Positions 1-64,000 of a stretch of DNA of 64,000 bases are shown here, piece by piece. Both the position numbers and the translations under genes were made by a program. The stretch comes from a virus (taxonomy: Duplodnaviria; Heunggongvirae; Uroviricota; Caudoviricetes). The notes beneath the pieces were generated by a model, which saw only the letters and a list, made by a program, of their open reading frames with translations, had not been told where the DNA came from and ran no database searches. The DNA lies in the IMG/VR virus record IMGVR_UViG_2718218304_000001, positions 32,001 through 96,000 of that record; one strand, given 5' to 3'. Each line of letters opens with the position of its first letter. Within the stretch, counting starts at the first letter, position 1.

Positions 1-123
1 TCCCATGATGGTTTCCTTATTAAGTTGCTTCAGTGAAATCATTTTCACAAATCAGATAAGGCAGAAAACAAATTGTTATCGGGTATAAGAAAATGGCGCG
101 GTTTACGCGCCATTTAAAGAGGA

Positions 124-519
124 TTAAGCGAATACGCTTTCAGGGATTAAGGTGTCGGCAGGAATGCCAGAGGTAATGCGCAGACCGTACTGGCCAATCC
201 AGGTGGTGCTGGTGTTCAGGCTGGAGGCGAATACGGTGTTAACCATATTCATCATGGTTTCAAACACCTCTTCATCAACCTGGCGGAAGTAGCTCTCGAT
301 TTTCAGCAGCAGCGGGTCAGTTGCATCGAGAATGGACTGGTATTGAGTCGCGTACTCGCCGTCGGAGTCATCACCTTTACGCACGATCGTACTGGCCTGG
401 ACTTCGGCACCAGTTTCGGTGTTGTACGTAACAACGGTGATTTTTGCCACATTCTTACCTTCGGCGGTTTCAGAGGCATAGTAAACATCAACTGTCAGTT
501 TTTCGCGTTTAACGGTCAT
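124..519 (-). CDS. hypothetical acidic protein (start refined to internal Met)
   Basis: ORF track 124..585; the upstream part overlaps a promoter-like palindrome, and GGAGAG sits 7 nt before the ATG at 519 (protein starts MTVKREKL). No recognisable domain. Confidence 0.4.
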   Translation of the reverse strand: MTVKREKLTVDVYYASETAEGKNVAKITVVTYNTETGAEVQASTIVRKGDDSDGEYATQYQSILDATDPLLLKIESYFRQVDEEVFETMMNMVNTVFASSLNTSTTWIGQYGLRITSGIPADTLIPESVFA

Positions 520-580
520 TTCACTCTCCGTAGTGTTTTGGTTATTTTTATATTCTATGATAGTAAGTATGTACTTACAA

Positions 581-611
581 TACAAAAAAGCCCCGTAAGG
601 ATGGCGGGGCT
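581..611 (-). terminator. rho-independent terminator (hairpin GCCCCGTAAGGATGGCGGGGC + U-run on minus strand)
   Basis: GC-rich inverted repeat followed by T-run on the minus strand, just downstream of the 646..957 gene. Confidence 0.5.
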
Positions 612-645
612 GTCGTACTGTCGACTAATTACCACTTGCACATTA

Positions 646-957
646 TCAGGCTATTGCCATCACTGATGCTCTCTGAATTTCTTGCTGGGCCACGCGGTTA
701 ACTTCCATCAAAGCCAGTTCGAGCTGATGTTCCGGCCACATTCTTTGAAACGCCATCCAGCCTTTTCCACGCTGGCGACGAACATTCATTACATAACGAG
801 TAAAGGTGTTTTTATCGAAAGACACCGCTGTTTCACGGAACAGACGAATAGAAGTTCCATTGGCAACGATGTCTAGCAAAGTTAATTGAGCAACCAGTGC
901 AGGCTTCTCTTTTCTCTTCTGGTCTTTGTCCAGACCAAGAACCAATGATTTTTTCAT
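646..957 (-). CDS. hypothetical protein
   Basis: ORF track 646..987; start refined to the ATG at 957, which is preceded by GGAG. Motif-1 palindrome lies directly upstream. Confidence 0.35.
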   Translation of the reverse strand: MKKSLVLGLDKDQKRKEKPALVAQLTLLDIVANGTSIRLFRETAVSFDKNTFTRYVMNVRRQRGKGWMAFQRMWPEHQLELALMEVNRVAQQEIQRASVMAIA

Positions 958-1110
958 CACAACTCCGTAAACAACTTGTTTTCTCAATGGCGTAAATAAT
1001 ACCAGTAAGAAAACGGCTACAAAGCATAATGATCAGGTGCATGATCGATATGCAGGTTCCTCCCTGCGGCTATAGAGAAATTAAGCCAGCAATGCTGGCT
1101 TTGGTTGGGA

Positions 1111-1440
1111 TTACGCGAATACTTCAAGAAACTCCTGAACGTCCCAATGCTGGACAAGGTGAAGATAGACCTTAGAAATAACATCATTCTCGCTATCGCA
1201 TGTGAAGTAGTACTTCTGGCTGCGGTTGTATGTGTCCACACAAAATTCGCTCATATCCATAAAGTCAGCATCTTCACCCATGTCGCAAATCATCAAAGCA
1301 GGTGCATCATCACGAGTCATCAGCTCCAGCACCCATCTTGAATTAATCAGAGTGGAAGACCAACCTTCCAGCTCATAGAACTGGTCAAACTCTTTTTGAG
1401 TTAATTTCTTGATTTGGTTGATGTCGATATGTGCAAACAT
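1111..1440 (-). CDS. hypothetical acidic protein
   Basis: ORF track 1111..1461; start refined to the ATG at 1440 with AAGGAT upstream; motif-1 at 1451..1470. Acidic composition, no recognised domain. Confidence 0.35.
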   Translation of the reverse strand: MFAHIDINQIKKLTQKEFDQFYELEGWSSTLINSRWVLELMTRDDAPALMICDMGEDADFMDMSEFCVDTYNRSQKYYFTCDSENDVISKVYLHLVQHWDVQEFLEVFA

Positions 1441-1799
1441 AAAGCAATCCTTAAACAACATGTTTTCTTGATGGTGTTATTATCGCAATAACGCACAGGT
1501 GAAAAAGGATTTTATTCCGGTGAATGTGGTTTTGGCAGTGAGTTTTCAGGTTCAGTACCGAGTACACTTTTTACATTATTCTGATTTAGTGGCCGAAGGT
1601 GGCTGGTGGGCAGAATAATCCTCTCCCCGAAAACCTACTGAAATCGATTGTGACCCGTTGGCTGTCTGGCACAATTACGCTGTAACTGGGCATTCAGAGG
1701 GAATCCAGCGGTAAGTAAGTTCGCCTGCACGTGAGCGCCTCTCTTCTTCCCGCACATTACAGGTGGATAGCCGCAACTCTCCCTCTCGCTATACCGGTA

Positions 1800-1940
1800 C
1801 TCCACCGTTCCTGAACCGGCATCGAGCCTTCTCCCGAAATCCACACAGGCAACTCGACCGTTTCCCTGAAAACCTCCAGCCGTTCCCCGAAGGCAACCCA
1901 GCCGTTTCTGTAGCGGGATGCAACTTTTCCCTGTATGGAC
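1800..1940. repeat. array of ~6 imperfect direct repeats at ~22-bp spacing (core CCGTT(T)CCC(Y)GAAA)
   Basis: Read directly: ccgttcctgaacc, ccttctcccgaaatcc, ccgtttccctgaaaacc, ccgttccccgaaggcaacc, ccgtttctgtagcggg at ~22-bp intervals; a related unit near 1626. Confidence 0.45.
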
Positions 1941-1989
1941 CGAAGGCTGACCGTAGGGGTGTTACGGGGGATAAAATCAGGAGTTGAAT

Positions 1990-2020
1990 AAATACGAAAA
2001 AGGAGGCGACACCCCTCCTT
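1990..2020 (-). terminator. rho-independent terminator on minus strand (AGGAGG-loop-CCTCCT + U-run)
   Basis: Inverted repeat aggaggcgacacccctcct; on the minus strand it is followed by TTTTTCGTATTT. Confidence 0.5.
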
Positions 2021-2039
2021 CCCTCCCCACTTATACATA

Positions 2040-2860
2040 CCTGGCTTCTTCGCTATACATGTTGTGTTTTCTTCGTGTTTTATCTGTCTCAACCTCTCTA
2101 TAGGCGTTAATGCTCACCCCTTCCAGAACGTTCTATACGGCGACTATTTCTGTTGGTGAATTGGGCGTGTTGTTCTCTCTGTCGGTGTAAATGGTTTCGT
2201 TCGTTTTGCGGTGGTTCTTCTGTGGGGTGTTCTCGTCGTTTTGGTGATTGTTCTTCTCCGTCTATGGAGTAATGGCAGGTGGGCGATTCCTTTCGTTATT
2301 GTGTTTGAGTTGTTTGTCTGGAGTGTGTGAAAGGCTTTTGTAGTTATTCGTGTATTGGGTAATGGCGTTTCCCGTGATTGTTATGTTTCGTGTCTTTTGG
2401 GATTGAGAGAAACCTTGCGGTTACAGGCTTCGTTGGGGTTTCAGCGGTTCAGGTGTTTCTTCGCTGTTTGGGTAATGGCGTGTCGTGGGTATCGCGCGTA
2501 TGAATGTTTTCGGATTGCCTGTGAAAGTTAGGTTGGTTGTCCGGTAGCCTGGGAAGAAGAGGTGGGTCTTTTCGGTAGCCTGCCATAAAGAGGTTGGTTG
2601 TTTTGGGGAATGGCATATGTGTTATTTAGTTGTTTTGTTATGCCTGAAAATAAGTTGTTTATATGGTTGTGTAACGCAACGGGAACGATTTTGAGCGTGT
2701 GTTTTTGTTGGTAGTGTGTTGGATCGTCTGTGGTGAAAATTGGACGCTGTGGCGCTGTCTGCTGCGTAGAATTACGGGTATAAGCAGTGATGTGTGAAAA
2801 CGTCAATTTTTTAGACCAAATCGGGTGAAAGCGTTGACGTTTCGTTGATCTGTTATTCAG
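2040..2860 (-). other. ORF-free region with strong strand skew (plus strand G+T rich, minus strand C+A rich) and repeated GGGTAATGGCG-like units
   Basis: No credible ORF; the track ORF 2528..2884 is low-complexity. Bounded by a motif-1 copy at 2861..2890 and the minus-strand terminator at ~2000. Confidence 0.4.
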
Positions 2861-3015
2861 TTGTTTTCTTATTGGTATAAACAACGTTAACCTATTGATA
2901 TTTAAAGGTGTGATTGCAGGTATGGAAGGAGAGTAGTGGCGATCAACGGATTCTTATAGAAAAGAATCAAATTGTGACCGCCATTATCAACTGATTGATT
3001 TGTTTACTTGTGTAG

Positions 3016-3414
3016 TCAGTTCTCGAAATGAATAGGGTCAACGTAATGCCGCTCACCGCTTTTACCATTACACAGCACTGTAACTTTCGCCTTTTCACTC
3101 CAGGCTGAGTATAGAAAGTTCCCATCAGGTTGAACATGGTAACGAGAGAAGTAAACATCGCCGACTGAGGCGTCGAACATGTTCCTATCTTTTTCACTTT
3201 GGGCAAGCGAGATGGATATCACCGAATTCCCATTTGGGGAAACGATTTTAAATTTATTCCCTATATCCATAACAATATTGTAACCAGGTAATTGCTTGTG
3301 TGTTTCCGGATCTATTTTCATGCATCGTGGGTACACGATAGTGTTAGGCTCTTCAACTGGCGTGGCATTAGCAGAAAGCACAAAAAATATTAGTGCCAAT
3401 GGTGCATATTTCAT
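3016..3414 (-). CDS. secreted hypothetical protein (N-terminal signal peptide)
   Basis: ORF track; N-terminus MKYAPLALIFFVLSANA is signal-peptide-like. Confidence 0.4.
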   Translation of the reverse strand: MKYAPLALIFFVLSANATPVEEPNTIVYPRCMKIDPETHKQLPGYNIVMDIGNKFKIVSPNGNSVISISLAQSEKDRNMFDASVGDVYFSRYHVQPDGNFLYSAWSEKAKVTVLCNGKSGERHYVDPIHFEN

Positions 3415-3708
3415 TTATCCCTCACAATTTCCAATTTTCCAGACCATCGTCTATTTCAGCGTCAGGGTGGAATTGTACCGCATCAAATCCTACATCGAGC
3501 ACCTTTCGAATGTTCTTGATGGTTTGCTATGTGACACCGTAATCACGCAGCTTTTCTTCCCTCCCCTGACTCCCCCATACTCCGTTTCTGTACCCAATTG
3601 AGTCCGAGATCGTATGGTGCTCGAAACAGATATTTGGTAGACACTCAGAGTCATGCTGTGTAACGAGGGTAGGGCTACTAACTGTCGTCTTATACAATTT
3701 GGTGAGTT

Positions 3709-3957
3709 TCAGCATTTTACCACCCCGTTCGGAAACAACTCATTCGCCGTAGTTGATATAACCTCCCAATTAACGCCGACATCAGCGTTATGGCATTGTC
3801 TGATTTTTTGCATCACCTGTACGCATTGTTCATCAGTGAGATCTGTCCTTACTTCAGCAATATCTTCTTTGTGCCACATAACCATGAGTAAGGGTTCGTC
3901 TTCTGGATAGTTTTTCAGTTTCTCGATGATTTCTTTTGCTGTTCCAAACATCTTCAT
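3709..3957 (-). CDS. hypothetical acidic protein
   Basis: ORF track; GGAG before the ATG; motif-1 copy immediately upstream (3961..3980). Confidence 0.4.
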   Translation of the reverse strand: MKMFGTAKEIIEKLKNYPEDEPLLMVMWHKEDIAEVRTDLTDEQCVQVMQKIRQCHNADVGVNWEVISTTANELFPNGVVKC

Positions 3958-4059
3958 CTCCTAAACAATTTGTTTTCTTATATGACTTATTATCTCAATC
4001 AACAAAAGGTAGAAAACAAATTGTTTTAGAGTTTGTTAAAGTCAGAAGGGGTTGTGTCT

Positions 4060-4090
4060 ATATGAAAATGCCCAGCGTATTGCTGGGCAT
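4060..4090 (-). terminator. metG terminator hairpin (GCCCAGCGTATTGCTGGGC)
   Basis: Inverted repeat followed by a U-rich tract on the minus strand, directly after the metG stop. Confidence 0.55.
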
Positions 4091-4110
4091 TGTGAAGAAT
4101 GGTTGCTTAA

Positions 4111-6144
4111 TTACTTAACCTGGTGGCCAGGTTTAGCACCGACATCCGGGCTTAACAGGAAGATATCTTTCCCGCCAGGGCCAGCAGCCATCACCATGCC
4201 TTCGGAGATACCGAAGCGCATTTTACGCGGAGCCAGGTTAGCCACCATAATGGTGTGACGACCAATCAGTGCCTGTGGGTCTGGATAAGCAGAACGAATG
4301 CCGGAGAAGACATTGCGTTTTTCACCGCCGAGATCCAGCGTCAGGCGTAGCAGTTTGTCAGAACCTTCTACAAACTCTGCGTTTTCAATCAGCGCCACGC
4401 GCAGGTCAACTTTGGCGAAGTCGTCAAAGGTGATAGTTTCCTGAATCGGGTCGTCAGCCAGTGGGCCAGTTACCGGTGCGGCTGTGGCTTTCACTTCTTC
4501 TTTGGATGCTTCCACCAGTGCTTCAACCTGCTTCATATCGATGCGGTTATACAGTGCCTTGAACGGATTCACTTTATGGCCCAGCAGCGGTTGCTGGATA
4601 CCATCCCAGGTCAGTTCTGTATTCAGGAATGCTTCTGCACGTTCAGTCAGTTTCGGCAGTACCGGCTTCAAGTACGTCATCAGCACGCGGAACAGGTTAA
4701 TGCCCATAGAGCAAATCGCCTGCAGATCGGCATCGCGTCCTTCCTGCTTCGCCACCACCCACGGAGCCTGTTCATCGACATAGCGGTTAGCCAGGTCAGC
4801 CAATGCCATGATTTCACGGATAGCTTTACCAAATTCGCGGCTTTCCCATGCTTCACCAATCACTTCAGCAGCATCAGTGAAGGTTTTATACAGTTGCGGG
4901 TCAGCCAGTTCGCCTGCCAGCACACCGTCAAAACGCTTATTGATAAAGCCCGCGTTACGGGACGCCAGGTTAACCACTTTGTTAACGATATCGGCATTCA
5001 CACGCTGAACGAAATCCTCCAGGTTGAGATCGATATCATCAATACGCGAAGAGAGTTTCGCAGTGTAGTAGTAACGCAGGCTGTCAGCGTCAAAATGATT
5101 CAGCCAGGTGCTGGCTTTAATAAAGGTGCCGCGAGACTTGGACATCTTCGCGCCGTTCACCGTCACATAGCCATGAACAAACAGGTTGGTCGGCTTGCGG
5201 AAGTTGCTGCCTTCCAGCATGGCAGGCCAGAACAGGCTGTGGAAGTAAACAATATCTTTACCGATGAAGTGGTACAGCTCGGCGGTGGAGTCTTTCTTCC
5301 AGTATTCATCGAAGCTGGTGGTATCGCCGCGCTTGTCGCACAGATTCTTGAAGGAACCCATGTAGCCAATCGGCGCGTCCAGCCAGACGTAGAAATATTT
5401 GCCCGGCGCGTTCGGAATTTCAAAACCGAAGTAAGGCGCATCGCGGGATATATCCCACTGTTGCAGGCCGGATTCAAACCATTCCTGCATTTTGTTCGCC
5501 ACCTGCTCCTGCAACGCGCCGCTGCGGGTCCATGCCTGCAACATTTCGCTGAAAGAAGGTAGATCAAAGAAGAAGTGTTCGGAATCACGCATTACCGGGG
5601 TAGCGCCAGAAACCACCGATTTCGGCTCGATCAATTCAGTCGGGCTATATGTTGCGCCGCAGACTTCACAGTTATCGCCGTATTGATCTGGCGCTTTACA
5701 TTTCGGGCAGGTGCCTTTTACAAAACGATCCGGCAGGAACATGCCTTTTTCCGGGTCGTACAACTGAGAGATAGTGCGGTTTTTAATAAAACCGTTCTCT
5801 TTCAGGCGAGTATAGATAAGCTCAGACAACTGACGGTTCTCTTCGCTGTGCGTCGAGTGATAGTTGTCATAGCTGATGTTAAAGCCTGCGAAATCAGTCT
5901 GGTGTTCCTGACTCATTTCGCCAATCATCTGCTCCGGTGTGATACCAAGCTGCTGTGCTTTCAGCATGATCGGCGTACCGTGGGCATCGTCGGCACAGAT
6001 GAAATTAACCTCGTGGCCGCGCATTCGCTGGTAACGAACCCAGACATCAGCCTGGATGTGCTCCAGCATATGGCCGAGGTGGATTGAGCCGTTAGCGTAC
6101 GGCAGCGCGCACGTCACCAGAATTTTCTTCGCGACTTGGGTCAT
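4111..6144 (-). CDS. metG: methionyl-tRNA synthetase
   Basis: Translation starting [29 protein letters not shown] matches E. coli MetG over its full 677 aa as I recall it; the ORF-track start at 6273 is an upstream in-frame extension. Confidence 0.95.
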
Positions 6145-6301
6145 AGTAGGCATTACTTCTTTGTAGTGAAAAGGGGCTTGATAGTAACAAAATGGCCTTA
6201 TGTCTGCCATGTGATAACAGCATTTCTCATAAATGATTAAATGTCGTAGCTGGAGTACACTACAAGGCGACAATTGCGCAAATTAAAATAAAGGAGACGG
6301 G

Positions 6302-7402
6302 ATGAGCGAGTCCAAATCGCCGGATGCCCTGAGAGCAATGGTAGCCGGTACGCTGGCTAATTTTCAGCACCCAACCCTGAAACACAACCTGACTACGCTT
6401 AAAGCGTTACACCATGTTGCGTTGATGGATGACACACTGCATGTCGAACTAATCATGCCTTTCGTGTGGAATAAGCCTTTTGAAGACCTGAAAGAGCAAT
6501 GTAGTGGTGATCTGCTCCGTATCACTGGCGCAAAGGCTATTGACTGGAAGCTGTCGTACAACATTGCCACGCTTAAGCGCGTCAAAAACCAACCAGGCAT
6601 TAATGGCGTTAAGAACATTATCGCCGTCAGCTCAGGCAAGGGCGGCGTGGGTAAATCCTCCACGGCGGTAAACCTGGCACTGGCGTTGGCTGCTGAAGGT
6701 GCGAAAGTTGGTATTTTGGATGCCGATATCTATGGTCCATCAATTCCAACCATGCTGGGCGCGGAAAACCAACGTCCAACCTCACCGGACGGTACTCACA
6801 TGGCACCTATCATGTCTCATGGCCTGGCAACCAACTCTATTGGTTATCTGGTCACCGACGACAATGCAATGGTGTGGCGTGGACCGATGGCCAGCAAGGC
6901 GCTGATGCAGATGTTGCAGGAAACTCTATGGCCTGATCTGGACTATCTCGTTCTCGATATGCCGCCGGGCACTGGTGATATTCAGTTGACGCTGGCGCAG
7001 AACATTCCTGTAACTGGTGCGGTTGTGGTAACTACGCCGCAAGACATCGCGCTGATCGATGCGAAGAAAGGCATTGTGATGTTCGAAAAAGTCGAAGTGC
7101 CGGTACTGGGTATCGTCGAAAACATGAGTGTGCATATTTGCAGTAACTGCGGTCATCACGAGCCAATTTTTGGCACCGGTGGCGCACAGAAACTGGCCGA
7201 GAAATACAACACGCAGTTGTTAGGCCAAATGCCACTTCATATCTCTCTTCGTGAAGATCTGGATAACGGAACACCAACCGTTATTAGTCGTCCAGATAGC
7301 GAATTTACGGCTATTTATCGTGACCTCGCAGATCGCGTTGCCGCCCAAATGTATTGGCAAGGTGAAGTAATACCTGGCGAAATCGCATTCCGCGCAGTGT
7401 GA
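6302..7402 (+). CDS. apbC: Fe-S cluster carrier ATPase ApbC/Mrp
   Basis: Contains GKGGVGKS P-loop and CxxC; near-identical to E. coli Mrp/ApbC from memory. Confidence 0.95.
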   Translation: MSESKSPDALRAMVAGTLANFQHPTLKHNLTTLKALHHVALMDDTLHVELIMPFVWNKPFEDLKEQCSGDLLRITGAKAIDWKLSYNIATLKRVKNQPGINGVKNIIAVSSGKGGVGKSSTAVNLALALAAEGAKVGILDADIYGPSIPTMLGAENQRPTSPDGTHMAPIMSHGLATNSIGYLVTDDNAMVWRGPMASKALMQMLQETLWPDLDYLVLDMPPGTGDIQLTLAQNIPVTGAVVVTTPQDIALIDAKKGIVMFEKVEVPVLGIVENMSVHICSNCGHHEPIFGTGGAQKLAEKYNTQLLGQMPLHISLREDLDNGTPTVISRPDSEFTAIYRDLADRVAAQMYWQGEVIPGEIAFRAV

Positions 7403-7404
7403 TA

Positions 7405-7428
7405 AAAGGCGGTGCATTGCACCGCCTA
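7405..7428. terminator. bidirectional terminator hairpin between convergent apbC and the UmuD-like gene
   Basis: Inverted repeat ggcggtgcattgcaccgcc flanked by A/T runs. Confidence 0.5.
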
Positions 7429-7438
7429 ATCAGTTCTC

Positions 7439-7828
7439 CTACATCACGGGACAATCATCAAACTCGCCACTTCTTGCGTCGTTGATAATGTGAGTGATCA
7501 CACCAAACACGGCATTGCTGCCCGTGCATCCATCGTCATCCTTTGGCAATGCTTCCTTCTTACCGGTTCTTAAATCCTCCAGATGCTGACGTGGGTACTT
7601 CCGGTATCTTTTTACGCGATATTCCCCATCCAGAGCGCATACAAGCAGAGAACCATCAACCGGGGTAAGTGAGGAATCGACCACCAGCAATGCACCCTGT
7701 AATATTCCCTCACGATGATGACTATCAGCTGCCCTCATGAAGTAGGTCGCTGAAGGATGTCTAATTATCTGCTGATCAAGAGAAATACGGCTCTCAGCAT
7801 AATCCGCCGCAGGAGAAGGGAAGCCCAT
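7439..7828 (-). CDS. UmuD'-like S24 peptidase domain protein (lacks UmuD N-terminal arm; no umuC partner)
   Basis: MGFPSPAADYAE...HPSATYF...LLVVDS...DGEYRVKR aligns with UmuD from its Cys24-Gly25 cleavage site onward; Ser (ADSH) and Lys (RVKR) of the catalytic dyad are retained. Confidence 0.6.
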   Translation of the reverse strand: MGFPSPAADYAESRISLDQQIIRHPSATYFMRAADSHHREGILQGALLVVDSSLTPVDGSLLVCALDGEYRVKRYRKYPRQHLEDLRTGKKEALPKDDDGCTGSNAVFGVITHIINDARSGEFDDCPVM

Positions 7829-7926
7829 AGCGTTTTCACCTCAGAGTACTGTTTATCCATACAGTATACATTAAAGATGCTTGAAGTGTGCAATAGCGCG
7901 ATGCTTTGCGCTCGTCTGGTGGCGCG

Positions 7927-8178
7927 TTATTTTTTGGCTATATCTTCTTTCTGATATACCGGATCGTTTCCTTTTGGCAGCAGGAGGCTTAACTGCCGGT
8001 AGTGCCGTAGCCGTTCCATGAAATAGGTGCGCAGGTTCTCAGGTTGCTCACGGGCTACCTGTTCCGCTATGACGGGTATGTTCAATCGCTCTTTGTAGGC
8101 AACCCCCCTGGCAGCCAGGTCAACGTTAACTTTATTCCTTTCTTCCTGGCTTTTGGCTGCTATGTTCCAGTTGCTCAT
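7927..8178 (-). CDS. hypothetical protein
   Basis: ORF track only; no recognisable motifs. Confidence 0.2.
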
Positions 8179-8530
8179 GTTTAAGGCTCACATTTCCAGA
8201 TGGTATTCTGAACACCCGTACCAGGCGCAAGATGAGGGTTAGCGTTCGCGCTATGCAGATATACAGCTTTAGACTTTCCGTATTGCTGACAGGCTTTATC
8301 TGCGTTTTTTGGCAGGCTATCCAAGCCAATACCAGCCATCGAACTGGATGCTAACCTTTTCACCGTCATTGTATTGCACCATCGCACACCCAGACATAGC
8401 TAAAATCGCACCGACAATACCGCTTTTCCAAAAAGCTCTAATTAGGTCATTCGTTACCTAATGTCCGAACTGCTAAAGCATCCAAGTTGCTGTAGAATCA
8501 CATCCAATTACTTAAACCTGAAATAAGTGG

Positions 8531-10093
8531 ATGAAAATGACAAGTATTCAACAACGTGCAGAGCTTCATCGCCAGATCTGGCAAATTGCTAACGATGTCA
8601 GGGGTTCAGTCGATGGATGGGATTTTAAGCAGTACGTTTTGGGCGCGCTTTTTTACCGTTTTATCAGCGAAAATTTTTCCAGTTATATTGAAGCCGGTGA
8701 TGACAGTATCTGTTATGCGAAACTGGATGACAGCGTAATTACTGATGACATTAAAGACGATGCCATCAAAACTAAAGGCTACTTCATCTACCCCAGTCAG
8801 CTTTTCTGCAACGTAGCTGCGAAAGCAAATACTAATGACAGACTGAATGCAGATTTAAACAGCATCTTCGTTGCTATCGAAAGTTCTGCTTACGGTTATC
8901 CTTCAGAAGCTGACATCAAAGGTTTGTTTGCTGATTTCGATACCACCAGTAACCGCCTGGGTAACACCGTTAAAGATAAAAATGCCCGCTTGGCTGCGGT
9001 TCTGAAAGGGGTTGAAGGGCTAAAACTTGGTGACTTCCATGAACATCAGATTGACCTGTTCGGTGACGCCTATGAGTTCCTGATTTCTAACTATGCGGCG
9101 AATGCCGGTAAGTCCGGCGGCGAGTTCTTTACACCGCAGCACGTCTCTAAGCTGATTGCACAACTGGCTATGCACGGGCAGACCCACGTTAACAAAATCT
9201 ACGACCCGGCAGCAGGCTCCGGTTCGCTGTTGTTGCAGGCGAAAAAACAGTTTGATGACCATATCATCGAAGAAGGTTTTTTTGGTCAGGAAATCAACCA
9301 TACGACCTATAACCTGGCGCGTATGAACATGTTTTTGCACAACATCAACTACGACAAGTTTGATATCAAGCTGGGTAATACACTGACTGAGCCGCACTTC
9401 AGAGATGAAAAACCGTTTGATGCCATCGTTTCTAACCCGCCGTATTCGGTGAAATGGATTGGCAGCGATGACCCGACGCTGATTAACGATGAACGTTTTG
9501 CCCCGGCTGGCGTTCTGGCCCCCAAATCCAAAGCTGACTTTGCGTTTGTATTACATGCGCTGAACTATCTTTCGGCCAAAGGTCGCGCTGCGATTGTCTG
9601 CTTCCCAGGCATTTTTTACCGTGGCGGCGCGGAGCAGAAAATCCGTCAGTATCTGGTCGACAATAACTATGTCGAAACCGTGATTTCACTGGCACCGAAT
9701 CTGTTCTTTGGCACCACTATTGCCGTCAATATTCTGGTGCTGTCTAAACATAAAACGGATACCAAAGTTCAGTTTATTGATGCCAGCGAACTGTTCAAAA
9801 AAGAGACTAACAACAACATTCTGACCGATGCTCATATCGAACAGATTATGCAGGTATTTGCCAGCAAGGAAGATGTTGCTCATCTGGCGAAATCTGTTGC
9901 GTTTGAGACTGTTGTCGCGAATGACTATAACCTGTCGGTGAGCAGCTATGTGGAAGCGAAAGATACTCGCGAAATTATCGATATCGCTGAGCTGAATGCT
10001 GAGCTGAAAACCACGGTCAGCAAAATCGACCAGTTGCGTAAAGATATTGATGCGATTGTTGCTGAGATTGAAGGTAGCGAGGTACAGGCATGA
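8531..10093 (+). CDS. hsdM: type I restriction-modification methyltransferase subunit HsdM (type IC, EcoR124I-like)
   Basis: NPPY motif ([10 protein letters not shown]) and AdoMet-binding DPAAGSGS; sequence matches my recollection of EcoR124I HsdM. Confidence 0.9.
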
Positions 10094-11337
10094 GCGAGCT
10101 GAGTTATCTGGAAAAACTGCTGGATGGGGCTGAGGTTGAGTGGGTAGCATTAAATAAATTAGCAACTTTTTTAAAAGGGAAGTCTTTACCTAAAGAAAAA
10201 ATAACTCCAGATGGCAATAGATATTGTATTCATTACGGTGAGCTTTTCACTCATTATGGTCCCATAATTGACAAAGTATGCTCAAAAACAAACCAAGCAA
10301 TCAATGAGTCAATTCTATCTGAAAAAAATGATGTTCTAATGCCAACGTCAGACGTTACACCAAGAGGTTTGGCTACAGCTAGTTGCATTCAAGAAAGTGG
10401 CGTTATTTTAGGCGGCGATATTTTGATTATTAGATGCTCTGGTGTTGATGGTAGATATCTAAGTAATTTCATAATAAATAACAAAAAAAAGATATTGCAA
10501 ATGGTTAAAGGTTCTACTGTTTATCATTTGTATGCTAAAGATATAGGTAAATTACTTATCCCCATCCCTTGCCCCAACAACCCGGAAAAGTCGCTGGCTA
10601 TCCAGTCTGAAATCGTCAGGATTCTGGATAAATTTACTGCACTTACCGCTGAGCTTACCGCTGAGCTTAGCATGCGTAAAAAACAATACAACTACTATCG
10701 CGACCAGTTGTTGAGTTTTAAAGAGGGTGAGGTTGAGTGGAAAGCTTTGGGGGAAATTGGTGAAGTTCGTATGTGTAAACGAATCCTAAAATCACAAACA
10801 TCTTCTGAGGGAGAGATTCCATTTTATAAAATTGGGACATTTGGTAAGGAACCCGATTCCTATATATCTAGAAAACTATTTAATGAATTTAAAGAAAAAT
10901 ATAGTTATCCTAAAGTTGGCGAAGTATTGATTTCTGCCAGTGGGACCATCGGCAGGACTGTTATATTTGATGGTAGGGAATCATATTTCCAGGATAGCAA
11001 TATTGTCTGGATTGAAAATAATGAAAAAATAGTTTTAAATAAATATTTATTCTATTTCTATAAAATAGCAAAATGGGGAATATCTGAAGGTGGAACTATT
11101 AAAAGACTTTATAATGATAACTTAAGAAAACTTATGATACCAGTACCATTTCCTGATTCTCCTGAAAGATCGCTAGTTGAACAACAAAAAATAGTGAAAT
11201 TACTGGATAAATTTGATGCTTTGACCAATTCCATCACCGAAGGTCTTCCGCGTGAAATCGAGTTGCGCCAGAAACAATACGAGTACTATCGTGATTTACT
11301 GTTCAGTTTTCCCAAACCTGAAACTATCAGTAACTAA
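10090..11337 (+). CDS. hsdS: type I R-M specificity subunit HsdS (type IC)
   Basis: ATGA start/stop overlap with hsdM; two AT-rich target-recognition domains around a conserved central region with a TAELTAEL repeat. Confidence 0.85.
10642..10668 (+). repeat. 12-bp tandem repeat x2 (CTTACCGCTGAG) in the hsdS central region, encoding TAEL-TAEL
   Basis: Read directly; this repeat number is known in the EcoR124I/II family to set the spacer length of the recognition site. Confidence 0.8.
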
Positions 11338-11458
11338 TTGACCATTGCTACCGACCGGATCACCTTAACATCCGGTCTATATAGAGACTATTTTTTACAC
11401 GCCGGAAGTCGCCCTTAAAGCCCTTCCGGCCCTTGCCAGACGGCACAAAGGATGCGCT

Positions 11459-14400
11459 ATGACTCATCAGACACACACCATTGCTGAATCCAATAACTTT
11501 ATCGTTCTTGATAAGTACATCAAAGCCGAGCAAACAGGCGACAGCTACCAGAGCGAATCGGACCTGGAACGTGAACTGATTCAGGATCTGCGGAATCAGG
11601 GCTATGAATTTATTTCCGTAAAATCTCAGTCGGCGATGCTGGCCAACGTTCGGGAACAGCTTCAGAACCTCAATGGTGTGGTGTTTAATGACAGCGAATG
11701 GCGGCGTTTCACGGAGCAGTATCTGGATAACCCGAGCGATGGCATCCTGGATAAGACCCGTAAAATCCATATCGACTATATTTGCGACTTTATTTTTGAT
11801 GACGAGCGTCTTGAGAACATCTATTTGATAGATAAAAAGAATCTCATGCGCAACAAGGTGCAGATTATCCAGCAGTTTGAACAGACGGGTTCTCATGCTA
11901 ACCGTTATGACGTCACGATCCTGGTTAATGGCTTACCGCTGGTACAAATCGAACTGAAAAAGCGCGGCGTGGCGATTCGTGAGGCCTTTAACCAGATACA
12001 TCGTTACAGCAAAGAGAGTTTTAACAGCGAAAATTCTCTGTTTAAGTATCTGCAACTGTTTGTCATTTCCAACGGCACCGATACCCGTTACTTTGCCAAC
12101 ACGACAAAGCGCGATAAAAACAGTTTTGACTTCACCATGAATTGGGCGAAATCAGACAACACGCTGATTAAAGACCTCAAAGACTTTACCGCCACCTTTT
12201 TCCAGAAACATACCCTGCTTAATGTCTTAGTGAACTACAGCGTATTCGATGTTAGCCAAACGCTACTGGTGATGCGACCGTACCAGATTGCCGCCACTGA
12301 GCGCATTCTGTGGAAAATTAAGAGTTCCTTTACAGCGAAGAACTGGTCAAAACCGGAAAGCGGTGGGTATATCTGGCACACTACCGGTTCAGGTAAAACC
12401 CTCACCAGCTTTAAAGCCGCGCGTCTGGCAACAGAGCTGGACTTTATTGATAAAGTCTTCTTCGTGGTCGACAGGAAAGACCTCGATTACCAGACCATGA
12501 ATGAATATAAGCGTTTTTCGCCAGACAGCGTCAACGGCTCGGAAAATACCGCAGGTCTTAAACGCAATCTGGATAAGGACGATAACAAAATTATCGTCAC
12601 CACTATTCAGAAACTTAATAACCTGATGAAAGCAGAAAGCGACCTGCCTGTATACAATCAGCAAGTGGTGTTTATATTTGATGAATGTCACCGCAGCCAG
12701 TTTGGAGAAGCGCAGAAAAACCTGAAGAAGAAATTCAAACGCTATTATCAGTTTGGTTTTACCGGCACACCTATTTTCCCGGAAAACGCCTTAGGCTCAG
12801 AAACGACCGCCAGCGTATTTGGTCGTGAATTGCATTCGTATGTAATTACCGATGCGATTCGTGATGAAAAAGTGCTCAAATTCAAGGTGGACTACAACGA
12901 TGTGCGGCCACAGTTTAAATCTTTAGAGACAGAAACCGACGAGAAAAAACTGAGTGCGGCTGAAAATCAGCAGGCATTTCTTCATCCCATGCGTATACAG
13001 GAAATTACGCAATATATTCTGAATAACTTCCGCCAGAAGACCCACCGTACTTTCCCAGGTTCCAAAGGCTTTAATGCCATGCTGGCAGTGAGTAGCGTGG
13101 ATGCCGCGAAAGCCTATTACGCGACGTTTAAACGGTTACAAGAGGAAGCAGCTAATAAATCGGCTACCTATAAACCGCTGCGTGTTGCAACAATCTTCTC
13201 CTTTGCCGCCAATGAAGAACAAAATGCCATTGGTGAAATTTCCGATGAAACTTTTGATACCAGCGCAATGGACAGCAGTGCTAAAGAGTTTCTTGACGCT
13301 GCAATTCGTGAGTATAACAGCTATTTTAAAACTAACTTCAGCACCGACAGTAACGGTTTTCAGAACTACTATCGTGATTTAGCCCAACGGGTTAAAAATC
13401 AGGATATCGATCTGTTAATTGTCGTTGGGATGTTTTTAACCGGCTTCGACGCTCCAACATTGAACACGCTATTCGTCGATAAAAACTTGCGTTTTCACGG
13501 CCTGATGCAGGCATTCTCCCGTACCAACCGCATTTATGACGCTACTAAAACCTTCGGTAACATCGTCACTTTTCGGGATCTGGAACGCTCAACCATTGAT
13601 GCCATAACGCTGTTTGGTGATAAAAATACTAAAAATGTGGTGTTAGAAAAGAGTTATGCTGAGTATATGGAAGGCTTTACAGATGCTGCCACTGGTGAAG
13701 CTAAACGCGGCTTTATGGCAGTAGTTTCAGAACTGGAACAACGGTTCCCTGACCCTGCCAGTATTGAAAGTGAAAAAGAGAAGAAAGACTTCGTAAAACT
13801 GTTTGGTGAATACCTGCGTGCCGAGAACATCCTGCAAAACTATGATGAATTTGCCACGCTGAAAGCCCTGCAACAAATCGATCTTAGCGATCCTGTTGCG
13901 GTAGAAAAATTCAAAGCAGAACATTATGTGGATGATGAAAAGTTCGCTGAATTGCAAACAATTCGTCTCCCTGCTGAACGCAAGATTCAGGATTATCGTT
14001 CTGCCTATAACGATATTCGCGACTGGCAGCGCCGTGAGAAAGAAGCTGAGAAAAAAGAGAAATCAACCACTGACTGGGATGACGTAGTTTTTGAGGTCGA
14101 TTTGCTGAAGTCTCAGGAAATAAACCTGGATTATATCCTTGGACTGATTTTCGAACACAACAGACAAAATAAAGGCAAGGGCGAAATGATCGAAGAGGTC
14201 AAACGCTTAATTCGTTCAAGCCTGGGGAACCGGGCGAAAGAGGGCCTGGTGGTCGATTTTATTCAGCAAACGAACCTGGATGATTTACCAGACAAAGCCA
14301 GTATCATTGAGGCATTCTTTACGTTTGCTCAACGCGAACAGCAACGTGAAGCAGAAGCATTGATAAAAGAAGAAAATCTCAATGAAGAGGCGGCGAAACG

Positions 14401-14575
14401 CTATATTCGCACGTCTTTAAAACGCGAATACGCCACCGAAAATGGCACAGAATTAAACGAGACATTACCAAAACTTAGTCCGTTAAACCCGCAATATAAA
14501 ACGAAAAAACAGACCGTTTTCCAGAAAATCGTCACGTTTATTGAAAAGTTCAAAGGAGTAGGTGGGCAGATATAG
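11459..14575 (+). CDS. hsdR: type I R-M restriction subunit HsdR (helicase-nuclease)
   Basis: 1038 aa; Walker A TGSGKT and DECH box; only a 120-nt gap after hsdS. Confidence 0.9.
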
Positions 14576-14633
14576 TGTATTAATCTGAACCAGATCTGGC
14601 AGACATCTGTGCAAATTGCAGATAGCTGTCAGA

Positions 14634-15110
14634 TCAAACCATCGTAGGGATGTTTGTATCCACTTTGAACTCAGGTACACCAACGAACTCTTTAACCTTC
14701 ATCTGGTAGCCGGTTCTGTCAGTTTTGATGACTTCCTGTTTGCCCTCTATAAACTGCTCACGCCACTCGTCGCGACGGGAAGCTGGCATGATCAGCAAAA
14801 CGTTAGTCATATCCGTGACCTTCCTCCAGTACTCGGCCCAAATATTCTGTTTCACCCATTCCAGATCGACTTTATCCAGCCAAGCTCGATTCAAACGTGA
14901 GCGTTCTTCATCTGGTCGATGGTTCAGTTGCAGCAGGCGATTAATCATGTTGTGGCGTTCGTCGCCATAAACGAAGTCGTGAACCTGATACATGAAGGCG
15001 ATCTCTTTCTCGCACTCGGCTACGATTTCGTGGATGACGTTCATTTCCTGACGATAATCGATAGCAGTGTTTGAGTTGGTATCGTCGATGATGGAAAGAG
15101 CTGTATTCAT
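14634..15110 (-). CDS. hypothetical protein, convergent with hsdR
   Basis: ORF track; normal GC; no recognised domain. Confidence 0.35.
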   Translation of the reverse strand: MNTALSIIDDTNSNTAIDYRQEMNVIHEIVAECEKEIAFMYQVHDFVYGDERHNMINRLLQLNHRPDEERSRLNRAWLDKVDLEWVKQNIWAEYWRKVTDMTNVLLIMPASRRDEWREQFIEGKQEVIKTDRTGYQMKVKEFVGVPEFKVDTNIPTMV

Positions 15111-15213
15111 AATTGCACCATTAAGAAAAGATTTGTTTAATAGTGCAATTATTTCAAAAATGAAAAGGTGCTAAATAGAAATTAACAGGCAATCCTTTAA
15201 ATAAAGGTATTTG

Positions 15214-15828
15214 CTAATCATACTTTGAGGTATTTATAACCAGGATTTTGTTTGTATAAATCTTCTTAATATCCCATGTGACATTACCGGAATACCATTG
15301 ACCGTTATATACTTGGTTTCCAGTTGCACCGGTCATAGTTACATAGACAGGTCTGTCGTAATCGGTTCGTCTATAGTTATAAACCCCAACCATAGCAGGC
15401 ATTACTGCGCACGGATACCCCATATCTATTGTAAATTGTGGGTCAGTAATAGTGATAAGTTTTGCATCAAGGGGCATCATCTCACCGTGATACACCATTG
15501 CGCCTGCGCTGTTATACATGGCAATGCCATAGCCAGAATGTGGTAACACCATATCAGAAAAAGCATAAACTGTTATTGTTCCGGGGCTACCATTTACCTG
15601 ATGCAATCTGAGAGCATTGTATCCGTTACTATGTTCATGAATAAACATCATGTTCGCCTTATTGCTGCTTTTTATGAAGAAAAAGCATGATTTGTTTGAT
15701 GGGATTGATGTTTGAAAAACAGAACCTTTAGATGTAGACATTGTCCCTTTATTAATCAGATTTTGCGGAGTAAATTCAGGACTCATCCACAAACTTCCAT
15801 CTGATTGAGTAATTGACATCCCGAACAT
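15214..15828 (-). CDS. hypothetical Asn/Tyr/Gly/Thr-rich protein (AT-rich gene; start refined)
   Basis: The track start at 15885 is a non-ATG (TTG) codon preceded by an in-frame stop; the ATG at 15828 lies 2 nt after the stop of the upstream ORF. Confidence 0.35.
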   Translation of the reverse strand: MFGMSITQSDGSLWMSPEFTPQNLINKGTMSTSKGSVFQTSIPSNKSCFFFIKSSNKANMMFIHEHSNGYNALRLHQVNGSPGTITVYAFSDMVLPHSGYGIAMYNSAGAMVYHGEMMPLDAKLITITDPQFTIDMGYPCAVMPAMVGVYNYRRTDYDRPVYVTMTGATGNQVYNGQWYSGNVTWDIKKIYTNKILVINTSKYD

Positions 15829-15830
15829 AA

Positions 15831-16112
15831 TTATCCCCAGTATGTGTATATGTAAGAACCAAGCCCCGTATATAAATTTGACCAACTAACCGTATTTCCA
15901 TTAATAGTAACATTTGGAACAGGTAAATTGATGTAGTTGTCGTTGTTAAGAGGCATTAATGACCACACGGCATGTAGTGATTTACCCGGTGGCGGATTAG
16001 AGTACGTCTTAGAGCCTGATGACGCCGTAAATCGATCAAGAAAAAAAATAGGTGTAAGGAAGCCAGTAACGTTAATTCCTTTATTGTTGTAAATCCCTGT
16101 ACCGTATGCCAT
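15831..16112 (-). CDS. hypothetical Asn/Tyr-rich protein (AT-rich gene)
   Basis: ORF track; its stop is 2 nt from the next start, consistent with translational coupling. Confidence 0.35.
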   Translation of the reverse strand: MAYGTGIYNNKGINVTGFLTPIFFLDRFTASSGSKTYSNPPPGKSLHAVWSLMPLNNDNYINLPVPNVTINGNTVSWSNLYTGLGSYIYTYWG

Positions 16113-16166
16113 TTTTCACCCTTGTTTTTATCAACACAATATGGCCGATCATGCGGCCATATCAGA

Positions 16167-16736
16167 TCAATTAGAGCTTTGAAAGACTTTGTGTGGTTGT
16201 GTTGCGAGGTTATGTCGATGGCTTAACTCACGCATCATGTCTTCAAGGCGACTCTTTGTGTCGTCGAGTTGGTCGGCCATTGCTCCCAAAAGCTGACGAA
16301 CGGCCATCGGATCATCGCTGTTTAGTGATGGCATTTTATAACCCGCCTGAGAAGACATAAGATTGAACGCAGACATCAACATCGTTAGAGAGGATTTAAG
16401 CCCAGCAATTTCACGATCTTTGCTGGCAATAATCGCCTCACTCTTGTTAGTGTCATCAGTTCGTTGAGTCTCGCTCACCATATCCAAAGTCGCCTGCAAC
16501 TTATCAGCGCGCTCTTTTTCAGCAAGATAATGAACACCGAAATGATGTGCTAAAGCTACAACCTGAGTTGGCTCTTCAAAGGTGGACTCAAAATTAAGTG
16601 CTGTAACCACTCTCTCAAATATGGAAACGTCTTCTATTCCTCGAAGAATGGCTAACATTTTGACCAGTTCATTAGCATCCATTTCTTCGAATAAGGCGTT
16701 TTGTTCATCAGCTATCGCTTTGCATTTCTTGCACAT
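16167..16736 (-). CDS. hypothetical protein
   Basis: ORF track; motif-1 and AGGAAAAACAC-ATG context upstream. Confidence 0.4.
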   Translation of the reverse strand: MCKKCKAIADEQNALFEEMDANELVKMLAILRGIEDVSIFERVVTALNFESTFEEPTQVVALAHHFGVHYLAEKERADKLQATLDMVSETQRTDDTNKSEAIIASKDREIAGLKSSLTMLMSAFNLMSSQAGYKMPSLNSDDPMAVRQLLGAMADQLDDTKSRLEDMMRELSHRHNLATQPHKVFQSSN

Positions 16737-17033
16737 GTGTTTTTCCTAATGCTTAAACAAGTTGTTTTCTTATTGGCTTTATTGTGATGTGGCATAAAAG
16801 GGGAGCAAGCTAAACGTAAAGGTGCAAACTCTCTATTTCGGTCAACGAAACACAAGGGCCATTTGGCCCTTGTCATTAACACGTTGCTTTACGGACTAGC
16901 GGATAAGCGAAGTAGATCGCCAGACCAATGAGGACGCCATCAGAAATGACAGACATCATCTTTCCCGTAAAATCCACCAACACCGCTATCACCAGAAGAG
17001 CAATGACGGTCACAAGCCGGAATCTCTCAAGCA

Positions 17034-17459
17034 TTAGAGATAAGCATCCAGTGACAACTGAAGCGCCTGGGCGATCTTTTTCAGCGCCTGCTCTTCTGGT
17101 TCATCAATGCCGTCCTGGTCGGCAATATCAAGGCACAGACACAGTACATCTACTGCATCATCAGTCCCGGCCACATCCGCCAGCTCACGTAAAGCCTGGG
17201 CATTAGCACGGCGCGGTGAGGCTTCGTATTGAGCGCGGATATTGGCGCTCATCTGGGCAATCTCACCAGCAAAAGGAGAAAATGCAGGCAGAGCTGCAAT
17301 TGTTTTCTCAAGAATGGAAATTTCTTTTGCATCGCATGTACCGTTGGCATAGGAGATCATGTACCCGCCCCACACGGTGGCTTCAACCGCATCACGGTTC
17401 TCCATTTTTTTGACTTCGATAACAGCTTTACGAGTTTTCTTTTTGAAGAAACCTAACAT
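17034..17459 (-). CDS. TerB-like (tellurite-resistance TerB family) domain protein
   Basis: Acidic helical protein with TerB-like pattern (..DAKEISILEKTIAAL..DVLCLCLDIADQDG..EEQALKKIA); motif-1 upstream. Confidence 0.45.
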   Translation of the reverse strand: MLGFFKKKTRKAVIEVKKMENRDAVEATVWGGYMISYANGTCDAKEISILEKTIAALPAFSPFAGEIAQMSANIRAQYEASPRRANAQALRELADVAGTDDAVDVLCLCLDIADQDGIDEPEEQALKKIAQALQLSLDAYL

Positions 17460-17552
17460 GTGTTTTCCTTTTGCTATTTGTCAAAACAAATTGTTTTCTG
17501 GTTACATAAATTGCTTACGCAAAGACGGTCAATGCATATGCACTAACAACCG

Positions 17553-17741
17553 TCAGAAATAACCAAGTACCGAACCGACTGGAAAAATAAAAATCCCAAC
17601 TACACGAGCCAAGGTCATGCCAGCCTGAAACTGGAGATCACCTGAGCAAACGAGTTTTATAATGTTGGATACCCAACCGGCGGCCATGAGAGCCAGAATT
17701 GCCAGCCAAATTTTCCCAAAGTGATTTGAAAGCCAGTTCAT
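17553..17741 (-). CDS. small membrane protein (2 predicted TM helices)
   Basis: 62-aa hydrophobic ORF with stop/start overlap to the upstream gene. Confidence 0.3.
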   Translation of the reverse strand: MNWLSNHFGKIWLAILALMAAGWVSNIIKLVCSGDLQFQAGMTLARVVGIFIFPVGSVLGYF

Positions 17742-17750
17742 ACAACCACC

Positions 17751-18245
17751 TTAGTCACAACATGATCCTGAGTAACTGGATGAACTTGAGGTATCGCATC
17801 CACCGTCATCCCATCCAGAGTGACAGGACGCTCTACTGGAGTGGTGGTAATTGTCGTCGACGGAGGTGTGGTGATGGATGAACCCGGCATCAAAAGGCTC
17901 TGGCCGGCTGGAACGGCTACCGTCGCCAGTGAAACTATAATGAGAACGTAGGCCATTGGTTTCAGCCTCTTTCTTTGAAAATTTTCCATTCGAACTGTCC
18001 TTGTTGTTTTTCTCCTTCACTAAAGGCCGTGTACTTTTCGCTTCGCGTGAAGAACCAGAGGCAACAATCGCCCCCACGTTCGCAACAACTGACGCTTGAT
18101 TATCTAAACGTTCATTCAGCAACCGAACGGTAGTCTCTAGTTCATCAAGACGTGACATAACACGACCGCTAAACAATTCGGCCAAAATTTGACGTAAAGA
18201 ACGAGGACGTTTAGTTGCAGAAGTGAAATAGGTTTGACGTGCCAT
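17751..18245 (-). CDS. hypothetical protein (C-terminal half low-complexity; overlapping alternative ORF 17738..17989 encodes a signal-peptide protein)
   Basis: Two overlapping frames; the N-terminal ~85 aa look protein-like; cannot be resolved by eye. Confidence 0.25.
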   Translation of the reverse strand: MARQTYFTSATKRPRSLRQILAELFSGRVMSRLDELETTVRLLNERLDNQASVVANVGAIVASGSSREAKSTRPLVKEKNNKDSSNGKFSKKEAETNGLRSHYSFTGDGSRSSRPEPFDAGFIHHHTSVDDNYHHSSRASCHSGWDDGGCDTSSSSSYSGSCCD

Positions 18246-18393
18246 GTGGACTCCATCCAGTGTCAGAAAGAGTTGCGGCTGGCGATCGCCAGCCGCCTTT
18301 CTCGTTCCATCCTGGAACTGTGTCTTACCGACACATTGTCATCCTGACGCTGATAAGATACATGATTTAAAATGATAGGTAAACACTTACTTA

Positions 18394-18984
18394 CTACTTG
18401 TTATAAACAAAACCAATATCTTTCTTGTGAGGCATATCTGCTGCTGAAAAAGCTGCGATCTTCGCGAGTCGATCACATATTTCATTTTCACGATGCCCGG
18501 CGTGACCTTTAACCCACTTCCAGCGAACATTATGTCGACTTGCGGCCTCATCCAGACGCTTCCACAGATCAACATTCTTTACCGGTTTTTTGTCAGAAGT
18601 CATCCATCCATTGCGTTTCCACCATTTCATCCACTGTGTCATGCCGTTTTTCAGATACTGGCTATCAGAGTACAAAATAACGTTGCATGGATATTTCAAA
18701 CGCTCCAGCCCGATAAGTGCCCCCATCATCTCCATGCGGTTATTGGTGGTGCTATGAAAACCATCTGAGAACTCGCGTTCCTCACCACCATACTGGAGAA
18801 CTATACCGTAACCGCCCGGGCCACCCGGATTTTTAAGGCAAGAGCCATCACTGAAGATTTTCACGGTTTTAAGCTGGGGATTGAACTCTACGACAGGCGT
18901 TGTGGAATTGGTGCGGGGAGAATTTTTGTTTTTGTCATTTTTGCGAGTTTTTGCTTGCGATCGGGCTGGTGTCTTCGTCGTCAT
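18394..18984 (-). CDS. ribonuclease HI
   Basis: VKIFSDGSC...NNRMEMMGA...DSQYL...[15 protein letters not shown] closely parallels E. coli RnhA; start refined to the ATG at 18984 with GGAG upstream. Confidence 0.85.
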
Positions 18985-19570
18985 ATAAACTCCTGAATCA
19001 AGCGCCGCGCCGATTTTTTTTTCCTCGCGCGTGCGCACACGCGTGCGTGTTAATAATTATTAAAATAAACAAATTACTTCCCAGAACAGGTTTTTATAAA
19101 CCTGAACTGAACGAACGAAGTGAGTGAAGTTCACCTCGAACGAAGTGAGAGGTTGTCTTTTCAGGTAATACTCTCCCAGGGAGGTGAGTACAAAATTTCC
19201 TCACCAACCTGGTCGTTTCATAACCTGAAAAGTTATGACCTAAGTCTACTGCCAGCTTAGGCTTGGGAAGTTATGGATGACAGCACCCCAGAACCGAGAT
19301 CTTCCCACACTTTATGAAGGGGAGTACTGGATTCAACCTCTCGAAACACCCCAGACTCGACAATCATAAAGTGACCCTTGTCTCTGCTCACTTTGGTTCC
19401 CCCTTCCCCAACCCCTAAACGGTGCCGGTTCTACGCTGGTAGTGAGCTTTTTTAAACCTGACGCCAGTGACGCTTACCCCCACCCATCAGGTCGAGCCTC
19501 CAGTCTACGACTGGAAACTATCAGATCTTAGCACTTACAATTCACTTTATGAATAGTTTGTACTTATCTA

Positions 19571-19825
19571 TCATTTCGATTGATTATTTTTTCGACCATG
19601 TAGTTGAACATTCAAGGCAAACACCTCGTTGATCAACTCACCTAAAAGCTGTTCAACAAGTTCGCGATGCTCCCCAAGATGCAAGCACTTAATTGCCCAT
19701 TCGTACAAGTTGAAAGCCTGCTCACGATCTTTCATCATTTCACGAGCCTGGGCCAGAAAATCGCTCTCTACGAGCGCAACGACATTAGTCGGGTATGACA
19801 TGTTGGTTTCCTTAAAGTGGTTCAT
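19571..19825 (-). CDS. hypothetical small protein
   Basis: ORF track only. Confidence 0.3.
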   Translation of the reverse strand: MNHFKETNMSYPTNVVALVESDFLAQAREMMKDREQAFNLYEWAIKCLHLGEHRELVEQLLGELINEVFALNVQLHGRKNNQSK

Positions 19826-19987
19826 AAAATCGATTTTAAAGCGTCTGGGAAGGGGTTCTAGTGGATTCTGTAGTGGTGTTCAGGTCTGGGAGTCTCTGAT
19901 ATAAAACAGCCTGCTTCCGTATATTAATAATTAATATGTAGTTATTTATATATACAGAAGCAGGCTAATTACAGACGCCAGAACAAA

Positions 19988-20581
19988 CTAAGCAGCCTTC
20001 TTTGATTGTCTTTTTTTCCTGATCACATTCGCAGGATCATACCCTCCCAGACTTTTCATGACGTCCAAAGGGATCTTGCTTATAGAGTGCCCAGCGTCCT
20101 GACAGAATCCTCGAAAAACAACGAGCATACTGCCACCTGGGTTGATGTTTACTTCTACCTGACCCAGATTTACGTCAGGCTCGACAAACGCTACGCGGCC
20201 ACCAGACAGAATAATCGTCTCATTCGCACACTCTGTTGCACGCTCATACCACTTTGTATCTAGGGATTGAGGAATTAGCATCACTGTTGTAACTCCGCGA
20301 GCCTGCTCACGTATAGCCGCATCAATCCAGGGGTAGATTTTGGAGTAGGGTGGATTGAGGAAGGCAATTGTACCTGGCTGTCCCCATTCAGATTTCAAAG
20401 CATCACGCTCAACGCCTATGAAATTAGGCAGCTTTGCATTGTCCTTGTTGCAGGCAACGTCAACATCAAATGTCACTCCAAGATAACGTTGAATGGCAGA
20501 AAACAGCCAGTCAGGTGTTCTCCAGAGGTCACGAAGAGAGTTGTCACGCTTTCGCTGTTTGATTTTTTCGGCTGCAATCAT
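19988..20581 (-). CDS. phage-type DNA N6-adenine methyltransferase (Dam-like)
   Basis: FLNPPYS catalytic motif in a ~190-aa protein, typical of small phage Dam methyltransferases. Confidence 0.7.
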   Translation of the reverse strand: MIAAEKIKQRKRDNSLRDLWRTPDWLFSAIQRYLGVTFDVDVACNKDNAKLPNFIGVERDALKSEWGQPGTIAFLNPPYSKIYPWIDAAIREQARGVTTVMLIPQSLDTKWYERATECANETIILSGGRVAFVEPDVNLGQVEVNINPGGSMLVVFRGFCQDAGHSISKIPLDVMKSLGGYDPANVIRKKRQSKKAA

Positions 20582-20640
20582 CTTCTTTCTCGATAGGTAA
20601 GTAAATACCTATTTTTGCATTTGATTTTATGTCTGGCAAT

Positions 20641-20690
20641 CAAATAAAACGCGCCAGAAATGCAAACGAGAAGCTCTCTGGCGCGTTTTT
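20641..20690 (-). terminator. terminator hairpin (AAACGCGCCAGA...TCTGGCGCGTTT)
   Basis: Long inverted repeat plus U-run on the minus strand downstream of the 20765..21574 gene. Confidence 0.5.
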
Positions 20691-20764
20691 GTGGTGCTGG
20701 GTATGTGATTGGCTTACCCAGTACTATAAAGCTCTCTATGGGCTTTATTTTAAGTAGGGGAACG

Positions 20765-21574
20765 TCATCCAATAGTGTACTCCGCGACAAACTTCTTAAC
20801 GATCGGTGATTCTTCGTTCAATGTTAGATTTCCACCGTCTCTAACGGCAATTCCTGTCGCTGGAAATACAGCCATCATTTGCCCAGCCTGAGTTGACGCA
20901 GTGTTAAGCGGATACGGTTTTTCTGGATTGCTCATTAAAGCAATCTTAATACTATTACTTGTAGCCTTCTTTTCTGTGAGAAGGTGTCTCATGGAAATTA
21001 CCGTGTAAACACTAATATCTGGACCTCCGCTAAACCAATTAAGAAGGTTTAATATCTTATCCTTTGCTTTGACAGGCGCGTTATCGTAAGCGTCTAAGAA
21101 AATATCTTTTTCTAAGCCCGCTTTATTGAAAAACGAATCATCTTTATCACTTAAAGTAAAACGAGGACCTCTTGCAGTACGAGCTTTTTTATTTGTATTG
21201 CTATCATTTGACTGTTGAACTTTTAATTCATCATTAACCTCAACACACTCTTCAACCTCAATAAATCCCAATTGTTCTGGCTCGTTTTCGGCAGCTTCAA
21301 CACTTTCAGCGTTAATTACGTTTATAGGCTCATGCGCTAACTCCAACTCATTTAAAGCAGAGCTGAAATCACCTGCTTTTTCTTCATTGAAAAGTTCTTC
21401 GGCAACATCATCAGAACTCATGGCTACGCCAGCATCTAGGCCGAGCAGCAGATCGTCAATATCATCAGTATTTTCAACCTGTGCAGCTTTTTTTACTGGT
21501 TCATCAAGTGATTGCAACATGGCTGTCAGCTCGTCCAGATCATCATTTGTCATTACATTTTCAACCGAACTCAT
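20765..21574 (-). CDS. hypothetical acidic protein
   Basis: ORF track; Asp/Glu-rich N-terminal half. Confidence 0.4.
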   Translation of the reverse strand: MSSVENVMTNDDLDELTAMLQSLDEPVKKAAQVENTDDIDDLLLGLDAGVAMSSDDVAEELFNEEKAGDFSSALNELELAHEPINVINAESVEAAENEPEQLGFIEVEECVEVNDELKVQQSNDSNTNKKARTARGPRFTLSDKDDSFFNKAGLEKDIFLDAYDNAPVKAKDKILNLLNWFSGGPDISVYTVISMRHLLTEKKATSNSIKIALMSNPEKPYPLNTASTQAGQMMAVFPATGIAVRDGGNLTLNEESPIVKKFVAEYTIG

Positions 21575-21732
21575 GTAAGTCTCCTTCTGTTTGGTTACAT
21601 TTGCGTTTCGATGGCTGCATTTTGACTAAACCTATCAGGCGGAAAAGTATTAAATACAGGCAGAAAATGATTGAAAGGCGACTGTTCTTTAAAAAAAAGC
21701 CTACTTTAAACTTTTTAAAGTAGGCTTTTGTT

Positions 21733-22290
21733 TTACACAATTTCAGAGGGTAATTTAAAAAATCCGTACTTATTACGTGCCTTAAAGAAGCATTGCATCA
21801 TTAAGTTTGTGTCATATAAGGCACTATGTGCTTTGGCATGATCGTATATAAAGCCAAGAGAGAAGGCCAACTCTTCAAGGCGGGGACGTTTACCGTCTTC
21901 TGTGGCCCACAATCCCGATAACATAGTATCTATAACAGGAACTTCTGGCAGTCTTACTCCATACCCTGAAAACTCGTGTCGAATAAATGGTATATCAAAT
22001 GCTTCGCCGTTATGAGCAACCCACACACTACATGCCCCCATATAAGCGCCAATTTCGCTGGCATGATTTGACAACAAAGGTTCAGCTGCGAGCTGTTCCA
22101 ATGAAATGCCATGAACGGCTTGAGCTTTCGGATCTATGTTTCTGCGAGGGTTAAAACGCATCTCCAGACTATCAATATGTCTCTGTGTCTCCAGTTCATA
22201 GCGGGTAATTGCGATTTCAATAATTTTATGACCAGCAAGGAAATCCAGTCCCGTAGACTCGATATCGATGCCTGCAACAATCGTTGTCAT
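21733..22290 (-). CDS. DEDDh 3'-5' exonuclease (DnaQ/epsilon-like)
   Basis: Exo I DIESTG, Exo II HNGEAFDIPF, Exo III HSALYDT. Confidence 0.7.
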   Translation of the reverse strand: MTTIVAGIDIESTGLDFLAGHKIIEIAITRYELETQRHIDSLEMRFNPRRNIDPKAQAVHGISLEQLAAEPLLSNHASEIGAYMGACSVWVAHNGEAFDIPFIRHEFSGYGVRLPEVPVIDTMLSGLWATEDGKRPRLEELAFSLGFIYDHAKAHSALYDTNLMMQCFFKARNKYGFFKLPSEIV

Positions 22291-22299
22291 CAGAACTCC

Positions 22300-22719
22300 T
22301 TACAACTTCTTAGCGCCCTTAAGTAGTGCGCTACGTACAAATTGAGCCGCTTTTTTCAAAGTTTCTTCACTGGTTTCACAGACAATCGGATCTTTCCACT
22401 TACCTGACACAGTGTTGAGAATATTGATTTGGTTGCTATCCAGACAAACAGAGATATAAAGCACTGTGCCACCAGCCAGCATCAAATGCATAGGAAACAG
22501 AGGCTTTTTACTGCCTTCACTGAACTGAGACATGGCGATGTTAATGGCTTCACCCACTTGTGTACCAACAAGCCCCTGCGCAGTTTCGAATATGGCACGA
22601 ATAGCCAGACGAGCCTCTCGATCGCTCATAAGCGACCGGGAATGTTCGTCCGCTACACGAATCAAAGCCTCTGTTGTTTTCCGATCCAGTTCATCTTCAA
22701 GCAACATTTCACTAAACAT
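22300..22719 (-). CDS. hypothetical protein
   Basis: ORF track only. Confidence 0.3.
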   Translation of the reverse strand: MFSEMLLEDELDRKTTEALIRVADEHSRSLMSDREARLAIRAIFETAQGLVGTQVGEAINIAMSQFSEGSKKPLFPMHLMLAGGTVLYISVCLDSNQINILNTVSGKWKDPIVCETSEETLKKAAQFVRSALLKGAKKL

Positions 22720-22780
22720 TTTTTATCCTTAACCCATTTTGAGAGTTTTATTGTCGCAATGTCGAAGAGGCGAACAATTT

Positions 22781-23425
22781 CTAATGAACGGTCACTCGGC
22801 CACAGAACCGGTTTTCTATCTTTTCTACAGCGTTATCTAGCATTCTCATCACTGATCTGGCTCTTGCTTCAACCGTGCGATATCGGTTGGAAACGACGAA
22901 GGTTTGCAGATCTCCCCTTTGCGGATGCAGGTGAATTTTTGTCAGTTCCCCGCACATCAACGCATCAATACGAGCGACATACAGACGGTCTAATGATGCT
23001 CGTTGTGATCGCAAGTAATCTCGCTCTGAGAGAGCGACTCCCGGGCGTAAGCCAGCAATGGCGTTAAAGTTTGAAATAGCAGTTTTGTGGCAAAACTTTT
23101 CGATATCGAGGGCTAACTCAATACACCGATCTTCATTTGTATGGCCGACCAAATCCAACGTGTAGGCCATAACATCAGCAGGTGTGCGATCGATAACAAA
23201 GCCTTCAACACCACGCGTAAGTAGCTCTATATGCTTTGCTATTTCCATTTGAATCTGAAGCCGCTCATATAGAGGCATAGAATCACCTACTCGAACACCG
23301 AGGCGGCTCATCAAACTTCCGACACCAGCATCCACGTAAGGGATTCCGTAATGTTTGTCGATATATTTAGCCAGGGTTGTTTTCCCACTGCCCTGAGCAC
23401 CAGTGATCCCAATCCGGTAATCCAT
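22781..23425 (-). CDS. P-loop NTPase, putative nucleotide kinase
   Basis: Walker A GAQGSGKTT near the N-terminus; sits among nucleotide-metabolism genes. Confidence 0.45.
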   Translation of the reverse strand: MDYRIGITGAQGSGKTTLAKYIDKHYGIPYVDAGVGSLMSRLGVRVGDSMPLYERLQIQMEIAKHIELLTRGVEGFVIDRTPADVMAYTLDLVGHTNEDRCIELALDIEKFCHKTAISNFNAIAGLRPGVALSERDYLRSQRASLDRLYVARIDALMCGELTKIHLHPQRGDLQTFVVSNRYRTVEARARSVMRMLDNAVEKIENRFCGRVTVH

Positions 23426-23901
23426 TACGACCTTCTGTATACGATCTGCGAAAAGCCAGGCTCTTCCTCGCTGGCTCGTTGGGTATAAGCTGTTTCAACA
23501 GGCACAAAGCCTAAGTTACGCATCATGCTTGCCGGGAAGAATGCATCGGCGTTTGGTACATCAACGCCGATGTGGGAGAGCCAAATCTCTTCAACATGCG
23601 GCATGAATAGCGAGTAAATTTGTTCCCCGCCAATCACCCACACAGGCTCTGGTAATCGCAACACATCATCCACACCAGCAAGGTAGAATCCATTTGGTAC
23701 AAAGCCATGAGAGCGCGTCAAAACGAGGTTATGACGCTCTGGAAGAGGGCGTTTGAGACTTTCCATCGTTTTACGTCCCATAACGACAGTGGCGTTTTTG
23801 GTGAGTCTCTTAAATAGCTTCAGATCGGTAGAACAACGCCAGGGGAGTTCATTCGCTATGCCGATCTCATAGTTACGGCCAACAGCAGCGATCATCTTCA
23901 T
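23425..23901 (-). CDS. dihydrofolate reductase
   Basis: MKMIAAVGRNYEIG..LPW..VVMGRKT..LP.R.N.VLTR...WVIGGEQIY follows the FolA family pattern. Confidence 0.8.
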   Translation of the reverse strand: MKMIAAVGRNYEIGIANELPWRCSTDLKLFKRLTKNATVVMGRKTMESLKRPLPERHNLVLTRSHGFVPNGFYLAGVDDVLRLPEPVWVIGGEQIYSLFMPHVEEIWLSHIGVDVPNADAFFPASMMRNLGFVPVETAYTQRASEEEPGFSQIVYRRS

Positions 23902-24311
23902 TTGCTCACCTCATAGATGACCGGTCGATGGTGAGAGTCGGCTAAAGCGGCACGGAGTCGAGGATCGTGCACCAGCGCAGCGATAAGCAGATCGCCTTTA
24001 TGCTCCGCTAATGTGCGCTTAATATGCTTCTCATAACTGGTGCCATTCGGTACGAGATGAAGCCAGTCATAATCAACGCCAAAATCTTTCAGCCATCGTT
24101 TAGTTGGCGCTTCAAGAGTTTCAGAGCGGCTACTGATAAGCACCACTTCAGCCCCTGAGCGAGCAAAACCACGCAACATACGGCTGGTGGGGAAAATGAG
24201 TTCATCACCGGCAATGAGCTGGCCTGCATCCGCGTCAGATACTGATTTACGATGGCTGGCATTTGCCAGCACACCTTCAATTTCGCATAAGACATACATA
24301 CCTCTTGCCAT
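23898..24311 (-). CDS. hypothetical protein (possibly HAD-like fold, catalytic motif not evident)
   Basis: Start refined to the ATG at 24311, one nt after the thyA stop. Confidence 0.25.
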   Translation of the reverse strand: MARGMYVLCEIEGVLANASHRKSVSDADAGQLIAGDELIFPTSRMLRGFARSGAEVVLISSRSETLEAPTKRWLKDFGVDYDWLHLVPNGTSYEKHIKRTLAEHKGDLLIAALVHDPRLRAALADSHHRPVIYEVSK

Positions 24312-24312
24312 A

Positions 24313-25443
24313 TCACACCGCCACTGGAACCTTGATCCACGGTAGAGGGTCATAGCCAAGAATTAAAACCTCGTCCCATTTGAAATCATCCAACTCTGAC
24401 CATTCATGAGGGAAAATAACGACCGGATCTGAATGCTCTGGAGCCTGTCGCTTCATTAGCTCACACACACCTTCCATGTGGTTGTTGTACAAATGCACGT
24501 CAAAGCCAAAATGCACAAATGCACCGGCCATGTGACCCGTAATCTTCGCGAGAAAATGAGTGAGAATGCCATAGCCAGCAATATTGAATGGCATACCAAC
24601 AAAAGTGTCTACGCTACGCTGTACGAGGCAGGAGTTGAGGATGCGTTTGGGGATTCCAAGTTCATCCAGTTCAGCTTCAGTAACACTGCCGTCCATCTCC
24701 AGATCGTATAGCATCTTGGTGTAGATAGACTCGTAACCGAGGCGACTGTGTTGAAGACCAATGTCAGTTGCCATCGTTAAACGGGTTTCAAAATCCAGCT
24801 CACGACTCCACAAAGAGAAGACAAAGTGGCAAGGTGGCAGTTTCATATCCTCAAGCTCGCCTACGTTCCATGCGTTAAGCATGATGCGACGATCGGTAGG
24901 GTTCGTGCGCAGTGTATCGACAATACGCTGTAGCTGATCGATTTCACGGGACAGCACTACGCGATCTTCACTGATACCCAGGTATCCCTCGACTTTGTAC
25001 CCGCGTTCACGGAAAGTATCGATCTTGCTCAGATATTCACTATGGCTCACGATGCGGGTATCTTCCCATCGACGCCACTGCTTACCGTAAACCGGCCCCA
25101 AATCGCCATTCTCATCGGCCCATGCATCCCAAATCTTAACGCCGTTATCCTTGAGAAATTGGATGTTGCCCGTGCCTTTCAGATACCACTCAAGTTCGAC
25201 AAGTAGTGGCTTAAGATTTACCGCCTTTCCAGAAATAAGCGGCACAGTCCCACCAGTAAGCATGTAGTAAGAGGGAACGTAGCAGGTGCTTAAAGTACCA
25301 GTGCCTGTGCGATCATCAGCCTGCACGCCGCTTTTAAGCACCGTCTCAATAACTTTTGCATACGATGCGTTTGTTACCTGACCGTTCGTATGCTCACGAT
25401 TCAAAAGGAGTGACACAAAAACCTCACAAAGATAAGTAACCAC
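24313..25443 (-). CDS. thyA: thymidylate synthase (long form with two internal insertions)
   Basis: DRTGTGT, WADENGDLGPVYGKQWR, NAWNVGEL..PPCH, SVDTFVGMPFNIA, DVHLYNNH, GYDP match ThyA; 376 aa against ~264 in E. coli. Confidence 0.85.
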   Translation of the reverse strand: MVTYLCEVFVSLLLNREHTNGQVTNASYAKVIETVLKSGVQADDRTGTGTLSTCYVPSYYMLTGGTVPLISGKAVNLKPLLVELEWYLKGTGNIQFLKDNGVKIWDAWADENGDLGPVYGKQWRRWEDTRIVSHSEYLSKIDTFRERGYKVEGYLGISEDRVVLSREIDQLQRIVDTLRTNPTDRRIMLNAWNVGELEDMKLPPCHFVFSLWSRELDFETRLTMATDIGLQHSRLGYESIYTKMLYDLEMDGSVTEAELDELGIPKRILNSCLVQRSVDTFVGMPFNIAGYGILTHFLAKITGHMAGAFVHFGFDVHLYNNHMEGVCELMKRQAPEHSDPVVIFPHEWSELDDFKWDEVLILGYDPLPWIKVPVAV

Positions 25444-25493
25444 TTATTCATTGCGTGAGTTTACATTTATTGAGAGAACAAGACCAGACAGAT

Positions 25494-25520
25494 AAAAAAA
25501 TGGTGGCCATAGGCCACCAA
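25494..25520 (-). terminator. rho-independent terminator (TGGTGGCCATAGGCCACCA + U-run)
   Basis: Perfect hairpin flanked by A7 on the plus strand (U7 on the minus strand). Confidence 0.55.
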
Positions 25521-25587
25521 AAACGAATAGTTGTTTCAGAAATTTAACGCGCCAATGCAATATACACAGATAGATAACTACCTACAA

Positions 25588-26457
25588 TTATTTTTTGAAC
25601 ATTCCGTACATTGCTGAGGCTTTAGCTTGCTCAACAAAGGAGGATAAATCGACATCACTATAGGTTGGAGACTTCAGAATCTTTCCATCGGAAATTCGAA
25701 AACCGATCATCTTATCGGTGCCATCAGCATGGCGAAATCCCAGGTCAGAAGAGTCGTATTTGCAGTTGGCCACAGCATGGCGACGCTCTTCGGCATCTGC
25801 AGGCCATAATTTTGTCATGTTGGACCGATGAATTTCGCCAACCAGCTCGACGACATTGATACCGAGGAAATCAGCCAGTCGATAGGTCATCATGCACGCC
25901 ACATAGATTTTGTTCATTACACGGCGCAGTTCCTGAATCAGTTCAGAATCCTTAACAGTCTTGTTCTCAAGTTTATCTGCCAGCTCTTCGAGCATATATG
26001 ACGCCTCACGAGCTTCCTGAAATGGCATTGCCATATCATCGAAAACAGTGTTACCAGGCACAAAAATTGTCTGCATAAAGCGATCAATGCTCTGTTCCTG
26101 CGTGTAATAGGTCATGCCGGTAGAAATACCACCTTTGATGGCGACCATCGTACCAACACCAACGTATAAAAAGTCGGCCATTGCATCCAGCAGTTGCTCA
26201 ATATCCCCATTCATTGCAGCTGGAATACCTTCCACTACAGCTTCTTCATGAATCAGGCTTGCACGGAGACGAAGCAGCTCTGGTGTCGGCATAACGCGTC
26301 TCGGATGCTGGAAGAGTTCATGAAACTGATCGACCATCTTGTAAATACTTTCAGTAGCTACACCATGACCTTCATGCAACTCATATGGTTCTGGCTTAAA
26401 TCCAATGAGACGATCGGTGGCAAGTTTCAGGTGGTCAGTCAGTTTGGTAAAGTTCAT
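25588..26457 (-). CDS. MazG-like nucleotide pyrophosphohydrolase (tandem domains, tentative)
   Basis: EExxE-type acidic helices (IHEEAVVEG, LEELADKLE); tentative. Confidence 0.4.
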   Translation of the reverse strand: MNFTKLTDHLKLATDRLIGFKPEPYELHEGHGVATESIYKMVDQFHELFQHPRRVMPTPELLRLRASLIHEEAVVEGIPAAMNGDIEQLLDAMADFLYVGVGTMVAIKGGISTGMTYYTQEQSIDRFMQTIFVPGNTVFDDMAMPFQEAREASYMLEELADKLENKTVKDSELIQELRRVMNKIYVACMMTYRLADFLGINVVELVGEIHRSNMTKLWPADAEERRHAVANCKYDSSDLGFRHADGTDKMIGFRISDGKILKSPTYSDVDLSSFVEQAKASAMYGMFKK

Positions 26458-26534
26458 GCTAGTTTTGTTCCTTCTTAATTCTTGTGATCCATTGTGGCCC
26501 AGCGTTGCCAGGCCACATAATGCTTTGTATCGGT

Positions 26535-27677
26535 TTACAGGTCTGCAAACTGGCTTAGAGAAGCCTTATCCACGGTAGAATCGATCTGACCTACCAGATA
26601 TGTGCTTTGCTCTGCCTCTTGTGGCGCAATTTGCAGTGTGTCGGTTAACAACCACTTGTTCATCCAGACCAGCGGATCAGTGGTAACTTCTGGAAATAAA
26701 GCCTTCAGGCCAAGACGATTCATAGCCAGATTGGTGCGGTATTTTACATAGGTTTTGAGAATATCCGCGTTTAAACCAATCATCGAACCGTCTTTGAAGA
26801 GATAGTCTGCCCAGTTCATTTCTTGTTCGGCGACTGATTTCATGGTGTCGTAAATGACGTTTTCTTCATCAGCAGCAATCTCTTTCCACAATAAACCTTC
26901 GCGACCGGTACGCATGAAGCGGATCATGCGTTCAGTTCCTTCGCAATGCAGAGCTTCATCACGGGCAATAAAGCGCATAATTTTGGTGTTACCCTCAAGC
27001 AACTTCCGTTCACCAAAGGCAAACGTACATGCAAAACTTACGTAGAAACGGATCGCCTCAAGCGCATTAATGGACACCAACGTGCGGAAAAGCTGACGAT
27101 GCAAAGGGTATGGCTCCCAGCCATATTCATTTACGTACAGACGCTCAAATTCCTTCTCACCTAACGACTGGCGCTCGCAGGTCATCCCATAAAGCCTGTC
27201 ATATTCAGCAGAGATACTGATCGCTCGGTTGATGATTTCTTCATCCGTAACAATACCGTCAAAAACAATGCTCGGATCGTCCACCATGCCACGAATAATG
27301 TGGGTGTAGCTGCGGCTATGGATAGTCTCAGAGAAAGACCACGTTTCAACCCACGTTTCCAGTTCAGGAATAGAGATAAGCGGCAGAAGCGTTGCATTTG
27401 GGCTACGTCCCTGAACTGAATCGAGTAACGTTTGATAACGGAGATTGCTCAGAAAAATGTGACGTTCGTGGTCCCGCAGCTTCGTGTTGAAGTCGATACG
27501 ATCACTCGAAATATCAACTTCTTCCGGCCGCCAGAAGAAAGACAATTGACGTTCAATCAACTTTTCAAAATCACGGTATTTTTGCTGATCGTAACGTGCC
27601 ACGTTGACAGATTGTCCGAGGAACATAGGCTCTTTGGTTGCATCATTAGCACCCAAACGGAACGTTGAATATGACAT
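26535..27677 (-). CDS. nrdB: ribonucleotide reductase class Ia beta subunit
   Basis: 380 aa with a diiron/tyrosyl-radical subunit pattern; directly downstream of nrdA. Confidence 0.85.
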
Positions 27678-27783
27678 GTGTTTTTCCTTTTTCTTTTTTA
27701 GTGCGTTTAAACAAGTTGTTATCTTATGTGTTTAAACAAGGCTTACAAATCAAAGAGAAGGTGGGGATATCCCCCACCATATG

Positions 27784-30099
27784 TCAGATTTTGCAGGCTC
27801 CGTCGCACTCATCTTCTGGCTCGACGGCTACAGCTTGCGTCAGTGGATTCTGCGGTTCGTCGTCATCACGCTTTCCTGCCCCATCTCTGGTGTTGTGGTA
27901 GTAAAGCGTTTTAACTCCCATCTTGTAGGCGAGAAGCAAATCTGACAGTAGCGTCATCATTGGGACTTTATCGCCTTCAAAGCGAGAAGGGTCATAGTTG
28001 GTATTGGCTGAAATAGCCTGGTCAAAGAACTTCTGGATGATCGCCACCTTTGTCAGATAGCCGCGGTTGTCCGGCATATCCCACAGGTATTCATACTGTT
28101 CCTTCAGTTTTTCAAACTCAGGCACGACCATCTTAACGATGCCGTCCTTAGAAGATTTCACCGACACCGGGCCACGAGGCGGTTCGATGCCGTTGGTGGA
28201 ATTAGTGATCTGGCTGGAAGTCTCGCATGGCATTTGTGCCGTCAGTGTGGAGTTGCGAAGGCCGTATTTTGCAATACGTTCACGCAGTTCTTCCCACGGC
28301 ATCTTTAACTCAAAGTTGGTTTCGCCACTTTCGTCTAATGAAGAACGGTAATGGTCGATCGGCAACTGACCAATTGCGTACTTGGTCTGCTCAAACCAGT
28401 CACACTCACCTTTTGCTTCAGCAAGTCGGCAGCTGGCATCAAGAAGGTAATACTGGATAGCTTCGAACGTTTCATGCACCAGTTTATTGTCAGCGGTATC
28501 AGAATAACGAACGCCATTCTTTGCCAGGTAATAAGCAAAGTTGGTTACACCAATTCCCAAGCTACGACGAGCTTTGGCAGGCACTTCGGCTGCCTCCATC
28601 GGATAGTCTTGATAATCCAGTAACGAATCCAGTGCAGCAACGGCATAGAACGCCACCTCTTTAAGAGACTCCAGTGAACGGATGGCTCCGAGGTTAAAAG
28701 CGGATAAAGTGCATAGCGCGATCTCACCGTTCGGGTCGTCGGTAAATGCCAGTGGACGAGTGGGTAGAGTGATCTCCATGCACAGGTTTGACTGGCGAAC
28801 AGGTGCAAGAGCAGGAATGAAAGCGCCATGCTCGTTAATATGATCGACGTTCGCAATATAAATTCGGCCCGTGGACGCTCGTTCCTGCATCAGAGATGAG
28901 AACAGCTCAATGGCAGGTACTGACTTCTTGCGAATTGAATCATCGGCTTCGTATTTATGGTACAGCTTTTCAAACAGATCCTGGTCTGTGAAGAAGGCTT
29001 CGTACATATCAGGCACATCATGCGGGCTGAACAGAGTGATGTTCTCGCTTCTGACGAGTCGACGGTACATTAGACGGTTACTCATGACGCCGTAATCAAG
29101 ATGGCGAACGCGGTTTTCATCAATACCACGGTTATTTTTCACCACCAGCAGACTTTCAACTTCAAGATGCCAGATCGGGTAAAACGCTGTTGCTGCGCCA
29201 CCACGAACACCACCTTGCGAGCAAGATTTAACAGCAGTCTGGAAATGCTTCAGGAATGGAATAACTCCGGTATGGGTGGCTTCACCATTGCGGATCTCAC
29301 TGCCCAGCGCACGGATACGGCCAAAACCAATACCAATTCCAGCACGACGTGAAACGTAGTCGATAATTGCGGCTGAAGCTGCACTAATCCCTTTCAGACT
29401 ATCGCCAGACTCAATCAGCACACAACTGGAGAACTGACGGGTTGGAGTACGGACGCCGGCCATGATTGGTGTGGGCAGAGACAGTTTGAACGTACTTGTA
29501 ACGTCATAGAAACCTTTGACCATCTCCATACGTGTTTTGCCCGCGCAGTCGTCTTCCCAATTCTGGAACAGACACATGCCCACCAGCATATAGATATGTT
29601 GCGGGCCTTCGTGAATCTCACCAGTAACACGGTTTTGAACGAGGTATTTGCTTTGCAACTGCACCGTAGCTGCATAGCCAAAAAGATCGTCACGTTTCGG
29701 CTTAATGTAATTGCCGAGTTCTTCGATCTCTTCAAACGAATAATGTGTCAGCAAATCCTTGTCATAAACGCCCTTGTTAACGTTCTTGACAATGTGTTGG
29801 TAGAAGTTCGGATAGTCGTAACGACCGAAGGCATCTTTGCGGATTTTAAAAATGTTCAGGCGGGCAGCCACCTGTGAGTAATTTGGTGCTTCTGGTGAGA
29901 TCAAATCAGCGGCAGATTTAACCAAAGCCTCATGCAACTGGCTGGTGGTAATCCCATCAAAAATGCTGGCCGCAGCTCCCATTGCTACAGCGGATGCGCT
30001 TACACCACGAATGCCTTCTACGCCATACATTACGACGCGGTTGTATTTTTCTTCGGATAACGGCTCTGTTTGGCCGTTACGTTTTACGATGCTTATCAT
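27784..30099 (-). CDS. nrdA: ribonucleotide reductase class Ia alpha subunit
   Basis: 771 aa; N-terminal ATP-cone and a C-terminal Cys pair (CDGACKI). Confidence 0.9.
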   Translation of the reverse strand: MISIVKRNGQTEPLSEEKYNRVVMYGVEGIRGVSASAVAMGAAASIFDGITTSQLHEALVKSAADLISPEAPNYSQVAARLNIFKIRKDAFGRYDYPNFYQHIVKNVNKGVYDKDLLTHYSFEEIEELGNYIKPKRDDLFGYAATVQLQSKYLVQNRVTGEIHEGPQHIYMLVGMCLFQNWEDDCAGKTRMEMVKGFYDVTSTFKLSLPTPIMAGVRTPTRQFSSCVLIESGDSLKGISAASAAIIDYVSRRAGIGIGFGRIRALGSEIRNGEATHTGVIPFLKHFQTAVKSCSQGGVRGGAATAFYPIWHLEVESLLVVKNNRGIDENRVRHLDYGVMSNRLMYRRLVRSENITLFSPHDVPDMYEAFFTDQDLFEKLYHKYEADDSIRKKSVPAIELFSSLMQERASTGRIYIANVDHINEHGAFIPALAPVRQSNLCMEITLPTRPLAFTDDPNGEIALCTLSAFNLGAIRSLESLKEVAFYAVAALDSLLDYQDYPMEAAEVPAKARRSLGIGVTNFAYYLAKNGVRYSDTADNKLVHETFEAIQYYLLDASCRLAEAKGECDWFEQTKYAIGQLPIDHYRSSLDESGETNFELKMPWEELRERIAKYGLRNSTLTAQMPCETSSQITNSTNGIEPPRGPVSVKSSKDGIVKMVVPEFEKLKEQYEYLWDMPDNRGYLTKVAIIQKFFDQAISANTNYDPSRFEGDKVPMMTLLSDLLLAYKMGVKTLYYHNTRDGAGKRDDDEPQNPLTQAVAVEPEDECDGACKI

Positions 30100-30140
30100 G
30101 TATCACCAAATAAAGAGGGCCACTAAATATAGTGGCCCAT

Positions 30141-30170
30141 GTTAATAGATAAGTACTTACCTATCAATGA
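30141..30170 (-). promoter_or_regulatory. sigma70-like promoter overlapping a palindrome (TTGATA-17 bp-TAACAT) upstream of nrdA
   Basis: Minus strand reads TTGATAGGTAAGTACTTATCTATTAACAT; member of the motif-2 family. Confidence 0.4.
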
Positions 30171-30172
30171 AA

Positions 30173-30742
30173 TCAAATGAGAGACTTAAGAACATCGCGC
30201 ACCTGGCGGAACTGATCTGTTTGCATACCGGTATGGATGGCAGCCACCGCATCAGCCAAATGTTCGTTTTTGTTCACGAGAACATCCTGTCCAGATTGCT
30301 TACGACGCAGCCACGGTGCTTTAGGGTGTTTTTTCGTAGCCCACTGGATAATCTCTTCTTTCGATGTAGTAAGTTTATTGCCGACAAAATGCTTGATTTC
30401 GTTTGGAGTAACCTGGATCAATGGCTTATCCACACACGCAAGTACACCGATACAAATACCGTAAGACGTCTGCGAACGAGAGTTTTGGCTCCCAACCGGT
30501 AGCTCACAAAAAACCATATTTGCCTTATCAATGATTGGCTTCGCAACACGCCATATTTCACTGGCGCGGCGCAGATCGTCACTGTTCACACGAACGGTCT
30601 TTTTGTTACTCCCCGCTTTAGTCTCAACAAGAGTAAGGCCGTGAATCTCAAGTTCGTCCGTTTCAAGGTCTAAAGTGCCCACAGCAAGCCCAAAGTTGCT
30701 CATAGAGGGATCAACACCAACTACGCTGATTTTTTTACTCAT
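30173..30742 (-). CDS. RuvC-like Holliday junction resolvase
   Basis: N-terminal VVGVDPS acidic motif and RNase-H-like pattern. Confidence 0.5.
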   Translation of the reverse strand: MSKKISVVGVDPSMSNFGLAVGTLDLETDELEIHGLTLVETKAGSNKKTVRVNSDDLRRASEIWRVAKPIIDKANMVFCELPVGSQNSRSQTSYGICIGVLACVDKPLIQVTPNEIKHFVGNKLTTSKEEIIQWATKKHPKAPWLRRKQSGQDVLVNKNEHLADAVAAIHTGMQTDQFRQVRDVLKSLI

Positions 30743-30751
30743 ATAGTCTCC

Positions 30752-31495
30752 TTACCATGTTCCCCATATAGGGTTTTCCAATAATCTCGCCTCCAACGAA
30801 TTGGCTACTATTGCCGTTTGCAACGTTGGTTGGGGATAGTTTGCAAAGTCTGAATACTCATTTTCCTGCGTGACACGTTTATCTACGGCATGTTTAACGC
30901 CACTTGCTATGAAATGACGCATGATGCCCAACAGCCTCCGACTGTCTGCACTATCGTTTGCTAAAACATGAGGGAGCTGAAGTTCGATTTCTACCATTTC
31001 TCCATACTTACCAACAAACTGTAGTTTGTCCGCACTGTACTTTTTATCCCTCCTTTGGATAAGGAAACCAGTAAAAGCATCACCTGGCGATGCCAAACTA
31101 TCCACCCGCTTATTGGCAAGTCGAATAAGGTTCGTGAAAGCCATACAGAGATGCGCATCCATTGCCCCAAAGAACCCTTCGCTATCAATGTTAAGATCTT
31201 CAGTTTCATGGGTTGCGATAAACCCAGGCCCGACGTTGGGGAGATATCCCCCCTCAACAAAAGGATTAATCAGGATCGGCGCAATACATCCAGGTGGTAG
31301 TGATTTCAAACTTTGCATCAATGGTGTCTCGGATATTAGACCAAGCAACGCGGCGAATTGCACTCCGTCAATATTGTTGCTGCCCCACAGAATACGTGGA
31401 GCCGCACCATTGGAGGTATGCCCATTGATCAGTTTTATCGACTGCATCACTGCAAATACCTGCAAAAACTGCGAGCGGCTTAATTTAAACGACAT
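30752..31495 (-). CDS. hypothetical protein
   Basis: ORF track only; within the recombination gene block. Confidence 0.3.
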   Translation of the reverse strand: MSFKLSRSQFLQVFAVMQSIKLINGHTSNGAAPRILWGSNNIDGVQFAALLGLISETPLMQSLKSLPPGCIAPILINPFVEGGYLPNVGPGFIATHETEDLNIDSEGFFGAMDAHLCMAFTNLIRLANKRVDSLASPGDAFTGFLIQRRDKKYSADKLQFVGKYGEMVEIELQLPHVLANDSADSRRLLGIMRHFIASGVKHAVDKRVTQENEYSDFANYPQPTLQTAIVANSLEARLLENPIWGTW

Positions 31496-33401
31496 AGCTG
31501 CGCCCCTCTTTAACTTCCAGCGTAATAGTTTCCCGGAACCACGACTTCATCTCTTTATGGGAGATAATCAGCACAGTACCTCGCTCGCGAGCTTTGGACT
31601 CCAGAATACCCATGAGGCGTTCAAGACCGGCTGTATCGAGTGCATCGTCAATTTCGTCGCCGATAAACAAATCGATGTTTTTACTCGCCCGGTTACTAAC
31701 CAGATCCTGCAATGCCAAAGAACACGCAATGCGAACCTTCCGCTTCTCACCACCAGAGAGGGTTTGGAACGACTTACTTGAACCTTTCTTCTGCACACTA
31801 ATGTTGAATTTGTCGCGATACTCACCTTTTTTAGTGACATCCATCGTCGACCACTCAGCAGTAATATTCCCGTCAGACAACGTATTGAGATACTCGGCAG
31901 TGCGTGTATTCAGGAAAGGCGTAACAGACGTCAAAATATGAGAACGCACCCCGGCAGGAGAGTAGACCTGACGAGCTTTTTCCAATAGCAACGTTTGTTC
32001 CTGAATAGCCTTCAACTCATCTTTTAAGGACTTGAAGGTAGACTTACTGGATACCAGGTTATCTTCGTGTCTGGCGATAAGAGCAATAAACGGATTAATC
32101 TCTTTTGATATACGATCGACCTCAGTACGAGCACGAGTCACAAGAGACTCAATAGCAACAACCTCCTTCTCACGATGACGCAAAGATGAGAGTTGTTTCG
32201 TAAGCTCTTCAATCCGGGCAATGATAGCCGTTACATCAGGTGTCGTTTTAACAAGGGCAGACTCAATGCTTAACGCTTTCTCAAGATTCGTTTTGTGTTT
32301 AGCCATTGCCTCTGCAAGTGTCTTCGCCTGACCAATTTCCTGACGTGCTTGTTCAATGAAATTCTCCTTCACCGTTGATAGATCTTCTTCGCAGTAGGCT
32401 TTGCCACAAGTAGGGCATGGTGATCCCACTTTAGTACCAACCTCTTCTGCTTTGGTCTTAAAATTACGCGCGCGGTTCATTGCATCAGCCTGACTATTTT
32501 CTGTAGCTTTGATGCTTGCCCGAATATCAGTTATCGCACCACGAACTTTGAGCAACTTGGCGTCATGTTCTTCTTTTGAGGCTAACTTTTTGCGCTCACT
32601 TTCGATTGCCTTCTCGGTATCACGTATCTGTTCGGGAAGAGTGCGGATCTCAAGTTCAACTTCCGTTAACTCAACTTCGGCACTGGCCAGCCCAGCCAGG
32701 GCATCGTCATAACGTTTAGAACGCTCTTGCTCCCATGATTCAGAGGAGGCTTTCGCTGACTCAATTTCTGACTGTGTTGCCTCAATGGTCGAGATTGTCG
32801 ACTCCAATTTGGTTTTAACCACATCCATACGTGCGGCAGCTGCATTAGCTCGCTCACGAGCAATAGCGTAGGCGCGTGTCAGTCTGTCAACGCCAGCGGC
32901 TTCTTCTACGATGGTTTTGAGGTTTTTGTCGGACATTCCAGGTAAATCTGGCATAGCTTCTTGGCTCGCATAGATGGAAGCCATGAAAACCTCTTTAGAT
33001 GCACCGATCAGACGCTCGACGAACTCCTGCGTCAGCGCATCTTTGCCTTTCGTCATATCGCCATCTTCACCACGAACGATAAGACGATTTTTGAACTCTT
33101 TGTGTTTACGGTGACGAATGATTGCGTATCTCTTGCCTTCATCCTCGATGGTTACTGCAACACGACAGTTCTTTTCATGGTCGGTAGACAACACATCGTC
33201 ACCCTTCACACCATGAGCTGTTTCGCCATAAAGACACCACATCAGGCTATTCATTAGAGTTGACTTTCCAGAGCCATTACTTGATGCGGAACTATCATCA
33301 CTATTAACACCCTGAATGAGCACTAAACCACGCTGATCTAACTCGACCTCCGCGCTGGCGATAGCCATAAAATTCTCAACCTGGAGCTTTAAAAACTTCA
33401 T
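31485..33401 (-). CDS. SbcC/Rad50-like ATPase (recombination nuclease subunit)
   Basis: N-terminal Walker A GVNSDDSSASSNGSGKST, long coiled-coil middle, C-terminal LSGGE signature. Confidence 0.8.
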   Translation of the reverse strand: MKFLKLQVENFMAIASAEVELDQRGLVLIQGVNSDDSSASSNGSGKSTLMNSLMWCLYGETAHGVKGDDVLSTDHEKNCRVAVTIEDEGKRYAIIRHRKHKEFKNRLIVRGEDGDMTKGKDALTQEFVERLIGASKEVFMASIYASQEAMPDLPGMSDKNLKTIVEEAAGVDRLTRAYAIARERANAAAARMDVVKTKLESTISTIEATQSEIESAKASSESWEQERSKRYDDALAGLASAEVELTEVELEIRTLPEQIRDTEKAIESERKKLASKEEHDAKLLKVRGAITDIRASIKATENSQADAMNRARNFKTKAEEVGTKVGSPCPTCGKAYCEEDLSTVKENFIEQARQEIGQAKTLAEAMAKHKTNLEKALSIESALVKTTPDVTAIIARIEELTKQLSSLRHREKEVVAIESLVTRARTEVDRISKEINPFIALIARHEDNLVSSKSTFKSLKDELKAIQEQTLLLEKARQVYSPAGVRSHILTSVTPFLNTRTAEYLNTLSDGNITAEWSTMDVTKKGEYRDKFNISVQKKGSSKSFQTLSGGEKRKVRIACSLALQDLVSNRASKNIDLFIGDEIDDALDTAGLERLMGILESKARERGTVLIISHKEMKSWFRETITLEVKEGRSYVV

Positions 33402-33630
33402 ATAACACCTCTGATACCGTGTGTTAGCTTTTGGCCTTCTTTCAATCTGAACTCCGTATGCGCCGGGAAGGATCTGCGCCTCAATACGCCTTTTCTTGTT
33501 AACCTTCCAAGATAAAACGCTACGGGATTTCCTTGTGGCGGGTAGGGCTTGTGAAACATCACCGTCTGGCCTCGTTCAAGTCTTTTCATCGTGATGGCAA
33601 AGTCTCGAAAGCTCCCATAACGACTTTGCT

Positions 33631-34716
33631 TCACACAGCCTCCGAACTCTCCGCTTCGGTGAGGATTTCCTGACACAAAATATCCAATTTGCTCAGATCA
33701 AATCCGCCGTCAGTATCGTGGACAATCTTGCAATAAGCAGATACCGACTCTCCCAGGCTATCGATTTTGCTGGTTTCAGTTGTGCTGGCTGTCCCTTCCA
33801 TCATTGATGACTTACGGATGAAGTTGCACACGACACCTTTTGCACCCATTGTTTTGAGGATGTTCTGGTACTTAATGCCTTCTTCATCGTTCTCAATTAC
33901 GGCGCGGAAACGCACGTAGTTGCCGCGAATTTGGTCATCAGCAACATCATCTTCCAGGTTAATGAATTTAGGCGCACTGGTTTCGTAGTGACTGAAACTG
34001 CCGTCCGGGTTTACGATCATGTAGCCAGCCAGAGATCCAACATCTCCCCAATTTTGATGAGTCAGTGCACCGACACTGATAACTCCAGGAATGACCTCTT
34101 TGTGGTTGTGGTAATGCCCACTAAGCACGAGACGAAAGCCGATATCCTTTAACTCCTGCGCATCGATACCGACGTCAGGCATTGTTGGAATGGCTTTGTT
34201 AATGGATGTATGGATAACAACGTCATGATTATCACCTTCTACGCTCTTACGTAATGCTTTCAGATCGCTGATAAGCTCCGCATGATTGTTACGCCAGCTA
34301 ATCAGGTGGACAGTCACATCACCAATTTTTATTGAGTGTGGGCGCTTGCCACATACGATTACCACGCCGATAGAACTCAGCGATGCTGCTGCGTTGGCGC
34401 TATATACTGAATCGTTGGTTTCAAGATCGTGATTACCGGCCAGCATTACTACTGTCAGATCAAGCTCGTTGATAATCCACTTGTACGTTTCAGTTACGTA
34501 ATGCAAAACAGAAGGGGACACAGTTCCTCGGACGTGAAATGTATCACCGGCAACCAACATGTACTTACAACCGGCCTTCTTCATGGCGATGGCTGCTTCT
34601 TTCGTTGCTTCCAACTGTATTTCAAGTCTGGAGTTAAGCCCCTCAGCGTTCGTCGTGGAGAACGCATCCCATTTGTGGTAGTGGCAGTCAGAAATGACGC
34701 CGTATGGCAAAGTCAT
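33631..34716 (-). CDS. SbcD/Mre11-like nuclease (calcineurin-like phosphoesterase)
   Basis: Metallophosphatase motifs (GDTFH, GNHD) at the N-terminus; upstream of the SbcC-like gene. Confidence 0.75.
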   Translation of the reverse strand: MTLPYGVISDCHYHKWDAFSTTNAEGLNSRLEIQLEATKEAAIAMKKAGCKYMLVAGDTFHVRGTVSPSVLHYVTETYKWIINELDLTVVMLAGNHDLETNDSVYSANAAASLSSIGVVIVCGKRPHSIKIGDVTVHLISWRNNHAELISDLKALRKSVEGDNHDVVIHTSINKAIPTMPDVGIDAQELKDIGFRLVLSGHYHNHKEVIPGVISVGALTHQNWGDVGSLAGYMIVNPDGSFSHYETSAPKFINLEDDVADDQIRGNYVRFRAVIENDEEGIKYQNILKTMGAKGVVCNFIRKSSMMEGTASTTETSKIDSLGESVSAYCKIVHDTDGGFDLSKLDILCQEILTEAESSEAV

Positions 34717-34970
34717 GTGTTTTTCCTTTGTGGTTATTTTGATACAAATTCTAAGAGCAATGAGGAGGTAAACAACTATGCATAACGGTATGTTAGGAAT
34801 GAAACGAGCGCCTTAATATACAAAATTTATAAGTAAGTATATACCTATTTATCGTGGCGCAACTTTGCTTGTCTGTATGACTAAAAATAAGACAGGATCA
34901 CTGTAGAACGCTATGAGAGCTATTTTGAGGGGGCGTAGATTCTATCTACGCCAATATACGATCTGGAGGG

Positions 34971-35615
34971 TTACAGCGCGTCAGTGGGCTTTTTACGCGC
35001 TGCGTTTATGCTTATGACGCCAGCTTTTGGACGTGGGTCAACAAGGTTAAGCTCTTCTTCACTGTGGTATTCGAGGTCGAACTCACGTTTTACATGTCTG
35101 ATGTAGATTGCGGTGAGCAGGCTATCTTTGGTCAGAAAGTGTCCGTAGGATTTGCGGATCACTTCTTCTACCTTCTCGATTTTCTCACCACCCATACAGA
35201 GATGATTAAACCGGCTGTGTTTCCGCAACATTTCGTCTACTGGGCCTGAGTAAACCTTGTCTACTTTCCCAAAACGGATGATTTTCCCTGTGTCTGCGGA
35301 TACGAGGCAAATCAGCTTGTCTGGTGATAAACGATCTCGCCACGTCACACCTGAACGGAGTGTGTTGAAGTAGGGAGCATCCAATCCGATGATCGGTTTA
35401 CGAAATGCGAGTAATGGAACGTACCTGATGCAACTGTTTAAATGAAAATTCACACCAGCCTTATCAAGTTTAATTCTGGTTTCGTAGATCGGGCACTTTG
35501 CCGCTATACCGCAGATGTCACAAAGCAACTTCTGCTTATTCAGGTTGGAATTTGATTCGATAGTGTAGGAGCCGTCTTCAAGACGACGAACCCAGCGCGT
35601 GCGTTTTAGATCCAT
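34971..35615 (-). CDS. hypothetical protein
   Basis: ORF track only. Confidence 0.3.
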   Translation of the reverse strand: MDLKRTRWVRRLEDGSYTIESNSNLNKQKLLCDICGIAAKCPIYETRIKLDKAGVNFHLNSCIRYVPLLAFRKPIIGLDAPYFNTLRSGVTWRDRLSPDKLICLVSADTGKIIRFGKVDKVYSGPVDEMLRKHSRFNHLCMGGEKIEKVEEVIRKSYGHFLTKDSLLTAIYIRHVKREFDLEYHSEEELNLVDPRPKAGVISINAARKKPTDAL

Positions 35616-35814
35616 ATGTCATTTTTCTGTGATTGTTAGCCGAGGCAACGATAACCCACCAGGTGCGCCGAAGGTAGTAAATGCCTGTTTTAATTATTCA
35701 CATATCCACAGGATAGATCCTAATAAAGAGATCCATAGATAGATCCTTGTATAGATCAAATAAGATCCCCGATCGCTGTAAGCCGCGCCACGACTGGTCT
35801 GAAGCCATGTTCAT

Positions 35815-35925
35815 GTATGCTGTCAGCGGTAATTGATAGTCTGTCAGCGGTTCACCGTATGCTGCCAACTGTTTTTGGTATTCTGTCAGCGGCAAATCAA
35901 GTATGCTGTCAGCGGTTGAATGACA
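35815..35925 (+). repeat. upstream iteron cluster (~5 copies, consensus TATGCTGTCAGCGGT)
   Basis: Direct repeats read in sequence immediately 5' of the rep start. Confidence 0.7.
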
Positions 35926-35936
35926 AAGGTGTCCAC

Positions 35937-37031
35937 ATGTCCACAAAAAATAAAAAAGGTAAAAATAACAAAGAAGTAGAAGATAATCTCGACAACTTTG
36001 AAGAAGGTTCCCTTGAATTGTACACAGGGGAACTTGTCCCTAATAGCAACAATACAGTCCAACCAATTGCGTTGATGCGGCTGGGATTGTTCGTGCCCAC
36101 GCTCAAGGGGACAAAATACAGCAAGCGTAACAAGCCAAATGAGATCGATGCTTCAAAGGAGCTTGTCCAGCTCGAAGTAGCCCGTTCTGAAGGCTATTCC
36201 GATATCAAGATAACCGGTCCTCGTCTCGACATGGATCATGATTTCAAAACGTGGGTGGGCGTTGTGCGTTCGCTGGCAGAATACGGCGAACCTAATGGTC
36301 GTGTCGAGTTAAGCATCACGAAATTTGCGAAGTTTTGTGGCTATCCATCGTCACAGATCCGCAAAACACTCCGCGACCGGCTTACAAACAGTCTTTTGAA
36401 GATCATGCGTACAACTCTGTCTTTCCAGAGAACGTATGAAGAAAAGAACGTCGACGGCTCTAACAAGATCTCGCTTCTGATGGTGCACCTCATCAATAGC
36501 GTGGACTACAACGAGCAGAAAGATACGGTGGTGTTCTATGCAGAACCGAAGCTGGCCGAACTATATCGCTTTGACCATAAGGTTCTTTTGCAGTTAAAGG
36601 TTATCAATAAGCTACCACGCAAAGAAACAGCACAGGCTCTGTACACCTTCATCGAAAGTCTTCCAACCAAGCCTGCGCCGGTATCGCTTGCTCGATTGCG
36701 TGCGCGACTCAATTTGAGTAGCAGGAATGTCAGCTCGCAGAATCAGACTATACGTAACGGCTTAAAAGCTCTCCAAGATTTGGGCTATCTCGAATACAGC
36801 GAGATTAAGCGTGGGCGGTCGATCTATATCCAGATTCACAGCCGCAATCCAAAACTTAAAGTCGCACCGCCAAAACCTGAAGACATCGAACCCAAAAAAC
36901 CAGATGAGAAAGCCGGGGAAATTGATGCTAAACAGAACATTATCAACAAGATAACTGAACTTTCGCAGAATTTGACGCCTGAAAATATCAAGATGATTGA
37001 GATCCTTTCCAATAGTCTCAAACTGCTTTGA
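35937..37031 (+). CDS. plasmid-type replication initiator (Rep), iteron-binding
   Basis: Basic N-terminus; flanked on both sides by iteron arrays (P1 RepA-like organisation); start refined to the ATG at 35937 after AAAGGTG. Confidence 0.6.
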   Translation: MSTKNKKGKNNKEVEDNLDNFEEGSLELYTGELVPNSNNTVQPIALMRLGLFVPTLKGTKYSKRNKPNEIDASKELVQLEVARSEGYSDIKITGPRLDMDHDFKTWVGVVRSLAEYGEPNGRVELSITKFAKFCGYPSSQIRKTLRDRLTNSLLKIMRTTLSFQRTYEEKNVDGSNKISLLMVHLINSVDYNEQKDTVVFYAEPKLAELYRFDHKVLLQLKVINKLPRKETAQALYTFIESLPTKPAPVSLARLRARLNLSSRNVSSQNQTIRNGLKALQDLGYLEYSEIKRGRSIYIQIHSRNPKLKVAPPKPEDIEPKKPDEKAGEIDAKQNIINKITELSQNLTPENIKMIEILSNSLKLL

Positions 37032-37032
37032 T

Positions 37033-37560
37033 ATGCTGTCAGCGGTGAAATGTATGCTATCAGCGGCTATTTTTCTGAAAAGTATGCTGTGAACGGTTAA
37101 AGATATGCTACCAGCGGTATAGTGAGATGAACGTATGCTGTGGGCGGTAAATCATCTATCACCACTCAATGCTCTTTTATACCTCCCCAGTGGTTACTAA
37201 CCTCGAAGAGTGCATTCCATATAGGTTTGCGCTCACTAACATTCTATTCCCATTGCGCTGATTGCTTGTAGTGAAAGGCATTTATTGCCTGCTGCTCCCT
37301 GATAGAACGTATGCTGTCAGCGGTGTTTTATTGAGGAATTTTTGTTTGGATATGCTATCAGCGGTAATTAATGGTATATGTCAGACCTTCGTATGCTGCC
37401 AGCGGTAATTTTGTTCTGGTTATACCCATACCGGTACACATTATTCATGCAATGTCTTAAGTATGCTGTCAGCGGTAAAAAATCGAGTAAAGTATGCTGT
37501 GAGCGGTGAGATAGACTCTCGATATGCTATCAGCGGTAGTTGATTGTGTATGCTGTTAGC
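37033..37560 (+). repeat. downstream iteron array (~12 copies of (G/A)TATGCTGTCAGCGGT with variants)
   Basis: Copies near 37033, 37053, 37085, 37105, 37133, 37310, 37352, 37393, 37462, 37491, 37521, 37546. Confidence 0.75.
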
Positions 37561-37610
37561 GGTGACGACTATGAAATATGACTGCGGCACGTTCCGCAGT
37601 CAGTTTGCAT

Positions 37611-37823
37611 TTAGTGTATTTTCTTTAACAGACCCCAAAGTGTTCCGGCTTTTGTAGTCAGTTTTCCTGTTTCTGGATCGTACATACGCCATTCACGCCG
37701 CTGGTGGACGATATACCCATCTTCACGTTCCAGACGCTCAAGAATGCCAGACTGCTTGAAACCCTTAGCACGCCAGTATCCGCTTGTTTTCTCGATTTCC
37801 AGACCTGCCAGTGTTAATGCCAT
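37611..37823 (-). CDS. hypothetical small protein
   Basis: ORF track; stop/start overlap with the upstream gene. Confidence 0.3.
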   Translation of the reverse strand: MALTLAGLEIEKTSGYWRAKGFKQSGILERLEREDGYIVHQRREWRMYDPETGKLTTKAGTLWGLLKKIH

Positions 37824-38158
37824 TATCCAACCTCCTTGCAGTCATCGAAAAGGTAGCTTTGCTGAGAAGCGTGAACGCCATAGAAGCCCTTGTATTTGTT
37901 GTATACGAAGTGGTCTTCTCCGACGCCGGTTAATTTGCCATTACGGTTTGTGAGATATGGGGATGACAATACTCGATCGTCACGCACAACATAGAACTGG
38001 TCGCCGCTGTCTACGACCATCGCTCCATATGGTGCTTTTATGACGTCGGTAAGAGCGCCATTCTTAACGTCGGCTACAGACATTTCACACTGATAAACAG
38101 TGGTGTCGGCCACAACGATCGAGGAAAGGAACAACAGAGCGAATGGGATGGCCTTCAT
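37823..38158 (-). CDS. secreted hypothetical protein (signal peptide)
   Basis: N-terminus MKAIPFALLFLSSIVVA. Confidence 0.4.
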   Translation of the reverse strand: MKAIPFALLFLSSIVVADTTVYQCEMSVADVKNGALTDVIKAPYGAMVVDSGDQFYVVRDDRVLSSPYLTNRNGKLTGVGEDHFVYNKYKGFYGVHASQQSYLFDDCKEVG

Positions 38159-38334
38159 GCTGCCACCTCTTTGATTACATCAAATGCTGAATTAAATACG
38201 AGCACGATAGCCAAAGCGTTTATGACTACGTCGTTCACCGGGGAAAAGACTTTACGAATGACACCGGTGAAAATGCAGTCGATGACAAAAGCTATTGAAA
38301 CGATGAGTAACAAGTATTCAATAAAAATCTTCAT
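38158..38334 (-). CDS. small hydrophobic membrane protein (58 aa; below the ORF-track cutoff)
   Basis: Translated by hand: MKIFIEYLLLIVSIAFVIDCIF...; ATGA overlap with the downstream gene. Confidence 0.3.
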
Positions 38335-38373
38335 GATAGGTAGATACTAACTTATATAAATTTTACTATAAAC

Positions 38374-38649
38374 TCACTCAAAAGTGCTGATGCTTAAAAT
38401 ACGCTCAAGATGTGCGGCATCTTCATCACTGATTTGTTGAGTCTCTTCTACGTACCAACAGTTGCCGTTATGCCAACAAACACCATCATCATCAACTATC
38501 ACTGAAACAGCGTCATGACCTGTATATTCAACGAGAATACGCTGGATCAGCGCGTCAGTTTCTTCGTCGTTAAGGCCATCAGCTTTGACCATAAAAAGCG
38601 GAAACACGTCATAGACAGTGCTGGTAACGATTCGAACTAAAACTCTCAT
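38374..38649 (-). CDS. hypothetical protein
   Basis: ORF track only. Confidence 0.3.
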   Translation of the reverse strand: MRVLVRIVTSTVYDVFPLFMVKADGLNDEETDALIQRILVEYTGHDAVSVIVDDDGVCWHNGNCWYVEETQQISDEDAAHLERILSISTFE

Positions 38650-38704
38650 GTGTTTTTCCTTTTGTGGTTAGTGTTTACTTATTTTGTTAGTTATGAATAG
38701 GCGA

Positions 38705-39130
38705 TCAATCTTCTTGTTTAGGGAAAAACTGTTCAATAACTCTGTCAACGGCTGTGTCTATATGGAGTAGATGCCACACAACCATATCTTTGCTTCCCAT
38801 GCCTTGTGTGAATATCACGTCATACTTACGCCATGCGCAGTGGAACCAATATGCTGAGTCATCAATTGGTAAATCCTCTCCCGCCTCTTTGAAGTATTTC
38901 AGCAGCATTGCCTGCTCTGCCGTTGGCGTTGGACCTATTTCCTGAGCGTACATACGGATGAATCGCTGCCAGTCTGTCTCGTCGGGGGTTGGATCTGGTG
39001 GGGTCATTTCTGCGATAGCGTTTCGTAGCTGATGCGCCCAATCAGGTTCAGGAAAGCCTTTTGCTACTTCATCATCAATAACATCCAGAGCCACGTTTGC
39101 GGCATCGTAGAGTTTCTTAATAGCTGTCAT
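38705..39130 (-). CDS. hypothetical protein
   Basis: ORF track; motif-1 and AAGGAT immediately upstream. Confidence 0.35.
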   Translation of the reverse strand: MTAIKKLYDAANVALDVIDDEVAKGFPEPDWAHQLRNAIAEMTPPDPTPDETDWQRFIRMYAQEIGPTPTAEQAMLLKYFKEAGEDLPIDDSAYWFHCAWRKYDVIFTQGMGSKDMVVWHLLHIDTAVDRVIEQFFPKQED

Positions 39131-39209
39131 GTTTTCTTATCCTTTTAAACAAATTGTTTTCTTAATAAGATAATTGCGATAAAAAAGGCGTCCTGTGGAC
39201 GCCTTGTGT

Positions 39210-41549
39210 TTACTCTTCTACTGACTCGGTGGGGTTGTCTTTTGCTCTTCGGTCGTCGATTGCCTGCAAAGCCGCAATGATTTCAGCCAGTGGCTTCTCC
39301 CGATACATCTCGACGATCTGCGATTTGGTGTATTTCTTGTCACCAATTTCAACTCGCCCGCTGGCGTTCTTTGGCAGGTATCCTTCTTCCAGCATGTACT
39401 CGACGAGCGATTCGATAACGTCGAGGCCACGAGTAGGATCGAAGTAGAATTTCCAGGTGCATTTGCCATACGGTGGTGCAACTTTGTTTTTGATGCATTC
39501 TGCGCCTACGTCCTGGCCGATCTTCTCTTTACCATCCTTCATCACCGATGCACCAAGACGGATACGTACAGAAGCGTAGAACTTCGGTGAATCTCCACCT
39601 GGCGACGTAGTAGGGTCGCCAAACATTACACCGATTTTTGTGCGAACCTGATTCAAGAAGATGATGCAGGCGTTGTATTTGCGTGCCCACAAAGCCAGAG
39701 TAGGGAAGTTCGCACTCGTCGCACGAGCCAGTGCCGTATTGTCGTTCATGTTTAGCTGATCTTTGTCTTTGGCAGTGCCTTCAGCCATCTTTTCGAACTT
39801 CTCGGCTTTGGAGTTCGGAACCATAGACGCAAGAGAGTCAGCCACGATACAGATAGGTGCTGATTCGGGGATAAGCTCTTCATCACGAACCAATTTAAGT
39901 ATTGTGCCGATCAACTCTACAGAGTCTTCGAAGGTATCTGGCTGCTTGTATACCCACTGACCGTCGTCTTCGTCGGCGTTCAGTCCGTTCGCTACCGCCA
40001 GACCAACGTCGAAACTGTTTTCGTGGTCAAGGAATACGGCCAGACCATCCTGTTTTTGTGCTGACACCATCGCAGCCGTCGCGAGGAATGTGTTGTGGCT
40101 GATAATCCCGTTAGACCAGAAAGAGTGTGTTTCCGGCATCGCTACGTCGAACGTTGGTGCTTCACCTTCCTCAATAGCCACGACTTCGTCGTAGAACAAG
40201 TTAGAGTCAATTACCGCTGCCAGTTGTGCAAACAGATGCTCGTTAAAACGATTCTTTCTGCCAATGAAGGAGACATAGATTTCTCGCAGTTTGTCTATTC
40301 CGACACGATCGCCGCGGCCAATAACGTGATCTACCAGAACGTAGTCTTTACGAGAGGTCTTGGTGAGTGACTCGTAGAGTGATTTCACTAAGCCGCTGAT
40401 GTGCGGAACGTAGCCTAAATAAGTGCGGTCAAAACTAATGTCCCGTTTGGTTGCCACTGCTAAACGAGCCGGAGACTCGAACCCAATCGTTGACAGGAAA
40501 AGGTCGTAGTTAGAGCCACTGAATGACAGCCGGTAATATATGTTTTTATAACCTGCGACGTGTTTTTCAGAGATAGTTGACGTAATCCCCAGATTCAGGA
40601 GCATGAGGCGAATTTGCTGTAGCAGCAGCCCACTCGCGCTCACAACCTCAATGCAGCGACCATCATTGACGTGGCATTCCAGCTCAAAGTAGCCGCGAAG
40701 GAATGCAATTTGAGCCTCGCTATTGGCGCGACGCACACTCAACGGAACCTGCTTGCCAGCAGCTTTCTCATACTCCAGACCATATTCTTTAAAAAGCAGC
40801 GAACGCACCTCTTTGCTAAACAGCACATGGTCTTCCGAGCCGTTATGTTTTCTCGTAACTGGCATCTTGTCTGATACCAGCGAAATGAGGCGGTAGTACT
40901 CATCCTTGATGAAAGGATCTGTGTTAGAAAAATTCACTGAATTTTCAGAGGCCACGTATCCGTCAGCAATTAAATAGCCCATCAGTTTTGCGATATTGGC
41001 ATCCAGGTGCTGATCGCCGAATTGATGTGTGCCAACCATTGAAGGAATCGTGTCGCCTACACTGATTTTTTCAGCATGTCGCCAGACGACATTACCTAAG
41101 TCGTCAACCACACGGATTGGGTGACGGAACGTAGCCTCGATATAACCGCCTGATGCCAGCTTAATACGCTTGAATTTGCGACGGTTGTTCCATGTCAGGT
41201 GTGAGGTCTTCTCTATCACGCCATTTTCATTGATGAGTCCAACGTTATGCTCTACATCGCGAGTAGTGCATGTCGCTTTGTACCCTTCAATCTCAAACAA
41301 CTCTTTCACTGTTACCATTCCACGCTCCGTCAGCAGCATGGTGTCTGCGGTAACACATTTCCCCGCGCTTGGTGGCCCGAATACTTCTACGATACGACCA
41401 CATGGGAAACCGCCATCGTAACGACCGGAAATAGCTTTGTTTAACGGAGGAAAGCCTGTGTCAATCCAATGAGTTACTTTCTGAATTTCGTCGTTGCTAC
41501 CGATTTTCTTTTTCAGAGCAAGTGCCAGTGCGGATTTTCCTTTTGCCAT
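39210..41549 (-). CDS. RecA/UvsX-like recombinase interrupted by an intein
   Basis: Exteins total ~357 aa and read GRIVEVFGPPSAGK|T...FLNQVRTKIGVMFGDPTTSPGGDSPKFYASVRIRLG, paralleling RecA (GRIVEIYGPESSGKTT...[32 protein letters not shown]). Confidence 0.8.
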   Translation of the reverse strand: MAKGKSALALALKKKIGSNDEIQKVTHWIDTGFPPLNKAISGRYDGGFPCGRIVEVFGPPSAGKCVTADTMLLTERGMVTVKELFEIEGYKATCTTRDVEHNVGLINENGVIEKTSHLTWNNRRKFKRIKLASGGYIEATFRHPIRVVDDLGNVVWRHAEKISVGDTIPSMVGTHQFGDQHLDANIAKLMGYLIADGYVASENSVNFSNTDPFIKDEYYRLISLVSDKMPVTRKHNGSEDHVLFSKEVRSLLFKEYGLEYEKAAGKQVPLSVRRANSEAQIAFLRGYFELECHVNDGRCIEVVSASGLLLQQIRLMLLNLGITSTISEKHVAGYKNIYYRLSFSGSNYDLFLSTIGFESPARLAVATKRDISFDRTYLGYVPHISGLVKSLYESLTKTSRKDYVLVDHVIGRGDRVGIDKLREIYVSFIGRKNRFNEHLFAQLAAVIDSNLFYDEVVAIEEGEAPTFDVAMPETHSFWSNGIISHNTFLATAAMVSAQKQDGLAVFLDHENSFDVGLAVANGLNADEDDGQWVYKQPDTFEDSVELIGTILKLVRDEELIPESAPICIVADSLASMVPNSKAEKFEKMAEGTAKDKDQLNMNDNTALARATSANFPTLALWARKYNACIIFLNQVRTKIGVMFGDPTTSPGGDSPKFYASVRIRLGASVMKDGKEKIGQDVGAECIKNKVAPPYGKCTWKFYFDPTRGLDVIESLVEYMLEEGYLPKNASGRVEIGDKKYTKSQIVEMYREKPLAEIIAALQAIDDRRAKDNPTESVEE
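40092..41357 (-). mobile_element. intein (422 aa) with LAGLIDADG homing endonuclease, inserted in the P-loop of the RecA-like gene
   Basis: Starts with Cys right after GPPSAGK, ends ...IISHN followed by Thr; internal LMGYLIADGYV and FLRGYFELECHV blocks. Confidence 0.75.
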
Positions 41550-41551
41550 GA

Positions 41552-41824
41552 TCAGGCTCCTTTTGTTTCGTTGATTCGTTTTAAAGCGGCGGATTCGTCG
41601 AATACAATCGCATCGTGATTAAGGAGTCTGGATACACGAGCGAGGATTTTTACGACCTGCTCGCTGACTAATCCAAACTCGCGATCTGTCGCTTTCATTC
41701 CGGCAGCGCCTAGAATTGACGGCAGTGCGATGACAGCGTACTCACCGTGATAAAAGACAATCTCTTTTGCCAGTTGGGTGGGGGTGGTTGTAGCGCCATT
41801 AATAATCGATTTAAGCATTAGCAA
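41552..41824 (-). CDS. hypothetical protein
   Basis: ORF track only. Confidence 0.3.
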   Translation of the reverse strand: MLMLKSIINGATTTPTQLAKEIVFYHGEYAVIALPSILGAAGMKATDREFGLVSEQVVKILARVSRLLNHDAIVFDESAALKRINETKGA

Positions 41825-42813
41825 TACCTTTCGAATGGAAGAACAAACACTTCAAGGTCTTCAAGGAACGAACGGAAATTCAGCTCGTAGCACAGTTGCT
41901 CGAATGCTTTCACGTCACGATTGCCTTTGATTGTTTCGATTTCGGTAGGCGGAAACTTCGTCTCAATCAGGTTCATTAGCGTGATGTTTCTCTTGAACGC
42001 TTCGAGCATTCGACAGCCTGTTTTCTCGTTGAAGGCATTCTTCGCTAGTTTGTTGAAGGCGGTCTTATGGCGTCCTTTGTCAACCACGATTGAGCCGTCG
42101 TTGATGCCGCGTACCATCGTTGCGACACTTCCCCATTCATGCAGCAGCTCTTTCGCACCGCCAGCACCAATGCCACCAACACCGCTAATGTTGTCCGATT
42201 TATCGCCTTGTAATGCTTTTGCTTCCAAAAATGCGCGAGGAGTAGCGAATCCTGTCAGCTCCGCAAATTGCTCAAAATTAACCTGCTTGTTTTTGGCGTC
42301 TTCGCGCAGGCTTACCCAGCTTACGTTTTCGCGAACTAACTGAAGCCAGTCGCTATCGCCTGTTAACAGATAGATGTGTTCAACGGTTGGCTGCGGTGCC
42401 ATGCGGGATACCAGCAGCCCGGCCAGATCATCCGCTTCTGCATCTTTTGCAATGAGTTGGGTAACTCCAAGCGCGGTCATCATTTTGAGGATGTATGGCT
42501 TCTGGATAGCAAAGCCTTCCTTCATCTTTTTCATATCAGGATCGTCGTCGCGATTTGCCTTGTAGTCCGGGTAAAAGTCGCGACGCTTGTCACTAAATCC
42601 ATCCCAAAGAATCATAGGTCGGGCATGGAGGATGGAGGCATAACGACGGACGTTCTTAACAAAGCCGAAAGCAGCCTGTACTTCCATTTCGCCGTTGTGC
42701 AATTTGTCAGATTGTTGGTGGTAATAACCCAGGCTATTGCCATCTACGAAGAGATAATTCACCGGTACATTCCTTCCAAAAAGTAAGGCGTCCGTAGACG
42801 CCTTACTGGTCAC
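41818..42813 (-). CDS. 5'-3' exonuclease / flap endonuclease (PIN-like)
   Basis: FVDGNSLGYY, LTGDSDWLQL, LQGDKSDNISGVGGIG motifs. Confidence 0.8.
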   Translation of the reverse strand: MTSKASTDALLFGRNVPVNYLFVDGNSLGYYHQQSDKLHNGEMEVQAAFGFVKNVRRYASILHARPMILWDGFSDKRRDFYPDYKANRDDDPDMKKMKEGFAIQKPYILKMMTALGVTQLIAKDAEADDLAGLLVSRMAPQPTVEHIYLLTGDSDWLQLVRENVSWVSLREDAKNKQVNFEQFAELTGFATPRAFLEAKALQGDKSDNISGVGGIGAGGAKELLHEWGSVATMVRGINDGSIVVDKGRHKTAFNKLAKNAFNEKTGCRMLEAFKRNITLMNLIETKFPPTEIETIKGNRDVKAFEQLCYELNFRSFLEDLEVFVLPFERYC

Positions 42814-42822
42814 GTAATGGGA

Positions 42823-43851
42823 TTACAGAGAGTCCAGCTCTCTCAGTAGGTCATCCAGACCTTCATCTTCCGTCGCAGATGCGGTTGCTACAGATGTCGC
42901 TGCGACTGCTTCAGACTCTTTGACTGATACGGCAACGGCAGCGGAACTTGCCTCTGGTTTAAATTCAGTTTCAACGGCACGGAGGATTTCTTCATCAACC
43001 AGACTGGTTGGTTCAGAAGCCGGTGTGTGCGCGGTTGCTACAGCCGTCGCTCCTTCTGTATGACCAGTGACAGAGCCAAATCCAGGTAGTGCCGCAGCCG
43101 ATGTTTTCGCGGTTGAGGAAATTGCTGGTGCAGATGCTGCGGCAGTTGGTGCAGCGATGCCAATCAGACGACCCATAGTGCGAACTGTCGACAGAAGACG
43201 AGTTTCATCAGCCTGATTTGCGTATGCGATCAGATCATGCTGGGTGTTCCAGAATTTATCTTCGATATCGCCTTTGTAGACTTTACGCTTAGGCGAGACG
43301 TCATATTTGGTATCGCGACCAGAGCCAGTACGTTTAATCAGGAATGCGTAGCCTTCCTCTTTGCTCAGTGGATTGCCGATATCATCAGCGATGTCTTCGG
43401 TGATTGCTTTGCAGATATCATCGAATACAGTAGACGGCAGCTCGATTAACTGGCATTTCTCAGCATCTGCGAAATCCTCACGAGCAGAAAGAATGCCGTT
43501 GACCAGGTAGCGAGGAGTGGCACGCATTTGACCGATGCGTTCTTCCATTGCTTTGTTACCCTTGTGACGAGCGCGACCTTCCATCACCATTTCGCATAGC
43601 TGACAAGCGCGACCATGAGTATGTTGCTCACAAATATAAGCGATGGTTGCTTCTTTACCTTCCTCGTTCTGATACTTAACGTAGTGCATACCGAAAGTCT
43701 GGAAGAACTTACCGTTTGGGTCGTCCTTATTCGGGAAGATACGGATATAGTTGACGCCATCTTTTAAGCGAGTCAGATCAACGTTGTTACCACGTTTGGC
43801 GGCAATGTCTTCACGAGTTTTGTTAAGCAAATCAAGTAATGTCTTAGACAT
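42823..43851 (-). CDS. ssDNA-binding protein, T4 gp32-like (putative Zn site, acidic C-tail)
   Basis: C..H.H...C..C cluster (YICEQHTHGRACQLC) and a C-terminal acidic tail (EDEGLDDLLRELDSL). Confidence 0.5.
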   Translation of the reverse strand: MSKTLLDLLNKTREDIAAKRGNNVDLTRLKDGVNYIRIFPNKDDPNGKFFQTFGMHYVKYQNEEGKEATIAYICEQHTHGRACQLCEMVMEGRARHKGNKAMEERIGQMRATPRYLVNGILSAREDFADAEKCQLIELPSTVFDDICKAITEDIADDIGNPLSKEEGYAFLIKRTGSGRDTKYDVSPKRKVYKGDIEDKFWNTQHDLIAYANQADETRLLSTVRTMGRLIGIAAPTAAASAPAISSTAKTSAAALPGFGSVTGHTEGATAVATAHTPASEPTSLVDEEILRAVETEFKPEASSAAVAVSVKESEAVAATSVATASATEDEGLDDLLRELDSL

Positions 43852-43968
43852 GTGTTTCTCCTTGTTGTGATTTGGCCGATGGCGCTATGCGCGTTGGGCT
43901 TTCGTTCATTCGTGGCTCTTTCGAGCTGTTAAATGATAGATCAGCACTTACTTATTATCTATCAAAAA

Positions 43969-44400
43969 TCAACGGGGAGTAATAAAGCGTTCAGAGCCTA
44001 ATCGCTCTAATTCAACGATGGCCATCTTTGACGCCTGAACGATCATGTCTCTGCGATGCGAAAAGGCGGCGACAGCATGTTTGTATATGTCTGCGATGTG
44101 CCGTGCTTCATCCAACTTCTGCCGTTTAGACAGATACTGTGGGTTTGTTTTAACCTTAGCGTCCAGTACAGACTCGTTGAACTTAATGCCGTTCATACTC
44201 AAGTTCTTACGCTCTGTGTCGTATAGCTTTGCTTCAACAGCTTCAAGGTTAAGTTTTGCCTCTGCGACATCTCGATCTGCCTGCGCTAGTTTTGACCCAT
44301 ACTCCATTAAAAGCCGTGGCTGTTTACGCCATACTTCCTCAAGGTTGTCGCGGTCGAACTCCAGATCGGCCATGATTTTAGAAAAAATATCAGTGTTCAC
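43969..44400 (-). CDS. hypothetical protein
   Basis: ORF track only. Confidence 0.3.
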   Translation of the reverse strand: MNTDIFSKIMADLEFDRDNLEEVWRKQPRLLMEYGSKLAQADRDVAEAKLNLEAVEAKLYDTERKNLSMNGIKFNESVLDAKVKTNPQYLSKRQKLDEARHIADIYKHAVAAFSHRRDMIVQASKMAIVELERLGSERFITPR

Positions 44401-44654
44401 TCTAATAGGTTCCTACTTATAAAATCTGTATCAATTATATCAAACAGAGAACGGGTTTATGGCGTCATGTCAACTTTGTTCAGGGGAAAATATTGAGATC
44501 ACCGAAGATAATTAGTTGTCTTATTTTGGTAAGCTGTGCTGACCATCTTTAGGTCACATACATGAGATGGATGGGGGTGTGGCATGAACGGATGAAATTC
44601 AGTCGCCGTTGACAGATGTCAACACTGTGAATAGAATACTATTATCGGAGGCGA

Positions 44655-44879
44655 ATGAAGCAACATCCGAATAAGCATATTCAAGCAGCCATTGACTATG
44701 CATTAAGTAAAGGCTGGATCTGGGTAGCAGCTGGTGGTGCTGCACATTGTTTTTGCAGACTGCGATGCGGTAATCCAGAAGGTGAACACAAAACTCACCA
44801 AATGAGCGTATGGTCGACTCCGGGTAATCCCGAAAACCATGCCAAACAGATCAAACGAATGGTTGATCGTTGTAAATGA
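44655..44879 (+). CDS. putative HicA-like toxin (tentative)
   Basis: 74 aa; GW...GGAAH...KQIKR pattern loosely resembles the HicA/YcfA family; the only plus-strand pair in a minus-strand block. Confidence 0.3.
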   Translation: MKQHPNKHIQAAIDYALSKGWIWVAAGGAAHCFCRLRCGNPEGEHKTHQMSVWSTPGNPENHAKQIKRMVDRCK

Positions 44880-44903
44880 TTTCAAGGCGGCATTAGCCGC
44901 CTT

Positions 44904-45503
44904 TTGCAGAAACTGTCCAACTATCTTCAAAGGAAAACTATGGCGCTTTATAACTTCACTCTGACGCTCTCAGGCGTATCGTATGAGACGGAAGGACTGG
45001 AAGACGCGCTGTACCAAAACGGCTGTGACGATGCGCTAATTTGCGCATATGGAAACTCCGTCTATGTAGAATTTGACCGCGAAGCACAATCACTTGATGC
45101 AGCTATCGCATCTGCGGTCGACAATATTGAATCAGCCGGTATCGGTGCAATTGTTGAATCCGTCGACTCGGCTCTTGTGGGCTTAAGCGATATCGCGGAA
45201 CTGACAGACCTGTCTCGCCAGGCAGTGGCGTTGCTCAAAGACGGTAAGCGCGGAAGCGGCGACTTCCCTTGCCCTGTACAACGCATAAAAGGCCAGTCTC
45301 CTCTCTGGGATTGGGCTGATGTGGCTGAATGGCTCATGAATAACGGACGACTTAAAGAGGGCGATCAAATTGTCCAAAATGCCCGAACTTTGAGTAAATG
45401 GAATCTGGCGCTTCGAAACAGCGTCTCGAAAGATTTCAACGAAATAGAGCAAATTGCGGAGAAACTGATTAAACGCCGCAAAGATATTGCGAAATGCGCA
45501 TAA
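44904..45503 (+). CDS. putative HicB-like antitoxin with C-terminal DNA-binding region (tentative)
   Basis: N-terminal HicB-like segment, then an HTH-like LSRQAVALLKDG..; 24-nt gap after the upstream small gene. Confidence 0.35.
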   Translation: MQKLSNYLQRKTMALYNFTLTLSGVSYETEGLEDALYQNGCDDALICAYGNSVYVEFDREAQSLDAAIASAVDNIESAGIGAIVESVDSALVGLSDIAELTDLSRQAVALLKDGKRGSGDFPCPVQRIKGQSPLWDWADVAEWLMNNGRLKEGDQIVQNARTLSKWNLALRNSVSKDFNEIEQIAEKLIKRRKDIAKCA

Positions 45504-45832
45504 TGATGCCCGCCAATTGGCGGGCATCTGTTCTCTGTAAAGGTGTCTGGCATCGTCTGGTTCGTTAACGTTTACTAAACCAATGGTGACAAAAATTAGT
45601 TATCTTTGAAAAATAAAGGTTGCATGAAAAGAAGGGGTATGCGTTAATAGCATCGTTGGTTTGCAAGACAGACCTTATGTAAGCAGTTTTAGTAAAGCAG
45701 TCTCAGTTCAGTGTTATCTTCTGATTTCCCTTCTTCGTGAGTCTCCTCCTTAAGTGCCTAAGTAAGTCCCAATCTATACAGATCAAATTCTCGCCGCACT
45801 ATGTGGCTCACAAAATTAAGAAGGTAATATCT

Positions 45833-46048
45833 ATGTCTAATAAAATGACTGGTTTAGTAAAATGGTTTAACTCTGATAAAGGCTTTGGCTTTATTTCTCC
45901 TGCTGATGGCAGTAAAGATGTTTTTGTACATTTTTCGGCAATTCAGAGTAATAATTTCCGCACTTTGGAAGAAGGCCAGCAGGTCGAATTCTCTATCGAG
46001 AATGGGGCTAAAGGCCCAGCAGCAGCAAATGTCGTTGCTCTAAGCTGA
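45833..46048 (+). CDS. cold-shock protein, CspA family
   Basis: [23 protein letters not shown]...VFVHFSAIQ; start refined from the track (45737) to the ATG at 45833, preceded by AAGG and a long 5' leader. Confidence 0.85.
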
Positions 46049-46326
46049 TTCAACGCTGATGATCCTCATTTCTACAATAACGAAGACGGTGTAAGCCTGA
46101 GTGGATAGATTTGTAGGATTGTACAAGTTGAATAAATTAGCATGGTAAGGCCATGCTAATTAAATCGACACAACGGCCAGTTTATTCCATAAAAGTGAAT
46201 TGCCCATTGTGGCGAAATGCGGGGTTGCCGCATGAATAGTCAAAGGCAGAAGCTAACTGCCGGCATGGCAAAACAAAGTGCGTAAGAGGAGTGACTTCCT
46301 CAACAAGCGCCATAATTCTTTATAAA

Positions 46327-46350
46327 CCCGCCAACAGGCGGGTTTTCTTT
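46327..46350 (+). terminator. rho-independent terminator (CCCGCCAACAGGCGGG + TTTTCTTT)
   Basis: Perfect hairpin plus T-run between the csp gene and the 3' end of the polymerase gene. Confidence 0.6.
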
Positions 46351-46351
46351 A

Positions 46352-49300
46352 TTACTTATTTATTGTCTCCGCGATATCAGCCAGAATGGCCTCCAGTCGC
46401 TCTCCTTCTTCCGGTCGGAAGTACAGGATATTCGGGTTAAATCCGTAGAAGACGGTTGCATCAAGCTCTGGGAAGTACTCCTTACGACCAATCAGATCTG
46501 ATGGTTTACTCTTATTGTTAAATAGTGCGGTTGAACGACTACCACACGTCAAAATGTAGGTTGGTCGTACAAGATTAATTTCTTCCCGCATAAAGTCTGT
46601 GAACTGGCCTATCTCGTCTTTGGTATAGTCTTTCTCTTTGTCCTTAACCTTCTTACAAACACCCGTGACATAAAGATCGCCCATGCGCAGATCTCCAACT
46701 GTCAGTAGTTTTGCCTTAAAGTCGTCGTATCCGTTCTCCATGAAGTAGCCGGTACGAGCGTCATTGCCGTTCGCATTGTCCAGAATGATCATGATTTTGG
46801 GTTTAATACCAATAGTCGGGCGTATCAACTCCTCACCCAAGCCCATTTCATCCGCCATACGTGTCATGAGTACGTTGATTTCGGCAGAACGCTTAGGATT
46901 CATTTCGAACGGACGTGATGCTTTAACAGCGTCAATGATGAGATTGCCCATCAGCTCAGCCTGGTCGCGCAGTCGTTCAGGATCAGTTGCTGGCAGACTG
47001 CCTGGCTCAATTGACGCAAAAGCCCCTACTTTATGAAGCGACTCGCGTACACGACTGTTACATGCACGCTTCTCGACCGCTTCATCGAATTGTGCCACTG
47101 ACTCGAATTTGCCACCAACTTTCTCACGCGCACGCATAATTGCCTGACAACCATTTTCAGAACAGCCTTTCACAGCAGAGAATGGCGCATACAGTGCCTG
47201 ACTGCCGTCTTCGAGTGTGCGGATCTCAATTCGGTTAGATGACACATTAACGTCTGGTGGCAATACGCGAATGCCATAGGTCAGCGCATCCTTCACCAGC
47301 CCCTGATGCTTATCCTCGCCCAGAATGGTGAGCGCAGCTGCGAAGAACTCAGCAGGGTAGTGCGTCTTTAGCCACATAGACTGATAACTGATTAAAGAAT
47401 AAGCAACGGAGTGTGATTTATTGAAGGCATATCCACCGAACTTCTCAAAGGCGTCCCATATTTCTTGGGCTTTTTCCTTACTGAGACCTTCTTGTTCAGA
47501 GACGATCTCCACGTAGTCTATGCCGTCACTAATAGCCTCGCTGTAGCTTCTACGCTTACCGTCTGAGCAATCCAGTTTTGCGTGTTTGTGAACCTCTACA
47601 GTACCTCCATTTTTGAGTGACAGTGTCACCCAGCCTGCTTGTGCTCGTTCTACAAAATCGCTGCCGATCGCTTTCATCTTATCCATGTTCTTTTTACCGA
47701 TAGCGGAACGCAGAGCGTCTGCTTCGGCCATAGAGAACCCGGCAAGTACTCGGGAACTTTGCATGATTTGTTCCTGATAGAGCAAAACACCATTAGTCTC
47801 CCGGGTGACTTCCTCAAGACGCGGATGAATTGAATGTGGAGCCATGAAGCCTTTGGCCACGGAGACATAGTCGTCCAACATGCCGGATTGGATCGGGCCA
47901 GGTCGGAAGAGTGCGGTCGTGGCGACAACGGTTTTAAAGCTCATTGGCTCAATGCCACCGCCTAGATCTTTAAGCAGCTTGCGCATGGGGCCGGACTCCA
48001 GCTGGAATACGCCCTGTGTATACCCTGCAGCAAAACCATCCAGCACCTTGCGATCTTCAAGAGAAATGGCATCAAGATTGATATCTTCACCTGTGTTCTC
48101 TTTTATGTAGCGTTTTGCACTATCGAGCAAATCGAGAGTTGCCAGGCCAAGCACGTCCAGCTTAATTAGGCCCATAGCCTCGCAGTAACGCTTATCAAAT
48201 GCGATACAACGCGCGTCACCACGGCGCTCAACCGGTGTACGTTCTGTCAGAGGAACACCTGCTACAATCATCCCTGCCGCATGTCTACCAAAGCCACGCA
48301 TAAGGCTTTGTAACTTGCAGGCTGCATTGAATGCATCAGGATATTTTGTTGCGTATTTGTCGAGACTTGCCAGTTGTTCGCGCAGCTCTTCCAATGGAAG
48401 GCTATCATCCTCGACGTTCTTCAGTTCTTTTGATACCGCCATATCTGCGGACTCCACACCATAAATACGAGCGGTGTCACGTAGTGCAGAGGCTGCGCCC
48501 AGGTAGGTGAAGTTCGGAATGCCTGCAACGTAATCTTCGCCGTAGCGTTCATTCAGATACTCGATCACCTCATGGCGACGTGCCTGGCTGAAGTCCAAAT
48601 CCGCATCTGGCAAGTCGAGACGCTCAGGGTTGATGAAACGTTCAAACAGAAGACCGTGACGGATAGGGTCGACGTTGGTTATGCCTATGCACCATGCCAC
48701 CAAAGAGCCAGCGGAGGAACCACGACCAGGCCCGACAGGAATGCCAGTTTCACGGCTGTGATTCATCAGATCGCGTACCATCAGGAAGTAACCACAAAAT
48801 CCCAGGCGAGTAAGCGTGTCCATTTCGTACTTAAGTCGCTCAACATAAACCCTGTTCTCAGAAGCCGGTGGTGTGTATCCAAACTCTTTTGTGGTAAGAC
48901 GTTTACGCAGCCCTGCAACAGCCAGTTTCATCAGCGTTGCAGGTTCGTCGTCTGCCATCTTGGGCAGTGCTGGTGGCAATTCATGCCAGCGCCATGTACA
49001 GGCTTCGATAATGGAGTCCTGCGTTGTTGAGGCCATTGCAGCTGTTACCGGCACATCCATGCGAACGGAGAAGGCTTTAAGCGCCTCAAGGAGATGGCGG
49101 CGACCATTGACGGCGTTATCTCGCTGGTGGGGTATACGCAGACGATGCGGCTGGTCGATTTTTATGTTGTTCGTAACCATGTGCGCAATGTCTTTAATGT
49201 CTGCATCGTCGATCGATTCGTAATAAGCGGGATAGAACGCTACTGGCTCTATTTTCAGTGCGCTGGCTACTTTCATCGCTCGGACGTTAATCTGGTCGTA

Positions 49301-49858
49301 GAATGGGGTAGGGTGCGGATAAACCACGCTATAGAAGTTGTCTTTCCCGCCCGCTGTAATCAGTGAGCTTATGATTTTTGCAAAATCGTTGCGTTGGAAC
49401 ACGCTACCGATGTCGGAAGTGAGCAGGATGATGTTGCCTTTGGCATATGTAGAAACCAACTGTTCGAGCGAGAGACGCGGTACAAAGTAGAACTGTTCTC
49501 GTGTGTTGGCCACCGTCATTAGTTCGCAGATGTCGCGATATCCTTGCTCATTTTTAATTAGAGCGGTAAACGAGTAGTTACGTCCCCGCTCTAATGATTC
49601 CATACATCTCATAGATTCTTTAGCAAGTTTAGCCCGGTGCTCGTATGTGGGATCATCAACGATATTTAGTTTCACACCACAAATAACCGCCATGTCGTCA
49701 CCAGCGGCACGTTGTAGTGGAATAACACTCGCAATATTCATGCTATCTGCTGAAATTACAGCGGTGTAGCCAGCTTCTCTGGCAATCTTCACCGCGTTTT
49801 CTGCTTTTAGAGCCGACTCCCCAAGTGAGAAGTCAGTTCGAACCATCAGTGCTTTCAT
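46352..49858 (-). CDS. DNA polymerase III alpha-type (DnaE-like) replicative polymerase with PHP domain
   Basis: GPGRGSSAGSLVAWCIGIT and FNKSHSVAYSLISYQSMWLK signatures; the C-terminal ~190 aa does not resemble the host DnaE C-terminus. Confidence 0.85.
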   Translation of the reverse strand: MKALMVRTDFSLGESALKAENAVKIAREAGYTAVISADSMNIASVIPLQRAAGDDMAVICGVKLNIVDDPTYEHRAKLAKESMRCMESLERGRNYSFTALIKNEQGYRDICELMTVANTREQFYFVPRLSLEQLVSTYAKGNIILLTSDIGSVFQRNDFAKIISSLITAGGKDNFYSVVYPHPTPFYDQINVRAMKVASALKIEPVAFYPAYYESIDDADIKDIAHMVTNNIKIDQPHRLRIPHQRDNAVNGRRHLLEALKAFSVRMDVPVTAAMASTTQDSIIEACTWRWHELPPALPKMADDEPATLMKLAVAGLRKRLTTKEFGYTPPASENRVYVERLKYEMDTLTRLGFCGYFLMVRDLMNHSRETGIPVGPGRGSSAGSLVAWCIGITNVDPIRHGLLFERFINPERLDLPDADLDFSQARRHEVIEYLNERYGEDYVAGIPNFTYLGAASALRDTARIYGVESADMAVSKELKNVEDDSLPLEELREQLASLDKYATKYPDAFNAACKLQSLMRGFGRHAAGMIVAGVPLTERTPVERRGDARCIAFDKRYCEAMGLIKLDVLGLATLDLLDSAKRYIKENTGEDINLDAISLEDRKVLDGFAAGYTQGVFQLESGPMRKLLKDLGGGIEPMSFKTVVATTALFRPGPIQSGMLDDYVSVAKGFMAPHSIHPRLEEVTRETNGVLLYQEQIMQSSRVLAGFSMAEADALRSAIGKKNMDKMKAIGSDFVERAQAGWVTLSLKNGGTVEVHKHAKLDCSDGKRRSYSEAISDGIDYVEIVSEQEGLSKEKAQEIWDAFEKFGGYAFNKSHSVAYSLISYQSMWLKTHYPAEFFAAALTILGEDKHQGLVKDALTYGIRVLPPDVNVSSNRIEIRTLEDGSQALYAPFSAVKGCSENGCQAIMRAREKVGGKFESVAQFDEAVEKRACNSRVRESLHKVGAFASIEPGSLPATDPERLRDQAELMGNLIIDAVKASRPFEMNPKRSAEINVLMTRMADEMGLGEELIRPTIGIKPKIMIILDNANGNDARTGYFMENGYDDFKAKLLTVGDLRMGDLYVTGVCKKVKDKEKDYTKDEIGQFTDFMREEINLVRPTYILTCGSRSTALFNNKSKPSDLIGRKEYFPELDATVFYGFNPNILYFRPEEGERLEAILADIAETINK

Positions 49859-50042
49859 GTGTTTTTACCTTTATGGTTTTTTTGATTTTGTCATTGGGGA
49901 AGCCTACGAACTTCCCATACATCGAAATCGCAACTTCTTTTGCTGATTGGTGACAATCGGGCTTGTCTGGACATACCAGACAAGCCTTACCAGTTTCAGA
50001 AGCCGCGATAAGAGAGCCGAAACATCCTTTACGCACGATCAA
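49833..50042 (-). CDS. small Cys-containing hypothetical protein
   Basis: 69 aa with several Cys; overlaps the polymerase start by 26 nt. Confidence 0.25.
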   Translation of the reverse strand: MIVRKGCFGSLIAASETGKACLVCPDKPDCHQSAKEVAISMYGKFVGFPNDKIKKTIKVKTHESTDGSN

Positions 50043-51274
50043 CCAAATATTTTTTGAACAACTTCACGAGCCGCTTGTGCAGAAGCTGAAGGGAGTTTGT
50101 TAATGAAAGAACGCTCAATACCTGTCACAAAGTCGCCTCGCATCATTCCAATCTTGGCCGACAACAAAAGTTCACGAGGGCCAATTGGCTGACTGATAAG
50201 GTGTTCTTCGTATCCATCGCGAACGATACCGGCAAACTTAACCATCTTTTCTGCGTATTCATCCACGATGCCGGCATTTATCAACATGTTGATCTCTGCC
50301 TCTTTGCTCATGTATTTCACATTCGAAACGATGCCAAAACGCGAAAAGTTCGCGGCGTTCTGGATGTTTGTACCCTGGTACAAGCCGGTTTCATCACCAG
50401 ATCCGTTCGTGTTGCCAGTGCCAATGAAAGCAAACCGGTCATGCGGAGTAATGCGACGCCATTCTGGAGTCGCCTCTTTGATGACCAACGCTTCACCTTC
50501 CAGCACTGGCTGATACACGCCAAGAATCTGTGGAAACGCAAAGTCGTATTCATCCGCGAGGTAAACCCAGCCATGCTTCATTGCGAGCGCAAGCAAGCCA
50601 GGCTCGAAATACGTAGAGCCATCACGCGCCAGAATTTGCCCCGTAACATGTGCCTCTTCCATTGATGCTGTATGTTGGGCACGGATCAACGGACGATTGA
50701 GCAAAGCACATAGCTGTGTAGGCAATGTCGATTTGCCTGTTCCTGCATGACCCCACAAATAGCCAGGTATGCCAAGTTCAAGCATCATGAAAATATCTTT
50801 GATCAGTTCGAAGTCGCCATATACGTAGCCCTTCTTCACTTCTGGAACGAACTCTGGATACGGCGTATTGACGTTGACGCTAACCATGAGCGGCGTCCCA
50901 CGTTTTGTTCCGAGTTCTTCCACCGTTACGTTTAGCAGTTCGTGAGCTGCGACCAGATCTGTCTTGTACTCAACTGTGCCTGTGTAGCCAGGGCTACTGG
51001 TCAAGCCAGAAGATTTGGCCATTTCGCTTTTTTGCTCGGCACGTTTAGCTTGAATTGCATCAAGTGCCTTTTTCGATAGCGTTGGTTCATCTGGAAACTG
51101 CGTTGTGTACATTTTCAGTACGGTGTCAGGATCGGCATCTTTTACTGACTCAGGAATGCCCTCGCAATTACCATTGGCTACATGGGACTTAAAATAGTGA
51201 AATGATTTGCCGCACCACTTGCAAACAAGGTAATCAGAATGATTTTTTTCATTTTGCAGTGCAGTAGTCGTCAT
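50039..51274 (-). CDS. MoxR/CobS-like AAA+ ATPase with N-terminal Cys motif
   Basis: Walker A GHAGTGKST, Walker B-like YLADEYD. Confidence 0.6.
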   Translation of the reverse strand: MTTTALQNEKNHSDYLVCKWCGKSFHYFKSHVANGNCEGIPESVKDADPDTVLKMYTTQFPDEPTLSKKALDAIQAKRAEQKSEMAKSSGLTSSPGYTGTVEYKTDLVAAHELLNVTVEELGTKRGTPLMVSVNVNTPYPEFVPEVKKGYVYGDFELIKDIFMMLELGIPGYLWGHAGTGKSTLPTQLCALLNRPLIRAQHTASMEEAHVTGQILARDGSTYFEPGLLALAMKHGWVYLADEYDFAFPQILGVYQPVLEGEALVIKEATPEWRRITPHDRFAFIGTGNTNGSGDETGLYQGTNIQNAANFSRFGIVSNVKYMSKEAEINMLINAGIVDEYAEKMVKFAGIVRDGYEEHLISQPIGPRELLLSAKIGMMRGDFVTGIERSFINKLPSASAQAAREVVQKIFG

Positions 51275-51369
51275 GCGTTTTTCCTTTGTTCTCTAATGAG
51301 CGTTCAACTTCTTATATAAATATACCATTAACTATCGTAAGTAGTTACTTATCATCAAGGCTGTTTTAT

Positions 51370-53478
51370 TCACTTCAAAATGATACGAGATAGTTCAGTA
51401 ACTACAGATGAACCAAGACTATCAACGCTCGTTACCAGGGCATGATTTGAGTAAAATCTCTCCGGTGCGTCAGTCATGATGCCAATTGCCATCAAATCAA
51501 TGTCAGTCTGCGTTTCAATTTGCTTCGCAACCGAACGCAAATGAGCGTCAAAACCTCTCCCAACAGCCCACGGCTCGCCATCGCTCAGAACAAGCATGAT
51601 CTTCCTGTCCTCCATGCGACCGGAAAATAACGATGCAAGGCTGGCTATGCTTTCACCATCCACGTTATTAAGAAGTGGGAATGTGTAGCCTACGCACCCC
51701 ATACGTGAGCGAACTTCGCGAGAATTTACCTTTTCATTCCAATTTTTGATGATAGGTAGCATTAAAGATTCAAAGCGAGAGAACTCATACTTGACAGCCT
51801 TAAGTTCTCCTGCCGCCATATGACTACCAAATGTAGTGAAGCCGGTGATAATGTTGGGAACATTTATTCGATCAAGGGCATCGGCGATGGTATATGCACT
51901 TGCAAGAGCCAATTGTATCGTTATACCCCTCATTGAACCTGATAAATCAATCACTTGTTGAACACAGGCGTTAACGGCTTTAGATTCTTCTTTTTTACGA
52001 AACACGCGATCATCATTCATTGCTAATCTGTAGATACTAGAACCATGAATGCGCCCCCGACGCTGGCCCGGTATAAACTGAACTCTGTTTCTGCTTGCTA
52101 TTGCTCGCTCCAGGTCTTTTGCCAGCGTCGACGAAACACCTGACGAAAGATGCTTTTCAATATATTTGTCGAAGAGCTGGTTGCCTTCAGGAACGATGCG
52201 ATAGCGGCTGATTGGACATCCTCCTAAATCAATATCGGAGAATGTTTTAATAAGCCGTTTGATATGGGCTTCTGCCTGATCAATCGAGCCGATGAAGTCG
52301 TATGAGCGATTGTATGGCCTGTATTCGCTTTTCGAGCTTTCTGTTAACTCGCTTTTAATCGTTTCGGATAGAGCATCTTCTGTCATGCCTCCGACTTCAT
52401 CTTCTATGCTATCCAGCTCCTCTAAAGCCTCTTCCAGACTCATTTTTGACGGAGTTGGGATATCTGAAGAGCCGTCTTCTGTCGTTTTTCTTTTTTCGTG
52501 GTCAGCGGTAAATGATTCTGACACCGCGTTATCAGAAGCATCAGAATCTGATACCTCTTTATCATTTTCTGTATCATCGAATATTGTTTCTGATGATTCA
52601 GAATTATCTGAATCATCATCGTCGTTATTATCATGTTTGTGCTTACTGTGTGATTCTGATTTGATAGATTTGTGATTATCTAACGCTGAGGGTGTCTCAT
52701 GATCTTCGTTGTCTTCATTGTTTTCTCCAGAGGCATCCGTCTGGTCAGCGTCTGAAGGATCGGAAGTTTTTCCCGGAGCTGACTCCTTACCTTTGCTTTC
52801 ACTTTCACTGTCTTTGAGGATCTTAGCTATGATCGCAGCCACCTTTACACAATCCTCGGTGCAAGACATGTTACGCACGGCCACATCGATACCATGTTCT
52901 TTTAATAATGAAATTGGTTTCTCAATGACAGGCCAATATTCATCCATGAAATCTACGAACGGTGCTTGGCCATCCCAGGCTCTTACAACCGGACAGAGAA
53001 AGAAGTTTAGAAAAAGCGCGCGCTGATCTTTGCCACAATAAGCAATAGCCTCTGAAGCCTTTGGTTTAAAGACTTTTTCGATTATAAGGCGCTGAGTTGC
53101 CATCAGATTACGTCTTGTTCCGTTAAAGACCTGACCCATTTTTCGCTCGATGAACACGTCTTCTAAGGCATTCCATAGCGACCAGGAAGGAACGCGTCCT
53201 TTTTCTCTCATTTTGTTGGACACACGAATATCGGTAAACAAAATGTGAGCAACCTCATGATCGAGAAATCCGCGCACAGCATTCATCAATGCCGGTGTTG
53301 CGTTATCCGGGATTGATGGGATGTTTACGAGAATTGGCTCTCCATCATCGTTATAGCGTACATAAGCGTCGTCCCCTCGTTCTGCAACAGGGATGTTTTT
53401 ACCTGAAAGGAGAGCGACTACTCGTTTTACACTGTCACGGAAGTCCTGAACCTCTTTGATGGAACGTTTTTTAGACAT
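51370..53478 (-). CDS. CobT-like protein with C-terminal von Willebrand A domain and acidic low-complexity linker
   Basis: MIDAS-like DLSGS motif near the C-terminus; long Asp/Ser/Glu-rich middle segment. Confidence 0.55.
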   Translation of the reverse strand: MSKKRSIKEVQDFRDSVKRVVALLSGKNIPVAERGDDAYVRYNDDGEPILVNIPSIPDNATPALMNAVRGFLDHEVAHILFTDIRVSNKMREKGRVPSWSLWNALEDVFIERKMGQVFNGTRRNLMATQRLIIEKVFKPKASEAIAYCGKDQRALFLNFFLCPVVRAWDGQAPFVDFMDEYWPVIEKPISLLKEHGIDVAVRNMSCTEDCVKVAAIIAKILKDSESESKGKESAPGKTSDPSDADQTDASGENNEDNEDHETPSALDNHKSIKSESHSKHKHDNNDDDDSDNSESSETIFDDTENDKEVSDSDASDNAVSESFTADHEKRKTTEDGSSDIPTPSKMSLEEALEELDSIEDEVGGMTEDALSETIKSELTESSKSEYRPYNRSYDFIGSIDQAEAHIKRLIKTFSDIDLGGCPISRYRIVPEGNQLFDKYIEKHLSSGVSSTLAKDLERAIASRNRVQFIPGQRRGRIHGSSIYRLAMNDDRVFRKKEESKAVNACVQQVIDLSGSMRGITIQLALASAYTIADALDRINVPNIITGFTTFGSHMAAGELKAVKYEFSRFESLMLPIIKNWNEKVNSREVRSRMGCVGYTFPLLNNVDGESIASLASLFSGRMEDRKIMLVLSDGEPWAVGRGFDAHLRSVAKQIETQTDIDLMAIGIMTDAPERFYSNHALVTSVDSLGSSVVTELSRIILK

Positions 53479-53576
53479 GGCTAATCCTTTGTTATGAAAA
53501 CAAATTATTTACTAGTGTGTTTAATGTAGCACTGCGCGAACAGGGAACTAAGCCATTCGCGCAGGGAGAAGAGGGG

Positions 53577-53789
53577 TTAACAGATTCTGACGGCTAAAGA
53601 CCAGGAGCCGGTATTGAGAAGCGTGAAGCGTTTGTTGTTAAGTTCGAATATAAAGCCAGTTGTGTCATTCACACCAACCTGAATCTGCTCATTCGGTAGA
53701 TCGGTGAGGATGTCAGCTACACACTCATCAGCTAATTTCTGTACGTGTCCGATCTCAAGAGCGATTAGGCTGGAAATAGTGGTGTTCAT
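53577..53789 (-). CDS. hypothetical small protein
   Basis: ORF track only. Confidence 0.3.
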   Translation of the reverse strand: MNTTISSLIALEIGHVQKLADECVADILTDLPNEQIQVGVNDTTGFIFELNNKRFTLLNTGSWSLAVRIC

Positions 53790-54040
53790 TCAATCAATCC
53801 ATTCTAACTTATACTATGGTAAGGAATACTACTAAAATTTGTATCAATACTGAATACATTCATATCATATGCAAGTTGATTTTCTTACCTGTTTTGGGCT
53901 AATTTTTCTCCGTGCAATGGCCTTTAACCGGTCTTTTAAGTGCCTATCGAAAAAAATGATAATAGCTTTACAACCCTAACCTTTGATGTAATATCGGTAA
54001 GCACTTACCAGAGAGAATTGAACGCGCAAAGGTTGTAACC

Positions 54041-54427
54041 ATGTCTGATAACAAGATTGAATTTATAGAAAGTCGCTACGCTGCTTTTATCGCAGGGTTG
54101 ATTGAATCCTCACCTATGAGTCAGGCCCAAATAGCCAGACTTATTGGTTATAAAAATGCCAACAACCTTTCTTTAATTAAAAGTGGCAAAATTCCTTTGC
54201 CTATCGATAAGGTTCGTCCGTTGGCGCTGGCGCTGGGTATTGAGCCAAGTCGTCTTATGATGATGGTGCTGGAAGAACGCCAACCTGAACTCGCAGCATT
54301 TTTATACAAAGAAGGCACCGCTCCTCTTAACGAGGACGAAAAACAGGTTCTTGCTGCATATAACGAGCGATTCGGTAAAGAGAAAGGCGCATCACAAAAG
54401 GTTGTTGAGGCCATAAAGTCTCTATGA
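54041..54427 (+). CDS. helix-turn-helix (XRE-like) DNA-binding regulator
   Basis: MSQAQIARLIGYKNANNLSLIKSGK is HTH-like; convergent with the recombinase gene. Confidence 0.5.
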   Translation: MSDNKIEFIESRYAAFIAGLIESSPMSQAQIARLIGYKNANNLSLIKSGKIPLPIDKVRPLALALGIEPSRLMMMVLEERQPELAAFLYKEGTAPLNEDEKQVLAAYNERFGKEKGASQKVVEAIKSL

Positions 54428-55525
54428 AAAATTTACACGAATAAGCTCTGTTGATAGACGATCTCCCTTGAATTTGTGGTCAATTTCGTCTAAATCCGGT
54501 TGCTCTACGATTGATGCGATGTACGTCGAGAAACTTTCTAAGGCGTCTCGCATCTCGTCCATATAATCGTGCCGGTCGTAGACTCGATCTATCCCCTCAA
54601 GACTGTGGTTCATGATTTTGCGTGATACCTCCTGGCTTATGCCTAATGCTGGGAAGTAACTACGCGCAGTACGGCGCAAGTCTCGGGGTGTAAATGGCTC
54701 AAGCTCCATCAGTTCTGGTCGTTCCAGAATACGACGTAATGCCTGGGCTATTGCCACTTTAGACATAGGAAGGTCTTTCCCGATTTTTTTATTCGAAGGC
54801 ACGAGCCACTGGCTGTCTTTACCATATTCGAACAACTCTTCAATACAAGTGCGCATTAATGAGCTTAAAGGCAGAGAATGCTCACGGGCAGATTTGTTCC
54901 TCTTGCCTTGATTCCAAACCCCACGCTTAAGATTGAACTCACTTTTTTTAGCCCGCAGTACTTCGTCAGGTCGTCTTGCGGATACAAGACATAGCCTGGC
55001 AGCCCATTTTGTACCAGCACACACATTGAAGTAGTCCCATATATTCCAGAACACCCATACCTCTGCGTCGGTCAGCTTCCGCTCGCGAGGTGTGGGCTTT
55101 GCGCCACCGGCAACTTTGTTAAGTGACATATCGTTTAACGGTGACACGTCTATCATCCCCTGGAAGGCGCACCAGCTAAGGAACTGCTTCATCAGAGAGA
55201 AAACGCGGCGGCCCATAACAATTTTGCCATCCAGTATTAGTGGGTTGACCAGTTGGTTCACCATGAACCTATTAATGTCACTTACTTTTACATCGGCAAT
55301 GTGCGGCAAAACATGTATCAAAATACAATGAACAGCGATCTCTGGCCGACGTCTGGTTATCAGCAGAGATAAGCGAGTGAATAACATGAATGCGTCCGAG
55401 AATCTCATGTCATTGCTAACCTGCGAGATCATAACGGCCTGCATTTGAGATGCTCTTTCGAGATACTCTATCGCCTCTTTTGAGGTGTTCTCCGCAGCGC
55501 GTGCTCTGTCAAAGCTATTTTTCAT
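54422..55525 (-). CDS. tyrosine site-specific recombinase (integrase or resolvase)
   Basis: C-terminal catalytic region with RDLRRTA...MNHS...RVYDRHDY (R..H..R..Y). Confidence 0.8.
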   Translation of the reverse strand: MKNSFDRARAAENTSKEAIEYLERASQMQAVMISQVSNDMRFSDAFMLFTRLSLLITRRRPEIAVHCILIHVLPHIADVKVSDINRFMVNQLVNPLILDGKIVMGRRVFSLMKQFLSWCAFQGMIDVSPLNDMSLNKVAGGAKPTPRERKLTDAEVWVFWNIWDYFNVCAGTKWAARLCLVSARRPDEVLRAKKSEFNLKRGVWNQGKRNKSAREHSLPLSSLMRTCIEELFEYGKDSQWLVPSNKKIGKDLPMSKVAIAQALRRILERPELMELEPFTPRDLRRTARSYFPALGISQEVSRKIMNHSLEGIDRVYDRHDYMDEMRDALESFSTYIASIVEQPDLDEIDHKFKGDRLSTELIRVNFS

Positions 55526-55623
55526 ATGACAATCACCGAGTTACGCCGATGTACTGTATAAGTAAACAGTATATTAGGCATAGATTCTTATAGGATCAAG
55601 AGTAAAAGTAACTCATTTTTACT

Positions 55624-55656
55624 AATGATTCCATACATAGTAGGTATGGAATCATT
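55624..55656. promoter_or_regulatory. lox-like recombination site candidate: perfect 13-bp inverted repeat around a 7-bp spacer
   Basis: AATGATTCCATAC-ATAGTAG-GTATGGAATCATT, ~100 bp upstream of the recombinase start. Confidence 0.5.
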
Positions 55657-55735
55657 TTGACGTTGTTTTTTGAATTTTAAGGGAAATGGGAGTGAGTTTG
55701 GTGGGAATAAAAACGGCTCCTGTGAGCCGTTAAAA

Positions 55736-55981
55736 TCAGAGGGTGCTGACGTATGCAGCCAGTTCTGTGTATCCGCCAATCGGCTGGCCATCGATCAGCA
55801 CCTGGGGGATAGTCTCTACCGGTTTACCAACAATTTCACTTAGTTTTTCCTTGTCGATACCGGCAGTGGTGATGTCGATGTACTCATAATCACCGTAGCC
55901 ATGTCCCTTTAGTTGCTTCGCCAGCTCGACCGCACGTTTGCAGTATGAGCAGTTATCTCGTCCGTAGATAGTGATCGTCAT
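55736..55981 (-). CDS. glutaredoxin-like protein
   Basis: CSYC active-site motif near the N-terminus of an 81-aa protein. Confidence 0.65.
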   Translation of the reverse strand: MTITIYGRDNCSYCKRAVELAKQLKGHGYGDYEYIDITTAGIDKEKLSEIVGKPVETIPQVLIDGQPIGGYTELAAYVSTL

Positions 55982-56328
55982 TGCTTTGCCTCATGCCACT
56001 TTTGCTTCAGGAGATAGCCTTCCAGGGGCCAGATTTGATCGATAGCATCTTTTCGAGCGTACTCGCGACCAACATCAAAGTTGAAGATTTCTGGTCTTAC
56101 GCACGCAGATTTTCCCGTTACGGTATATCCATTTTTGAGAACCATAACGCAGAACGTTAAGAGTTTTAACGACTCATGACCTTTGTCGATATCTGTTTTT
56201 GAATTGTAAACAGAGATGAAGTTATCCCCGTGGCTGGCATCATATGCAGTGAAATAATGTTCACTTTGAATGAGTTGTTCAATGTGTTCAGGGGTGACTT
56301 TTAGTGGTGTGTTATCTTTGCTGGTCAT
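55978..56328 (-). CDS. hypothetical protein
   Basis: ORF track; stop/start overlap with the glutaredoxin-like gene. Confidence 0.3.
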   Translation of the reverse strand: MTSKDNTPLKVTPEHIEQLIQSEHYFTAYDASHGDNFISVYNSKTDIDKGHESLKLLTFCVMVLKNGYTVTGKSACVRPEIFNFDVGREYARKDAIDQIWPLEGYLLKQKWHEAKQ

Positions 56329-56549
56329 TATTTCTTCCTACAAAGTTCGTAGACTTGACTCTTTCAGTTGCAAAAAAGGGGCCGAAGCCCCTTTGAATTT
56401 TGCGCTGAAAAAAAGTGTTGCTAGGATGTTAGCAAGCTATGGTTAAGAACGTCTGCCGTAATTGTCTATCACAGCGTTGAGCGGTCTGGTTTATGTTAGC
56501 GGAGTCTTAATCTGGGTGATTAAAAGGCCAAACCGCTCAACGCTGTGTC

Positions 56550-56636
56550 TGGCGGAGAGTAATGGAATCGAACCATCATCGCTTGCGCAATGGGACGGTT
56601 TTCAAGACCGCTTGAGCACCATGCTCCCTACTCTCC
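56550..56636 (-). tRNA. tRNA-Ser (anticodon UGA), long variable arm
   Basis: Hand-folded: acceptor GGAGAGT/ACTCTCC, anticodon loop CUUGAAA, T-loop TTCGATT, encoded CCA; D-arm is atypical. Confidence 0.5.
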
Positions 56637-56956
56637 AGCTATTGTGATGGTCGGTGCTGAACTCCGACACAGGGTTGTAGCAAGCCCCGCAAAGCGCGCA
56701 CTACTGTAGTTGCGGCACATCAGCCTGTGCATTCATCACAACGGTAAGATCACTACCTTTCGACCAGTCATTGTGCACATGAACGACGATTAACCGTAAT
56801 GATCTTATCGTTGTGTTGTGAAGCCAGATGCTTATCTTCTGGTTGCTTCAAAGAGCTGCACTTCCTCACAACGGTAAGAGCACTGGTCTGACTCTATCGA
56901 TTTACGGGCTTGTGGGTCAGTATCGCCGATTCGCCCAATGCTCTTACCTGTTGTGT

Positions 56957-57032
56957 TGGTGCCGGTTAACGGGATCGAACCGCTGACATCCTGCTTACAA
57001 GGCAGACGCTCTACCAACTGAGCTAAACCGGC
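56957..57032 (-). tRNA. tRNA-Thr (anticodon UGU)
   Basis: Hand-folded: acceptor GCCGGTT/AACCGGC, D-arm GCTCAGTTGGTAGAGC, anticodon loop CUUGUAA, T-loop TTCGATC, CCA. Confidence 0.7.
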
Positions 57033-57036
57033 AATT

Positions 57037-57123
57037 TGGTGGGGAGTGATGGAGTCGAACCACCCGAGTCGCAATGACAGTAGATTTACAGTCTACCCCG
57101 CTGCCCCTACGGACTAACTCCCC
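57037..57123 (-). tRNA. tRNA-Tyr (anticodon GUA), long variable arm
   Basis: Hand-folded: acceptor GGGGAGT/ACTCCCC, anticodon loop CUGUAAA, T-loop TTCGACT, CCA. Confidence 0.6.
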
Positions 57124-57128
57124 TAAAT

Positions 57129-57203
57129 TGGCGATGGTGGGTGGATTCGAACCACCGACCAGTTGGTTAACAGCCAACTGCTCTACCGCTGAGCTACACC
57201 ATC
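57129..57203 (-). tRNA. tRNA-Asn (anticodon GUU)
   Basis: Hand-folded: acceptor GATGGTG/CACCATC, D-arm GCTCAGCGGTAGAGC, anticodon loop CUGUUAA, T-loop TTCGAAT, CCA. Confidence 0.7.
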
Positions 57204-57981
57204 AATTCAGCACTGCCAGTATTTATTACTCAACAGTGCCAATCGCGACGGTTTAGTTTCTGCCAGGAAACGCACCGCTACTTGCACTTTTCGTTAGTGC
57301 CAGACGCTTTCGACTTCGCTCAATAGTAGAAGGCAAAATCTTTAAGTAGATGATGTTTCTGAGGACAGCACCTACTTTGTAATTTATACAATGTGATGTA
57401 TGGAATCATTTGTTGTGAAAACAGGCACCAATGGCAACAGTGGTTAAACCTACACAACAATCCTGTCTTCACAACGTTGAGGCCACTACTCCGATTGAAT
57501 GTTTGCCCAACATGTTACATATCAACGCTCGCCGGTATCTCTGTGAATAGAACCTTAGAATTGATAAAAATGTAATGGCCTCAACGTTGTGTGCTGGCTA
57601 ACCATACCAGCCGGGCTACGTCGCCGCTTTTTAACCCAGTATAAACGACATAATTGAACAAAATGACGTAACAGGATGGGCGGTCAGTGGCTAAGAATCC
57701 GGGAGTCATATGGAGTTGAAAATATACCAACCGCCCATTCTGTTACTTCATCGGAGGGAACATGAATGTTCCCTCCTGCGTTCTGCAATCACACTCGCTC
57801 AGTGTGTCCCATTTCGGTAACGAGGCTGGAAACTGACCTCGCTGGTGTTTGGCTTATTAGGCTACTGCCAGATAGACTTCTTCGTTTGCACTTGTATTTA
57901 AGTTCAAACAGTCGCGTCTCAACGAAAACAAAGTCATCTTATACATAAAAGATAAGTAAGTAAATACTTATCACCATGTTT

Positions 57982-58272
57982 TTATTCGGTTGTGACTTTT
58001 TTGATCAAGGCCACTCTACGACTAGGTGTTCTTGTGATGGTGGCAGTGAATCGTTTCGCTTGGATAGTAATGGTTTCGTTCTCCTTAAGTTGCCCGTAGC
58101 GAGTTTCCACCAGGGTGCCAAGACGCCACAGACCATCATCGATACGTTTATGACTGGCAAATTTAATCAGCAGCAGTTTTACGACTAACTGACCTACGTA
58201 AAAGGCGAATGCGACTCCGGCCGCTAAGAAATAGGTGGCCAACCACCAGTCCCAAGAAGTTAAATTGCTCAT
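57982..58272 (-). CDS. membrane-anchored hypothetical protein
   Basis: N-terminal hydrophobic helix (WWLATYFLAAGVAFAFYVGQLVV). Confidence 0.35.
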   Translation of the reverse strand: MSNLTSWDWWLATYFLAAGVAFAFYVGQLVVKLLLIKFASHKRIDDGLWRLGTLVETRYGQLKENETITIQAKRFTATITRTPSRRVALIKKVTTE

Positions 58273-58417
58273 TTTCTAACCTTTGTTTCATGAACTACCC
58301 GATACACACGCTTTCCGATGCACAGTGTTTTGGTTTTAAGTTCCTGCTTAATTAAATCACGACAGATGCCGAAGCCGATAAGGAAGCCACCCATAAAAGC
58401 TAATGAGATGTATGGAA

Positions 58418-58633
58418 TCATTTTAACGCTCCTGATTCTACTAATTGCTGTAGCAATACTTTCCCTTTATCAGTTAACTGGTAGTTGGCCGAACACCACG
58501 TTTCAGAAACGTTTGCAACCAACCCTAACCGCTCTAACTTAGCTCGCGTTTTAGGCTTCCAGTACTCAGGGAACTCCGGCCACTTACTTATTTCATGAAG
58601 CGTTTCTTTCTCCCGTTTACTTAATACGATCAT
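58418..58633 (-). CDS. hypothetical small protein
   Basis: ORF track; stop/start overlap with the ligase gene. Confidence 0.3.
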   Translation of the reverse strand: MIVLSKREKETLHEISKWPEFPEYWKPKTRAKLERLGLVANVSETWCSANYQLTDKGKVLLQQLVESGALK

Positions 58634-59952
58634 TCTTTATCTCCGATTCGATCTTCGGTATCGCGTAAGCAACGCGGCCATTTCAGTCGTGGGTGGCGTA
58701 AGCTGCCATCCGGCGTTTTCTCGTGACAATGAACCTCGACAATACGACCACGGTACTTCTCTTTGTTGTTCCAGATCTCGTCCAGATATTTATGCTTAAT
58801 GCCGCTCGCACGAACAATCACACCGTTTTCAAGGCGAATAACAATTTTTCCAAGCGTGTTGGCAAAACCAGAGTCCGGGTCGCCAGGCTCAAAGTCGATA
58901 ATTTCACCATCTTCTGAATCTTCGTCTTTTAACTTCCACCAGCTGCGGGTACGTTTAAACTCGTAAACAGAGTTCGGATCTTTGCCCATCTCCCCTTCTT
59001 CGTTATCGTCCAGGCGTTTCATGAAGCGTTCGATGAAGTCTTCGTGGCTATGGATGATGTAGAACGGATGAAGGTGGATATCTTGCGCATAATCTTCCAC
59101 GCAAGTGTTGCGGAACAACGCCACCAGCATAGCCAGGCGCTCTTTCAGCTTCATACCGGTCTTCAGGTACTCTTTGCTTTTTGCTTGAGCACGCCACTCC
59201 GGTAAGAAGAAATCGAAAATGTGGTAAACGGCACCAATGGCTTTCACGTTCTTCTTACGAAGCGCCGACACTGACTGGTTGAATGTACCTGCAGTGCCCT
59301 CTCCATCGAAGAAGATGTGATTGAAGCCGGAGAGTCTGCCCCGCTCCAGCATGGCTGGTTTAAGGTGATCGAGTGACGTAATCGGATTGCCGGTGCGCGT
59401 CAGGAAATTGACCTCACCCTCGTCCACGATGACTTCGCAGATAACCCGGAGACCATCGAGTTTGAGACTGCCGATCATTGGCCACTTGGCCTTTGGATTT
59501 GGTTTAAATGGGTATTTGTCGCCTTTCTCCTTGTACGGAGACGCCAGCTGTACCTCAAACTTCGGAATTGGGTTTTTGAACACCTTGTTGCACAGGCTGA
59601 TGCCGACACCGGCTTTCGGATCTTTCAGCAGGAAGCGACGAAACACGTCCTGCCCGTCAGCGCACATCGAGGCAACGAGTGATTCGACAGCAGCAATAGC
59701 GATGTTCCCGGTCAGTTCGCGCGCTGCCAGCTTCTCCAGCAGATCTACTACCTTCTGGTCGCTGGGTACGGAAGTATCGAGTGGCTCGGCCACTTTGTAC
59801 TTCTTCACACCGAATCGAATGAATGGATTGAGCATTAGCGAGACCATGCTCTGTTCAAATTCATCCAGATTGGCCAGCGCCTCTTTCTTGGCGTTGGTTC
59901 CCATCGTTTTAATAGCATCCAGCTTGTGCTTTAGGGCGATCAGTTTTTCCAT
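58630..59952 (-). CDS. ATP-dependent DNA ligase
   Basis: Adenylation motif I KLDGLR (SLKLDGLRV) in a 440-aa protein. Confidence 0.8.
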   Translation of the reverse strand: MEKLIALKHKLDAIKTMGTNAKKEALANLDEFEQSMVSLMLNPFIRFGVKKYKVAEPLDTSVPSDQKVVDLLEKLAARELTGNIAIAAVESLVASMCADGQDVFRRFLLKDPKAGVGISLCNKVFKNPIPKFEVQLASPYKEKGDKYPFKPNPKAKWPMIGSLKLDGLRVICEVIVDEGEVNFLTRTGNPITSLDHLKPAMLERGRLSGFNHIFFDGEGTAGTFNQSVSALRKKNVKAIGAVYHIFDFFLPEWRAQAKSKEYLKTGMKLKERLAMLVALFRNTCVEDYAQDIHLHPFYIIHSHEDFIERFMKRLDDNEEGEMGKDPNSVYEFKRTRSWWKLKDEDSEDGEIIDFEPGDPDSGFANTLGKIVIRLENGVIVRASGIKHKYLDEIWNNKEKYRGRIVEVHCHEKTPDGSLRHPRLKWPRCLRDTEDRIGDKE

Positions 59953-59958
59953 TAGTGT

Positions 59959-60462
59959 TTAACCTCCATCGGTCGCTCGGGAGTTTTCATGTGTTTTCTT
60001 TGGTTGCTTCTTCAATGAGTGCCGCGTACACGTCAGTGATCGACGCCAGTGAATCGGTGGGCTTGGTTTCGGATTTAGCAGGTTCTGTTTTCTTCGTGCG
60101 ATGAATAAGACTGTCAATTGTCGCGGAGTTTCGCTTCCGGGGGGCGTTCTGGCATGGTCGTTTTGCTCTTCCACTTCTTTGATAAGTGAAGACATATCGA
60201 TGAAGTAGAGCTGTTCGCCTTTGCGGATCTCTTCGACCATCATTTTCAGTGCCTGACATTTACCAGCAGCAATAGCCGCAGCACAGGACTGGAACGATGT
60301 AGCCGGGAGACGTTTTTCTTTATAGGCGAGGATCGTGTGTTGGCAGACTGTATAGCTGCAATGAGCCTCATGGCCGTTGAGCTTCACTTCCGGGCAGCGC
60401 AGCGAATAACCGTTGTTTCCGGAGATAGACGGGATTTTCGACAAATCTGTTCTTGTGGACAT
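59959..60462 (-). pseudogene. Cys/His-rich hypothetical gene with a frame break at a C6 homopolymer
   Basis: The N-terminal ~105 aa look protein-like, then the frame turns into a Pro/Arg-rich tail; a +1 shift at the G6 run 60139..60144 (C6 on the coding strand) joins a well-formed C-terminus ending at 59987. Confidence 0.35.
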
Positions 60463-60542
60463 GCTTCTAACCGTAATCTTGTACTTACTTATTAATCGCA
60501 GTTTAAAGAAGCCCCACGAGGGGCTAAATGTTTTATCGAGGC

Positions 60543-61355
60543 TTACCAGGTCGCCCAGCCAGTCATTTTGTCCTGAGCAGCTTCGAACCGGTATGGGTCC
60601 AGTAAATCGTTGGCATGGTGGACGGCGTAGGATTTGGCTTCTTGTTTAATCATGGGTAATTCGTTGGCCAGACGAGCCACTTGCCCTGCAAAACTGGCGA
60701 GTACTCCGTCACATGCCTGACCCGCGTCGACAATGATGCGCACCAGGTCTAAGTCGCTGCGGCACATATCGCAGATAATGCCGTATTCCACCTCACGAAT
60801 GCGCTCAACGGCTTTTTTGATATCGCCACTGACCACCAATTCCAGCAAACCAGGTGGAGTTGTCAGATCTGTTACGCGCTCGGTAACTTCAGACTGTTCG
60901 ACAATACTCAGGAACGCCGCGATGGACGGGTCATCCGCCACACCAGCTCTGACTTTGAGCGTGCGAAGAGTTGCGTCGACAATATCCTCAAACCGTTCAC
61001 CTTCATCGCACACAGTCTGATTGGTGTAGACAGTCTGATTAGTGTAGACAATGCGACCGTCGTACCATGCACCGGTACTCACTTCGACCGTTGCGTCTTT
61101 CATCTCGCGAGAGAACGCCACAAGTGCCGCGCGTTTCTGCTTAACACCTGGCAACTCCGGGGACTCTCCAAAACGAACCCAGACCTGCATGTATTTCGAG
61201 CCTTCCGAAAGAGGTGCGGCGCTCACGGACGTGGCGATATGCTCCAGCGCAGTTTGGATCGCCTCGTCGATAATCTTCTGGCGCTCTTCTGTATCAATTT
61301 CTACGCCGGATTTGTCGATGATGTCGCAGACTAACTTCTGAAATTCTTCTTTCAT
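60543..61355 (-). CDS. hypothetical protein containing an 18-bp tandem duplication (VYTNQT x2)
   Basis: ORF track; tandem repeat read at 61013..61048. Confidence 0.4.
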   Translation of the reverse strand: MKEEFQKLVCDIIDKSGVEIDTEERQKIIDEAIQTALEHIATSVSAAPLSEGSKYMQVWVRFGESPELPGVKQKRAALVAFSREMKDATVEVSTGAWYDGRIVYTNQTVYTNQTVCDEGERFEDIVDATLRTLKVRAGVADDPSIAAFLSIVEQSEVTERVTDLTTPPGLLELVVSGDIKKAVERIREVEYGIICDMCRSDLDLVRIIVDAGQACDGVLASFAGQVARLANELPMIKQEAKSYAVHHANDLLDPYRFEAAQDKMTGWATW

Positions 61356-61449
61356 AGCAACTCCTGACTAACAGATGAAAGTATTCTTTCAGAAAAATAA
61401 GTAAGTATCTACTTATTATATCGGGCGCAATAGTCTGCTATACGAAGAA

Positions 61450-61830
61450 GCCAGGCGTAAAAACCACTCGGATGCACATCCAGCACCCGACAAAGCAGTC
61501 GGACAGGCCAGCAATGGGTGTTGTCACGGATAAAGGCGTACCTCAGTCGGACAGCTTTGCGAAGTACGCCGCGCTTTTTTTAATATGTCCCGTTCGTCGG
61601 TAACCCGCTTCAGCTCTTTCTGGAGACGGCGGATCTCGGCCTGAGCATCTGACTGTTCTTTATTAGTGGAAGAATCCGGACCGTACTTCTTTATCCAGGA
61701 GTAAAGGCTGTGGGTGGTGATATCGAGACGTGTTGCAACGCTGGCAACAGAATAACCGCGATCAACAACCTGTTTGACTGCTTCAATTTTTAAACTCTTC
61801 GGGATAACGCTTACCGCTCATGGGCACCTC
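61450..61830 (-). mobile_element. IS3-family insertion sequence remnant (orfA frameshifted, orfB cut after ~40 codons)
   Basis: Minus strand encodes MSGKRYPEEFK then a frame break at an A5 run, continuing IEAVKQVVDRGYSVASVATRL...RRLQKELKRVTDERDILKK; an A7G slippery-type heptamer; orfB-like RYAFIRDNTHCWPVRLLCRVLDVHPSGFYAW ends near 61445. Confidence 0.55.
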
Positions 61831-62027
61831 TCTTTAAGTCATCTTAAATGACTCTGAGGTGTCTATTAAACCTGTGGCGATTCAATACACTAAATCAATA
61901 AGTTGGTAGCATTACCGATGAATTTGACAATTTAAACTAAAAAATAAACTACGAAGTAATTTTAATGTTATGTTTCCATATACATGGTATACTGTCCCCA
62001 TGAATATCCAGACAGTTGGTTACAGCG

Positions 62028-63013
62028 CCTGCTGGGCAAAAAAACCATGGAAAACGAGCTGCTGAAAGAAGCCGTTGAATATGGCCGACAAAAAAAGTGG
62101 ATAGCGCACGTGCCCTTGTTGCCGGAGGATGGTGAATGAGCCTTGTCAGTCGTTGCCTCCGGGTCTCACGTGCGCAACTGCATGCCATGGCCCGTCGGTC
62201 GAAGGGCTGGCAGGATCGTCGGTGCAAGCGCAAGCCTGATGATACTGAAGCGCTGGCTCGTATCCATACCGTTATCGACGATCTGCCCACCTATGGTTAT
62301 CGTCGTGTATGGGTACTGCTGCGCAGACAATCAGAAACTGACGACATGGCGGTGATCAATGCCAAACGCGTATACCGCATCATGCGTCAGAATGCGCTGC
62401 TGCTTGAGCGTAAACCGGCAATACCGCCCTCGAAGCGGGCGCATAGAGGGAAAGTGGCCGTTGGAGAAAGTAACCAGCGGTGGTGCTCCGACGGCTTCGG
62501 GTTCAGCTGTGATAACGGTGAAAAACTGCGGATCACGTTCGCGCTGGACTGTTGCGAGCGCGAGGCACTTCACTGGGCAGCAAGTACCGGTGGATATGAC
62601 AGTGAAACCGTGCAGGACGTCATGCTGGGTGCAGTAGAGCGTCGCTTCGGTAACAGGCTGCCGACATCCCCCGTTGAGTGGCTGACAGACAACGGTTCAG
62701 CCTACCGTTCTCATCAGACGCGTCAGTTCGCCAGAATGGTAGGACTGGAGCCAAAACATACGGCGGTACGTAGTCCAGAAAGCAACGGAATGGCGGAGAG
62801 CTTCGTGAAAACGATGAAGCGCGACTACATCAGTATCATGCCAAAACCTGACGGGTTAACAGCGGCAAAGAACCTTGCGGAGGCCTTCGAACATTACAAC
62901 GAATGGCATCCGCACAGTGCACTGGGATATCGTTCTCCACGGGAATATCTGCGGCGGCGAACCAGTAATGGGTTAAGCGATAAAAAGTGTCTGGAAATAT
63001 AGGGGCCAATCCA
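62028..63013 (+). mobile_element. IS2-like insertion sequence, 5'-truncated
   Basis: Only the last ~36 codons of the orfA equivalent remain ([24 protein letters not shown]...); full orfB; right end TGGATTGGCCCCTATATTTCCAGACA matches the IS2 terminal repeat as I recall it. Confidence 0.75.
62136..63002 (+). CDS. insD: IS2-type transposase OrfB (DDE)
   Basis: 288 aa, highly similar to IS2 InsD from memory (NQRWCSDGF...LTDNGS...[15 protein letters not shown]). Confidence 0.8.
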
Positions 63014-63143
63014 CATGGAAATGTTTTTGATTAAAATAAAAAATATTCTTTTATATTGCTCTATCATTTTTATTTTTAGTAATTTATTAGCAAGAGATTG
63101 CGATCTCTTTTTTAGTTAAAGCAAATTAGTTAAGGATTAGTCT

Positions 63144-63695
63144 ATGAAACGTTCAATTATTGCGGCTACTGTATTAGCATCTCTTTTTATGAGCGCAGGA
63201 TCATTTGCAGCAGAAGGGAGTACAGAGGGTCAGTTAACTATTAACGGTAAAGTCACAGAGACTACATGTCAGTTCCTGAGCGGTAGTGAGAATACAACAA
63301 TTTCGATGAGCGAAATTGGTCGTGATCAATTTGAAAATGTAGAAGTTGGCTCCCCCGTTACCACTTATTCAAATACAACATCTTTACCACTAAAAGTTAA
63401 ATGTCCCGGAGAAAAAAAACCAAGAATTACCTTCTCCAGCACCCAATTTGAAGGAACGGGTTCAAATGTTACTCGCAATACTGGTGATGCTAGCGGTGTC
63501 GGTTTCGCTGTTTTTTTGGGGAAAGGTACTGATTCTAGCAAGCGGATTTCTGGTAATAGTCCTATTGAGTTAACATCAGCTACTAATAATGGTGAATATG
63601 AGTTGCATTTTACGGCGCAATACGCAAAAGCAGCTGATGATGTGAGTACTGGCGAAGTTAGTTCTGCGATAACAATGACCGTTGTAACAGATTAA
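63144..63695 (+). CDS. yehD: fimbrial major subunit (YehD-like, chaperone-usher pilin)
   Basis: Signal peptide MKRSIIAATVLASLFMSAGSFA and a pilin-like C-terminus; position matches the yeh operon next to mrp-metG in E. coli K-12. Confidence 0.6.
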   Translation: MKRSIIAATVLASLFMSAGSFAAEGSTEGQLTINGKVTETTCQFLSGSENTTISMSEIGRDQFENVEVGSPVTTYSNTTSLPLKVKCPGEKKPRITFSSTQFEGTGSNVTRNTGDASGVGFAVFLGKGTDSSKRISGNSPIELTSATNNGEYELHFTAQYAKAADDVSTGEVSSAITMTVVTD

Positions 63696-63750
63696 CATGA
63701 TGTTTATCGGCGGCTTCGGTCGCCGATTTTCAATCGCAAGGATTGTTATC

Positions 63751-64000
63751 ATGAAAAAATTAATAGCCTTCTTACTAACCGTAACGGTCCCATCTGCGTG
63801 GGGCGGTGTCTATATTTACGGCACTCGCGTTATTTATCCGGAACAGAAAAAAGAGATTGCAGTTCAGTTAATGAATGAAGGTGAGCGTAGTGCTCTTGTT
63901 CAGTCGTGGATTGATGATGGCGATGCCAGCCTTCCTCCGGAAAAGATTAGTGTACCTTTTGTGCTGACTCCACCGGTAGTTCATGTTAGTAAGGGTGAAG
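63751..64000 (+). CDS. yehC: periplasmic fimbrial chaperone (PapD-like, YehC-like), 3'-partial at window end
   Basis: MKKLIAFLLTVTVPSAWGGVYIYGTRVIYPEQKKEIAVQLMNEG is a PapD-like N-terminus; runs off the window. Confidence 0.6.
   Translation, partial: MKKLIAFLLTVTVPSAWGGVYIYGTRVIYPEQKKEIAVQLMNEGERSALVQSWIDDGDASLPPEKISVPFVLTPPVVHVSKGE

Follow-up and report, generated by a model that had tools for sequence, protein, structure and literature searches.

Features of the locus

The window, that is, the whole 64-kb stretch of DNA analysed here, contains two intact housekeeping genes, metG and apbC (mrp), which are transcribed divergently and are accompanied on both sides by DNA of a phage-plasmid (Table 1). 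The flank to the left of metG (positions 1-4110) consists of small minus-strand ORFs, which were assigned to PHROG phage families, and a long non-coding locus. In the preliminary description these ORFs were called small and acidic, which holds for three of them (pI 4.3, 4.3 and 4.9) but not for two others (pI 10.5 and 6.4). The variable ORF at 3016 begins with a hydrophobic stretch that resembles a signal peptide, as judged by eye without a predictor.

Table 1. Coordinates of the features discussed in the text
Feature	Position	Strand	Remark
Motif-1 site, inverted orientation	66..78	-	overlaps -35 region of the promoter of the next gene
Minus-strand gene	ATG at ~6-4	-	continues past window end; promoter overlapped by motif-1 at 66..78
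Small acidic phage ORF, 131 aa, pI 4.3	124..519	-	PHROG 2473
Sigma-70-like promoter TTGTAA-17-TAGAAT	552..580	-	contains perfect motif-2 palindrome
Small basic phage ORF, 103 aa, pI 10.5	646..957	-	PHROG 5125
Motif-1 site	969..981	-	14 nt downstream of extended -10 TGgTATTAT
Small acidic phage ORF, 109 aa, pI 4.3	1111..1440	-	PHROG 7645
Motif-1 site	1453..1465	-	13 nt downstream of TGcGATAAT
Conserved 1.55-kb non-coding locus	1462..3015	-
Variable ORF, 132 aa	3016..3414	-	other genes in its place in Cyrano
DUF1380-family small acidic ORF, 82 aa	3709..3957	-	PHROG 10258
DUF1380 gene promoter (TGaGATAAT)	3963..4026	-	motif-1 on both sides in inverted orientation (3963-3975 and 4014-4026)
Hairpin then U-run, putative terminator after metG	4060..4090	-	by eye; absent from terminator consensus scan output
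metG, methionine-tRNA ligase, 677 aa	4111-6144	-	intact, cargo
Divergent metG/apbC promoter region	6145..6301		K-12-like only in ~45 nt adjoining metG
apbC (mrp), iron-sulfur cluster carrier ATPase, 366 aa	6302-7402	+	intact, divergent from metG
Hairpin GGCGGTGCA/TGCACCGCC	7408..7426		between convergent apbC and humD
humD (UmuD-like S24 peptidase)	7439-7828	-
DNA polymerase III theta homologue	7927-8178	-
Type I restriction-modification system hsdM, hsdS, hsdR	8531..14636	+	accessory; other genes there in Cyrano
Phage-plasmid backbone, Cyrano-collinear	16755..61416	-	holds the remaining motif-1 and motif-2 sites
Plasmid replication region	35811..37570		~18 copies of iteron GTATGCTGTCAGCGGT
Putative XRE/helix-turn-helix repressor	54041..54427	+	homologue of CYRAN_45

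To the right of apbC, the humD-theta pair (7439..8178) is a P1-type module that is 86-88% identical to its counterparts in P1, P7 and D6, and the chromosome-derived segment gives way to the P1-like one at ~7399-7440. Farther to the right, the iterons of the replication region flank both sides of the position of repA in Cyrano, and the DNA of the window diverges from Cyrano there. The XRE repressor gene, which is expressed in the LF82 lysogen, carries a palindrome, GGTAAGcaCTTACC, just downstream of its -10 element. A tyrosine recombinase gene, placed by its homology to CYRAN_44 (annotated as an integrase), is found at ~54.4-55.5 kb, far from metG-apbC.

Identity of the element

Comparison with complete genomes leaves us with little doubt that the window represents 64 kb of an SSU5-like phage-plasmid, near-identical to Escherichia phage Cyrano (plasmid pLF82 of E. 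coli LF82), in which metG-apbC is carried as captured cargo. Four collinear blocks (window positions 1-2990, 3958-7876, 14637-35803 and 37594-58644), together ~46 kb or ~72% of the window, match Cyrano at 97-98% identity without a change in order, and additional short alignments occur at 77-85%. The aligned part takes in the small genes of the left flank, the non-coding locus, metG, apbC and humD. The stretch 1-7880 is also found in the phages Cyrano, CMS-2020a and PhiR41_1, and a dnaE-like gene is 84.7% identical to its homologue in Salmonella phage SSU5 at a syntenic map position. The closest known systems to the window are the SSU5 / pHCM2 / pECOH89 phage-plasmid group and Cyrano. The element is thus of a kind already known, an SSU5-like phage-plasmid of ~100 kb: a temperate siphovirus maintained as a plasmid of IncFIB type (for the family, see PMC9928086, PMC3999498 and PMC7969092).

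The window differs from Cyrano in four respects: it has the type I restriction system where Cyrano has Ea22-like genes (7877-14636), a different RepA/iteron allele (35804-37593), another pair of small genes at 2991-3957, and one additional tRNA (Tyr). Cyrano encodes terminase, capsid, tail and lysis genes in addition to RepA and ParA. Its virion, packaging and lysis genes lie at 0.1-28 kb and are also present on near-identical complete plasmids, and its parA maps outside the region equivalent to the window. No virion genes were found within the 64-kb window, because the window covers Cyrano coordinates ~34.7-97.3 kb; the "phage" status of the element is therefore based on its near-identity to complete relatives. 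For Cyrano itself, virions attributed to the phage have been seen by electron microscopy and encapsidated DNA has been detected (PMC9928086).

In a survey of 5,426 complete E. coli genomes, positions 1-4110 were found at 260 places, all of them on plasmids and none on a chromosome; 51 of the plasmid matches are full length, at 95-98% identity. No chromosomally integrated copy of the phage-plasmid was found in these genomes. The relatives are IncFIB-typed, non-mobilizable plasmids of ~95-122 kb, and in more than 200 complete records both flanks of metG-apbC are contiguous within one plasmid or phage genome. The preliminary description started from the premise that the window is E. coli chromosome, and it allowed for a left flank of conserved core chromosome; the premise is wrong, and the left flank turns out to be the opposite of core, being confined to plasmids.

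Dispersed promoter motifs

We took the motif-1 and motif-2 of the preliminary description to be the two dominant dispersed motifs in the window. The RepA iterons and a conserved ribosome-binding-site context stand alongside them. Motif-1 (AAACAAnTTGTTT, at most one mismatch) occurs at 11 sites against 0.36 expected, a number reached in 0 of 100 shuffles, and AGAAAACAA is the commonest 9-mer of the window. Six of the sites are located to the left of metG (66, 969, 1453, 2648, 3963 and 4014) and five to the right of apbC (16755, 17484, 27709, 39147 and 53498). The core of motif-2 (GTAAGTAnnTACTTAC, at most two mismatches) occurs seven times against 0.13 expected, once on the left and six times on the right (18379, 20597, 34833, 51337, 57956 and 61401). 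The earlier observation that both flanks share the same two motifs was therefore correct. A 16-kb control from the K-12 chromosome contained one motif-1 site and no motif-2 site.

Between 4027 and 16754 there is no site of either motif. This motif-free accessory stretch of 12.7 kb contains metG-apbC together with humD-theta and the type I restriction system. The motifs are found on both sides of the cargo because both flanks are phage-plasmid DNA with the element's own dispersed promoter signals. The whole of Cyrano (108 kb) has 18 motif-1 and 14 motif-2 sites, its structural genes included. At the homologous loci of pHCM2 and of the Klebsiella, Citrobacter and Enterobacter relatives, motif-1 is dense (6-12 sites each) and motif-2 is present in one or two copies each.

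The position of motif-1 suggests an operator-like palindrome: in the 5' leaders of many early or accessory genes it follows an extended -10 promoter by 13-14 nt and closely precedes the ribosome-binding site. For example, the site at 969..981 is followed directly by GGAG, the ribosome-binding site of the ORF whose ATG is at 957, and at 1453..1465 the block TTATTGCGATAATAAC...AAGAAAAC is unchanged in seven relatives that are elsewhere 62-73% identical. Such a placement raises the alternative that motif-1 functions at the RNA level: as an operator in the 5' leader, it would be the target of a translational repressor of the element's own, in an arrangement that would resemble T4 RegA or Salmonella FljA. 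The candidate repressor is a FljA-family protein encoded in relatives ~3.5 kb beyond the left end of the window. Its Cyrano version, CYRAN_114, matches Pfam PF03614 (repressor of phase-1 flagellin) over the full length (E 1e-80) and shows a weak Hfq-like match at its C terminus, and FljA-type proteins are known to block translation of fliC mRNA (PMC2652032). In line with this alternative, motif-1 is always situated within a predicted 5' leader, at 2-30 nt before the ribosome-binding site, and its orientation with respect to the gene is constant; it also has an asymmetric conserved left extension (AAGA). However, the distance from motif-1 to the -10 element is fixed (13-14 nt) while that to the start codon varies, and the sites at 66 and 4014 are inverted and lie upstream of promoters; a DNA site is therefore favoured. 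Moreover, the palindrome forms only a weak hairpin as RNA, the K-12 fliC leader has no motif-1-like site (by eye), and the FljA-like gene may simply act on host flagellin. We regard the RNA reading as rather unlikely.

Motif-2 lies between the -35 and -10 elements, centred ~12-13 nt upstream of the latter, and in Cyrano it is also found ahead of structural operons. The site on the left flank is a perfect one (GTAAGTAcaTACTTAC, 563-578) that covers the final five bases of the -35 hexamer as well as most of the spacer. A long form of the motif, ATARGTAAGTAnnTACYTAT, is found at about nine loci, all of them to the right of apbC, against 0.04 expected; sites of this form in addition to those of the core are located at 25428, 30145, 38336 and 43936. 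We propose that motif-2 is a palindrome of the -35/-10 spacer, centred near -24, that resembles a late-promoter site. Its promoters are distributed throughout the genome, those of the virion and lysis operons among them.

This layout recalls that of P1, in which dispersed C1 operators are combined with Lpa-dependent late promoters that carry a 9-bp inverted repeat near -22. Eleven P1 late promoters with the inverted repeat have been described (PMC10695390). Both elements are plasmid prophages in which numerous transcription units each carry one or the other of two short dispersed motifs, and motif-2 is a promoter-spacer palindrome whose half-site AAGT/ACTT resembles the LPhot late-promoter box AAGTTACTT. 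The operator recognized by P1 C1 is 17 bp long and asymmetric, whereas motif-1 is symmetric; motif-2 extends over 16-20 bp rather than 9 bp. No homologue of P1 C1 or Lpa was found by tblastn in the window or in the whole of Cyrano (best E 0.47). The resemblance to P1 is one of design, not of membership.

The conserved non-coding locus

The 1.55-kb locus at 1462-3015 is conserved across hundreds of SSU5-like plasmids and has no annotated gene in most of the records sampled. Its identity across genera is 62-66%, while the synonymous sites of the neighbouring genes are saturated. The locus contains a conserved Chi site at 1602-1609 (plus strand), six degenerate direct repeats of ~22 bp (~1813-1932) and a terminator hairpin that is likewise conserved (1997-2026). 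An A/C-rich, G-poor stretch on the minus strand (2040-2880) includes the motif-1 site at 2648, and at 2861-3003 there is a degenerate promoter of the motif-1 type with a 46-bp imperfect palindrome. The strand-skewed region reported earlier is real: the GC skew of positions 2001-3000 is +0.29 and the AT skew -0.33, and the plus strand of 2040-2880 is composed of 39% T, 30% G, 16% A and 15% C. The "repeat array" stands in part, as dispersed one-strand repeats (CCATTAC and ACCCACCT) and the six direct repeats; as a tandem array it does not, since Tandem Repeats Finder reported nothing in 1-7440.

On the minus strand, this anatomy would correspond to a motif-1-type promoter, followed by an A/C-rich, G-poor unstructured transcript of ~870 nt and a hairpin terminator. 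Consensus RNA folding with 7, 16 and 30 relatives indicated that the terminator hairpin has been kept through compensatory changes, and it found essentially no shared structure in the A/C-rich part. Folding of the region of the 22-bp repeats is weak (-17.6 kcal/mol over 335 columns). A search of Rfam over 1400-3100, with gathering and with permissive thresholds, gave chance-level matches only.

Several other explanations of the locus were considered and set aside. A conserved ORF is rejected, as the open stretches shift in frame and position among relatives and the alignment contains 1-nt indels. A role as a sponge of GcvB is likewise rejected, the duplex energy with GcvB region R1 (-28.7) being no better than the mean of shuffled sequences (-28.3). 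On large Klebsiella plasmids, 470 bp of the locus are present as a fragment that travels with the adjacent DUF262 gene and restriction island, an occurrence that is uninformative on function.

Candidate roles for the locus include a lytic-phase regulatory RNA, a Rho-loading leader and a lytic replication origin. We suggest, tentatively and at less than even probability, that SSU5-like phage-plasmids may possess here a functional non-coding locus not described before and, separately, that motif-1 may represent the genome-wide operators of the candidate FljA-family repressor.

Origin of the metG-apbC cargo

Homology to the K-12 chromosome extends from the stop codon of metG (4110/4111) to position 7398, no more than 4 nt short of where the apbC stop codon ends, and the hairpin at 4060..4090 is plasmid DNA. 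The K-12 neighbours of the pair, yehE (beside mrp/apbC) and yehF (beside metG), are both missing from the window. A synteny comparison around metG and the yeh operon, as proposed in the preliminary description, is inapplicable because the window is not E. coli chromosome. The promoter region between the two genes (6145..6301) contains no motif-1 or motif-2 site.

These boundaries bear on the first of the three arrangements put forward earlier, in which two related genomic islands inserted independently beside a chromosomal metG-apbC pair. The motifs common to both flanks would agree with such islands, as would the accessory genes (the restriction system) that adjoin the pair. Against them, the left flank is present on 0 of 5,426 chromosomes, the flanks are contiguous in one plasmid or phage genome in the >200 complete records noted above, yehE and yehF are missing with homology ending at both stop codons, and apbC is a plasmid-type rather than a chromosomal allele (see below). 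We give this arrangement almost no probability.

The pair is found on the plasmids that carry the left flank, at 99.8% identity and at 221 plasmid places, and duplicates host genes that are present in 5,426 of 5,426 E. coli genomes. Plasmid metG is 94.1% identical to K-12 at the nucleotide level, with 10 amino-acid differences and a dN/dS of 0.026, and 86-88% identical to other genera. For plasmid apbC the identity is ~79-83% to every genus (82-83% to the chromosomal copies tested, and 82.4-84.9% to those among the matches listed), with a dN/dS against K-12 of 0.023; between the window and Cyrano copies there are 21 synonymous and 0 non-synonymous changes. Both cargo genes are under purifying selection (dN/dS 0.02-0.03). 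MetG matches tRNA-synt_1g over residues 8-397 and tRNA_bind over residues 581-674, and ApbC matches the ParA/NUBPL family (E 2e-102). Full-length domain architecture and purifying selection predict a functional MetG and a functional ApbC/Mrp.

The plasmid-type apbC allele was found at at least 95% identity in 213 of the 214 records with a plasmid copy. Judged by these identities, the cargo is a mosaic, in which apbC is a deep-branching, plasmid-specific allele and metG is Escherichia-like. This pattern would fit an old capture, after which metG underwent gene conversion from the host chromosome. No closer chromosomal donor was found among the best 80 metG loci (one genome per species).

The mosaic can also be read in favour of the second arrangement, in which one element was split around chromosomal metG-apbC, e.g. 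by integration of the phage-plasmid through homologous recombination at metG: the divergence of the two genes suggests past exchange with the chromosome, and plasmid and host metG are 94% identical over 2 kb, which is sufficient for RecA-mediated recombination. Yet integration would leave yehF/yehE on one side and a chromosomal-type apbC, neither of which is present, and the same gene order and junctions are found in free plasmids and phage genome records. A split by rearrangement is thus very improbable, and of the arrangements proposed earlier it is the third, metG-apbC as cargo within a larger element, that agrees with both flanks belonging to one SSU5-like phage-plasmid.

As to how the cargo was acquired, we propose that a two-gene piece of an enterobacterial chromosome was captured into an accessory hotspot of the element, between the conserved non-coding locus and a DUF4942 gene. 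The ends of the piece coincide with the stop codons of both genes, the divergent promoter region between them has been retained, and motif-1 and motif-2 are absent from it. In contrast to the window, the pair is missing from this position in SSU5-type relatives of Salmonella, Klebsiella, Citrobacter and Enterobacter. Other genes, or hardly any DNA, occupy the spot in the cargo-free relatives (pHCM2, the Klebsiella, Citrobacter and Enterobacter elements and E. coli pNT1N28-108k), and no relative was found that has both immediate flanks (DUF1380 and humD) without metG-apbC.

In the one transcriptome available, that of the LF82 lysogen, apbC is listed as a moron and is expressed at 92 fpkm, 9-fold over the prophage background; metG is weak (16 fpkm), and humD reaches 148 fpkm. 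Like phage morons, metG-apbC is host-derived, dispensable for the phage cycle, provided with its own promoter region and absent in close relatives. Unlike them, it consists of a copy of an essential housekeeping aminoacyl-tRNA synthetase gene and its chromosomal neighbour. No discussion of metG cargo on pHCM2, pLF82 or SSU5 was found in the literature. As a working guess, the cargo may be retained for an additional dose of methionyl-tRNA synthetase (MetRS) and of the Fe-S carrier.

Implications

The window should be re-labelled as a phage-plasmid, and "island" findings drawn from it should be reread accordingly. The two dispersed promoter palindromes offer a direct handle on the lysis-lysogeny circuitry of the element. 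A widespread lineage of E. coli phage-plasmids stably bears a second copy of an essential tRNA synthetase gene together with apbC, and the 2-kb metG homology could mediate recombination with the host chromosome.

Identity of the element

In a search of 5,426 complete E. coli genomes, the flank to the left of metG (window positions 1-4110) matched at 260 places, every one of them on a plasmid (about 95-220 kb) and not one on a chromosome, which overturns the chromosomal framing of the preliminary description. The metG-apbC pair of the window lies on the same plasmids, at up to 99.8% identity, and chromosomal copies of the pair are far more distant than the plasmid copies. In the phage collection, positions 1-7880 are present in Escherichia phages Cyrano, CMS-2020a and PhiR41_1, and alignment of the whole window with Cyrano gave collinear blocks of 97-98% identity at 1-2990, 3958-7876, 14637-35803 and 37594-58644. 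The Cyrano record contains terminase, capsid, tail, lysis, RepA and ParA functions together with a T4-like replication and recombination set. Salmonella phage SSU5 has a dnaE-like gene at the map position of the one in the window, and the two share 84.7% identity. In E. coli LF82, Cyrano is known as plasmid pLF82; it is an SSU5-like phage-plasmid that replicates at about 5.5 copies per cell. Culture supernatant contained its encapsidated DNA, and virions seen by electron microscopy were attributed to it (PMC9928086).

The plasmid and phage matches and the collinearity with Cyrano together indicate that the left flank and the element to the right of apbC are one and the same replicon. Homology to E. 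coli K-12 covers 4110-7398, starting one base past the metG stop and ending within the final bases of apbC; the window contains neither of the genes that adjoin the pair in K-12, yehF and yehE. Among the readings offered earlier (two islands, one element split by rearrangement, or a gene pair carried as cargo in a larger element), the last is borne out.

The first 7.4 kb of the window contain five small ORFs on the minus strand, along with 1.55 kb that lack a credible ORF; the small left-flank ORFs were assigned to PHROG phage families of unknown function. Other features are listed in the table. The tRNA cluster has four genes; Cyrano has three, with Tyr absent. The cspA stretch lies between dnaE and hicB and is unannotated in the Cyrano record. 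In comparison with AH02, the closest plasmid, hsdM is 98% and hsdR 91% identical, whereas hsdS differs; AH02 also has an IS903B insertion beside a deletion relative to the window (14992-32082).

Features of the window
Feature	Position	Strand	Remarks
Chi site	1602		conserved
Hairpin and U-run (terminator)	2026-1997	minus	AU-to-GC and UA-to-GC compensatory exchanges
46-bp imperfect palindrome and degenerate motif-1 promoter	2861-3003	minus-strand reading	
10-bp hairpin	in 1462-3015	minus-strand reading	conserved
A/C-rich, G-poor stretch, ~840 nt	in 1462-3015	minus-strand reading	one-strand repeats, no shared structure
Six direct repeats, ~22 bp	in 1462-3015	minus-strand reading	
metG	4111-6144	minus	intact
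apbC	6302-7402	plus	intact, divergent from metG
UmuD-like S24 peptidase, DNA polymerase III theta homologue, type I restriction system	right of apbC		
hsdS	10143-11199		
Genes with AAAGGAAAAACACATG	16734, 17457, 27675, 34714, 38647, 43849, 49856, 59988	minus	
Plasmid origin	35.8-37.6 kb		~18 iterons around the spot where Cyrano has repA
cspA thermoregulator (Rfam)	45655-46073	plus	full-length match, 186 bits
CspA-family cold-shock ORF	~45833-46048		inside the cspA match
Palindrome GGTAAGcaCTTACC	53996-54011		
XRE-type repressor gene (putative)	54041-54427		
tRNA cluster	56550-57203	minus	Ser(TGA), Thr(TGT), Tyr(GTA), Asn(GTT)

An accessory hotspot

At this spot, relatives share a conserved non-coding locus (1462-3015), but the DNA beyond it differs. 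Where the window has the metG-apbC stretch, small, unrelated genes occur in pHCM2, a DUF262 gene with a type I restriction system in a Klebsiella relative, and other small genes in relatives from Citrobacter and Enterobacter; in E. coli pNT1N28-108k only two small genes separate the locus from a DUF4942 gene. These differences mark the position as an accessory hotspot, which in the window is occupied successively by two variable small genes, metG-apbC, humD-theta (a P1-type module 86-88% identical to P1, P7 and D6) and hsdMSR. Motif scans of the window found no site of motif-1 or motif-2, two dispersed promoter-associated motifs, in 4027-16754, which is consistent with foreign DNA outside the element's own regulatory network.

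Copies of metG-apbC, or of metG and part of apbC, with about 84% identity are found on Salmonella plasmid CP075030.1 (H105, 301 kb) and a Salmonella phage S.Kent 1-2-1 fragment (H40). There may have been more than one capture of the pair.

Origin and maintenance of the cargo

Compared with K-12, metG has 94.1% nucleotide identity, 10 amino-acid changes, a dS of 0.28 and a dN/dS of 0.026, and apbC has 82% identity, a dS of about 1.5 and a dN/dS of 0.023. Between the window and Cyrano copies of apbC there are 21 synonymous and no non-synonymous changes. The low dN/dS and the synonymous-only changes argue that both genes have been kept functional. Expression of metG in the LF82 lysogen reaches only 16 fpkm, against 148 fpkm for humD and 92 fpkm for apbC, which is listed as a moron (9-fold over background).

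The two genes conflict in apparent origin. For metG, the plasmid copy matches K-12 as closely as a sister species does (Escherichia sp. E1V33, 94.35%) and other genera at only 86-88%, whereas plasmid apbC is about equidistant from Escherichia, Citrobacter, Salmonella and others (~79-83%; for comparison, K-12 and E1V33 apbC are 90% identical). In the 5,426 genomes, all chromosomal apbC copies among the matches listed are 82.4-84.9% identical to plasmid apbC, and nearly all records lie in the 80-90% band; the plasmid copy occurs in 214 records (218 places) and is at least 95% identical in 213 of them. Identity to K-12 falls sharply in the intergenic region near 6060-6350. The cargo is a mosaic, which suggests gene conversion of metG by a host copy with a breakpoint in that region: after an old capture of the pair from an unsampled enterobacterial lineage, the copy of the Escherichia host would have converted the metG portion.

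Dispersed motifs and their candidate binders

The point made in the preliminary description, that the same motifs occur on both sides of metG-apbC, is confirmed. Motif-1, the palindrome AAACAAnTTGTTT, has 11 sites in the window (six left, five right; at most one mismatch) against 0.36 expected, and the 9-mer that occurs most often in the window is part of its extended form. Motif-2, GTAAGTAnnTACTTAC, has seven (at most two mismatches) against 0.13 expected: a perfect copy at 563-578 and the others all to the right, where about nine loci bear a 20-nt version. Along the gene strand, one order recurs at nine of the 11 motif-1 sites: a (TGn)GATAAT-like -10, 13-14 nt, AAACAAnTTGTTT, 2-30 nt, a ribosome-binding site and ATG; AAGA is a conserved asymmetric extension. 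The motif-1 block upstream of the homologue of ORF 1111-1440 is invariant in seven relatives that are otherwise 62-73% identical. The sites at 66 and 4014 are inverted and overlap the -35 region, and the promoter at 3963-4026 is bracketed by a pair of motif-1 sites. Motif-2 fills the spacer between a -35 hexamer of the TTGAT(A/G) or TTGTAA type and the -10.

In Cyrano, 18 motif-1 sites precede terS, parA, the helicase, ribonucleotide reductase beta and many small genes, and the 14 motif-2 sites also lie at tail, tail-fibre and lysis operon boundaries. At the homologous loci of pHCM2 and of the relatives in Klebsiella, Citrobacter and Enterobacter, motif-1 is dense (6-12 sites per locus) and motif-2 has one or two sites per locus; the corresponding counts in a 16-kb K-12 control are one and none. 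A third dispersed signal, the near-identical translation-initiation context AAAGGAAAAACACATG (ribosome-binding site and ATG), occurs at eight genes and is absent from the left flank.

Phage P1 also has dispersed repressor operators and late promoters with an inverted repeat (PMC10695390). The regulatory layout works alike, and the P1 late box AAGTTACTT has an AAGT/ACTT half-site in common with motif-2; however, a homology search of the window and of Cyrano found no homologue of P1 C1 or Lpa, so the likeness is one of analogy, not membership. Candidate binders are the XRE-type repressor, whose gene is expressed in the lysogen, and a FljA-family protein. Close behind the -10 (TAATAT) of the putative repressor gene, on its downstream side, is the palindrome GGTAAGcaCTTACC; its half-sites resemble motif-2, which may indicate autoregulation. 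The FljA-family protein is encoded in relatives about 3.5 kb past the left end of the window (CYRAN_114; L004 780-1301), with a full-length match to PF03614 (repressor of phase-1 flagellin, E 1e-80) and a weak Hfq-like match at its C-terminus. Since FljA-type proteins block translation via the mRNA leader (PMC2652032), motif-1 could act at the RNA level, and CYRAN_114 is a candidate for either a host-flagellin repressor or a motif-1 leader binder.

The conserved non-coding locus

Locus 1462-3015 is unannotated in the AH02 record, and most sampled plasmid records list no gene in it; the Cyrano curators placed two ORFs there (CYRAN_103 and CYRAN_104). It occurs in 836 plasmids of Klebsiella, Escherichia, Enterobacter, Salmonella, Citrobacter and Cronobacter. 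Distant relatives are 62-66% identical over about 1,470 aligned nt, against only 31-50% at fourfold-degenerate sites of the genes on either side in these comparisons; the locus is therefore under purifying selection. The compositional skew described at 2-3 kb is real; the "repeat array" is not tandem but made up of dispersed one-strand repeats and of six degenerate ~22-bp direct repeats. In the transcriptome of the LF82 lysogen the locus is silent, and it has no match to Rfam families. Candidate functions are a lytic-phase leader or Rho-loading RNA, a lytic origin, or a GGA-motif array; a role as a GcvB sponge was tested and rejected.

Significance

Public records already include both the element and the metG-apbC cargo, in a described family, which makes the finding ordinary. 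The by-products worth a note are the motif grammar, the mosaic cargo and the conserved non-coding locus.

Follow-up and report, generated by a model that had tools for sequence, protein, structure and literature searches.

The DNA analysed here (the window, 64,000 nucleotides, with positions 520 to 61,449 shown) belongs to an SSU5/pHCM2-like phage-plasmid. Alongside its genes, which include nrdA, ThyX, a Dam-like methyltransferase, a gp32-like SSB and the SbcD-, CobS- and CobT-like genes, lies a recurrent 20-bp palindrome, ATARGTAAGT·ACTTACYTAT (equivalent to ATAAGTA-N6-TACTTAT), which extends over 20-26 bp and is perfect in several Klebsiella copies (Table 1). Each of the 11 positions listed in a preliminary description of this DNA proved to be an instance of this one motif. 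The consensus proposed there, GATAAGTA-N-TACTTATC with one N, has 0 matches in the window at ≤3 mismatches, and sites at 25432 and 38336 had been overlooked, as had a degenerate one at 53993, 5' of the gene for an HTH protein. Echoes of the motif at N2 and N10 spacing arise from its internal 4-bp repeat.

Table 1. Palindromic sites and candidate regulator genes in the window (strand "." where the feature has none; score as matches out of 20).
Feature	Position	Strand	Score	Neighbouring features	Promoter frame, conservation, expression
Site	559..582	.		about 40 nt upstream of minus-strand hypothetical gene (CYRAN_107-like), directly after terminator hairpin	inner GTAAGTA-TG-TACTTAC at 563-578; in minus-strand TTGTAA-17-TAGAAT; orthologous sites Cyrano 96686, SSU5 93165
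Site	18375..18394	.	17/20	adjoins RNase H gene stop; next minus-strand gene 129 nt downstream	kept at SSU5 79904 (19/20) and pJN2-26 16842
Site	19552..19571	.	15/20	adjoins stop of CYRAN_80-like gene	
Site (membership uncertain)	19930..19949	.	15/20		weak, AT-rich; position kept at Cyrano 78099, SSU5 78319, pJN2-26 15285
Site	20593..20612	.	18/20	Dam-like methyltransferase start 11 nt further on	directly 3' of -10 in TTGCCA-17-AAAAAT
Site	25432..25451	.	16/20	overlaps longest-ORF ThyX start (GTG at 25443), start in Cyrano annotation 16 nt downstream of core; downstream of MazG-like gene and its terminator (25501-25519)	
Site	30145..30164	.	19/20	nrdA 45 nt downstream	occupies spacer of minus-strand TTGATA-17-TAACAT
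Site	34829..34848	.	18/20	SbcD-like gene 112 nt downstream	overlaps -10/TSS of TTGCGC-16-TATACT (frame read by eye, Cyrano copy)
Site	38336..38355	.	17/20	ends 1-2 nt 5' of ATG of small membrane-protein gene (CYRAN_60-like)	expression step +3.65 log2, partial induction
Site	43936..43955	.	17/20	gp32-like SSB gene 84 nt downstream; UvsY-like stop 13 nt before	
Site	51333..51352	.	15/20	between CobT-like and CobS-like genes; CobS-like start 58 nt on	
CYRAN_46-like small gene	53577..53789	-		divergent from HTH gene, Cro-like position	
Degenerate site	53993..54012	.		about +1..+17 of HTH gene's own promoter TTTACA-16-TAATAT	inner palindrome TCGGTAAGCACTTACCAGA; sole well-conserved block of divergent region, E. 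coli vs Klebsiella elements
Putative XRE-type HTH gene (CYRAN_45)	54041..54427	+		128 aa; candidate dimeric repressor	
Site	57952..57971	.	18/20	10 nt past CYRAN_39-like stop, upstream of tRNA region	GATAAGTAAGTAAATACTTATC
Site	60473..60492	.	15/20	CYRAN_35-like start 10 nt on; terminator hairpin just before	
Site	61397..61416	.	18/20	CYRAN_34-like gene 41 nt downstream	conserved island, then conserved CTGnAAGAAT (extended -10-like); expression step +1.9 to +3.4 log2, all conditions

The palindrome family is real and far above chance: 17 window sites score ≥15/20 (0.65 expected) and 9 score ≥16/20 (0.05 expected), inverted pairs of TAAGTA/TACTTA ≤30 bp apart occur seven times (0.03 expected), and ATAAGTAAGT words are the window's most over-represented 8-mers. 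A lack of function, with chance matches arising from AT-rich composition as the preliminary description had itself allowed for, can practically be dismissed. The intergenic DNA is indeed AT-rich and some low scorers, e.g., 19930, are simple AT-rich sequence, but the shuffle controls already refute this reading, and against it stand also the full genomes of Cyrano, SSU5 and Klebsiella pJN2-26 with 27-28 sites each (about 1 expected), the retention of site positions across 77% genome identity, and the 65-190x enrichment of parallel half-site variants in Acinetobacter. The sites could instead act in RNA, as AU-rich transcript hairpins for processing, stability, attenuation or translational control, possibly bound by an FljA/Hfq-like protein: they are palindromic, transcribed, intergenic and often directly follow stop codons, the enteric elements encode an FljA-family RNA-binding protein, and expression falls 3' of the MCP gene at a site. 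We nevertheless hold this to be very improbable, given that the arms show no covariation (504 Watson-Crick pairs versus 505±7 with shuffled arms), that G.U is not favoured over A.C on the sense strand (14 versus 13; 11 versus 11), that the least conserved positions are the inner, stem-closing ones, that terminator-like hairpins occur at only 2/63 sites, and that the Acinetobacter element, itself a carrier of the palindrome system, gave no detectable FljA homolog. An intrinsic terminator or other structured RNA element was rejected for its missing compensatory changes and the lack of a GC-rich stem and U-tract. The absent covariation, together with the equality of G.U and A.C, indicates that each half-site is under its own constraint, the pattern of a dimeric protein; a 10+10 bp geometry with N6 spacing is invariant across five lineages, and the independent half-sites lie about one helical turn apart, as in a two-fold symmetric operator. 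Judged from these sequence patterns, a hairpin is unlikely, and the two independent half-sites would fit a dimeric DNA-binding protein.

The number of sites per genome ranges from 27 to 33. In Cyrano, where position relative to genes was scored, 26/27 sites fall between genes, the coding fraction of the genome being 87% (binomial P about 4e-22 by our own arithmetic), and in 9/27 the distance from the end of the site to the following start codon is 2-22 nt. Intergenic alignments of the window with SSU5 show the sites as conserved islands within diverged flanks. Few sites lie in the plasmid/accessory region or close to lysogen-expressed genes. In the full genomes of relatives, sites also lie inside the late structural and lysis operon (between TerL and portal, 3' of MCP, in the tail genes, and between fibre and holin), so that the earlier restriction to a "replication/metabolism regulon" fails.

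Sigma70-like frames overlap the core on the gene strand at 16/40 sites versus 7/40 in the antisense control (14 sense-only versus 5 antisense-only, p=0.03), and about 60% of sites are without a recognisable frame. The TTGNNN-17-TANNNT frames described earlier at 563 and 30145 are present, but the fixed -35/spacer placement drawn from them is not borne out by the full set of sites, nor by the Cyrano sites that end close to a start codon: the register varies (core +3/+6, +13/+17 or +27 from the -35 start), with at least four registers among the 16 sites, some cores cover the -10/TSS or fall downstream of the -10, and a TTG at a fixed distance from the core was not found at any offset. The TAnnnT found at core position 18 has its mirror image on the other strand, as have the other flank features. 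The underlying proposal of a single palindromic operator, recognised by a dimeric regulator and placed in many promoters, is supported by the independence of the arms and the gene-strand excess of frames. Of the "repressor or activator" left open in the preliminary description, the repressor is favoured over the activator because the variable registers include the -10/TSS. The site at 38336..38355 overlaps TTTACA-17-TAGTAT 1-2 nt from the ATG, and the transcript would therefore be near-leaderless. On partial induction, up-steps of +2.4 to +3.7 log2 are seen at several promoter-overlapping Cyrano sites (9018, 57446 and 59399, with predicted promoter overlap, and 34730, with overlap read by eye); in gene-level RNA-seq overall, steps across gaps with a site are not larger than across size-matched gaps without one (p=0.17-0.75).

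The best candidate binder is the HTH protein already suggested in the preliminary description, since its recognition helix tracks the half-site and its own promoter carries a site. Its only Pfam match is HTH_19 (E=7.8e-4, 19.7 bits, under the 30.2-bit curated cut-off), PHROG places it in phrog_8 "transcriptional regulator" (E=1.3e-11), and a PDB sequence match was not found. Foldseek with an AF2 model (pLDDT 73) returned C.AhdI, lambda cI, Stl and 5D4Z at probability 0.96-0.99 but with weak E-values of 0.16-1; these fold matches are dimeric XRE repressors, the C-terminal part of the model is helical, and an S24 autocleavage domain is absent. The gene is expressed in the lysogen at about 10x background, was found in 959 plasmids, including pHCM2 and pMT1, and encodes what the LF82 authors regard as the master repressor. 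Three half-site variants occupy conserved positions in three lineages, e.g., between TerL and portal and 3' of MCP, two Acinetobacter lineages having the same geometry and site positions with different half-sites (ATCAGTCAGT, ATTAGTAAGC), and the HTH recognition helix varies in parallel (NANN(L/I)SLIKSG, RPNVLSMIKSG, NQNMVSFIVRG). Co-variation of half-site and lineage would be expected for any element-encoded protein. Every lineage examined has sites or repeats of the half-site at the HTH promoter, with a single site in E. coli and in Klebsiella and three upstream of the gene in Acinetobacter-1; Acinetobacter-2 has one within the TTGGGT-17-TATAAT spacer, and Kp CP055187 shows two repeats of the half-site. 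We infer that 53993..54012 may serve as the autoregulatory operator of the HTH gene. An alternative or second candidate binder is the CYRAN_46-like protein; partial induction raises expression of its gene from log2 4.3 to 10.8. The CYRAN_123-type small protein, encoded upstream of terS and present in all lineages, is only weakly disfavoured, given that enteric elements and Acinetobacter-1 share the same helix in it.

We incline, with slightly more confidence than doubt, to the scenario that the palindromes are operators of one element-encoded dimeric protein, most probably the HTH repressor, silencing lytic genes. The best reading, by analogy with P1 C1 or L5 stoperators, is a global lysogeny-repressor operator network of about 28 sites spread over the lytic part of the genome, through which the repressor would silence replication, nucleotide metabolism, recombination, structural and lysis genes in the plasmid prophage. 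A half-site of 10 bp, ATARGTAAGT, would be contacted by each monomer. Binding would presumably block initiation at those sites that overlap a sigma70 promoter, whether at the -35/spacer, over the -10/TSS or immediately 3' of the -10; in short promoter-less gaps within long operons, it could act as a stoperator-like roadblock to read-through or raise the local repressor concentration, and negative autoregulation could arise at the weaker site, at +1 of the promoter that drives the repressor gene. SSU5 keeps all 28 sites and has no HTH gene, which counts against the HTH repressor and would be explicable if SSU5 is assumed to be a lytic deletion derivative, as D29 is with respect to L5.

Two other protein-based scenarios deserve consideration. 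Sites 5' of all lytic gene classes and rare near lysogen-expressed genes, the up-steps on partial induction, the missing good -35 at many sites and the retention of the CYRAN_123-type protein in all lineages, lytic SSU5 included, could reflect a lytic-phase activator site or part of a phage-specific promoter that switches on all lytic units, like P1 Lpa late promoters or T4 MotA boxes, with for example the winged-helix-like CYRAN_123-type protein or the Cro-position protein as binder. We consider this doubtful, since the register to the -10 varies by >20 bp, several cores lie on the -10/TSS or downstream and are incompatible with class I/II activation, a third of the Cyrano sites closely precede start codons, the palindrome lacks directionality, and the CYRAN_123 helix is nearly identical between enteric elements and Acinetobacter-1 though the half-site differs at 2-3 positions. 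Non-transcriptional roles, such as ParB-like loading or anchoring, genome organisation, packaging or module-exchange boundaries, appear distinctly unlikely. Two ParB-family genes are kept in all lineages, sites lie at gene and module junctions whose positions are kept, and coding sequence would not tolerate a 20-bp palindrome containing stop codons, irrespective of its function; however, the excess of overlapping promoters on the gene strand and the recurrence of sites at the HTH promoter speak against such roles, the region for plasmid maintenance, the expected location of partition sites, is depleted of sites, and the turnover of site sequence between lineages argues against shared recombination substrates.

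Several known systems resemble the proposed repressor network in part. P1 is a plasmid prophage in which a single master repressor, C1, acts at many scattered operators, each controlling a separate lytic operon, and the dispersed operators of one proposed repressor on a plasmid prophage are alike in this respect. P1 operators are asymmetric and 17 bp long, they are not known to occur in small gaps within structural operons, and P1 late genes have a separate activator, Lpa. A network of C1-type asymmetric operators was rejected: the motif here is a palindrome whose sequence bears no relation to the P1 operator consensus, and HTH_19 is the one Pfam match of the candidate. In IncP plasmids, palindromic operators of one protein over many promoters bring about co-ordinate repression by KorA/KorB, comparable to the spread of proposed operators here, whereas KorB is of the ParB family, acts at 12 sites that include promoter-distant ones, and is not part of a phage lysogeny switch. 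Lambda-type CI/Cro systems share the dimer-type palindromic operator with 10-bp half-sites and, as far as sequence comparison indicates, the divergent small gene in Cro position and the operator in the repressor's own promoter; the modelled HTH fold resembles those of lambda cI, Stl, the Salmonella phage repressor 5D4Z and C-proteins. In contrast, the operators of lambdoid repressors are confined to two or three clusters, and their S24 autocleavage domain has no counterpart here.

A close parallel in distribution is the immunity repressor gp71 of the Cluster A phages L5/Bxb1. Its sites, >20 in each genome, lie both in promoters and in short spaces between genes, early as well as late; it has a proposed role in global prophage silencing, and the site sequence co-evolves with the repressor and in the L5 group defines immunity groups (PMC9283540; for L5-type repressors and stoperators see also PMC5712189 and PMC6550527). 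SSU5 resembles D29, the lytic relative of L5, in keeping sites while the repressor is absent. L5 sites, however, are 13-mers without symmetry, to which the repressor binds as a monomer through two DNA-binding domains and which act in only one orientation relative to transcription (PMC9283540), as opposed to 20-bp palindromes with independent half-sites, which would imply a dimer, and a small XRE-type HTH protein as candidate in a plasmid prophage of a Gram-negative host, where a block to elongation is only hypothetical. A transcription-oriented site of the L5 type was rejected, the motif being palindromic with flanks mirrored on both strands. Coliphage T1 and Citrobacter phage Stevie carry 16-20 copies of a 22-bp repeat, mostly intergenic, which their authors compared to stoperators while noting that the function is unknown (PMC4319613); these are likewise conserved, predominantly intergenic repeats of enterobacterial siphoviruses, but are asymmetric, co-oriented with transcription, unrelated in sequence and found in strictly lytic phages. 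SSU5/pHCM2-type phage-plasmids are a medically common family, for which the proposed control network of about 28 sites has apparently not been described previously.

The window belongs to the SSU5/pHCM2-type phage-plasmids, since it reproduces the gene content and gene order of the phage-plasmid Cyrano (pLF82, E. coli LF82) over its whole length. Over an 8-kb segment (28000-36000), identity reaches 99% with Escherichia phage CMS-2020a, 98% with Cyrano and about 77% with Salmonella phage SSU5. Between ~14.6 and 61.4 kb, the minus strand carries nearly all genes.

The preliminary description had reported a family of near-palindromic sites in this DNA. The family is real and highly non-random: all 11 listed coordinates hold a related sequence, and 17 sites match the 20-bp palindrome ATARGTAAGT·ACTTACYTAT at 15 or more of its 20 positions where 0.65 are expected in the window (9 against 0.05 at 16 or more). 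It had been mis-specified, however, in that the stated consensus GATAAGTA-N-TACTTATC (literal pattern GATAAGTANTACTTATC) has no match even with three mismatches allowed, and under-scoped, in that sites also occur in the late operon. In an unbiased 8-mer analysis, ATAAGTAAGT words ranked at the top for the whole window; TAAGTA/TACTTA inverted pairs no more than 30 bp apart were observed 7 times against 0.03 expected; and a weight-matrix scan yielded 13-14 strong sites after iteration, two of which had been overlooked. The archetype is clearest in the Klebsiella relative pJN2-26, where the 20-bp palindrome is perfect (ATAGGTAAGT·ACTTACCTAT) and one copy extends this symmetry to 28 nt; the sites of the window keep this register with looser inner positions. 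The palindrome is equivalent to ATAAGTA-N6-TACTTAT, and the N6 spacing is invariant in every lineage examined.

Taken over all sites, the flanks contain a T-rich tract at core positions -16..-11 (77-85% A+T), which begins 11 bp ahead of the core and ends at 16 bp, and a weaker, mirrored A-rich tract downstream (+32..+37); bent DNA or additional contacts with protein may underlie them. A reading of the upstream tract as terminator tails is rejected, as a strict terminator lies upstream at only 2 of 63 sites and the tract is partly mirrored downstream. The consensuses of the E. coli Fur, LexA, NrdR and TyrR operators do not fit the palindrome, and the literature searched contained no relevant mention of the motif strings. 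When 2.9 million viral contigs were scanned, the exact palindrome appeared in 39 retrieved stretches, which come from about two dozen contigs and, with one exception, align largely to SSU5-like genomes. The 13-kb contig IMGVR_UViG_3300029219_000223 contains the exact 20-bp palindrome, but its alignable share with SSU5-like genomes is only 17%; this contig may represent a more distantly related carrier.

Whole-genome scans gave 27 sites in Cyrano, 28 in SSU5 and 28 in pJN2-26, against about 1 expected. In Cyrano, whose genome is 87% coding, 26 of the 27 are intergenic; 12 lie at most 15 nt from the stop codon of the preceding gene, and for 9 the distance from the end of the site to the following start codon is 2-22 nt. 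Many sites adjoin, or themselves provide, the stop codon of the upstream gene. Intergenic alignments of the window with SSU5 reveal the core as a conserved island amid unalignable flanks. The proposed restriction to replication and metabolism genes does not hold, as the late operon also has sites in its short gaps: at TerL|portal, behind the major capsid gene, between tail genes and at tail fibre|holin. Site positions are orthologous in Cyrano, SSU5 and pJN2-26. Few sites fall in the accessory/plasmid-maintenance region (Cyrano 85-105 kb) or near genes reported as lysogen-expressed by the LF82 study.

Placement of the palindrome over the -35 element and spacer, as originally described, is correct for 563 and 30145 but does not extend to a fixed register across sites: no TTG at a fixed offset from the core and no fixed -35/-10 phase was found. 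The sole -10-like element, a TAnnnT at core position 18, has its mirror image on the opposite strand and is therefore part of a longer palindrome (about 26 bp). The symmetry of the site lets the antisense strand serve as a control for motif-intrinsic content; sigma70-like frames overlap the core at 16/40 sites on the gene strand, compared with 7/40 on the antisense strand (14 sites sense-only, 5 antisense-only; p=0.03). Several registers recur: measured from the start of the -35 element, the core falls at +3 or +6, over the -35/spacer (e.g., TTGATA-17-TAACAT, TTGAAA-17-TATCAT), at +13 or +17, over the -10/TSS (e.g., TTGAAT-18-TATACT, TTTACA-17-TAGTAT), or at +27, just downstream of the -10 (e.g., TTGCCA-17-AAAAAT). 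A register that varies in this way, with some cores predicted to occlude the -10/TSS, suits a repressor operator and does not suit an activator site, and we consider repression the somewhat likelier effect at these sites.

Per-gene values for Cyrano are available from published LF82 RNA-seq (PMC9928086, supplementary file 2). Up-steps of +2.4 to +3.7 log2 are seen under partial induction in macrophages at Cyrano 9018, 57446 and 59399, where cores lie over predicted promoters, and steps in the same range at 34730, where the overlap was judged by eye. Across the gap with sites 31175 and 31296, expression drops from the lysogen-expressed parA operon by 6-7.7 log2 in non-LB samples and by 3.2 log2 in overnight LB. 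Steps are larger at site-containing gaps than at all gaps without a site and are not larger than at size-matched site-free gaps (p=0.17-0.75), so that gene-level RNA-seq proves neither promoter nor roadblock function.

A palindrome might also be maintained as a selected RNA or cruciform structure. Across 74 distinct sites, Watson-Crick pairs between the arms number 504, compared with 505±7 for shuffled arms; polymorphic positions comprise 16 G·C, 22 A·T, 14 G·T and 13 A·C combinations, with no sense-strand preference of G·U over A·C; and terminator-like hairpins lie beside only 2/63 sites. The two halves are thus constrained independently, and the covariation and G·U/A·C tests lead us to reject an RNA or DNA hairpin. 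Independent half-sites are the hallmark of a DNA-binding protein that acts as a symmetric dimer, and the palindromes are very probably the sites of one.

The strongest support, albeit indirect, for a particular binder comes from co-variation of the half-site with the recognition helix of the XRE-type HTH protein encoded at 54041..54427 (CYRAN_45). In enteric elements (27-28 sites at 15/20 or better), ATARGTAAGT accompanies the helix NANN(L/I)SLIKSG; in the lineage Acinetobacter-1 (NZ_CP143349.1; 33 sites at 14/20 or better), ATCAGTCAGT accompanies RPNVLSMIKSG; and in Acinetobacter-2 (NZ_CP096711.1; 32 sites at 15/20 or better), ATTAGTAAGC accompanies NQNMVSFIVRG. In both Acinetobacter lineages the geometry remains 10+10 and the sites keep their positions, those at TerL|portal and after the MCP gene included. 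Acinetobacter-1 has a cluster of three sites upstream of the HTH gene, and in Acinetobacter-2 one site falls precisely within the spacer of that gene's promoter. A Klebsiella plasmid whose HTH is 47% identical, chosen as a natural swap, keeps both the recognition helix and the TAAGTA half-sites, which is consistent but not discriminating. As the main alternative, the binder could be a CYRAN_123-type protein or the product of the small gene in the Cro-like position divergent from the HTH gene; the former is conserved in every lineage, but its putative helix is unchanged between enteric elements and Acinetobacter-1 although the half-site differs. Other candidates are less likely: CYRAN_114 belongs to the FljA family of RNA-binding proteins and, like CYRAN_37 and Cra, is not detectable in the Acinetobacter element, and the CYRAN_98 S24 protein is without a homolog in SSU5, pJN2-26 or the Acinetobacter element.

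The HTH protein matches HTH_19 in Pfam below threshold and a transcriptional regulator in PHROG (E=1e-11). Its single-sequence AF2 model (pLDDT 73) has XRE-type repressors as best structural neighbours (Stl, a Salmonella phage repressor, C-proteins and lambda cI), with high probabilities and weak E-values; no sequence homolog was found in the PDB. The gene is present in 959 plasmids, pHCM2, pMT1 and Klebsiella, Enterobacter, Cronobacter and Acinetobacter plasmids among them, and an integrase gene adjoins it among the matches listed. When the E. coli and Klebsiella elements are compared, the divergent region shows a single conserved block, the promoter of this gene (TTTACA-16-TAATAT). The regulator singled out in the preliminary description is the best candidate binder; our confidence that it binds the palindromes is evenly divided. 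Its gene is absent from SSU5, which retains every site. With all sites and no HTH gene, SSU5 looks like a lytic derivative that, we infer, lost the int-repressor module in parallel to D29 versus L5. SOS-driven int transcription, running antisense into the HTH repressor gene, could provide an induction route; in LF82, int expression goes up in macrophages, from log2 5.6 to 10.3.

Coordinates of sites, genes and repeats (window positions unless another genome is named)
Feature	Position	Sequence	Observation
Overlooked sites	25432; 38336		
Site with stop codons	57952-57971 (one example)	TAAGTAAGTAA	Stop codons in all three frames
Hairpin	30117-30138 (-)	GGGCCACTATATTTAGTGGCCC	9-bp stem, between the 30145 operator/promoter and the nrdA start; conserved, kept in SSU5 and pJN2-26; could be a 5'-UTR stabiliser or attenuator
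CYRAN_46-like gene	53577..53789 (-)		Divergent from HTH gene
Inner palindrome	53993-54012		Degenerate; at about +1 of the HTH gene's promoter
Integrase gene	54422..55525 (-)		Convergent with HTH gene, overlapping its 3' end
LexA box	55551-55570	TACTGTATAAGTAAACAGTA	Near-consensus; 29 nt upstream of integrase gene
UmuD-like S24 peptidase gene	7439..7828 (-)		Strong expression in lysogen
LexA-type box	7849-7864	CTGTTTATCCATACAG	Just upstream of UmuD-like gene
repA	35817..37031 (+)		
Repeat clusters	35820-35906; 37036-37531	CTGTCAGCGGTA	Flank repA; look like plasmid replication iterons; probably the other repeat family of the preliminary description
FljA-family protein	Cyrano 100780-101301		'Repressor of phase-1 flagellin' (PF03614, E=1e-80); conserved in enteric SSU5-like elements
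Sigma-70-family sigma factor gene	A. baumannii phage-plasmid p5759_1 (L053 17690-18355)		Annotated; among replication genes
Second palindrome	A. baumannii p5759_1	TCTATATAGA	Enriched
Repeat	K. pneumoniae SSU5-like plasmid NZ_CP055187.1	AAACAAGTTGTT	12 copies, strongly enriched
Repeat	K. pneumoniae NZ_CP055187.1	AAAACACATG	10 copies, strongly enriched

The best-supported reading of these sequence comparisons is that the palindromes would constitute a genome-wide operator network of a lysogeny repressor in SSU5-type phage-plasmids. Among the closest functional analogues is the multi-operator network of the P1 C1 repressor. Another is the L5/Bxb1 system, in which a repressor acts with operators and stoperators (PMC9283540); unlike in L5, the sites here are palindromic and orientation-free and the candidate protein is small and XRE-type. 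The promoter-less sites may have a roadblock function. The unexplained 22-bp intergenic repeat family of phages T1 and Stevie (PMC4319613) offers a further analogue. The system differs from lambda-type switches in its roughly 28 dispersed sites. We put forward only tentatively, as a rather doubtful whole, a joint reading for SSU5/pHCM2/pMT1-type elements of Enterobacterales and Acinetobacter: a small dimeric XRE repressor on about 30 palindromes would silence the whole lytic genome, some sites lying in promoters and others serving as promoter-less roadblocks inside the structural operon; this stoperator-like strategy would have arisen independently of the mycobacteriophage one; and the lineage half-sites ATAGGTAAGT, ATCAGTCAGT and ATTAGTAAGC would define heteroimmunity groups predictable from sequence.

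SSU5-like phage-plasmids are widespread in clinical Enterobacterales, with examples such as pHCM2 of S. Typhi, pMT1 of Y. pestis and many Klebsiella and E. coli plasmids, and some carry resistance genes; to our knowledge their lysis-lysogeny control is essentially uncharacterised. An operator set defined by sequence, together with a named candidate repressor, makes this control testable by EMSA, ChIP-seq and reporter fusions, and provides a second, palindromic and dimer-type example for testing the stoperator concept beyond actinobacteriophages. If true, the network would account for the absence of the integrase-repressor module from lytic isolates like SSU5, and immunity groups would become predictable from half-site variants.

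Follow-up and report, generated by a model that had tools for sequence, protein, structure and literature searches.

A dispersed near-palindromic motif at about 20 promoters of an SSU5-type phage-plasmid, a candidate operator of a phage repressor

Phage-plasmids are viruses that live as plasmids. In the phage-plasmid P1, the short operator of C1 is repeated round the genome and overlaps the promoters of many operons, in some cases as a doubled site; this operator is an asymmetric 17-mer (ATTGCTCTAATAAATTT), and its targets are silent in the plasmid-prophage state. KorB of RK2, with 13-bp palindromic operators, and omega of pSM19035, a ribbon-helix-helix (RHH) protein with heptad sites in several promoters, are global regulators that double as partition proteins. 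N15, which has a type Ia SopAB system, carries dispersed sopC centromeres, four sites located near phage promoters and affecting gene expression. The PeSL (promoter-early stem-loop) cassettes of T4-type phages are small accessory genes with their own terminator hairpin and early promoter. T4 RegA represses early mRNAs. In Salmonella, FljA represses the fliC mRNA (PMC2652032).

Here, an 18-bp near-palindrome, AAGAAAACAAnTTGTTTA, was found to recur in a window of 64 kb (the whole stretch of DNA analysed, 64,000 nucleotides) and to be common to about 20 promoters of an SSU5-type phage-plasmid. The entire window was found to be a single SSU5-like phage-plasmid with 98% identity to Escherichia phage Cyrano (pLF82); metG-apbC is cargo on it, as is a type I restriction-modification system. 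The first-pass annotation had seen in the motif a link between a separate metG region and a "large element", a view that falls away with this identification. In the searchable literature we met no account of the motif, nor any of lysis-lysogeny control, operators or regulators of SSU5-type phage-plasmids.

When the window was searched with the pattern AAGAAAACAANTTGTTTA, allowing up to three mismatches, 12 matches were obtained, against a mean of 0.49 in 100 dinucleotide-preserving shuffles, none of which attained 12; the suggestion that a non-random element recurs just upstream of the Shine-Dalgarno sequence (SD), at a frequency above that expected for the base composition, was thus borne out. 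The dyad core of the motif is the 13-bp palindrome AAACAAnTTGTTT. Start codons were located 10-30 nt downstream of seven minus-strand direct copies in the window, each co-oriented with the next gene (Table 1). Positions given in the first-pass annotation were off by 0-12 nt (27708 instead of 27696 and 53494 instead of 53487). Its copy near 2861 did not hold as a full motif in the window, where only a left half-site is present, although related contigs have full motifs at this place, and an additional plus-strand copy at 2644-2661, conserved in related contigs of two large clusters, had been overlooked. The SSU5 counterpart of the degenerate cobT-like copy is strong (26.7 bits). A match at 5243-5260, within metG, is probably due to chance. 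Among the 119 exact-match loci in IMG/VR, 102 were SSU5-like and the other 17 were unrelated viral contigs with one match apiece, which are probably chance occurrences as well; the motif is specific to the SSU5-like lineage.

Table 1. Copies of the motif in the 64-kb window, with neighbouring promoter elements and genes
Copy	Position	Strand	Bits	Promoter elements and context	Gene behind the copy
Solitary inverted copy	62-79	+		Directly after terminator hairpin of upstream gene; 15 nt upstream of extended -10 TGtGAAAAT (41-49)	CYRAN_108 homologue, ATG 4-6, extends past window edge
Direct copy GAGAAAACAAGTTGTTTA	968-985	-	27.7	-10 TATTAT 996-1001, TG 1003-1004	Small hypothetical, CYRAN_106 homologue, 646-957 (-), ATG 955-957
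Direct copy AAGAAAACATGTTGTTTA	1452-1469	-	27.3	Extended -10 TGcGATAAT 1479-1487, 9 nt upstream	CYRAN_105 homologue (-), likely ATG 1438-1440
Opposite-strand copy CTGAAAATAAGTTGTTTA	2644-2661	+		Within ORF-free stretch of the 2853-2870 half-site	
Left half-site AAGAAAACAActgaataa	2853-2870	-		Head of ORF-free ~800-nt stretch, C- and A-rich	
Direct copy AAGAAAACAAATTGTTTA	3962-3979	-	28.5	Extended -10 TGaGATAAT 3989-3997, 9 nt upstream; GGAG directly after motif	DUF1380 gene (-), ATG 3949-3951
Inverted upstream partner of 3962 copy	4010-4027	+		48 bp centre to centre; covers -35 region of same promoter	
Direct copy AAGAAAACAACTTGTTTA	16754-16771	-		-10-like CACAAT 16781-16786, 9 nt upstream; copy conserved in SSU5 and Klebsiella	CYRAN_87 homologue, ATG 16734-16736
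Direct copy CAGAAAACAATTTGTTTT	17483-17500	-		15-bp perfect palindrome; without clear -10	TciA/TerB-like gene, ATG 17457-17459
Direct copy AAGATAACAACTTGTTTA	27708-27725	-		nrdA-nrdB spacer, after hairpin; without good -10	nrdB, ATG 27675-27677
Direct copy AAGAAAACAATTTGTTTA	39146-39163	-		After terminator; -10-like AATTAT 39170-39175	CYRAN_58 homologue, ATG 39128-39130
Degenerate copy, direct reading TAGTAAATAATTTGTTTT	53494-53511 (direct orientation 53497-53514)	-		15 nt before start codon	cobT-like, ATG 53476-53478

The promoter geometry was determined over 113 site clusters of the whole family. A -10 hexamer (defined by A at position 2 and T at position 6) was present 7-11 nt upstream of the motif in 58 of them, as GATAAT in 30. 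Of these 58 clusters, 42 had a distance of exactly 9 nt and a further 11 one of 10 nt (53 in total), and a TG at -15/-14, the mark of an extended -10, was observed in 38, compared with about 6% expected. In the window itself, TGn plus hexamer was found at three of the seven direct copies and at the promoter behind the inverted copy 62-79. No classical two-hexamer promoter was found at the motif sites, and a convincing -10 at the fixed distance was missing at the nrdB, helicase and tciA-like copies. The promoter context of the motif is of the sigma-70 extended -10 type, in which the -35 is dispensable. The earlier statement that the element is not a sigma70 promoter is correct insofar as the motif is not itself one; that it has nothing to do with one is not supported, given the spacing and TG counts. 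Since the -10 lies 9-10 nt upstream, the mRNA is predicted to start about 3 nt before the motif, and with the extended -10 (TGnGATAAT) 9 nt upstream, the motif spans predicted positions of about +4 to +21.

Start-codon distances were compared over 60 promoter-type clusters. The start codon followed the motif by 7-19 nt in 40 of them, so the motif usually abuts the SD, as the first-pass annotation had noticed, and 15 had no start codon within 60 nt; the spacing to the -10 was tighter than that to the start codon. Many promoters were found to possess a second, inverted copy centred near -38; inverted copies upstream of the -10 make up about one quarter of the conserved ones. Both orientations share the same asymmetry, with the AGAAAAC arm towards the -10, which fits recognition of duplex DNA. 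The region from -51 to -31 was more conserved than the farther flank, and in most cassettes a hairpin followed by a T-run immediately precedes the promoter module. With its dyad symmetry and its fixed place within the stretch covered by RNA polymerase, the motif has the layout of a repressor operator that overlaps a promoter.

Extending the search to related elements, as had been proposed, showed that the same promoters bear the motif in Cyrano, SSU5 and Klebsiella phage pJN2-26, despite a dS of 1.4-1.9 between these lineages, at which synonymous sites are saturated. The core promoters of parA, helicase, cobT, nrdB and terS keep the motif though their flanks are wholly diverged, which speaks for selection acting on these 18 bp as such. 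At the parA promoter, the sole invariant block in five lineages is TTAGGCTA..CATAAGAAAACAnnTTGTTT, that is, the motif; in a distant lineage (L193) the direct copy at this promoter has decayed. Upstream of the CYRAN_93 orthologues of three genomes, the inverted copy, the spacer and the -10 are near-invariant and the terminator stem shows compensatory changes, with a divergent leader.

In our reading, to which we give an even chance, the motif is a dispersed operator at which a phage repressor binds DNA. Between the two options offered earlier, an mRNA stem-loop and a dimeric DNA-binding protein, the latter is the better one; binding on DNA, its repressive effect and the identity of the binder are what we infer. 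The unit would consist, in order, of the terminator hairpin of the preceding gene, in some cases an inverted copy TAAACAAnTTGTTTTCT centred at about -38, a spacer of about 15 nt, the extended -10 without a usable -35, 9 nt, the direct copy, the SD and the start codon. One or both copies, about 48-52 bp apart, would be occupied by a dimeric protein with sequence specificity, encoded on the phage-plasmid, and the bound protein would block RNA polymerase. Some 20 promoters (those of the accessory cassettes, helicase, nrdB, cobT, parA and the terS leader) would in this way be held low during plasmid life. In published RNA-seq of the LF82 (Cyrano) lysogen (table S1), the motif genes stand at background, with scores of 5-25 against a median of 9.8 and with parA an exception at 50, and the putative RHH gene after parA has a score of 89 (PMC9928086). 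Such silence is not specific to motif genes, because the majority of prophage genes show no more than background in this lysogen.

The main rival of the DNA operator is an RNA-level one, which we consider unlikely. The motif, at the extreme 5' end of short leaders and beside the SD, would be the binding site of an FljA-like Hfq-fold protein that is conserved among SSU5-type phage-plasmids; the bound protein would keep ribosomes off about 15-20 phage mRNAs and make these less stable, in the manner of FljA on fliC mRNA and of T4 RegA on early mRNAs. The abutment on the SD in most cassettes is equally consistent with translation control, and the replicon family does have a protein of the FljA family (PF03614) among its core gene products: CYRAN_114 matches it with E = 1e-80 over its full length, the gene is present in 12 of 12 SSU5-like phage records, and in Cyrano it lies about 3.5 kb past the left edge of the window. 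The copies are not, however, consistently sense-transcribed sites positioned at an SD, in view of the startless clusters and of the inverted quarter, which is not transcribed with the downstream gene yet is conserved with the same asymmetry; the tighter spacing to the -10 also speaks against this reading. A single-stranded RNA site needs no 6+6 palindrome, and the stem-loop beside the ribosome-binding site that had been envisaged was not supported: the palindrome yields a hairpin of about -0.7 kcal/mol, the folding of the leaders is no more stable than that of shuffled sequences (z close to 0, range -0.5 to +1.2), and none of the 113 site clusters has compensatory changes in the palindrome, 45 pair cells being broken and one a wobble. 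An Rfam scan of the window returned only a cspA thermoregulator and three tRNAs. The leader of the FljA-like gene itself has no motif, the fliC leader of E. coli K-12 has no match to it, and that of Salmonella and Citrobacter has only 8 nt in common with it (CAAGTTGT). The FljA-like gene is weakly expressed in the lysogen in LB (18 against the median of 9.8; PMC9928086). That the motif leaders form a post-transcriptional regulon of this tandem Hfq-fold protein of the phage-plasmid is quite doubtful. If they did, FljA, the phase-variation repressor of Salmonella, would have been domesticated from a family of phage translational repressors, and SSU5-type phages would use a 5'-terminal A/U-rich operator to silence about 15-20 of their own mRNAs.

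Given binding at the DNA level, our best candidate for the binder, put forward with somewhat less than even confidence, is a small putative RHH protein (CYRAN_29 family) encoded just after parA, outside the window. Its gene has a dN/dS of 0.03 with an invariant predicted beta-strand, and the motif is the only invariant element of this putative RHH gene's own promoter. The protein has a basic N-terminal tail and a strand-helix-helix pattern as in centromere binders of the ParG/omega type; its RHH family match is weak (aCcr1, E = 2e-4), its monomer model is poor (pLDDT 64) and it has no sequence match in the PDB. The basic tail and the strand-helix-helix pattern would also suit a dispersed centromere, in which the copies, scattered over the genome as in N15, would mainly be parS-like sites for a type Ib ParA/RHH pair and any effect on transcription would be secondary, a proposal that we find improbable. 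The motif at the parA promoter of diverged lineages agrees with it, as do three direct AAAACA(A/G) half-sites before parA in another distant lineage (L196), and no clustered multi-copy repeat family that might serve as a classical centromere was found within 2.5 kb around the Cyrano par operon, the copies being dispersed. Nevertheless, the strict placement at +4 to +21 and near -38 and the co-orientation with genes are what transcription control predicts and segregation does not, and the weakness of the RHH assignment weighs against a centromere too.

It is also improbable that the motif belongs to a mobile promoter cassette without any dedicated factor. A promoter-plus-leader module would have spread by recombination among small accessory genes, and the motif would be conserved because the module is copied as a whole, or because its sequence serves well in the initially transcribed region or the leader. 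Blocks of 45-60 bp that comprise terminator, inverted copy, spacer, -10, the discriminator aAcaCCAAc and the motif do recur before unrelated small genes, and the block before the CYRAN_93 orthologues is near-identical in three diverged genomes. Each cassette gene is bracketed by inverted copies, which are good recombination substrates. Recombination that spread one cassette promoter, in place of selection on each copy, may account in part for the near-identity of the promoter blocks, and this tells against the operator reading. Retention of the motif at core promoters with diverged flanks stands against the cassette, and a leader function leaves the palindromic symmetry and the paired inverted arrangement unexplained. 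Finally, a chance or composition artefact of A/T-rich intergenic DNA, suggested by the A/T-richness shared by motif and intergenic regions and by the stray matches in metG and unrelated contigs, was refuted by the shuffles, by the shared promoter positions across genomes with dS > 1 and by the specificity for the SSU5-like lineage, and its probability is practically nil.

SSU5-type phage-plasmids are widespread (pHCM2 of S. Typhi, pLF82/Cyrano and many Klebsiella and E. coli elements), and some bear resistance genes. The motif outlines a candidate regulon of about 20 promoters, offers a sequence handle for the master regulator and marks the edges of the accessory-gene cassettes where metG-apbC or restriction systems sit. 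It raises the questions whether a partition-type RHH protein doubles as the phage's global silencer and what role a conserved FljA-like Hfq-fold protein plays in hosts without flagella.

Among the described systems, FljA and RegA resemble this one in the conserved A/U-rich element beside the SD of many leaders and in the FljA-family core gene, whereas a palindrome, inverted copies outside the transcript and a fixed distance to the -10 are foreign to those systems, and the likeness to the verified fliC leader is limited to the 8 nt. The PeSL cassettes, too, combine a terminator hairpin with an early-type promoter in a module that recurs before small accessory genes of a plastic region of the genome, and SSU5-type phages also encode T4-like replication and recombination genes; the sequences are unrelated, so that the resemblance is purely architectural, and PeSL lacks a palindromic operator downstream of the -10. 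N15 is likewise a phage-plasmid with a par operon without an adjacent centromere array and with palindromic sites scattered in regulatory regions, but here some 20 sites lie strictly on promoters and the ParA is type Ib-like. By analogy, the motif network would work like the operator networks of P1 C1, RK2 KorB and pSM19035 omega. As with C1, one short operator occurs at many separate promoters, in some cases twice, and its targets are silent in the prophage; the C1 17-mer consensus is, in a comparison by eye, unlike the motif, which is a near-palindrome at +4 to +21 behind an extended -10, and no C1-like protein was noticed in reading the annotations of Cyrano, SSU5 and pJN2-26. KorB and omega differ in that the replicon here is a phage with about 20 target promoters and with single or paired palindromes instead of heptad arrays, and there is no sequence similarity. 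With both of them it shares a short site, palindromic or repeated, that occurs at many promoters of a single replicon, that of a parA-type operon included, and a candidate binder that is a small RHH-like protein encoded after parA.

The recurrence of the motif, an 18-bp near-palindrome that the first-pass annotation had reported next to the ribosome-binding sites of many genes, was borne out by the enrichment analysis. The window was searched with the pattern AAGAAAACAANTTGTTTA, allowing up to three mismatches, and 12 matches were obtained against a mean of 0.49 in dinucleotide-preserving shuffles; none of the 100 shuffles reached 12. Each of the seven strong minus-strand copies is followed by the start codon of a co-oriented gene 10-30 nt downstream. 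A match inside metG (5243-5260) is probably due to chance.

Copies of the motif in the window, and terS leaders of relatives
Feature	Position	Strand	Remark
Strong copy	968-985	-	co-oriented minus-strand gene follows
Strong copy	1452-1469	-	co-oriented minus-strand gene follows
Strong copy	3962-3979	-	co-oriented minus-strand gene follows
Strong copy	16754-16771	-	co-oriented minus-strand gene follows
Strong copy	17483-17500	-	co-oriented minus-strand gene follows
Strong copy	27708-27725	-	co-oriented minus-strand gene follows
Strong copy	39146-39163	-	co-oriented minus-strand gene follows
Inverted copy	62-79
Inverted copy	4010-4027
Degenerate copy	53494-53514
Left half-site	2853-2870		placed near 2861 by the first-pass annotation
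Further copy	2644-2661		strand opposite to the 2050-2860 minus-strand stretch; overlooked at first pass
terS leader, Cyrano	L003:53-134		outside the window
terS leader, SSU5	L006:52-133		outside the window
terS leader, Klebsiella pJN2-26	L178:38624-38682		outside the window

In two cassette genes, an in-frame ATG was seen inside or right after the motif (window 1438-1461 and 3949-3957). The ORF listing starts these genes at 1461 and 3957, and the Cyrano annotation of the first gene's homologue does likewise; since Shine-Dalgarno spacing favours the second ATG (1440 and 3951), the listed starts are probably 2-7 codons too long. The minus strand of window 2050-2860 holds about 800 nt without a credible ORF, and no CDS is annotated in the orthologous region of plasmid AH02. 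This strand is C- and A-rich and G-poor (AT skew -0.236 over 2001-4000); the stretch begins with the half-site, contains the opposite-strand copy, which is conserved in many relatives, and might represent either a non-coding transcript or a region where Rho loads.

The genomic setting had been taken as a metG region beside a separate large element, and this picture had to be replaced: matches to plasmids, Cyrano and SSU5 identified the whole window as one phage-plasmid and ruled out a chromosome carrying an island. E. coli plasmids of 95-115 kb match window 1-8500 at 98-99% identity, and the plasmid-type arrangement of this part is present in 176 E. coli genomes. Escherichia phage Cyrano (pLF82) shares 98% identity with the bulk of the window, and the window aligns in reverse orientation with Cyrano 97,267 to 36,020. 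A comparison of window 14500-39400 with Salmonella phage SSU5 gave 77% identity over the parts that match. Annotated relatives carry genes for capsid, tail, terminase, dnaE, helicase, ligase, nrdAB, T4-like recombination functions, RepA and ParA, and the accessory region of the phage-plasmid carries as cargo a copy of the metG and apbC genes (window 4111-7402) and a type I restriction-modification system with all three genes, hsdM, hsdS and hsdR (window 8531-14575). A full-length cspA thermoregulator (Rfam, 185.7 bits) was found at 45655-46073 (+) ahead of a phage-plasmid-borne cold-shock gene, and three tRNA genes are clustered at 56960-57203 (-).

A weight matrix derived from the seven strong copies in the window gave about 20 sites in each of the genomes of Cyrano, SSU5 and the Klebsiella phage pJN2-26, and the promoters concerned were the same: those of accessory cassettes, nrdB, a tciA/terB-like gene, the next small gene, cobT, the helicase and parA, together with the terS leader. 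For three genes, dS between these lineages is 1.4-1.9 and therefore saturated, so that unselected intergenic sequence would be expected to be scrambled; the motif is nonetheless unchanged. An exact-pattern scan of IMG/VR yielded 119 loci, of which 102 were SSU5-like by blastn; the 17 others had one chance-like match each, and use of the motif by other phage groups was rejected. In the leader of terS, in the late operon, a GC hairpin with a T-run (GAGCGCatggacGCGCTCtgtgtgtttt) comes directly after one or two motif copies, some 10 nt ahead of the Shine-Dalgarno sequence. This element looks like a terminator or attenuator, in which case the late genes may need antitermination.

To describe the promoters, 466 distinct 148-nt contexts were grouped into 113 clusters. 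A -10 hexamer was found 7-11 nt upstream of the motif in 58 clusters, the spacing being exactly 9 nt for 42 of them and 10 nt for another 11. Thirty clusters have GATAAT as the hexamer, and 38 of the 58 have TG at -15/-14. A two-hexamer promoter scan at motif sites found nothing, and there is no usable -35. An A some 3 nt upstream of the motif is the predicted transcription start, so the motif would span roughly +4 to +21. Many of the cassette promoters have, in addition, an inverted copy (TAAACAAnTTGTTTTCT) placed some 15 nt before the -10, centred near -38 and 48-52 bp from the direct copy; both copies turn their AGAAAAC arm towards the -10. At some promoters, including that at window 62-79 and those of the orthologues of the Cyrano gene CYRAN_93, the inverted copy occurs alone. 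Upstream of the CYRAN_93 orthologues of three genomes, the inverted copy, spacer and TGTGAAAAT are almost invariant, the preceding terminator stem has compensatory substitutions, and the leader is divergent. Within clusters, variation is lower at -51 to -31 (0.055) than in the farther flank (0.133), a comparison free of bias from choosing the sites by the motif itself. Each small accessory gene is its own unit, in the order terminator, operator, promoter, operator, Shine-Dalgarno sequence, gene.

The main rival to a DNA operator is an RNA-level target of the FljA-like protein (CYRAN_114 family), which we consider unlikely. Its appeal is that the majority of copies adjoin a Shine-Dalgarno sequence, that some (nrdB, helicase) lack a clear -10, and that the modelled protein consists of two Hfq/Sm-like barrels with no helix-turn-helix and is, on that model, a predicted single-strand nucleic-acid binder. 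The protein matches PF03614 over its full length (E = 1e-80), is about 40% identical to chromosomal FljA (dN/dS 0.12) and occurs in 12 of 12 SSU5-like phage records, 6 of them from Klebsiella; all other phage records lack it. However, all that the motif has in common with the verified fliC leader is CAAGTTGT, and the FljA-like gene has no copy in its upstream region, which also removes autoregulation via the motif. Mimicry of the fliC leader was discarded as well, an 8-nt match being present only in Salmonella and none in E. coli.

The earlier suggestion of either an mRNA stem-loop or a protein-binding palindrome survives in its second half. As RNA, the palindrome would form a 5-bp A-U-rich stem of about -0.7 kcal/mol, seven predicted window leaders folded no better than shuffles, and among 113 cluster representatives the motif stem showed no compensatory change, one wobble and 45 broken pair cells; a stem-loop was rejected on the folding energies and the absence of compensation. 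A known RNA family was likewise rejected, Rfam giving no match at motif sites. In 40 of 60 clusters the start codon comes 7-19 nt after the motif, and in 15 there is no start within 60 nt; the spacing to the -10 is tighter. About one quarter of the conserved copies are in inverted orientation on the upstream side of the -10, where transcription of the downstream gene would not reach them. Taken together, the RNA-structure nulls, the tight -10 spacing and these inverted copies favour recognition of duplex DNA.

As to what might bind such an operator, analogy with ParG and omega makes the putative ribbon-helix-helix (RHH) protein encoded after parA (CYRAN_29 family) the best candidate. Its N-terminal tail is basic, its strand-helix-helix segment (IKSRTMS...) is invariant, its match to an RHH family is weak and its dN/dS is 0.03. 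The monomer model was too poor for a fold search, and a sequence search of the PDB returned no relative. In the parA promoter, the sole block that stays invariant across five lineages is TTAGGCTA..CATAAGAAAACAnnTTGTTT, and the promoter TTTACA-17-TAGGCT places the motif at about +5 to +22; no repeat array was found near the par operon. Both the RHH and the FljA-like genes lie outside the window. In two distant SSU5-like contigs, L193 and L196, the RHH proteins have diverged. Upstream of parA, L196 (5150-5320) has three direct AAAACA(A/G) half-sites and no direct motif, and in L193 (5200-5330) the direct copy has decayed while an inverted copy and a GATAAT promoter are kept; these regions are possibly natural variation in operator architecture.

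Other binders fared less well. CYRAN_50 (HicB-like/HTH) is unlikely, its control region being without the motif and the gene absent from Klebsiella pJN2-26. The Xre-type CYRAN_45 (window 54041-54427, +) is also unlikely: its own control region has a different palindrome and no motif, and SSU5 lacks the gene yet keeps the motif. That divergent region (53790-54040), shared with a small minus-strand gene, contains GGTAAGTGCTTACC (about 53997-54010) and further GGTAAG/CTTACC repeats, which form a second, separate operator set, probably for CYRAN_45. No convincing match to a host-factor site (IHF, CytR, PurR and others) was recognised.

Putative operator copies on either side of an extended -10 would repress the motif promoters in the lysogen. 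In the RNA-seq data of the Cyrano lysogen LF82 (table S1, PMC9928086), genes directly behind the motif (CYRAN_1, 32, 47, 58, 70, 85, 87, 93, 101, 105, 106, 108, 110 and 111) had 5-25 normalised reads, a background level given the median of 9.8, and the parA operon had 50-89, with 89 for the CYRAN_29-family gene (PMC9928086). Extended -10 promoters are usually active unaided, so background reads behind the motif fit repression, although this is a weak test, since the majority of prophage genes show background expression.

We would give an even chance to the prediction that the motif is a lineage-wide DNA operator flanking extended -10 promoters. No description of the motif or of SSU5 regulation was found in the searchable literature. 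Set against other systems, the arrangement functions like the dispersed operator networks of P1 (C1), RK2 (KorA/KorB) and pSM19035 (omega), its scattered copies recall the centromeres of N15, and the cassette architecture recalls the PeSL modules of T4-type phages; by sequence, however, the motif belongs to none of these systems.

Follow-up and report, generated by a model that had tools for sequence, protein, structure and literature searches.

The window (the whole stretch of DNA analyzed, 64,000 nt) belongs to an SSU5/pHCM2-type phage-plasmid of Escherichia coli, of a family that includes pHCM2 of Salmonella Typhi and parts of pMT1 of Yersinia pestis. Near its left end, small genes, all on the reverse strand, neighbor a gene-free block that contains a six-unit array of direct repeats (array 1). 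The features of this locus, in window coordinates, are as follows.

646..957, minus strand: core 103-aa basic protein of the small-gene cluster (pI 10.3), modeled as four beta-strands and a C-terminal helix
1111..1440, minus strand: first small early gene of the cluster (109 aa, pI 4.2, phrog_7645)
1452..1491, minus strand: promoter and operator module of that first small gene (GATAAT, GAAAACATGTTGTTT, Shine-Dalgarno sequence), left of the block
1462..2994, no strand assigned: gene-free conserved block with array 1 (1.53 kb; 66 to 72% identity across SSU5-family lineages)
1602..1609, plus strand: Chi site GCTGGTGG, about 200 nt left of array 1, at the same position in 13 of the 20 loci checked
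1624..1636, plus strand: partial unit-like element TCCCCGAAAACCT, matching the tail of unit 3 only and kept in lineages sharing the segment
1805..1931, plus strand: array 1, six units of the form CC(G/T)TT(T/C)CC(C), starting at 1805, 1827, 1858, 1880, 1902, and 1924
1805-1813, plus strand: unit 1, CCGTTCCTG
1827-1835, plus strand: unit 2, CCTTCTCCC, weak
1858-1866, plus strand: unit 3, CCGTTTCCC
1880-1888, plus strand: unit 4, CCGTTCCCC
1902-1910, plus strand: unit 5, CCGTTTCTG
1924-1931, plus strand: unit 6, CTTTTCCC
1997..2023, minus strand: terminator-like hairpin followed by a T-run, immediately upstream of array 1 in the reverse-strand sense
2100..2900, plus strand: GT-skewed segment (GC skew of +0.4 to +0.5, AT skew down to -0.64)
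2254..2484, plus strand: repeat family B, TTCTCCGTGTATGGAGTAATGGC-like, at 2254, 2344, and 2457, with GGGGAATGGCA at 2605
2542..2603, plus strand: repeat family C, two 31-nt units CGGTAGCCTG-N8-AGAGGTGGGT
2646..2660, plus strand: copy of the early-operator palindrome, GAAAACAAnTTGTTT, inside the block
2798..2992, no strand assigned: cluster of CGTTGA(C/T) in both orientations around a short AT-rich stretch, with conserved copies at 2830 (plus), 2840 (plus), 2940 (minus), and 2985 (minus)

The units of array 1 are spaced by 22, 31, 22, 22, and 22 nt, and in most lineages they alternate between CCG and CCT, giving a 44-nt super-period repeated three times. Their 9- to 12-nt core reads GCCGTTTCCC on the forward strand and GGGAAACGGC on the reverse strand, where array 1 as a whole conforms to (C/G)(A/G)GGGAAA(C/A)GG. 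Tandem Repeats Finder did not detect these repeats and a general repeat search returned just weak two-copy families, because the conserved part covers only about 9 to 12 nt of each 22-nt unit. Nevertheless, the best 9-mer family has five copies, a count matched in 1 of 500 dinucleotide shuffles, and an 11-mer family likewise has five, a count matched in none of 500. Autocorrelation of region 1795-1945, computed free of any motif, gave z = 4.1 at lag 22 and z = 3.9 at lag 44, and a 72%-identical homologue gave z = 4.3 at lag 22. The first-pass annotation had reported six imperfect units at these positions, and position, shuffles, autocorrelation, and comparison with related elements, in which the array is present with its unit positions and spacing conserved, all bear this out. 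It had also proposed a related unit near 1626; the element there does resemble the tail of unit 3, but it lacks the CCGTTT core.

The comparative evidence for array 1 is stronger than these local statistics. The block is homologous over its full length in all lineages fetched (Escherichia, Shigella, Salmonella, Enterobacter, and Klebsiella, with a Kluyvera contig in addition), and the units of the array recur in the lineages fetched at offsets 15/37/68/90/112/134. Motif columns have a conservation of 0.88 versus 0.78 for spacer columns, with the peak at register 0. The changes that do occur are discrete: in Klebsiella a 9-nt deletion shortens the 31-nt gap to 22 nt, phage PhiR41_1 lacks exactly one 23-nt unit, and whole-unit deletions are seen in four lineages (L002, L027, L061, and L039). 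An apparent natural array-less variant (L018) proved to be an IS21 insertion instead. Array 1 thus keeps its motif positions and spacing while the spacers drift and the copy number shifts by whole units. The block was found in 244 complete E. coli genomes, compared with 238 that have the terminase gene, and it is always plasmid-borne; about 4% of complete E. coli genomes carry an SSU5/pHCM2-type element. Scanning a viral collection with the array pattern recovered SSU5-type contigs and three unrelated matches, about the number expected by chance. The same scan of a genome collection added Kluyvera, Buttiauxella, and Y. pestis; the remaining matches there are unrelated perfect tandem repeats, which the fixed 22-nt spacing in the pattern favors.

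The block around array 1 is a constant of the family: the gene-free stretch measures 1.5 to 2 kb in all SSU5-family lineages compared, and at 66 to 72% identity across lineages, versus 67 to 80% for the flanking genes, it evolves about as slowly as they do. It holds at least five motif families. The position of the hairpin at 1997..2023 is kept in other lineages, with a weaker T-run there, and the GT-skewed segment is the best-conserved part of the block, with no conserved RNA structure in a sliding consensus fold. Repeat family B varies between three and seven copies in other lineages, family C has a second cluster outside the window, directly before the promoter of the last small gene, and the CGTTGA(C/T) cluster contains the inverted repeat AAACGTCAA/TTGACGTTT. 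Chi is enriched 11-fold plasmid-wide, in a strand pattern that mostly tracks the gene strand. The earlier statement that no gene overlaps the repeats is true in substance, in that no frame stays open across lineages; a hypothetical CDS is annotated across array 1 in some phage records. A protein-coding array was rejected, given the absence of such a frame, lengths that are not multiples of 3, and the 23-nt unit deletion.

The same motif recurs on the same strand in a second array (array 2), which lies 1.5 to 4 kb left of array 1, just outside the window, and is present in nearly every locus with enough flank; among such loci no other comparable cluster of three or more units was found. The copies, six in array 1 and four in array 2, are all direct, with three to six phased copies per array, and the spacings of array 2 include 33/34 and 48 nt. 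Y. pestis has kept array 2, with no array 1 within the 8-kb locus. Between the two arrays lies a cluster of small early genes, each with a promoter of its own and most with an acidic product: four of its six proteins are very acidic, and two small basic proteins are also encoded there. The flanking small proteins have no Pfam match and belong to PHROG families without an assigned function. To the left of array 2, after an operon starting with a DEAD/DEAH helicase, lies a region of repeats and palindromes. A Chi pair is local to array 2. Beyond what had been annotated, the repeats form part of a 1.5-kb untranslated block, have a twin outside the window, and are a feature of the phage-plasmid backbone, not of the metG cargo.

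Searches for an RNA-level signal were negative. Rfam gave no match in window positions 1-8000; RNAalifold on the two strands gave -0.56 and -6.85 kcal/mol with no compensatory pairs; and single-sequence folding z-scores ranged from -0.79 to +0.67. In the sliding alifold analysis, every window over array 1 lay above z = -3, and the one 140-nt window below that value (2740-2879, reverse strand, z = -3.69) falls at the AAACGTCAA/TTGACGTTT inverted repeat, on the right edge of the block. A structured RNA gene is ruled out by these four analyses. A type III toxin-antitoxin system with a toxI-like RNA does not fit either: such an array has near-identical tandem units, whereas those of array 1 escape Tandem Repeats Finder, and the gene downstream matches no toxin family.

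The arrays, then, exist, are phased, are under selection, are noncoding, and are not a structured RNA gene. We consider it probable (about 80%) that they are arrays of binding sites. Arrays 1 and 2 would be paralogous, oriented sets of short recognition sites of the SSU5/pHCM2-type backbone, whose 22-nt spacing may set several copies of one sequence-specific protein side by side. They share an orientation, lie a few kilobases apart, and bracket the early genes and would therefore be boundary or control sites for that cluster. A phased platform of this kind fits the conservation pattern, the whole-unit changes in copy number, and the lack of any coding or RNA-structure signal. The first-pass annotation had offered iterons, partition sites, or a packaging-protein array; its underlying idea of a phased cis-acting binding platform stands, whereas each of the functions it named fails at least one defining feature.

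As to the protein that binds there, the leading candidate, a tentative one at less than even odds, is a core FljA-family protein acting by a specific FljA-like mechanism. Its gene lies about 1.5 to 2.8 kb left of array 2 in every family member and was found in all 55 loci with enough flank, including Klebsiella plasmids and Y. pestis; this co-occurrence with the arrays is undiscriminating, because all core genes co-occur with them. The protein (for example WP_000208379.1 of pGD31-F25) matches PF03614 over its full length (E = 1.5e-84), with a sub-threshold match to Hfq, and its predicted model repeats a helix plus five strands twice, a tandem Hfq-like fold. The top PDB matches of this model are all Hfq (TM of 0.7 to 0.85 on the Hfq chain; rmsd of about 1.1 to 1.4 A). 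FljA-type proteins are reported to block translation of fliC mRNA and to abolish E. coli motility (PMC2652032; bioRxiv 10.1101/2025.10.27.684867). By analogy, the FljA-like protein might recognize the reverse-strand sequence of the arrays, that strand being the one transcribed throughout the region. In many cases a site would be displayed as a short GC stem around a loop of purines with GAAA at its end, for example GCCG-NNGGGAAA-CGGC. Binding at several sites could then decide what happens to transcripts that run into or out of the early-gene cluster, or could act as a buffer for unbound protein.

The arrays were also compared with fliC leaders. On its reverse strand, array 2 has a 12-mer, UGAGCCGACGGG, that also occurs in the E. 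coli fliC 5' untranslated region (UTR); this is the second-best locus in the 110-kb plasmid, and the identity is limited to the E. coli lineage and to one unit plus its spacer. Array 1 aligned to the fliC leader with average scores only (13 to 14), which gives no sign of similarity. A weight matrix of the array units picks out the hairpin CGGTGAGAAACCGTGG in the Salmonella-type fliC 5' UTR, on the sense strand only, at 6 bits versus 11 to 17 bits for real units and with a UTR-wide P of 0.022, a value that, like the other P values for the fliC resemblance, is optimistic because several other known sites had been compared with the motif first. The E. coli fliC leader has no weight-matrix match (P = 0.8). 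The arrays are enriched in reverse-strand hairpins whose loop ends in GAAA (20 in 22 arrays versus 1.9 in shuffles); the forward strand shows this enrichment too, and the sequences behind it are related. The 4-bp stem is formed by only zero to two units per array.

The placement of the arrays is unlike that of a leader or ribosome-binding-site operator. Both lie downstream of reverse-strand terminator hairpins, with some 340 nt between the array and the next start codon; array 2 is beyond the terminator of the last gene, and the reverse-strand order at array 1 is terminator, array, 340 nt, and promoter. Proteins sitting on one face of duplex DNA would account for the strict 22-nt spacing at least as naturally. 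A broader proposal is that FljA, known only as the repressor in flagellar phase variation of Salmonella and E. coli, is a domesticated member of a family of tandem-Hfq-like regulators of phage-plasmids, whose native targets are the GGGAAAC(G/C) twin arrays of SSU5/pHCM2/pMT1-type elements; we regard this as unlikely.

Two alternatives come next and rank about equal to each other, both with the arrays as duplex-DNA sites. In the first, which we consider doubtful, another DNA-binding protein (a ParB-N-domain protein, the 103-aa or a 160-aa basic protein, or a host factor) binds the sites, and the resulting complex or loop silences or insulates the early genes while the element is carried as a plasmid. 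This would accord with two same-strand arrays flanking an early-gene cluster, each in a zone of converging transcription, with spacings of 22 and 31 nt that approach two and three helical turns, with the presence among the core genes of two ParB_N proteins and an ABC-type ATPase, and with the two basic small proteins encoded between the arrays. Yet the sites are non-palindromic, unlike most ParB sites, the ParB-like genes lie 5 to 9 kb off in the terminase operon, and the 33/34- and 48-nt spacings of array 2 are off helical phase. The 103-aa protein has no recognizable DNA-binding fold, and it was set aside as the binder (homologues within its family only, a model with a pLDDT of 79, no significant PDB match).

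The second, about equally questionable, is that the terminase small subunit or a partner protein binds the arrays as duplex DNA, and that they mark a pac site or the two edges of a direct terminal repeat within which the small early genes would lie. The CGTTTCC core is the heptamer of the three R sites (R3, R2, and R1, read from the lambda sequence) of lambda cosB, which are the sites of the terminase small subunit gpNu1. The geometry would be that of the repeat arrays on either side of the T7 terminal repeat, and of the untranslated repeats in the terminal repeat of phage T5; T5-type phages are among the relatives of the terminase large subunit (about 25% identity over 91%). The very acidic character of four of the six bracketed proteins recalls anti-restriction proteins that enter first, Chi sites lie near both arrays, and the right flank is a cargo hot spot. 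However, the arrays are 12 kb from the terminase genes, near which the motif is absent, and the putative terminase small subunit has no Nu1 signature, no Pfam match, and no PDB relative. The large subunit is of the Terminase_6/3 type (Terminase_6N/3 match), in a clade that includes headful packagers. The T5 repeats have no sequence similarity to the block, which in BLAST matches SSU5-type phages only, and the block is retained in deletion plasmids of 52 and 72 kb. Among the deposited phage records none has an end at the block; by convention, they begin near the terminase genes.

An origin is less probable again. Here the arrays would be iterons of a second, lytic origin resembling ori plus crr of phage P4, bound by a phage initiator, with both arrays needed in cis. 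Array 1 does share the iteron-like trait of direct repeats in helical phase with a period of about 22 nt, and there are two clusters, 1.5 to 4 kb apart; the block adds further oriented repeat families and the CGTTGAY cluster around its short AT-rich stretch, and array 2 has the repeats and palindromes to its left after the helicase-led operon. In an unrelated viral contig, six copies of CCGTTTCCC lie beside a putative AAA_25/RepA-like helicase gene (judged by sequence alone). Against this, no initiator gene lies beside either array, scans for DnaA, IHF, and GATC sites near array 1 found nothing conserved, and no long AT-rich unwinding element adjoins the arrays, the flanks of array 1 being 54 to 58% GC. 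GC skew tracks gene orientation only, plasmid-wide. The arrays conserve only 9 to 12 nt per unit, whereas the true iterons of the plasmid are 75 to 95% identical over 20 nt; these are the iterons of repA (at least 15, GTATGCTGTCAGCGGTAAnT), and array 1 was rejected as a set of RepA iterons on account of its different sequence and distance of 35 kb. Nor does either array have a parA/parB, ATPase, or ParB-type gene beside it, as a partition centromere would suggest; the ParB_N proteins are those of the terminase operon, and a ParA-like pair, the candidate partition genes of the plasmid, is encoded at 33.2 to 34.3 kb of the record.

Slightly less probable still is that no dedicated factor is involved, the arrays being a decaying tandem duplication whose weak hairpins aid termination between converging units. 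Reverse-strand terminator hairpins do precede both arrays, the last unit of array 2 forms a terminator loop (GGGCC-AGAAAC-GGCCC), unit number differs between lineages, and the folding energy of the array is no better than that of shuffled sequence. But the same core is present again in the second array, and the register is kept across genera at 66 to 72% overall identity. Under decay the motif should be lost faster than the spacers, whereas the cores are in fact the better conserved. Finally, it is most improbable that the reverse-strand transcript is a CsrB-like sponge for host CsrA, whose site consensus contains GGA: five of the six units of array 1 do have GGA (within CAGGGA, CGGGGA, or CAGGAA), but the most conserved bases are GAAACGG, the CAGAAACGG units are conserved despite lacking GGA, no conserved hairpins display it, and Rfam gives no CsrB/CsrC/Rsm match. 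Other resemblances of the motif, to sites of AlgR/LytTR, OmpR, and BaeR, half-sites of the LacI family, CsrA sites, and KOPS, serve as leads only.

SSU5/pHCM2-type phage-plasmids are common in clinical Enterobacteriaceae and carry resistance and housekeeping cargo. Our literature searches returned nothing on SSU5/pHCM2 origins, packaging ends, or noncoding regions and found cis-acting sites only for the RepA replicon. The conserved 1.5-kb block, the twin motif arrays, and the core Hfq-like FljA-family protein therefore offer handles on how these elements switch, replicate, and are packaged. If the link to the FljA-family protein is correct, it would explain why a "flagellin repressor" is kept in non-flagellated hosts and would supply a recognition motif for the protein family. 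Were the arrays its native targets, they would constitute the first multisite RNA (or DNA) platform for an FljA-type protein, the likeness of some of their units to host fliC leaders would let such a protein also stop host flagellin, and the bracketed genes would be an early anti-defense cluster.

Several known systems can be set beside the binding-site arrays described here. The split centromere of pB171 consists of two arrays, parC1 and parC2, that flank its par genes, and the present arrays are similar in that short direct repeats flank a small gene cluster; they differ in having neither a ParA-type ATPase nor a recognizable centromere-binding protein between them. Plasmid iterons and P4 ori/crr have in common with the arrays the direct repeats of about 22 nt in two separated clusters, and differ from them in their adjacent initiator, unwinding element, and DnaA boxes. 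With lambda cosB the arrays share a repeated CGTTTCC in a phage genome, a resemblance of 7 nt only; cosB has three sites, one of them inverted, and an IHF site beside cosN and the Nu1 gene, whereas the arrays are made up of direct copies only.

Phage T5 has highly conserved untranslated repeat regions of 0.2 to 1.2 kb beside its small pre-early genes, straddling the border of the terminal repeat (bioRxiv 10.1101/866236). The T5 terminal repeat and the block are alike in having kilobase-sized untranslated sequence with several direct and inverted repeat families and strand-skewed stretches, and both sets of untranslated regions have small early genes as neighbors and match or exceed the adjacent open reading frames in conservation. 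The T5 repeats themselves (TGTGCAAATCCGAC and paired DnaA boxes) are absent from the block, and SSU5-type elements, unlike T5, are temperate plasmid prophages.

The comparison most pertinent to the leading candidate for the binder is FljA and fliC. The reverse-strand array motif GGGAAACGG, like the hairpin given above, resembles ACGG-UGAGAAA-CCGU, a hairpin that we take to lie at the 5' end of the Salmonella-type fliC mRNA and presumably to be the exact FljA target in the leader. The known system has one target, in one mRNA leader near the ribosome-binding site, whereas the arrays are multicopy and far from start codons. The FljA family here also persists in Klebsiella plasmids and in Y. pestis, both non-motile hosts.

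The six phased repeat units that the first-pass annotation had described (array 1, window 1805-1931, CC(G/T)TT(T/C)CC(C)) were found exactly where it had placed them. The repeat-finder statistics it had proposed gave a divided answer: Tandem Repeats Finder and a generic repeat finder barely detect the units, because only 9 to 12 nt of each 22-nt unit are conserved, whereas shuffling and autocorrelation tests are positive. Between 1795 and 1945, 5 copies make up the best 9-mer family, a number attained in 1 of 500 shuffles, and an 11-mer family, likewise with 5 copies, was attained in none of 500. A motif-free periodicity test gave z = 4.1 at lag 22 and z = 3.9 at lag 44, the latter because the units alternate CCG and CCT, as they do in most lineages; a 72%-identical homologue gave z = 4.3 at lag 22. 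The motif pattern occurs 11 times in the 64-kb window, 4 of them inside array 1.

Array 1 lies within a gene-free block (window 1462-2994) flanked by two reverse-strand genes. This gap is homologous over its full length (66 to 72% identity) in all of the lineages fetched, each of which has 1.5 to 2 kb without genes at this place, and its conservation is about equal to that of the flanking coding DNA. Adding 66 further viral contigs yielded 53 distinct sequences in 15 clusters. The search for the array in related elements bore out its presence there: the unit offsets (15/37/68/90/112/134) are kept while the spacers diverge, motif columns are conserved at 0.88 versus 0.78 for spacer columns, and the maximum falls in register. 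In Klebsiella, a 9-nt deletion converts the single 31-nt spacing to 22, and whole units are lost in several lineages. We conclude that the repeats are genuine, under selection, and cis-acting, that they belong to a larger untranslated block that is itself conserved, and that they have a twin array. The arrays are predicted to be a binding-site array, with a probability of about 0.8; literature searches recovered no earlier description.

Three other readings of array 1 were rejected. That no gene overlaps the repeats was upheld, as no frame is open across lineages and the length differences are not multiples of 3; phage PhiR41_1 lacks exactly one 23-nt unit despite an annotated CDS in its record. 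Structured RNA was rejected on four grounds: an Rfam search gave no match; RNAalifold on 23 diverse sequences gave -0.56 kcal/mol for the forward strand and -6.85 kcal/mol for the reverse, and 0 compensatory pairs, its sole consensus helix being a terminator-like hairpin at 2023-1997; single-sequence folds of the array are no better than shuffles; and a sliding consensus fold of the whole block fell below z -3 in a single 140-nt window (2740-2879 on the reverse strand; z -3.69), coincident with a DNA inverted repeat near the block's right edge. RepA iterons were rejected, the element's own being GTATGCTGTCAGCGGTAAnT, around repA at 35.8 to 37.6 kb. No conserved DnaA or IHF sites were found.

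Features discussed in the text (window coordinates unless another record is named)
pGD31-F25 69,618-70,142 (locus L016 19618-20142), ~4 kb left of window start: FljA-family gene ("repressor of phase-1 flagellin")
pGD31-F25 72,385-72,500 (locus L001 4724-4835), ~1.7 kb before window start: array 2
L001 4849-7961 and window 124-1440, reverse strand: small proteins between the arrays
64-80, 967-983, 1453-1467, 2646-2660, 3961-3977, 4012-4028, 16753-16769, 17482-17498, 27709-27723, 39145-39161, 53496-53512: GAAAACAAnTTGTTT sites
1602-1609: Chi (GCTGGTGG) inside the block
4111-6144, reverse strand: metG, directly right of the untranslated block
pGD31-F25 97,754-98,230 (window ~23.6-24.0 kb): dihydrofolate reductase annotated dfrA51
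35815-37567: RepA iteron GTATGCTGTCAGCGGTAAnT, 20 nt, at least 15 copies, flanking repA on each side and inside it

By sequence, the window is an SSU5/pHCM2-type phage-plasmid, because of its database matches and the plasmid annotation. The surroundings of array 1 match 218 complete E. coli genomes, all on plasmids of ~105 to 115 kb, with the E. coli plasmid pGD31-F25 as the top match (99.1%). Among complete E. coli genomes, 244 contain the block and 238 the terminase gene, in every case on a plasmid. Remoter matches include phage SSU5, phages Cyrano and PhiR41_1, Klebsiella phage-plasmids, and 714 plasmid records (Klebsiella, Escherichia, Enterobacter, Salmonella, Citrobacter, Cronobacter, and Shigella). 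The annotation lists phage structural, replication, and nucleotide-metabolism genes and a RepA replicon; the nucleotide-metabolism module includes a phage-type dihydrofolate reductase annotated as the trimethoprim-resistance gene dfrA51. The metG gene, whose product is presumably near-identical to E. coli K-12 MetG, and apbC, which follows it on the right in the pGD31-F25 annotation, are cargo. Other lineages carry DUF262, a GIY-YIG nuclease, an autotransporter, or IS1 at this spot, which is therefore an insertion hot spot. Nearby, two reverse-strand ORFs (3016-3414 and 3527-3715) correspond to one CDS of 244 aa in pGD31-F25, which is 99% identical, so this gene appears disrupted in the window. 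At ~1461-1468, ~380 bp are missing relative to most other lineages, including a 216-bp small gene between a 330-bp gene and the block.

The twin, array 2, has the identical motif on the same strand 1.5 to 4 kb leftward in almost all loci with sufficient flank. Its 3 to 4 units have spacings of 22, 33/34, and 48 nt; it is highly conserved and terminates in CCCTGCGGCAGCTGGTGG, which includes a Chi site; its last unit is the loop of the last small gene's terminator. Yersinia pestis keeps array 2, and array 1 is absent from the 8-kb locus examined. A reverse-strand Chi lies 43 to 89 nt to the left of array 2, which has converging Chi sites on either side. Within 500 nt to the left of array 2 are additional repeats (AACGCG/TAGCGCG type) and palindromes (TAATCACGTATGTGATTA). 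The window has 14 Chi sites (1.5 expected) and the 110-kb plasmid has 26 (2.3 expected); five are within 3.5 kb between and around both arrays. In an unrelated high-GC viral contig (L096, 1540-1670), the gap directly after a gene judged from its sequence to encode a putative AAA_25/RepA-like helicase contains six copies of CCGTTTCCC, direct ones and an inverted pair; the array motif may have been put to use there independently, or the match may be a coincidence.

Between the arrays lie six small reverse-strand genes, each with its own promoter and the palindromic operator GAAAACAAnTTGTTT, of which the window has 11 sites against 1.2 expected. By eye, those at 967-983, 1453-1467, and 3961-3977 fall between a GATAAT-like -10 and a Shine-Dalgarno site, and GAAAACAAnTTGTTT probably serves a global early-gene repressor as its operator. 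The block has a further copy, together with a CGTTGA(C/T) cluster around a short AT-rich stretch, 3 to 7 oriented copies of a GTAATGGC-containing repeat (family B), and oriented 31-nt units, CGGTAGCCTG...AGAGGTGGGT (family C), a second cluster of which lies directly upstream of a small-gene promoter. Its best-conserved part, exceeding array 1, is the ~900 bp at 2100-2900 (column conservation 80 to 96%), with strong GT skew on the forward strand and no coding or RNA-structure signal. Reverse-strand RNA from here would be rich in C and A and poor in G, a composition favoured by Rho, and the conservation exceeds what base composition alone requires.

Among candidate binders, the neighbouring small proteins gave no informative family match, and a model of the 103-aa basic core protein (four strands and a helix) had no significant structural match. 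The FljA-like protein is the leading, though tentative, candidate. Its gene, in a forward-strand operon ending directly before array 2, is present in 55 of 55 loci with enough flank, those of Klebsiella plasmids and Yersinia pestis among them (both hosts are non-motile), and lies 1.5 to 2.8 kb to the left of array 2. The protein matches PF03614 over its full length (E = 1.5e-84; Hfq match sub-threshold). Its model (pLDDT 76) has a helix and five strands, twice, and the top PDB matches are all Hfq (TM 0.7 to 0.85, normalised to the Hfq chain; rmsd ~1.1 to 1.4 A), so that a tandem Hfq-like fold is predicted. FljA-type proteins are reported to prevent translation of fliC mRNA (PMC2652032; bioRxiv 10.1101/2025.10.27.684867).

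The E. coli fliC leader (5'-UTR) has the 12-mer UGAGCCGACGGG in common with array 2 (reverse strand), its second-best locus plasmid-wide; it has no similarity to array 1 and no match to a weight matrix of 42 array units. In the Salmonella-type leader, verified in metagenome contigs, this matrix selects exactly the initial hairpin ACGG-UGAGAAA-CCGU on the sense strand (6.1 bits, UTR-wide p 0.022), which we take to be the FljA target. The 22 arrays contain 20 reverse-strand hairpins whose 4-bp stem closes a loop ending in GAAA, versus 1.9 in shuffles; GCCG-NNGGGAAA-CGGC is a recurrent form. Such resemblances are suggestive rather than conclusive; they are short, partly lineage-specific, and were found after other resemblances had been examined.

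A packaging or terminus site is doubtful. The core CGTTTCC is the heptamer of the three lambda cosB R sites, the terminase relatives include T5-type phages, and conserved untranslated repeat regions adjoin the pre-early genes of T5 at the border of its terminal repeat (bioRxiv 10.1101/866236); however, the terminase genes lie far off and belong to another type, similarity to the T5 repeats is absent, and none of the records ends at the block. Another duplex-DNA-binding regulator or a ParB-like silencing complex is likewise unlikely. The terminase region, 9 to 12 kb from array 1 and 5 to 9 kb from array 2, encodes a Terminase_6/3-type large subunit, two ParB_N proteins, an ABC-type ATPase, and a 210-aa protein with an N-terminal helix-turn-helix, for which no PDB relative was found. 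The two-cluster geometry fits a P4-like ori/crr, but with no initiator gene, unwinding element, or DnaA sites such an origin is improbable. A decaying duplication that merely aids termination, with no dedicated factor, is highly improbable, contradicted by the conservation of cores above spacers, and a CsrA sponge has a negligible chance of being correct.

Returning to the two arrays, two of the six proteins encoded between them are basic and four are very acidic (pI 4.1 to 4.7). The latter have no Pfam match; their acidity suggests early anti-defence functions, and in pI they resemble DNA-mimic and anti-restriction proteins.
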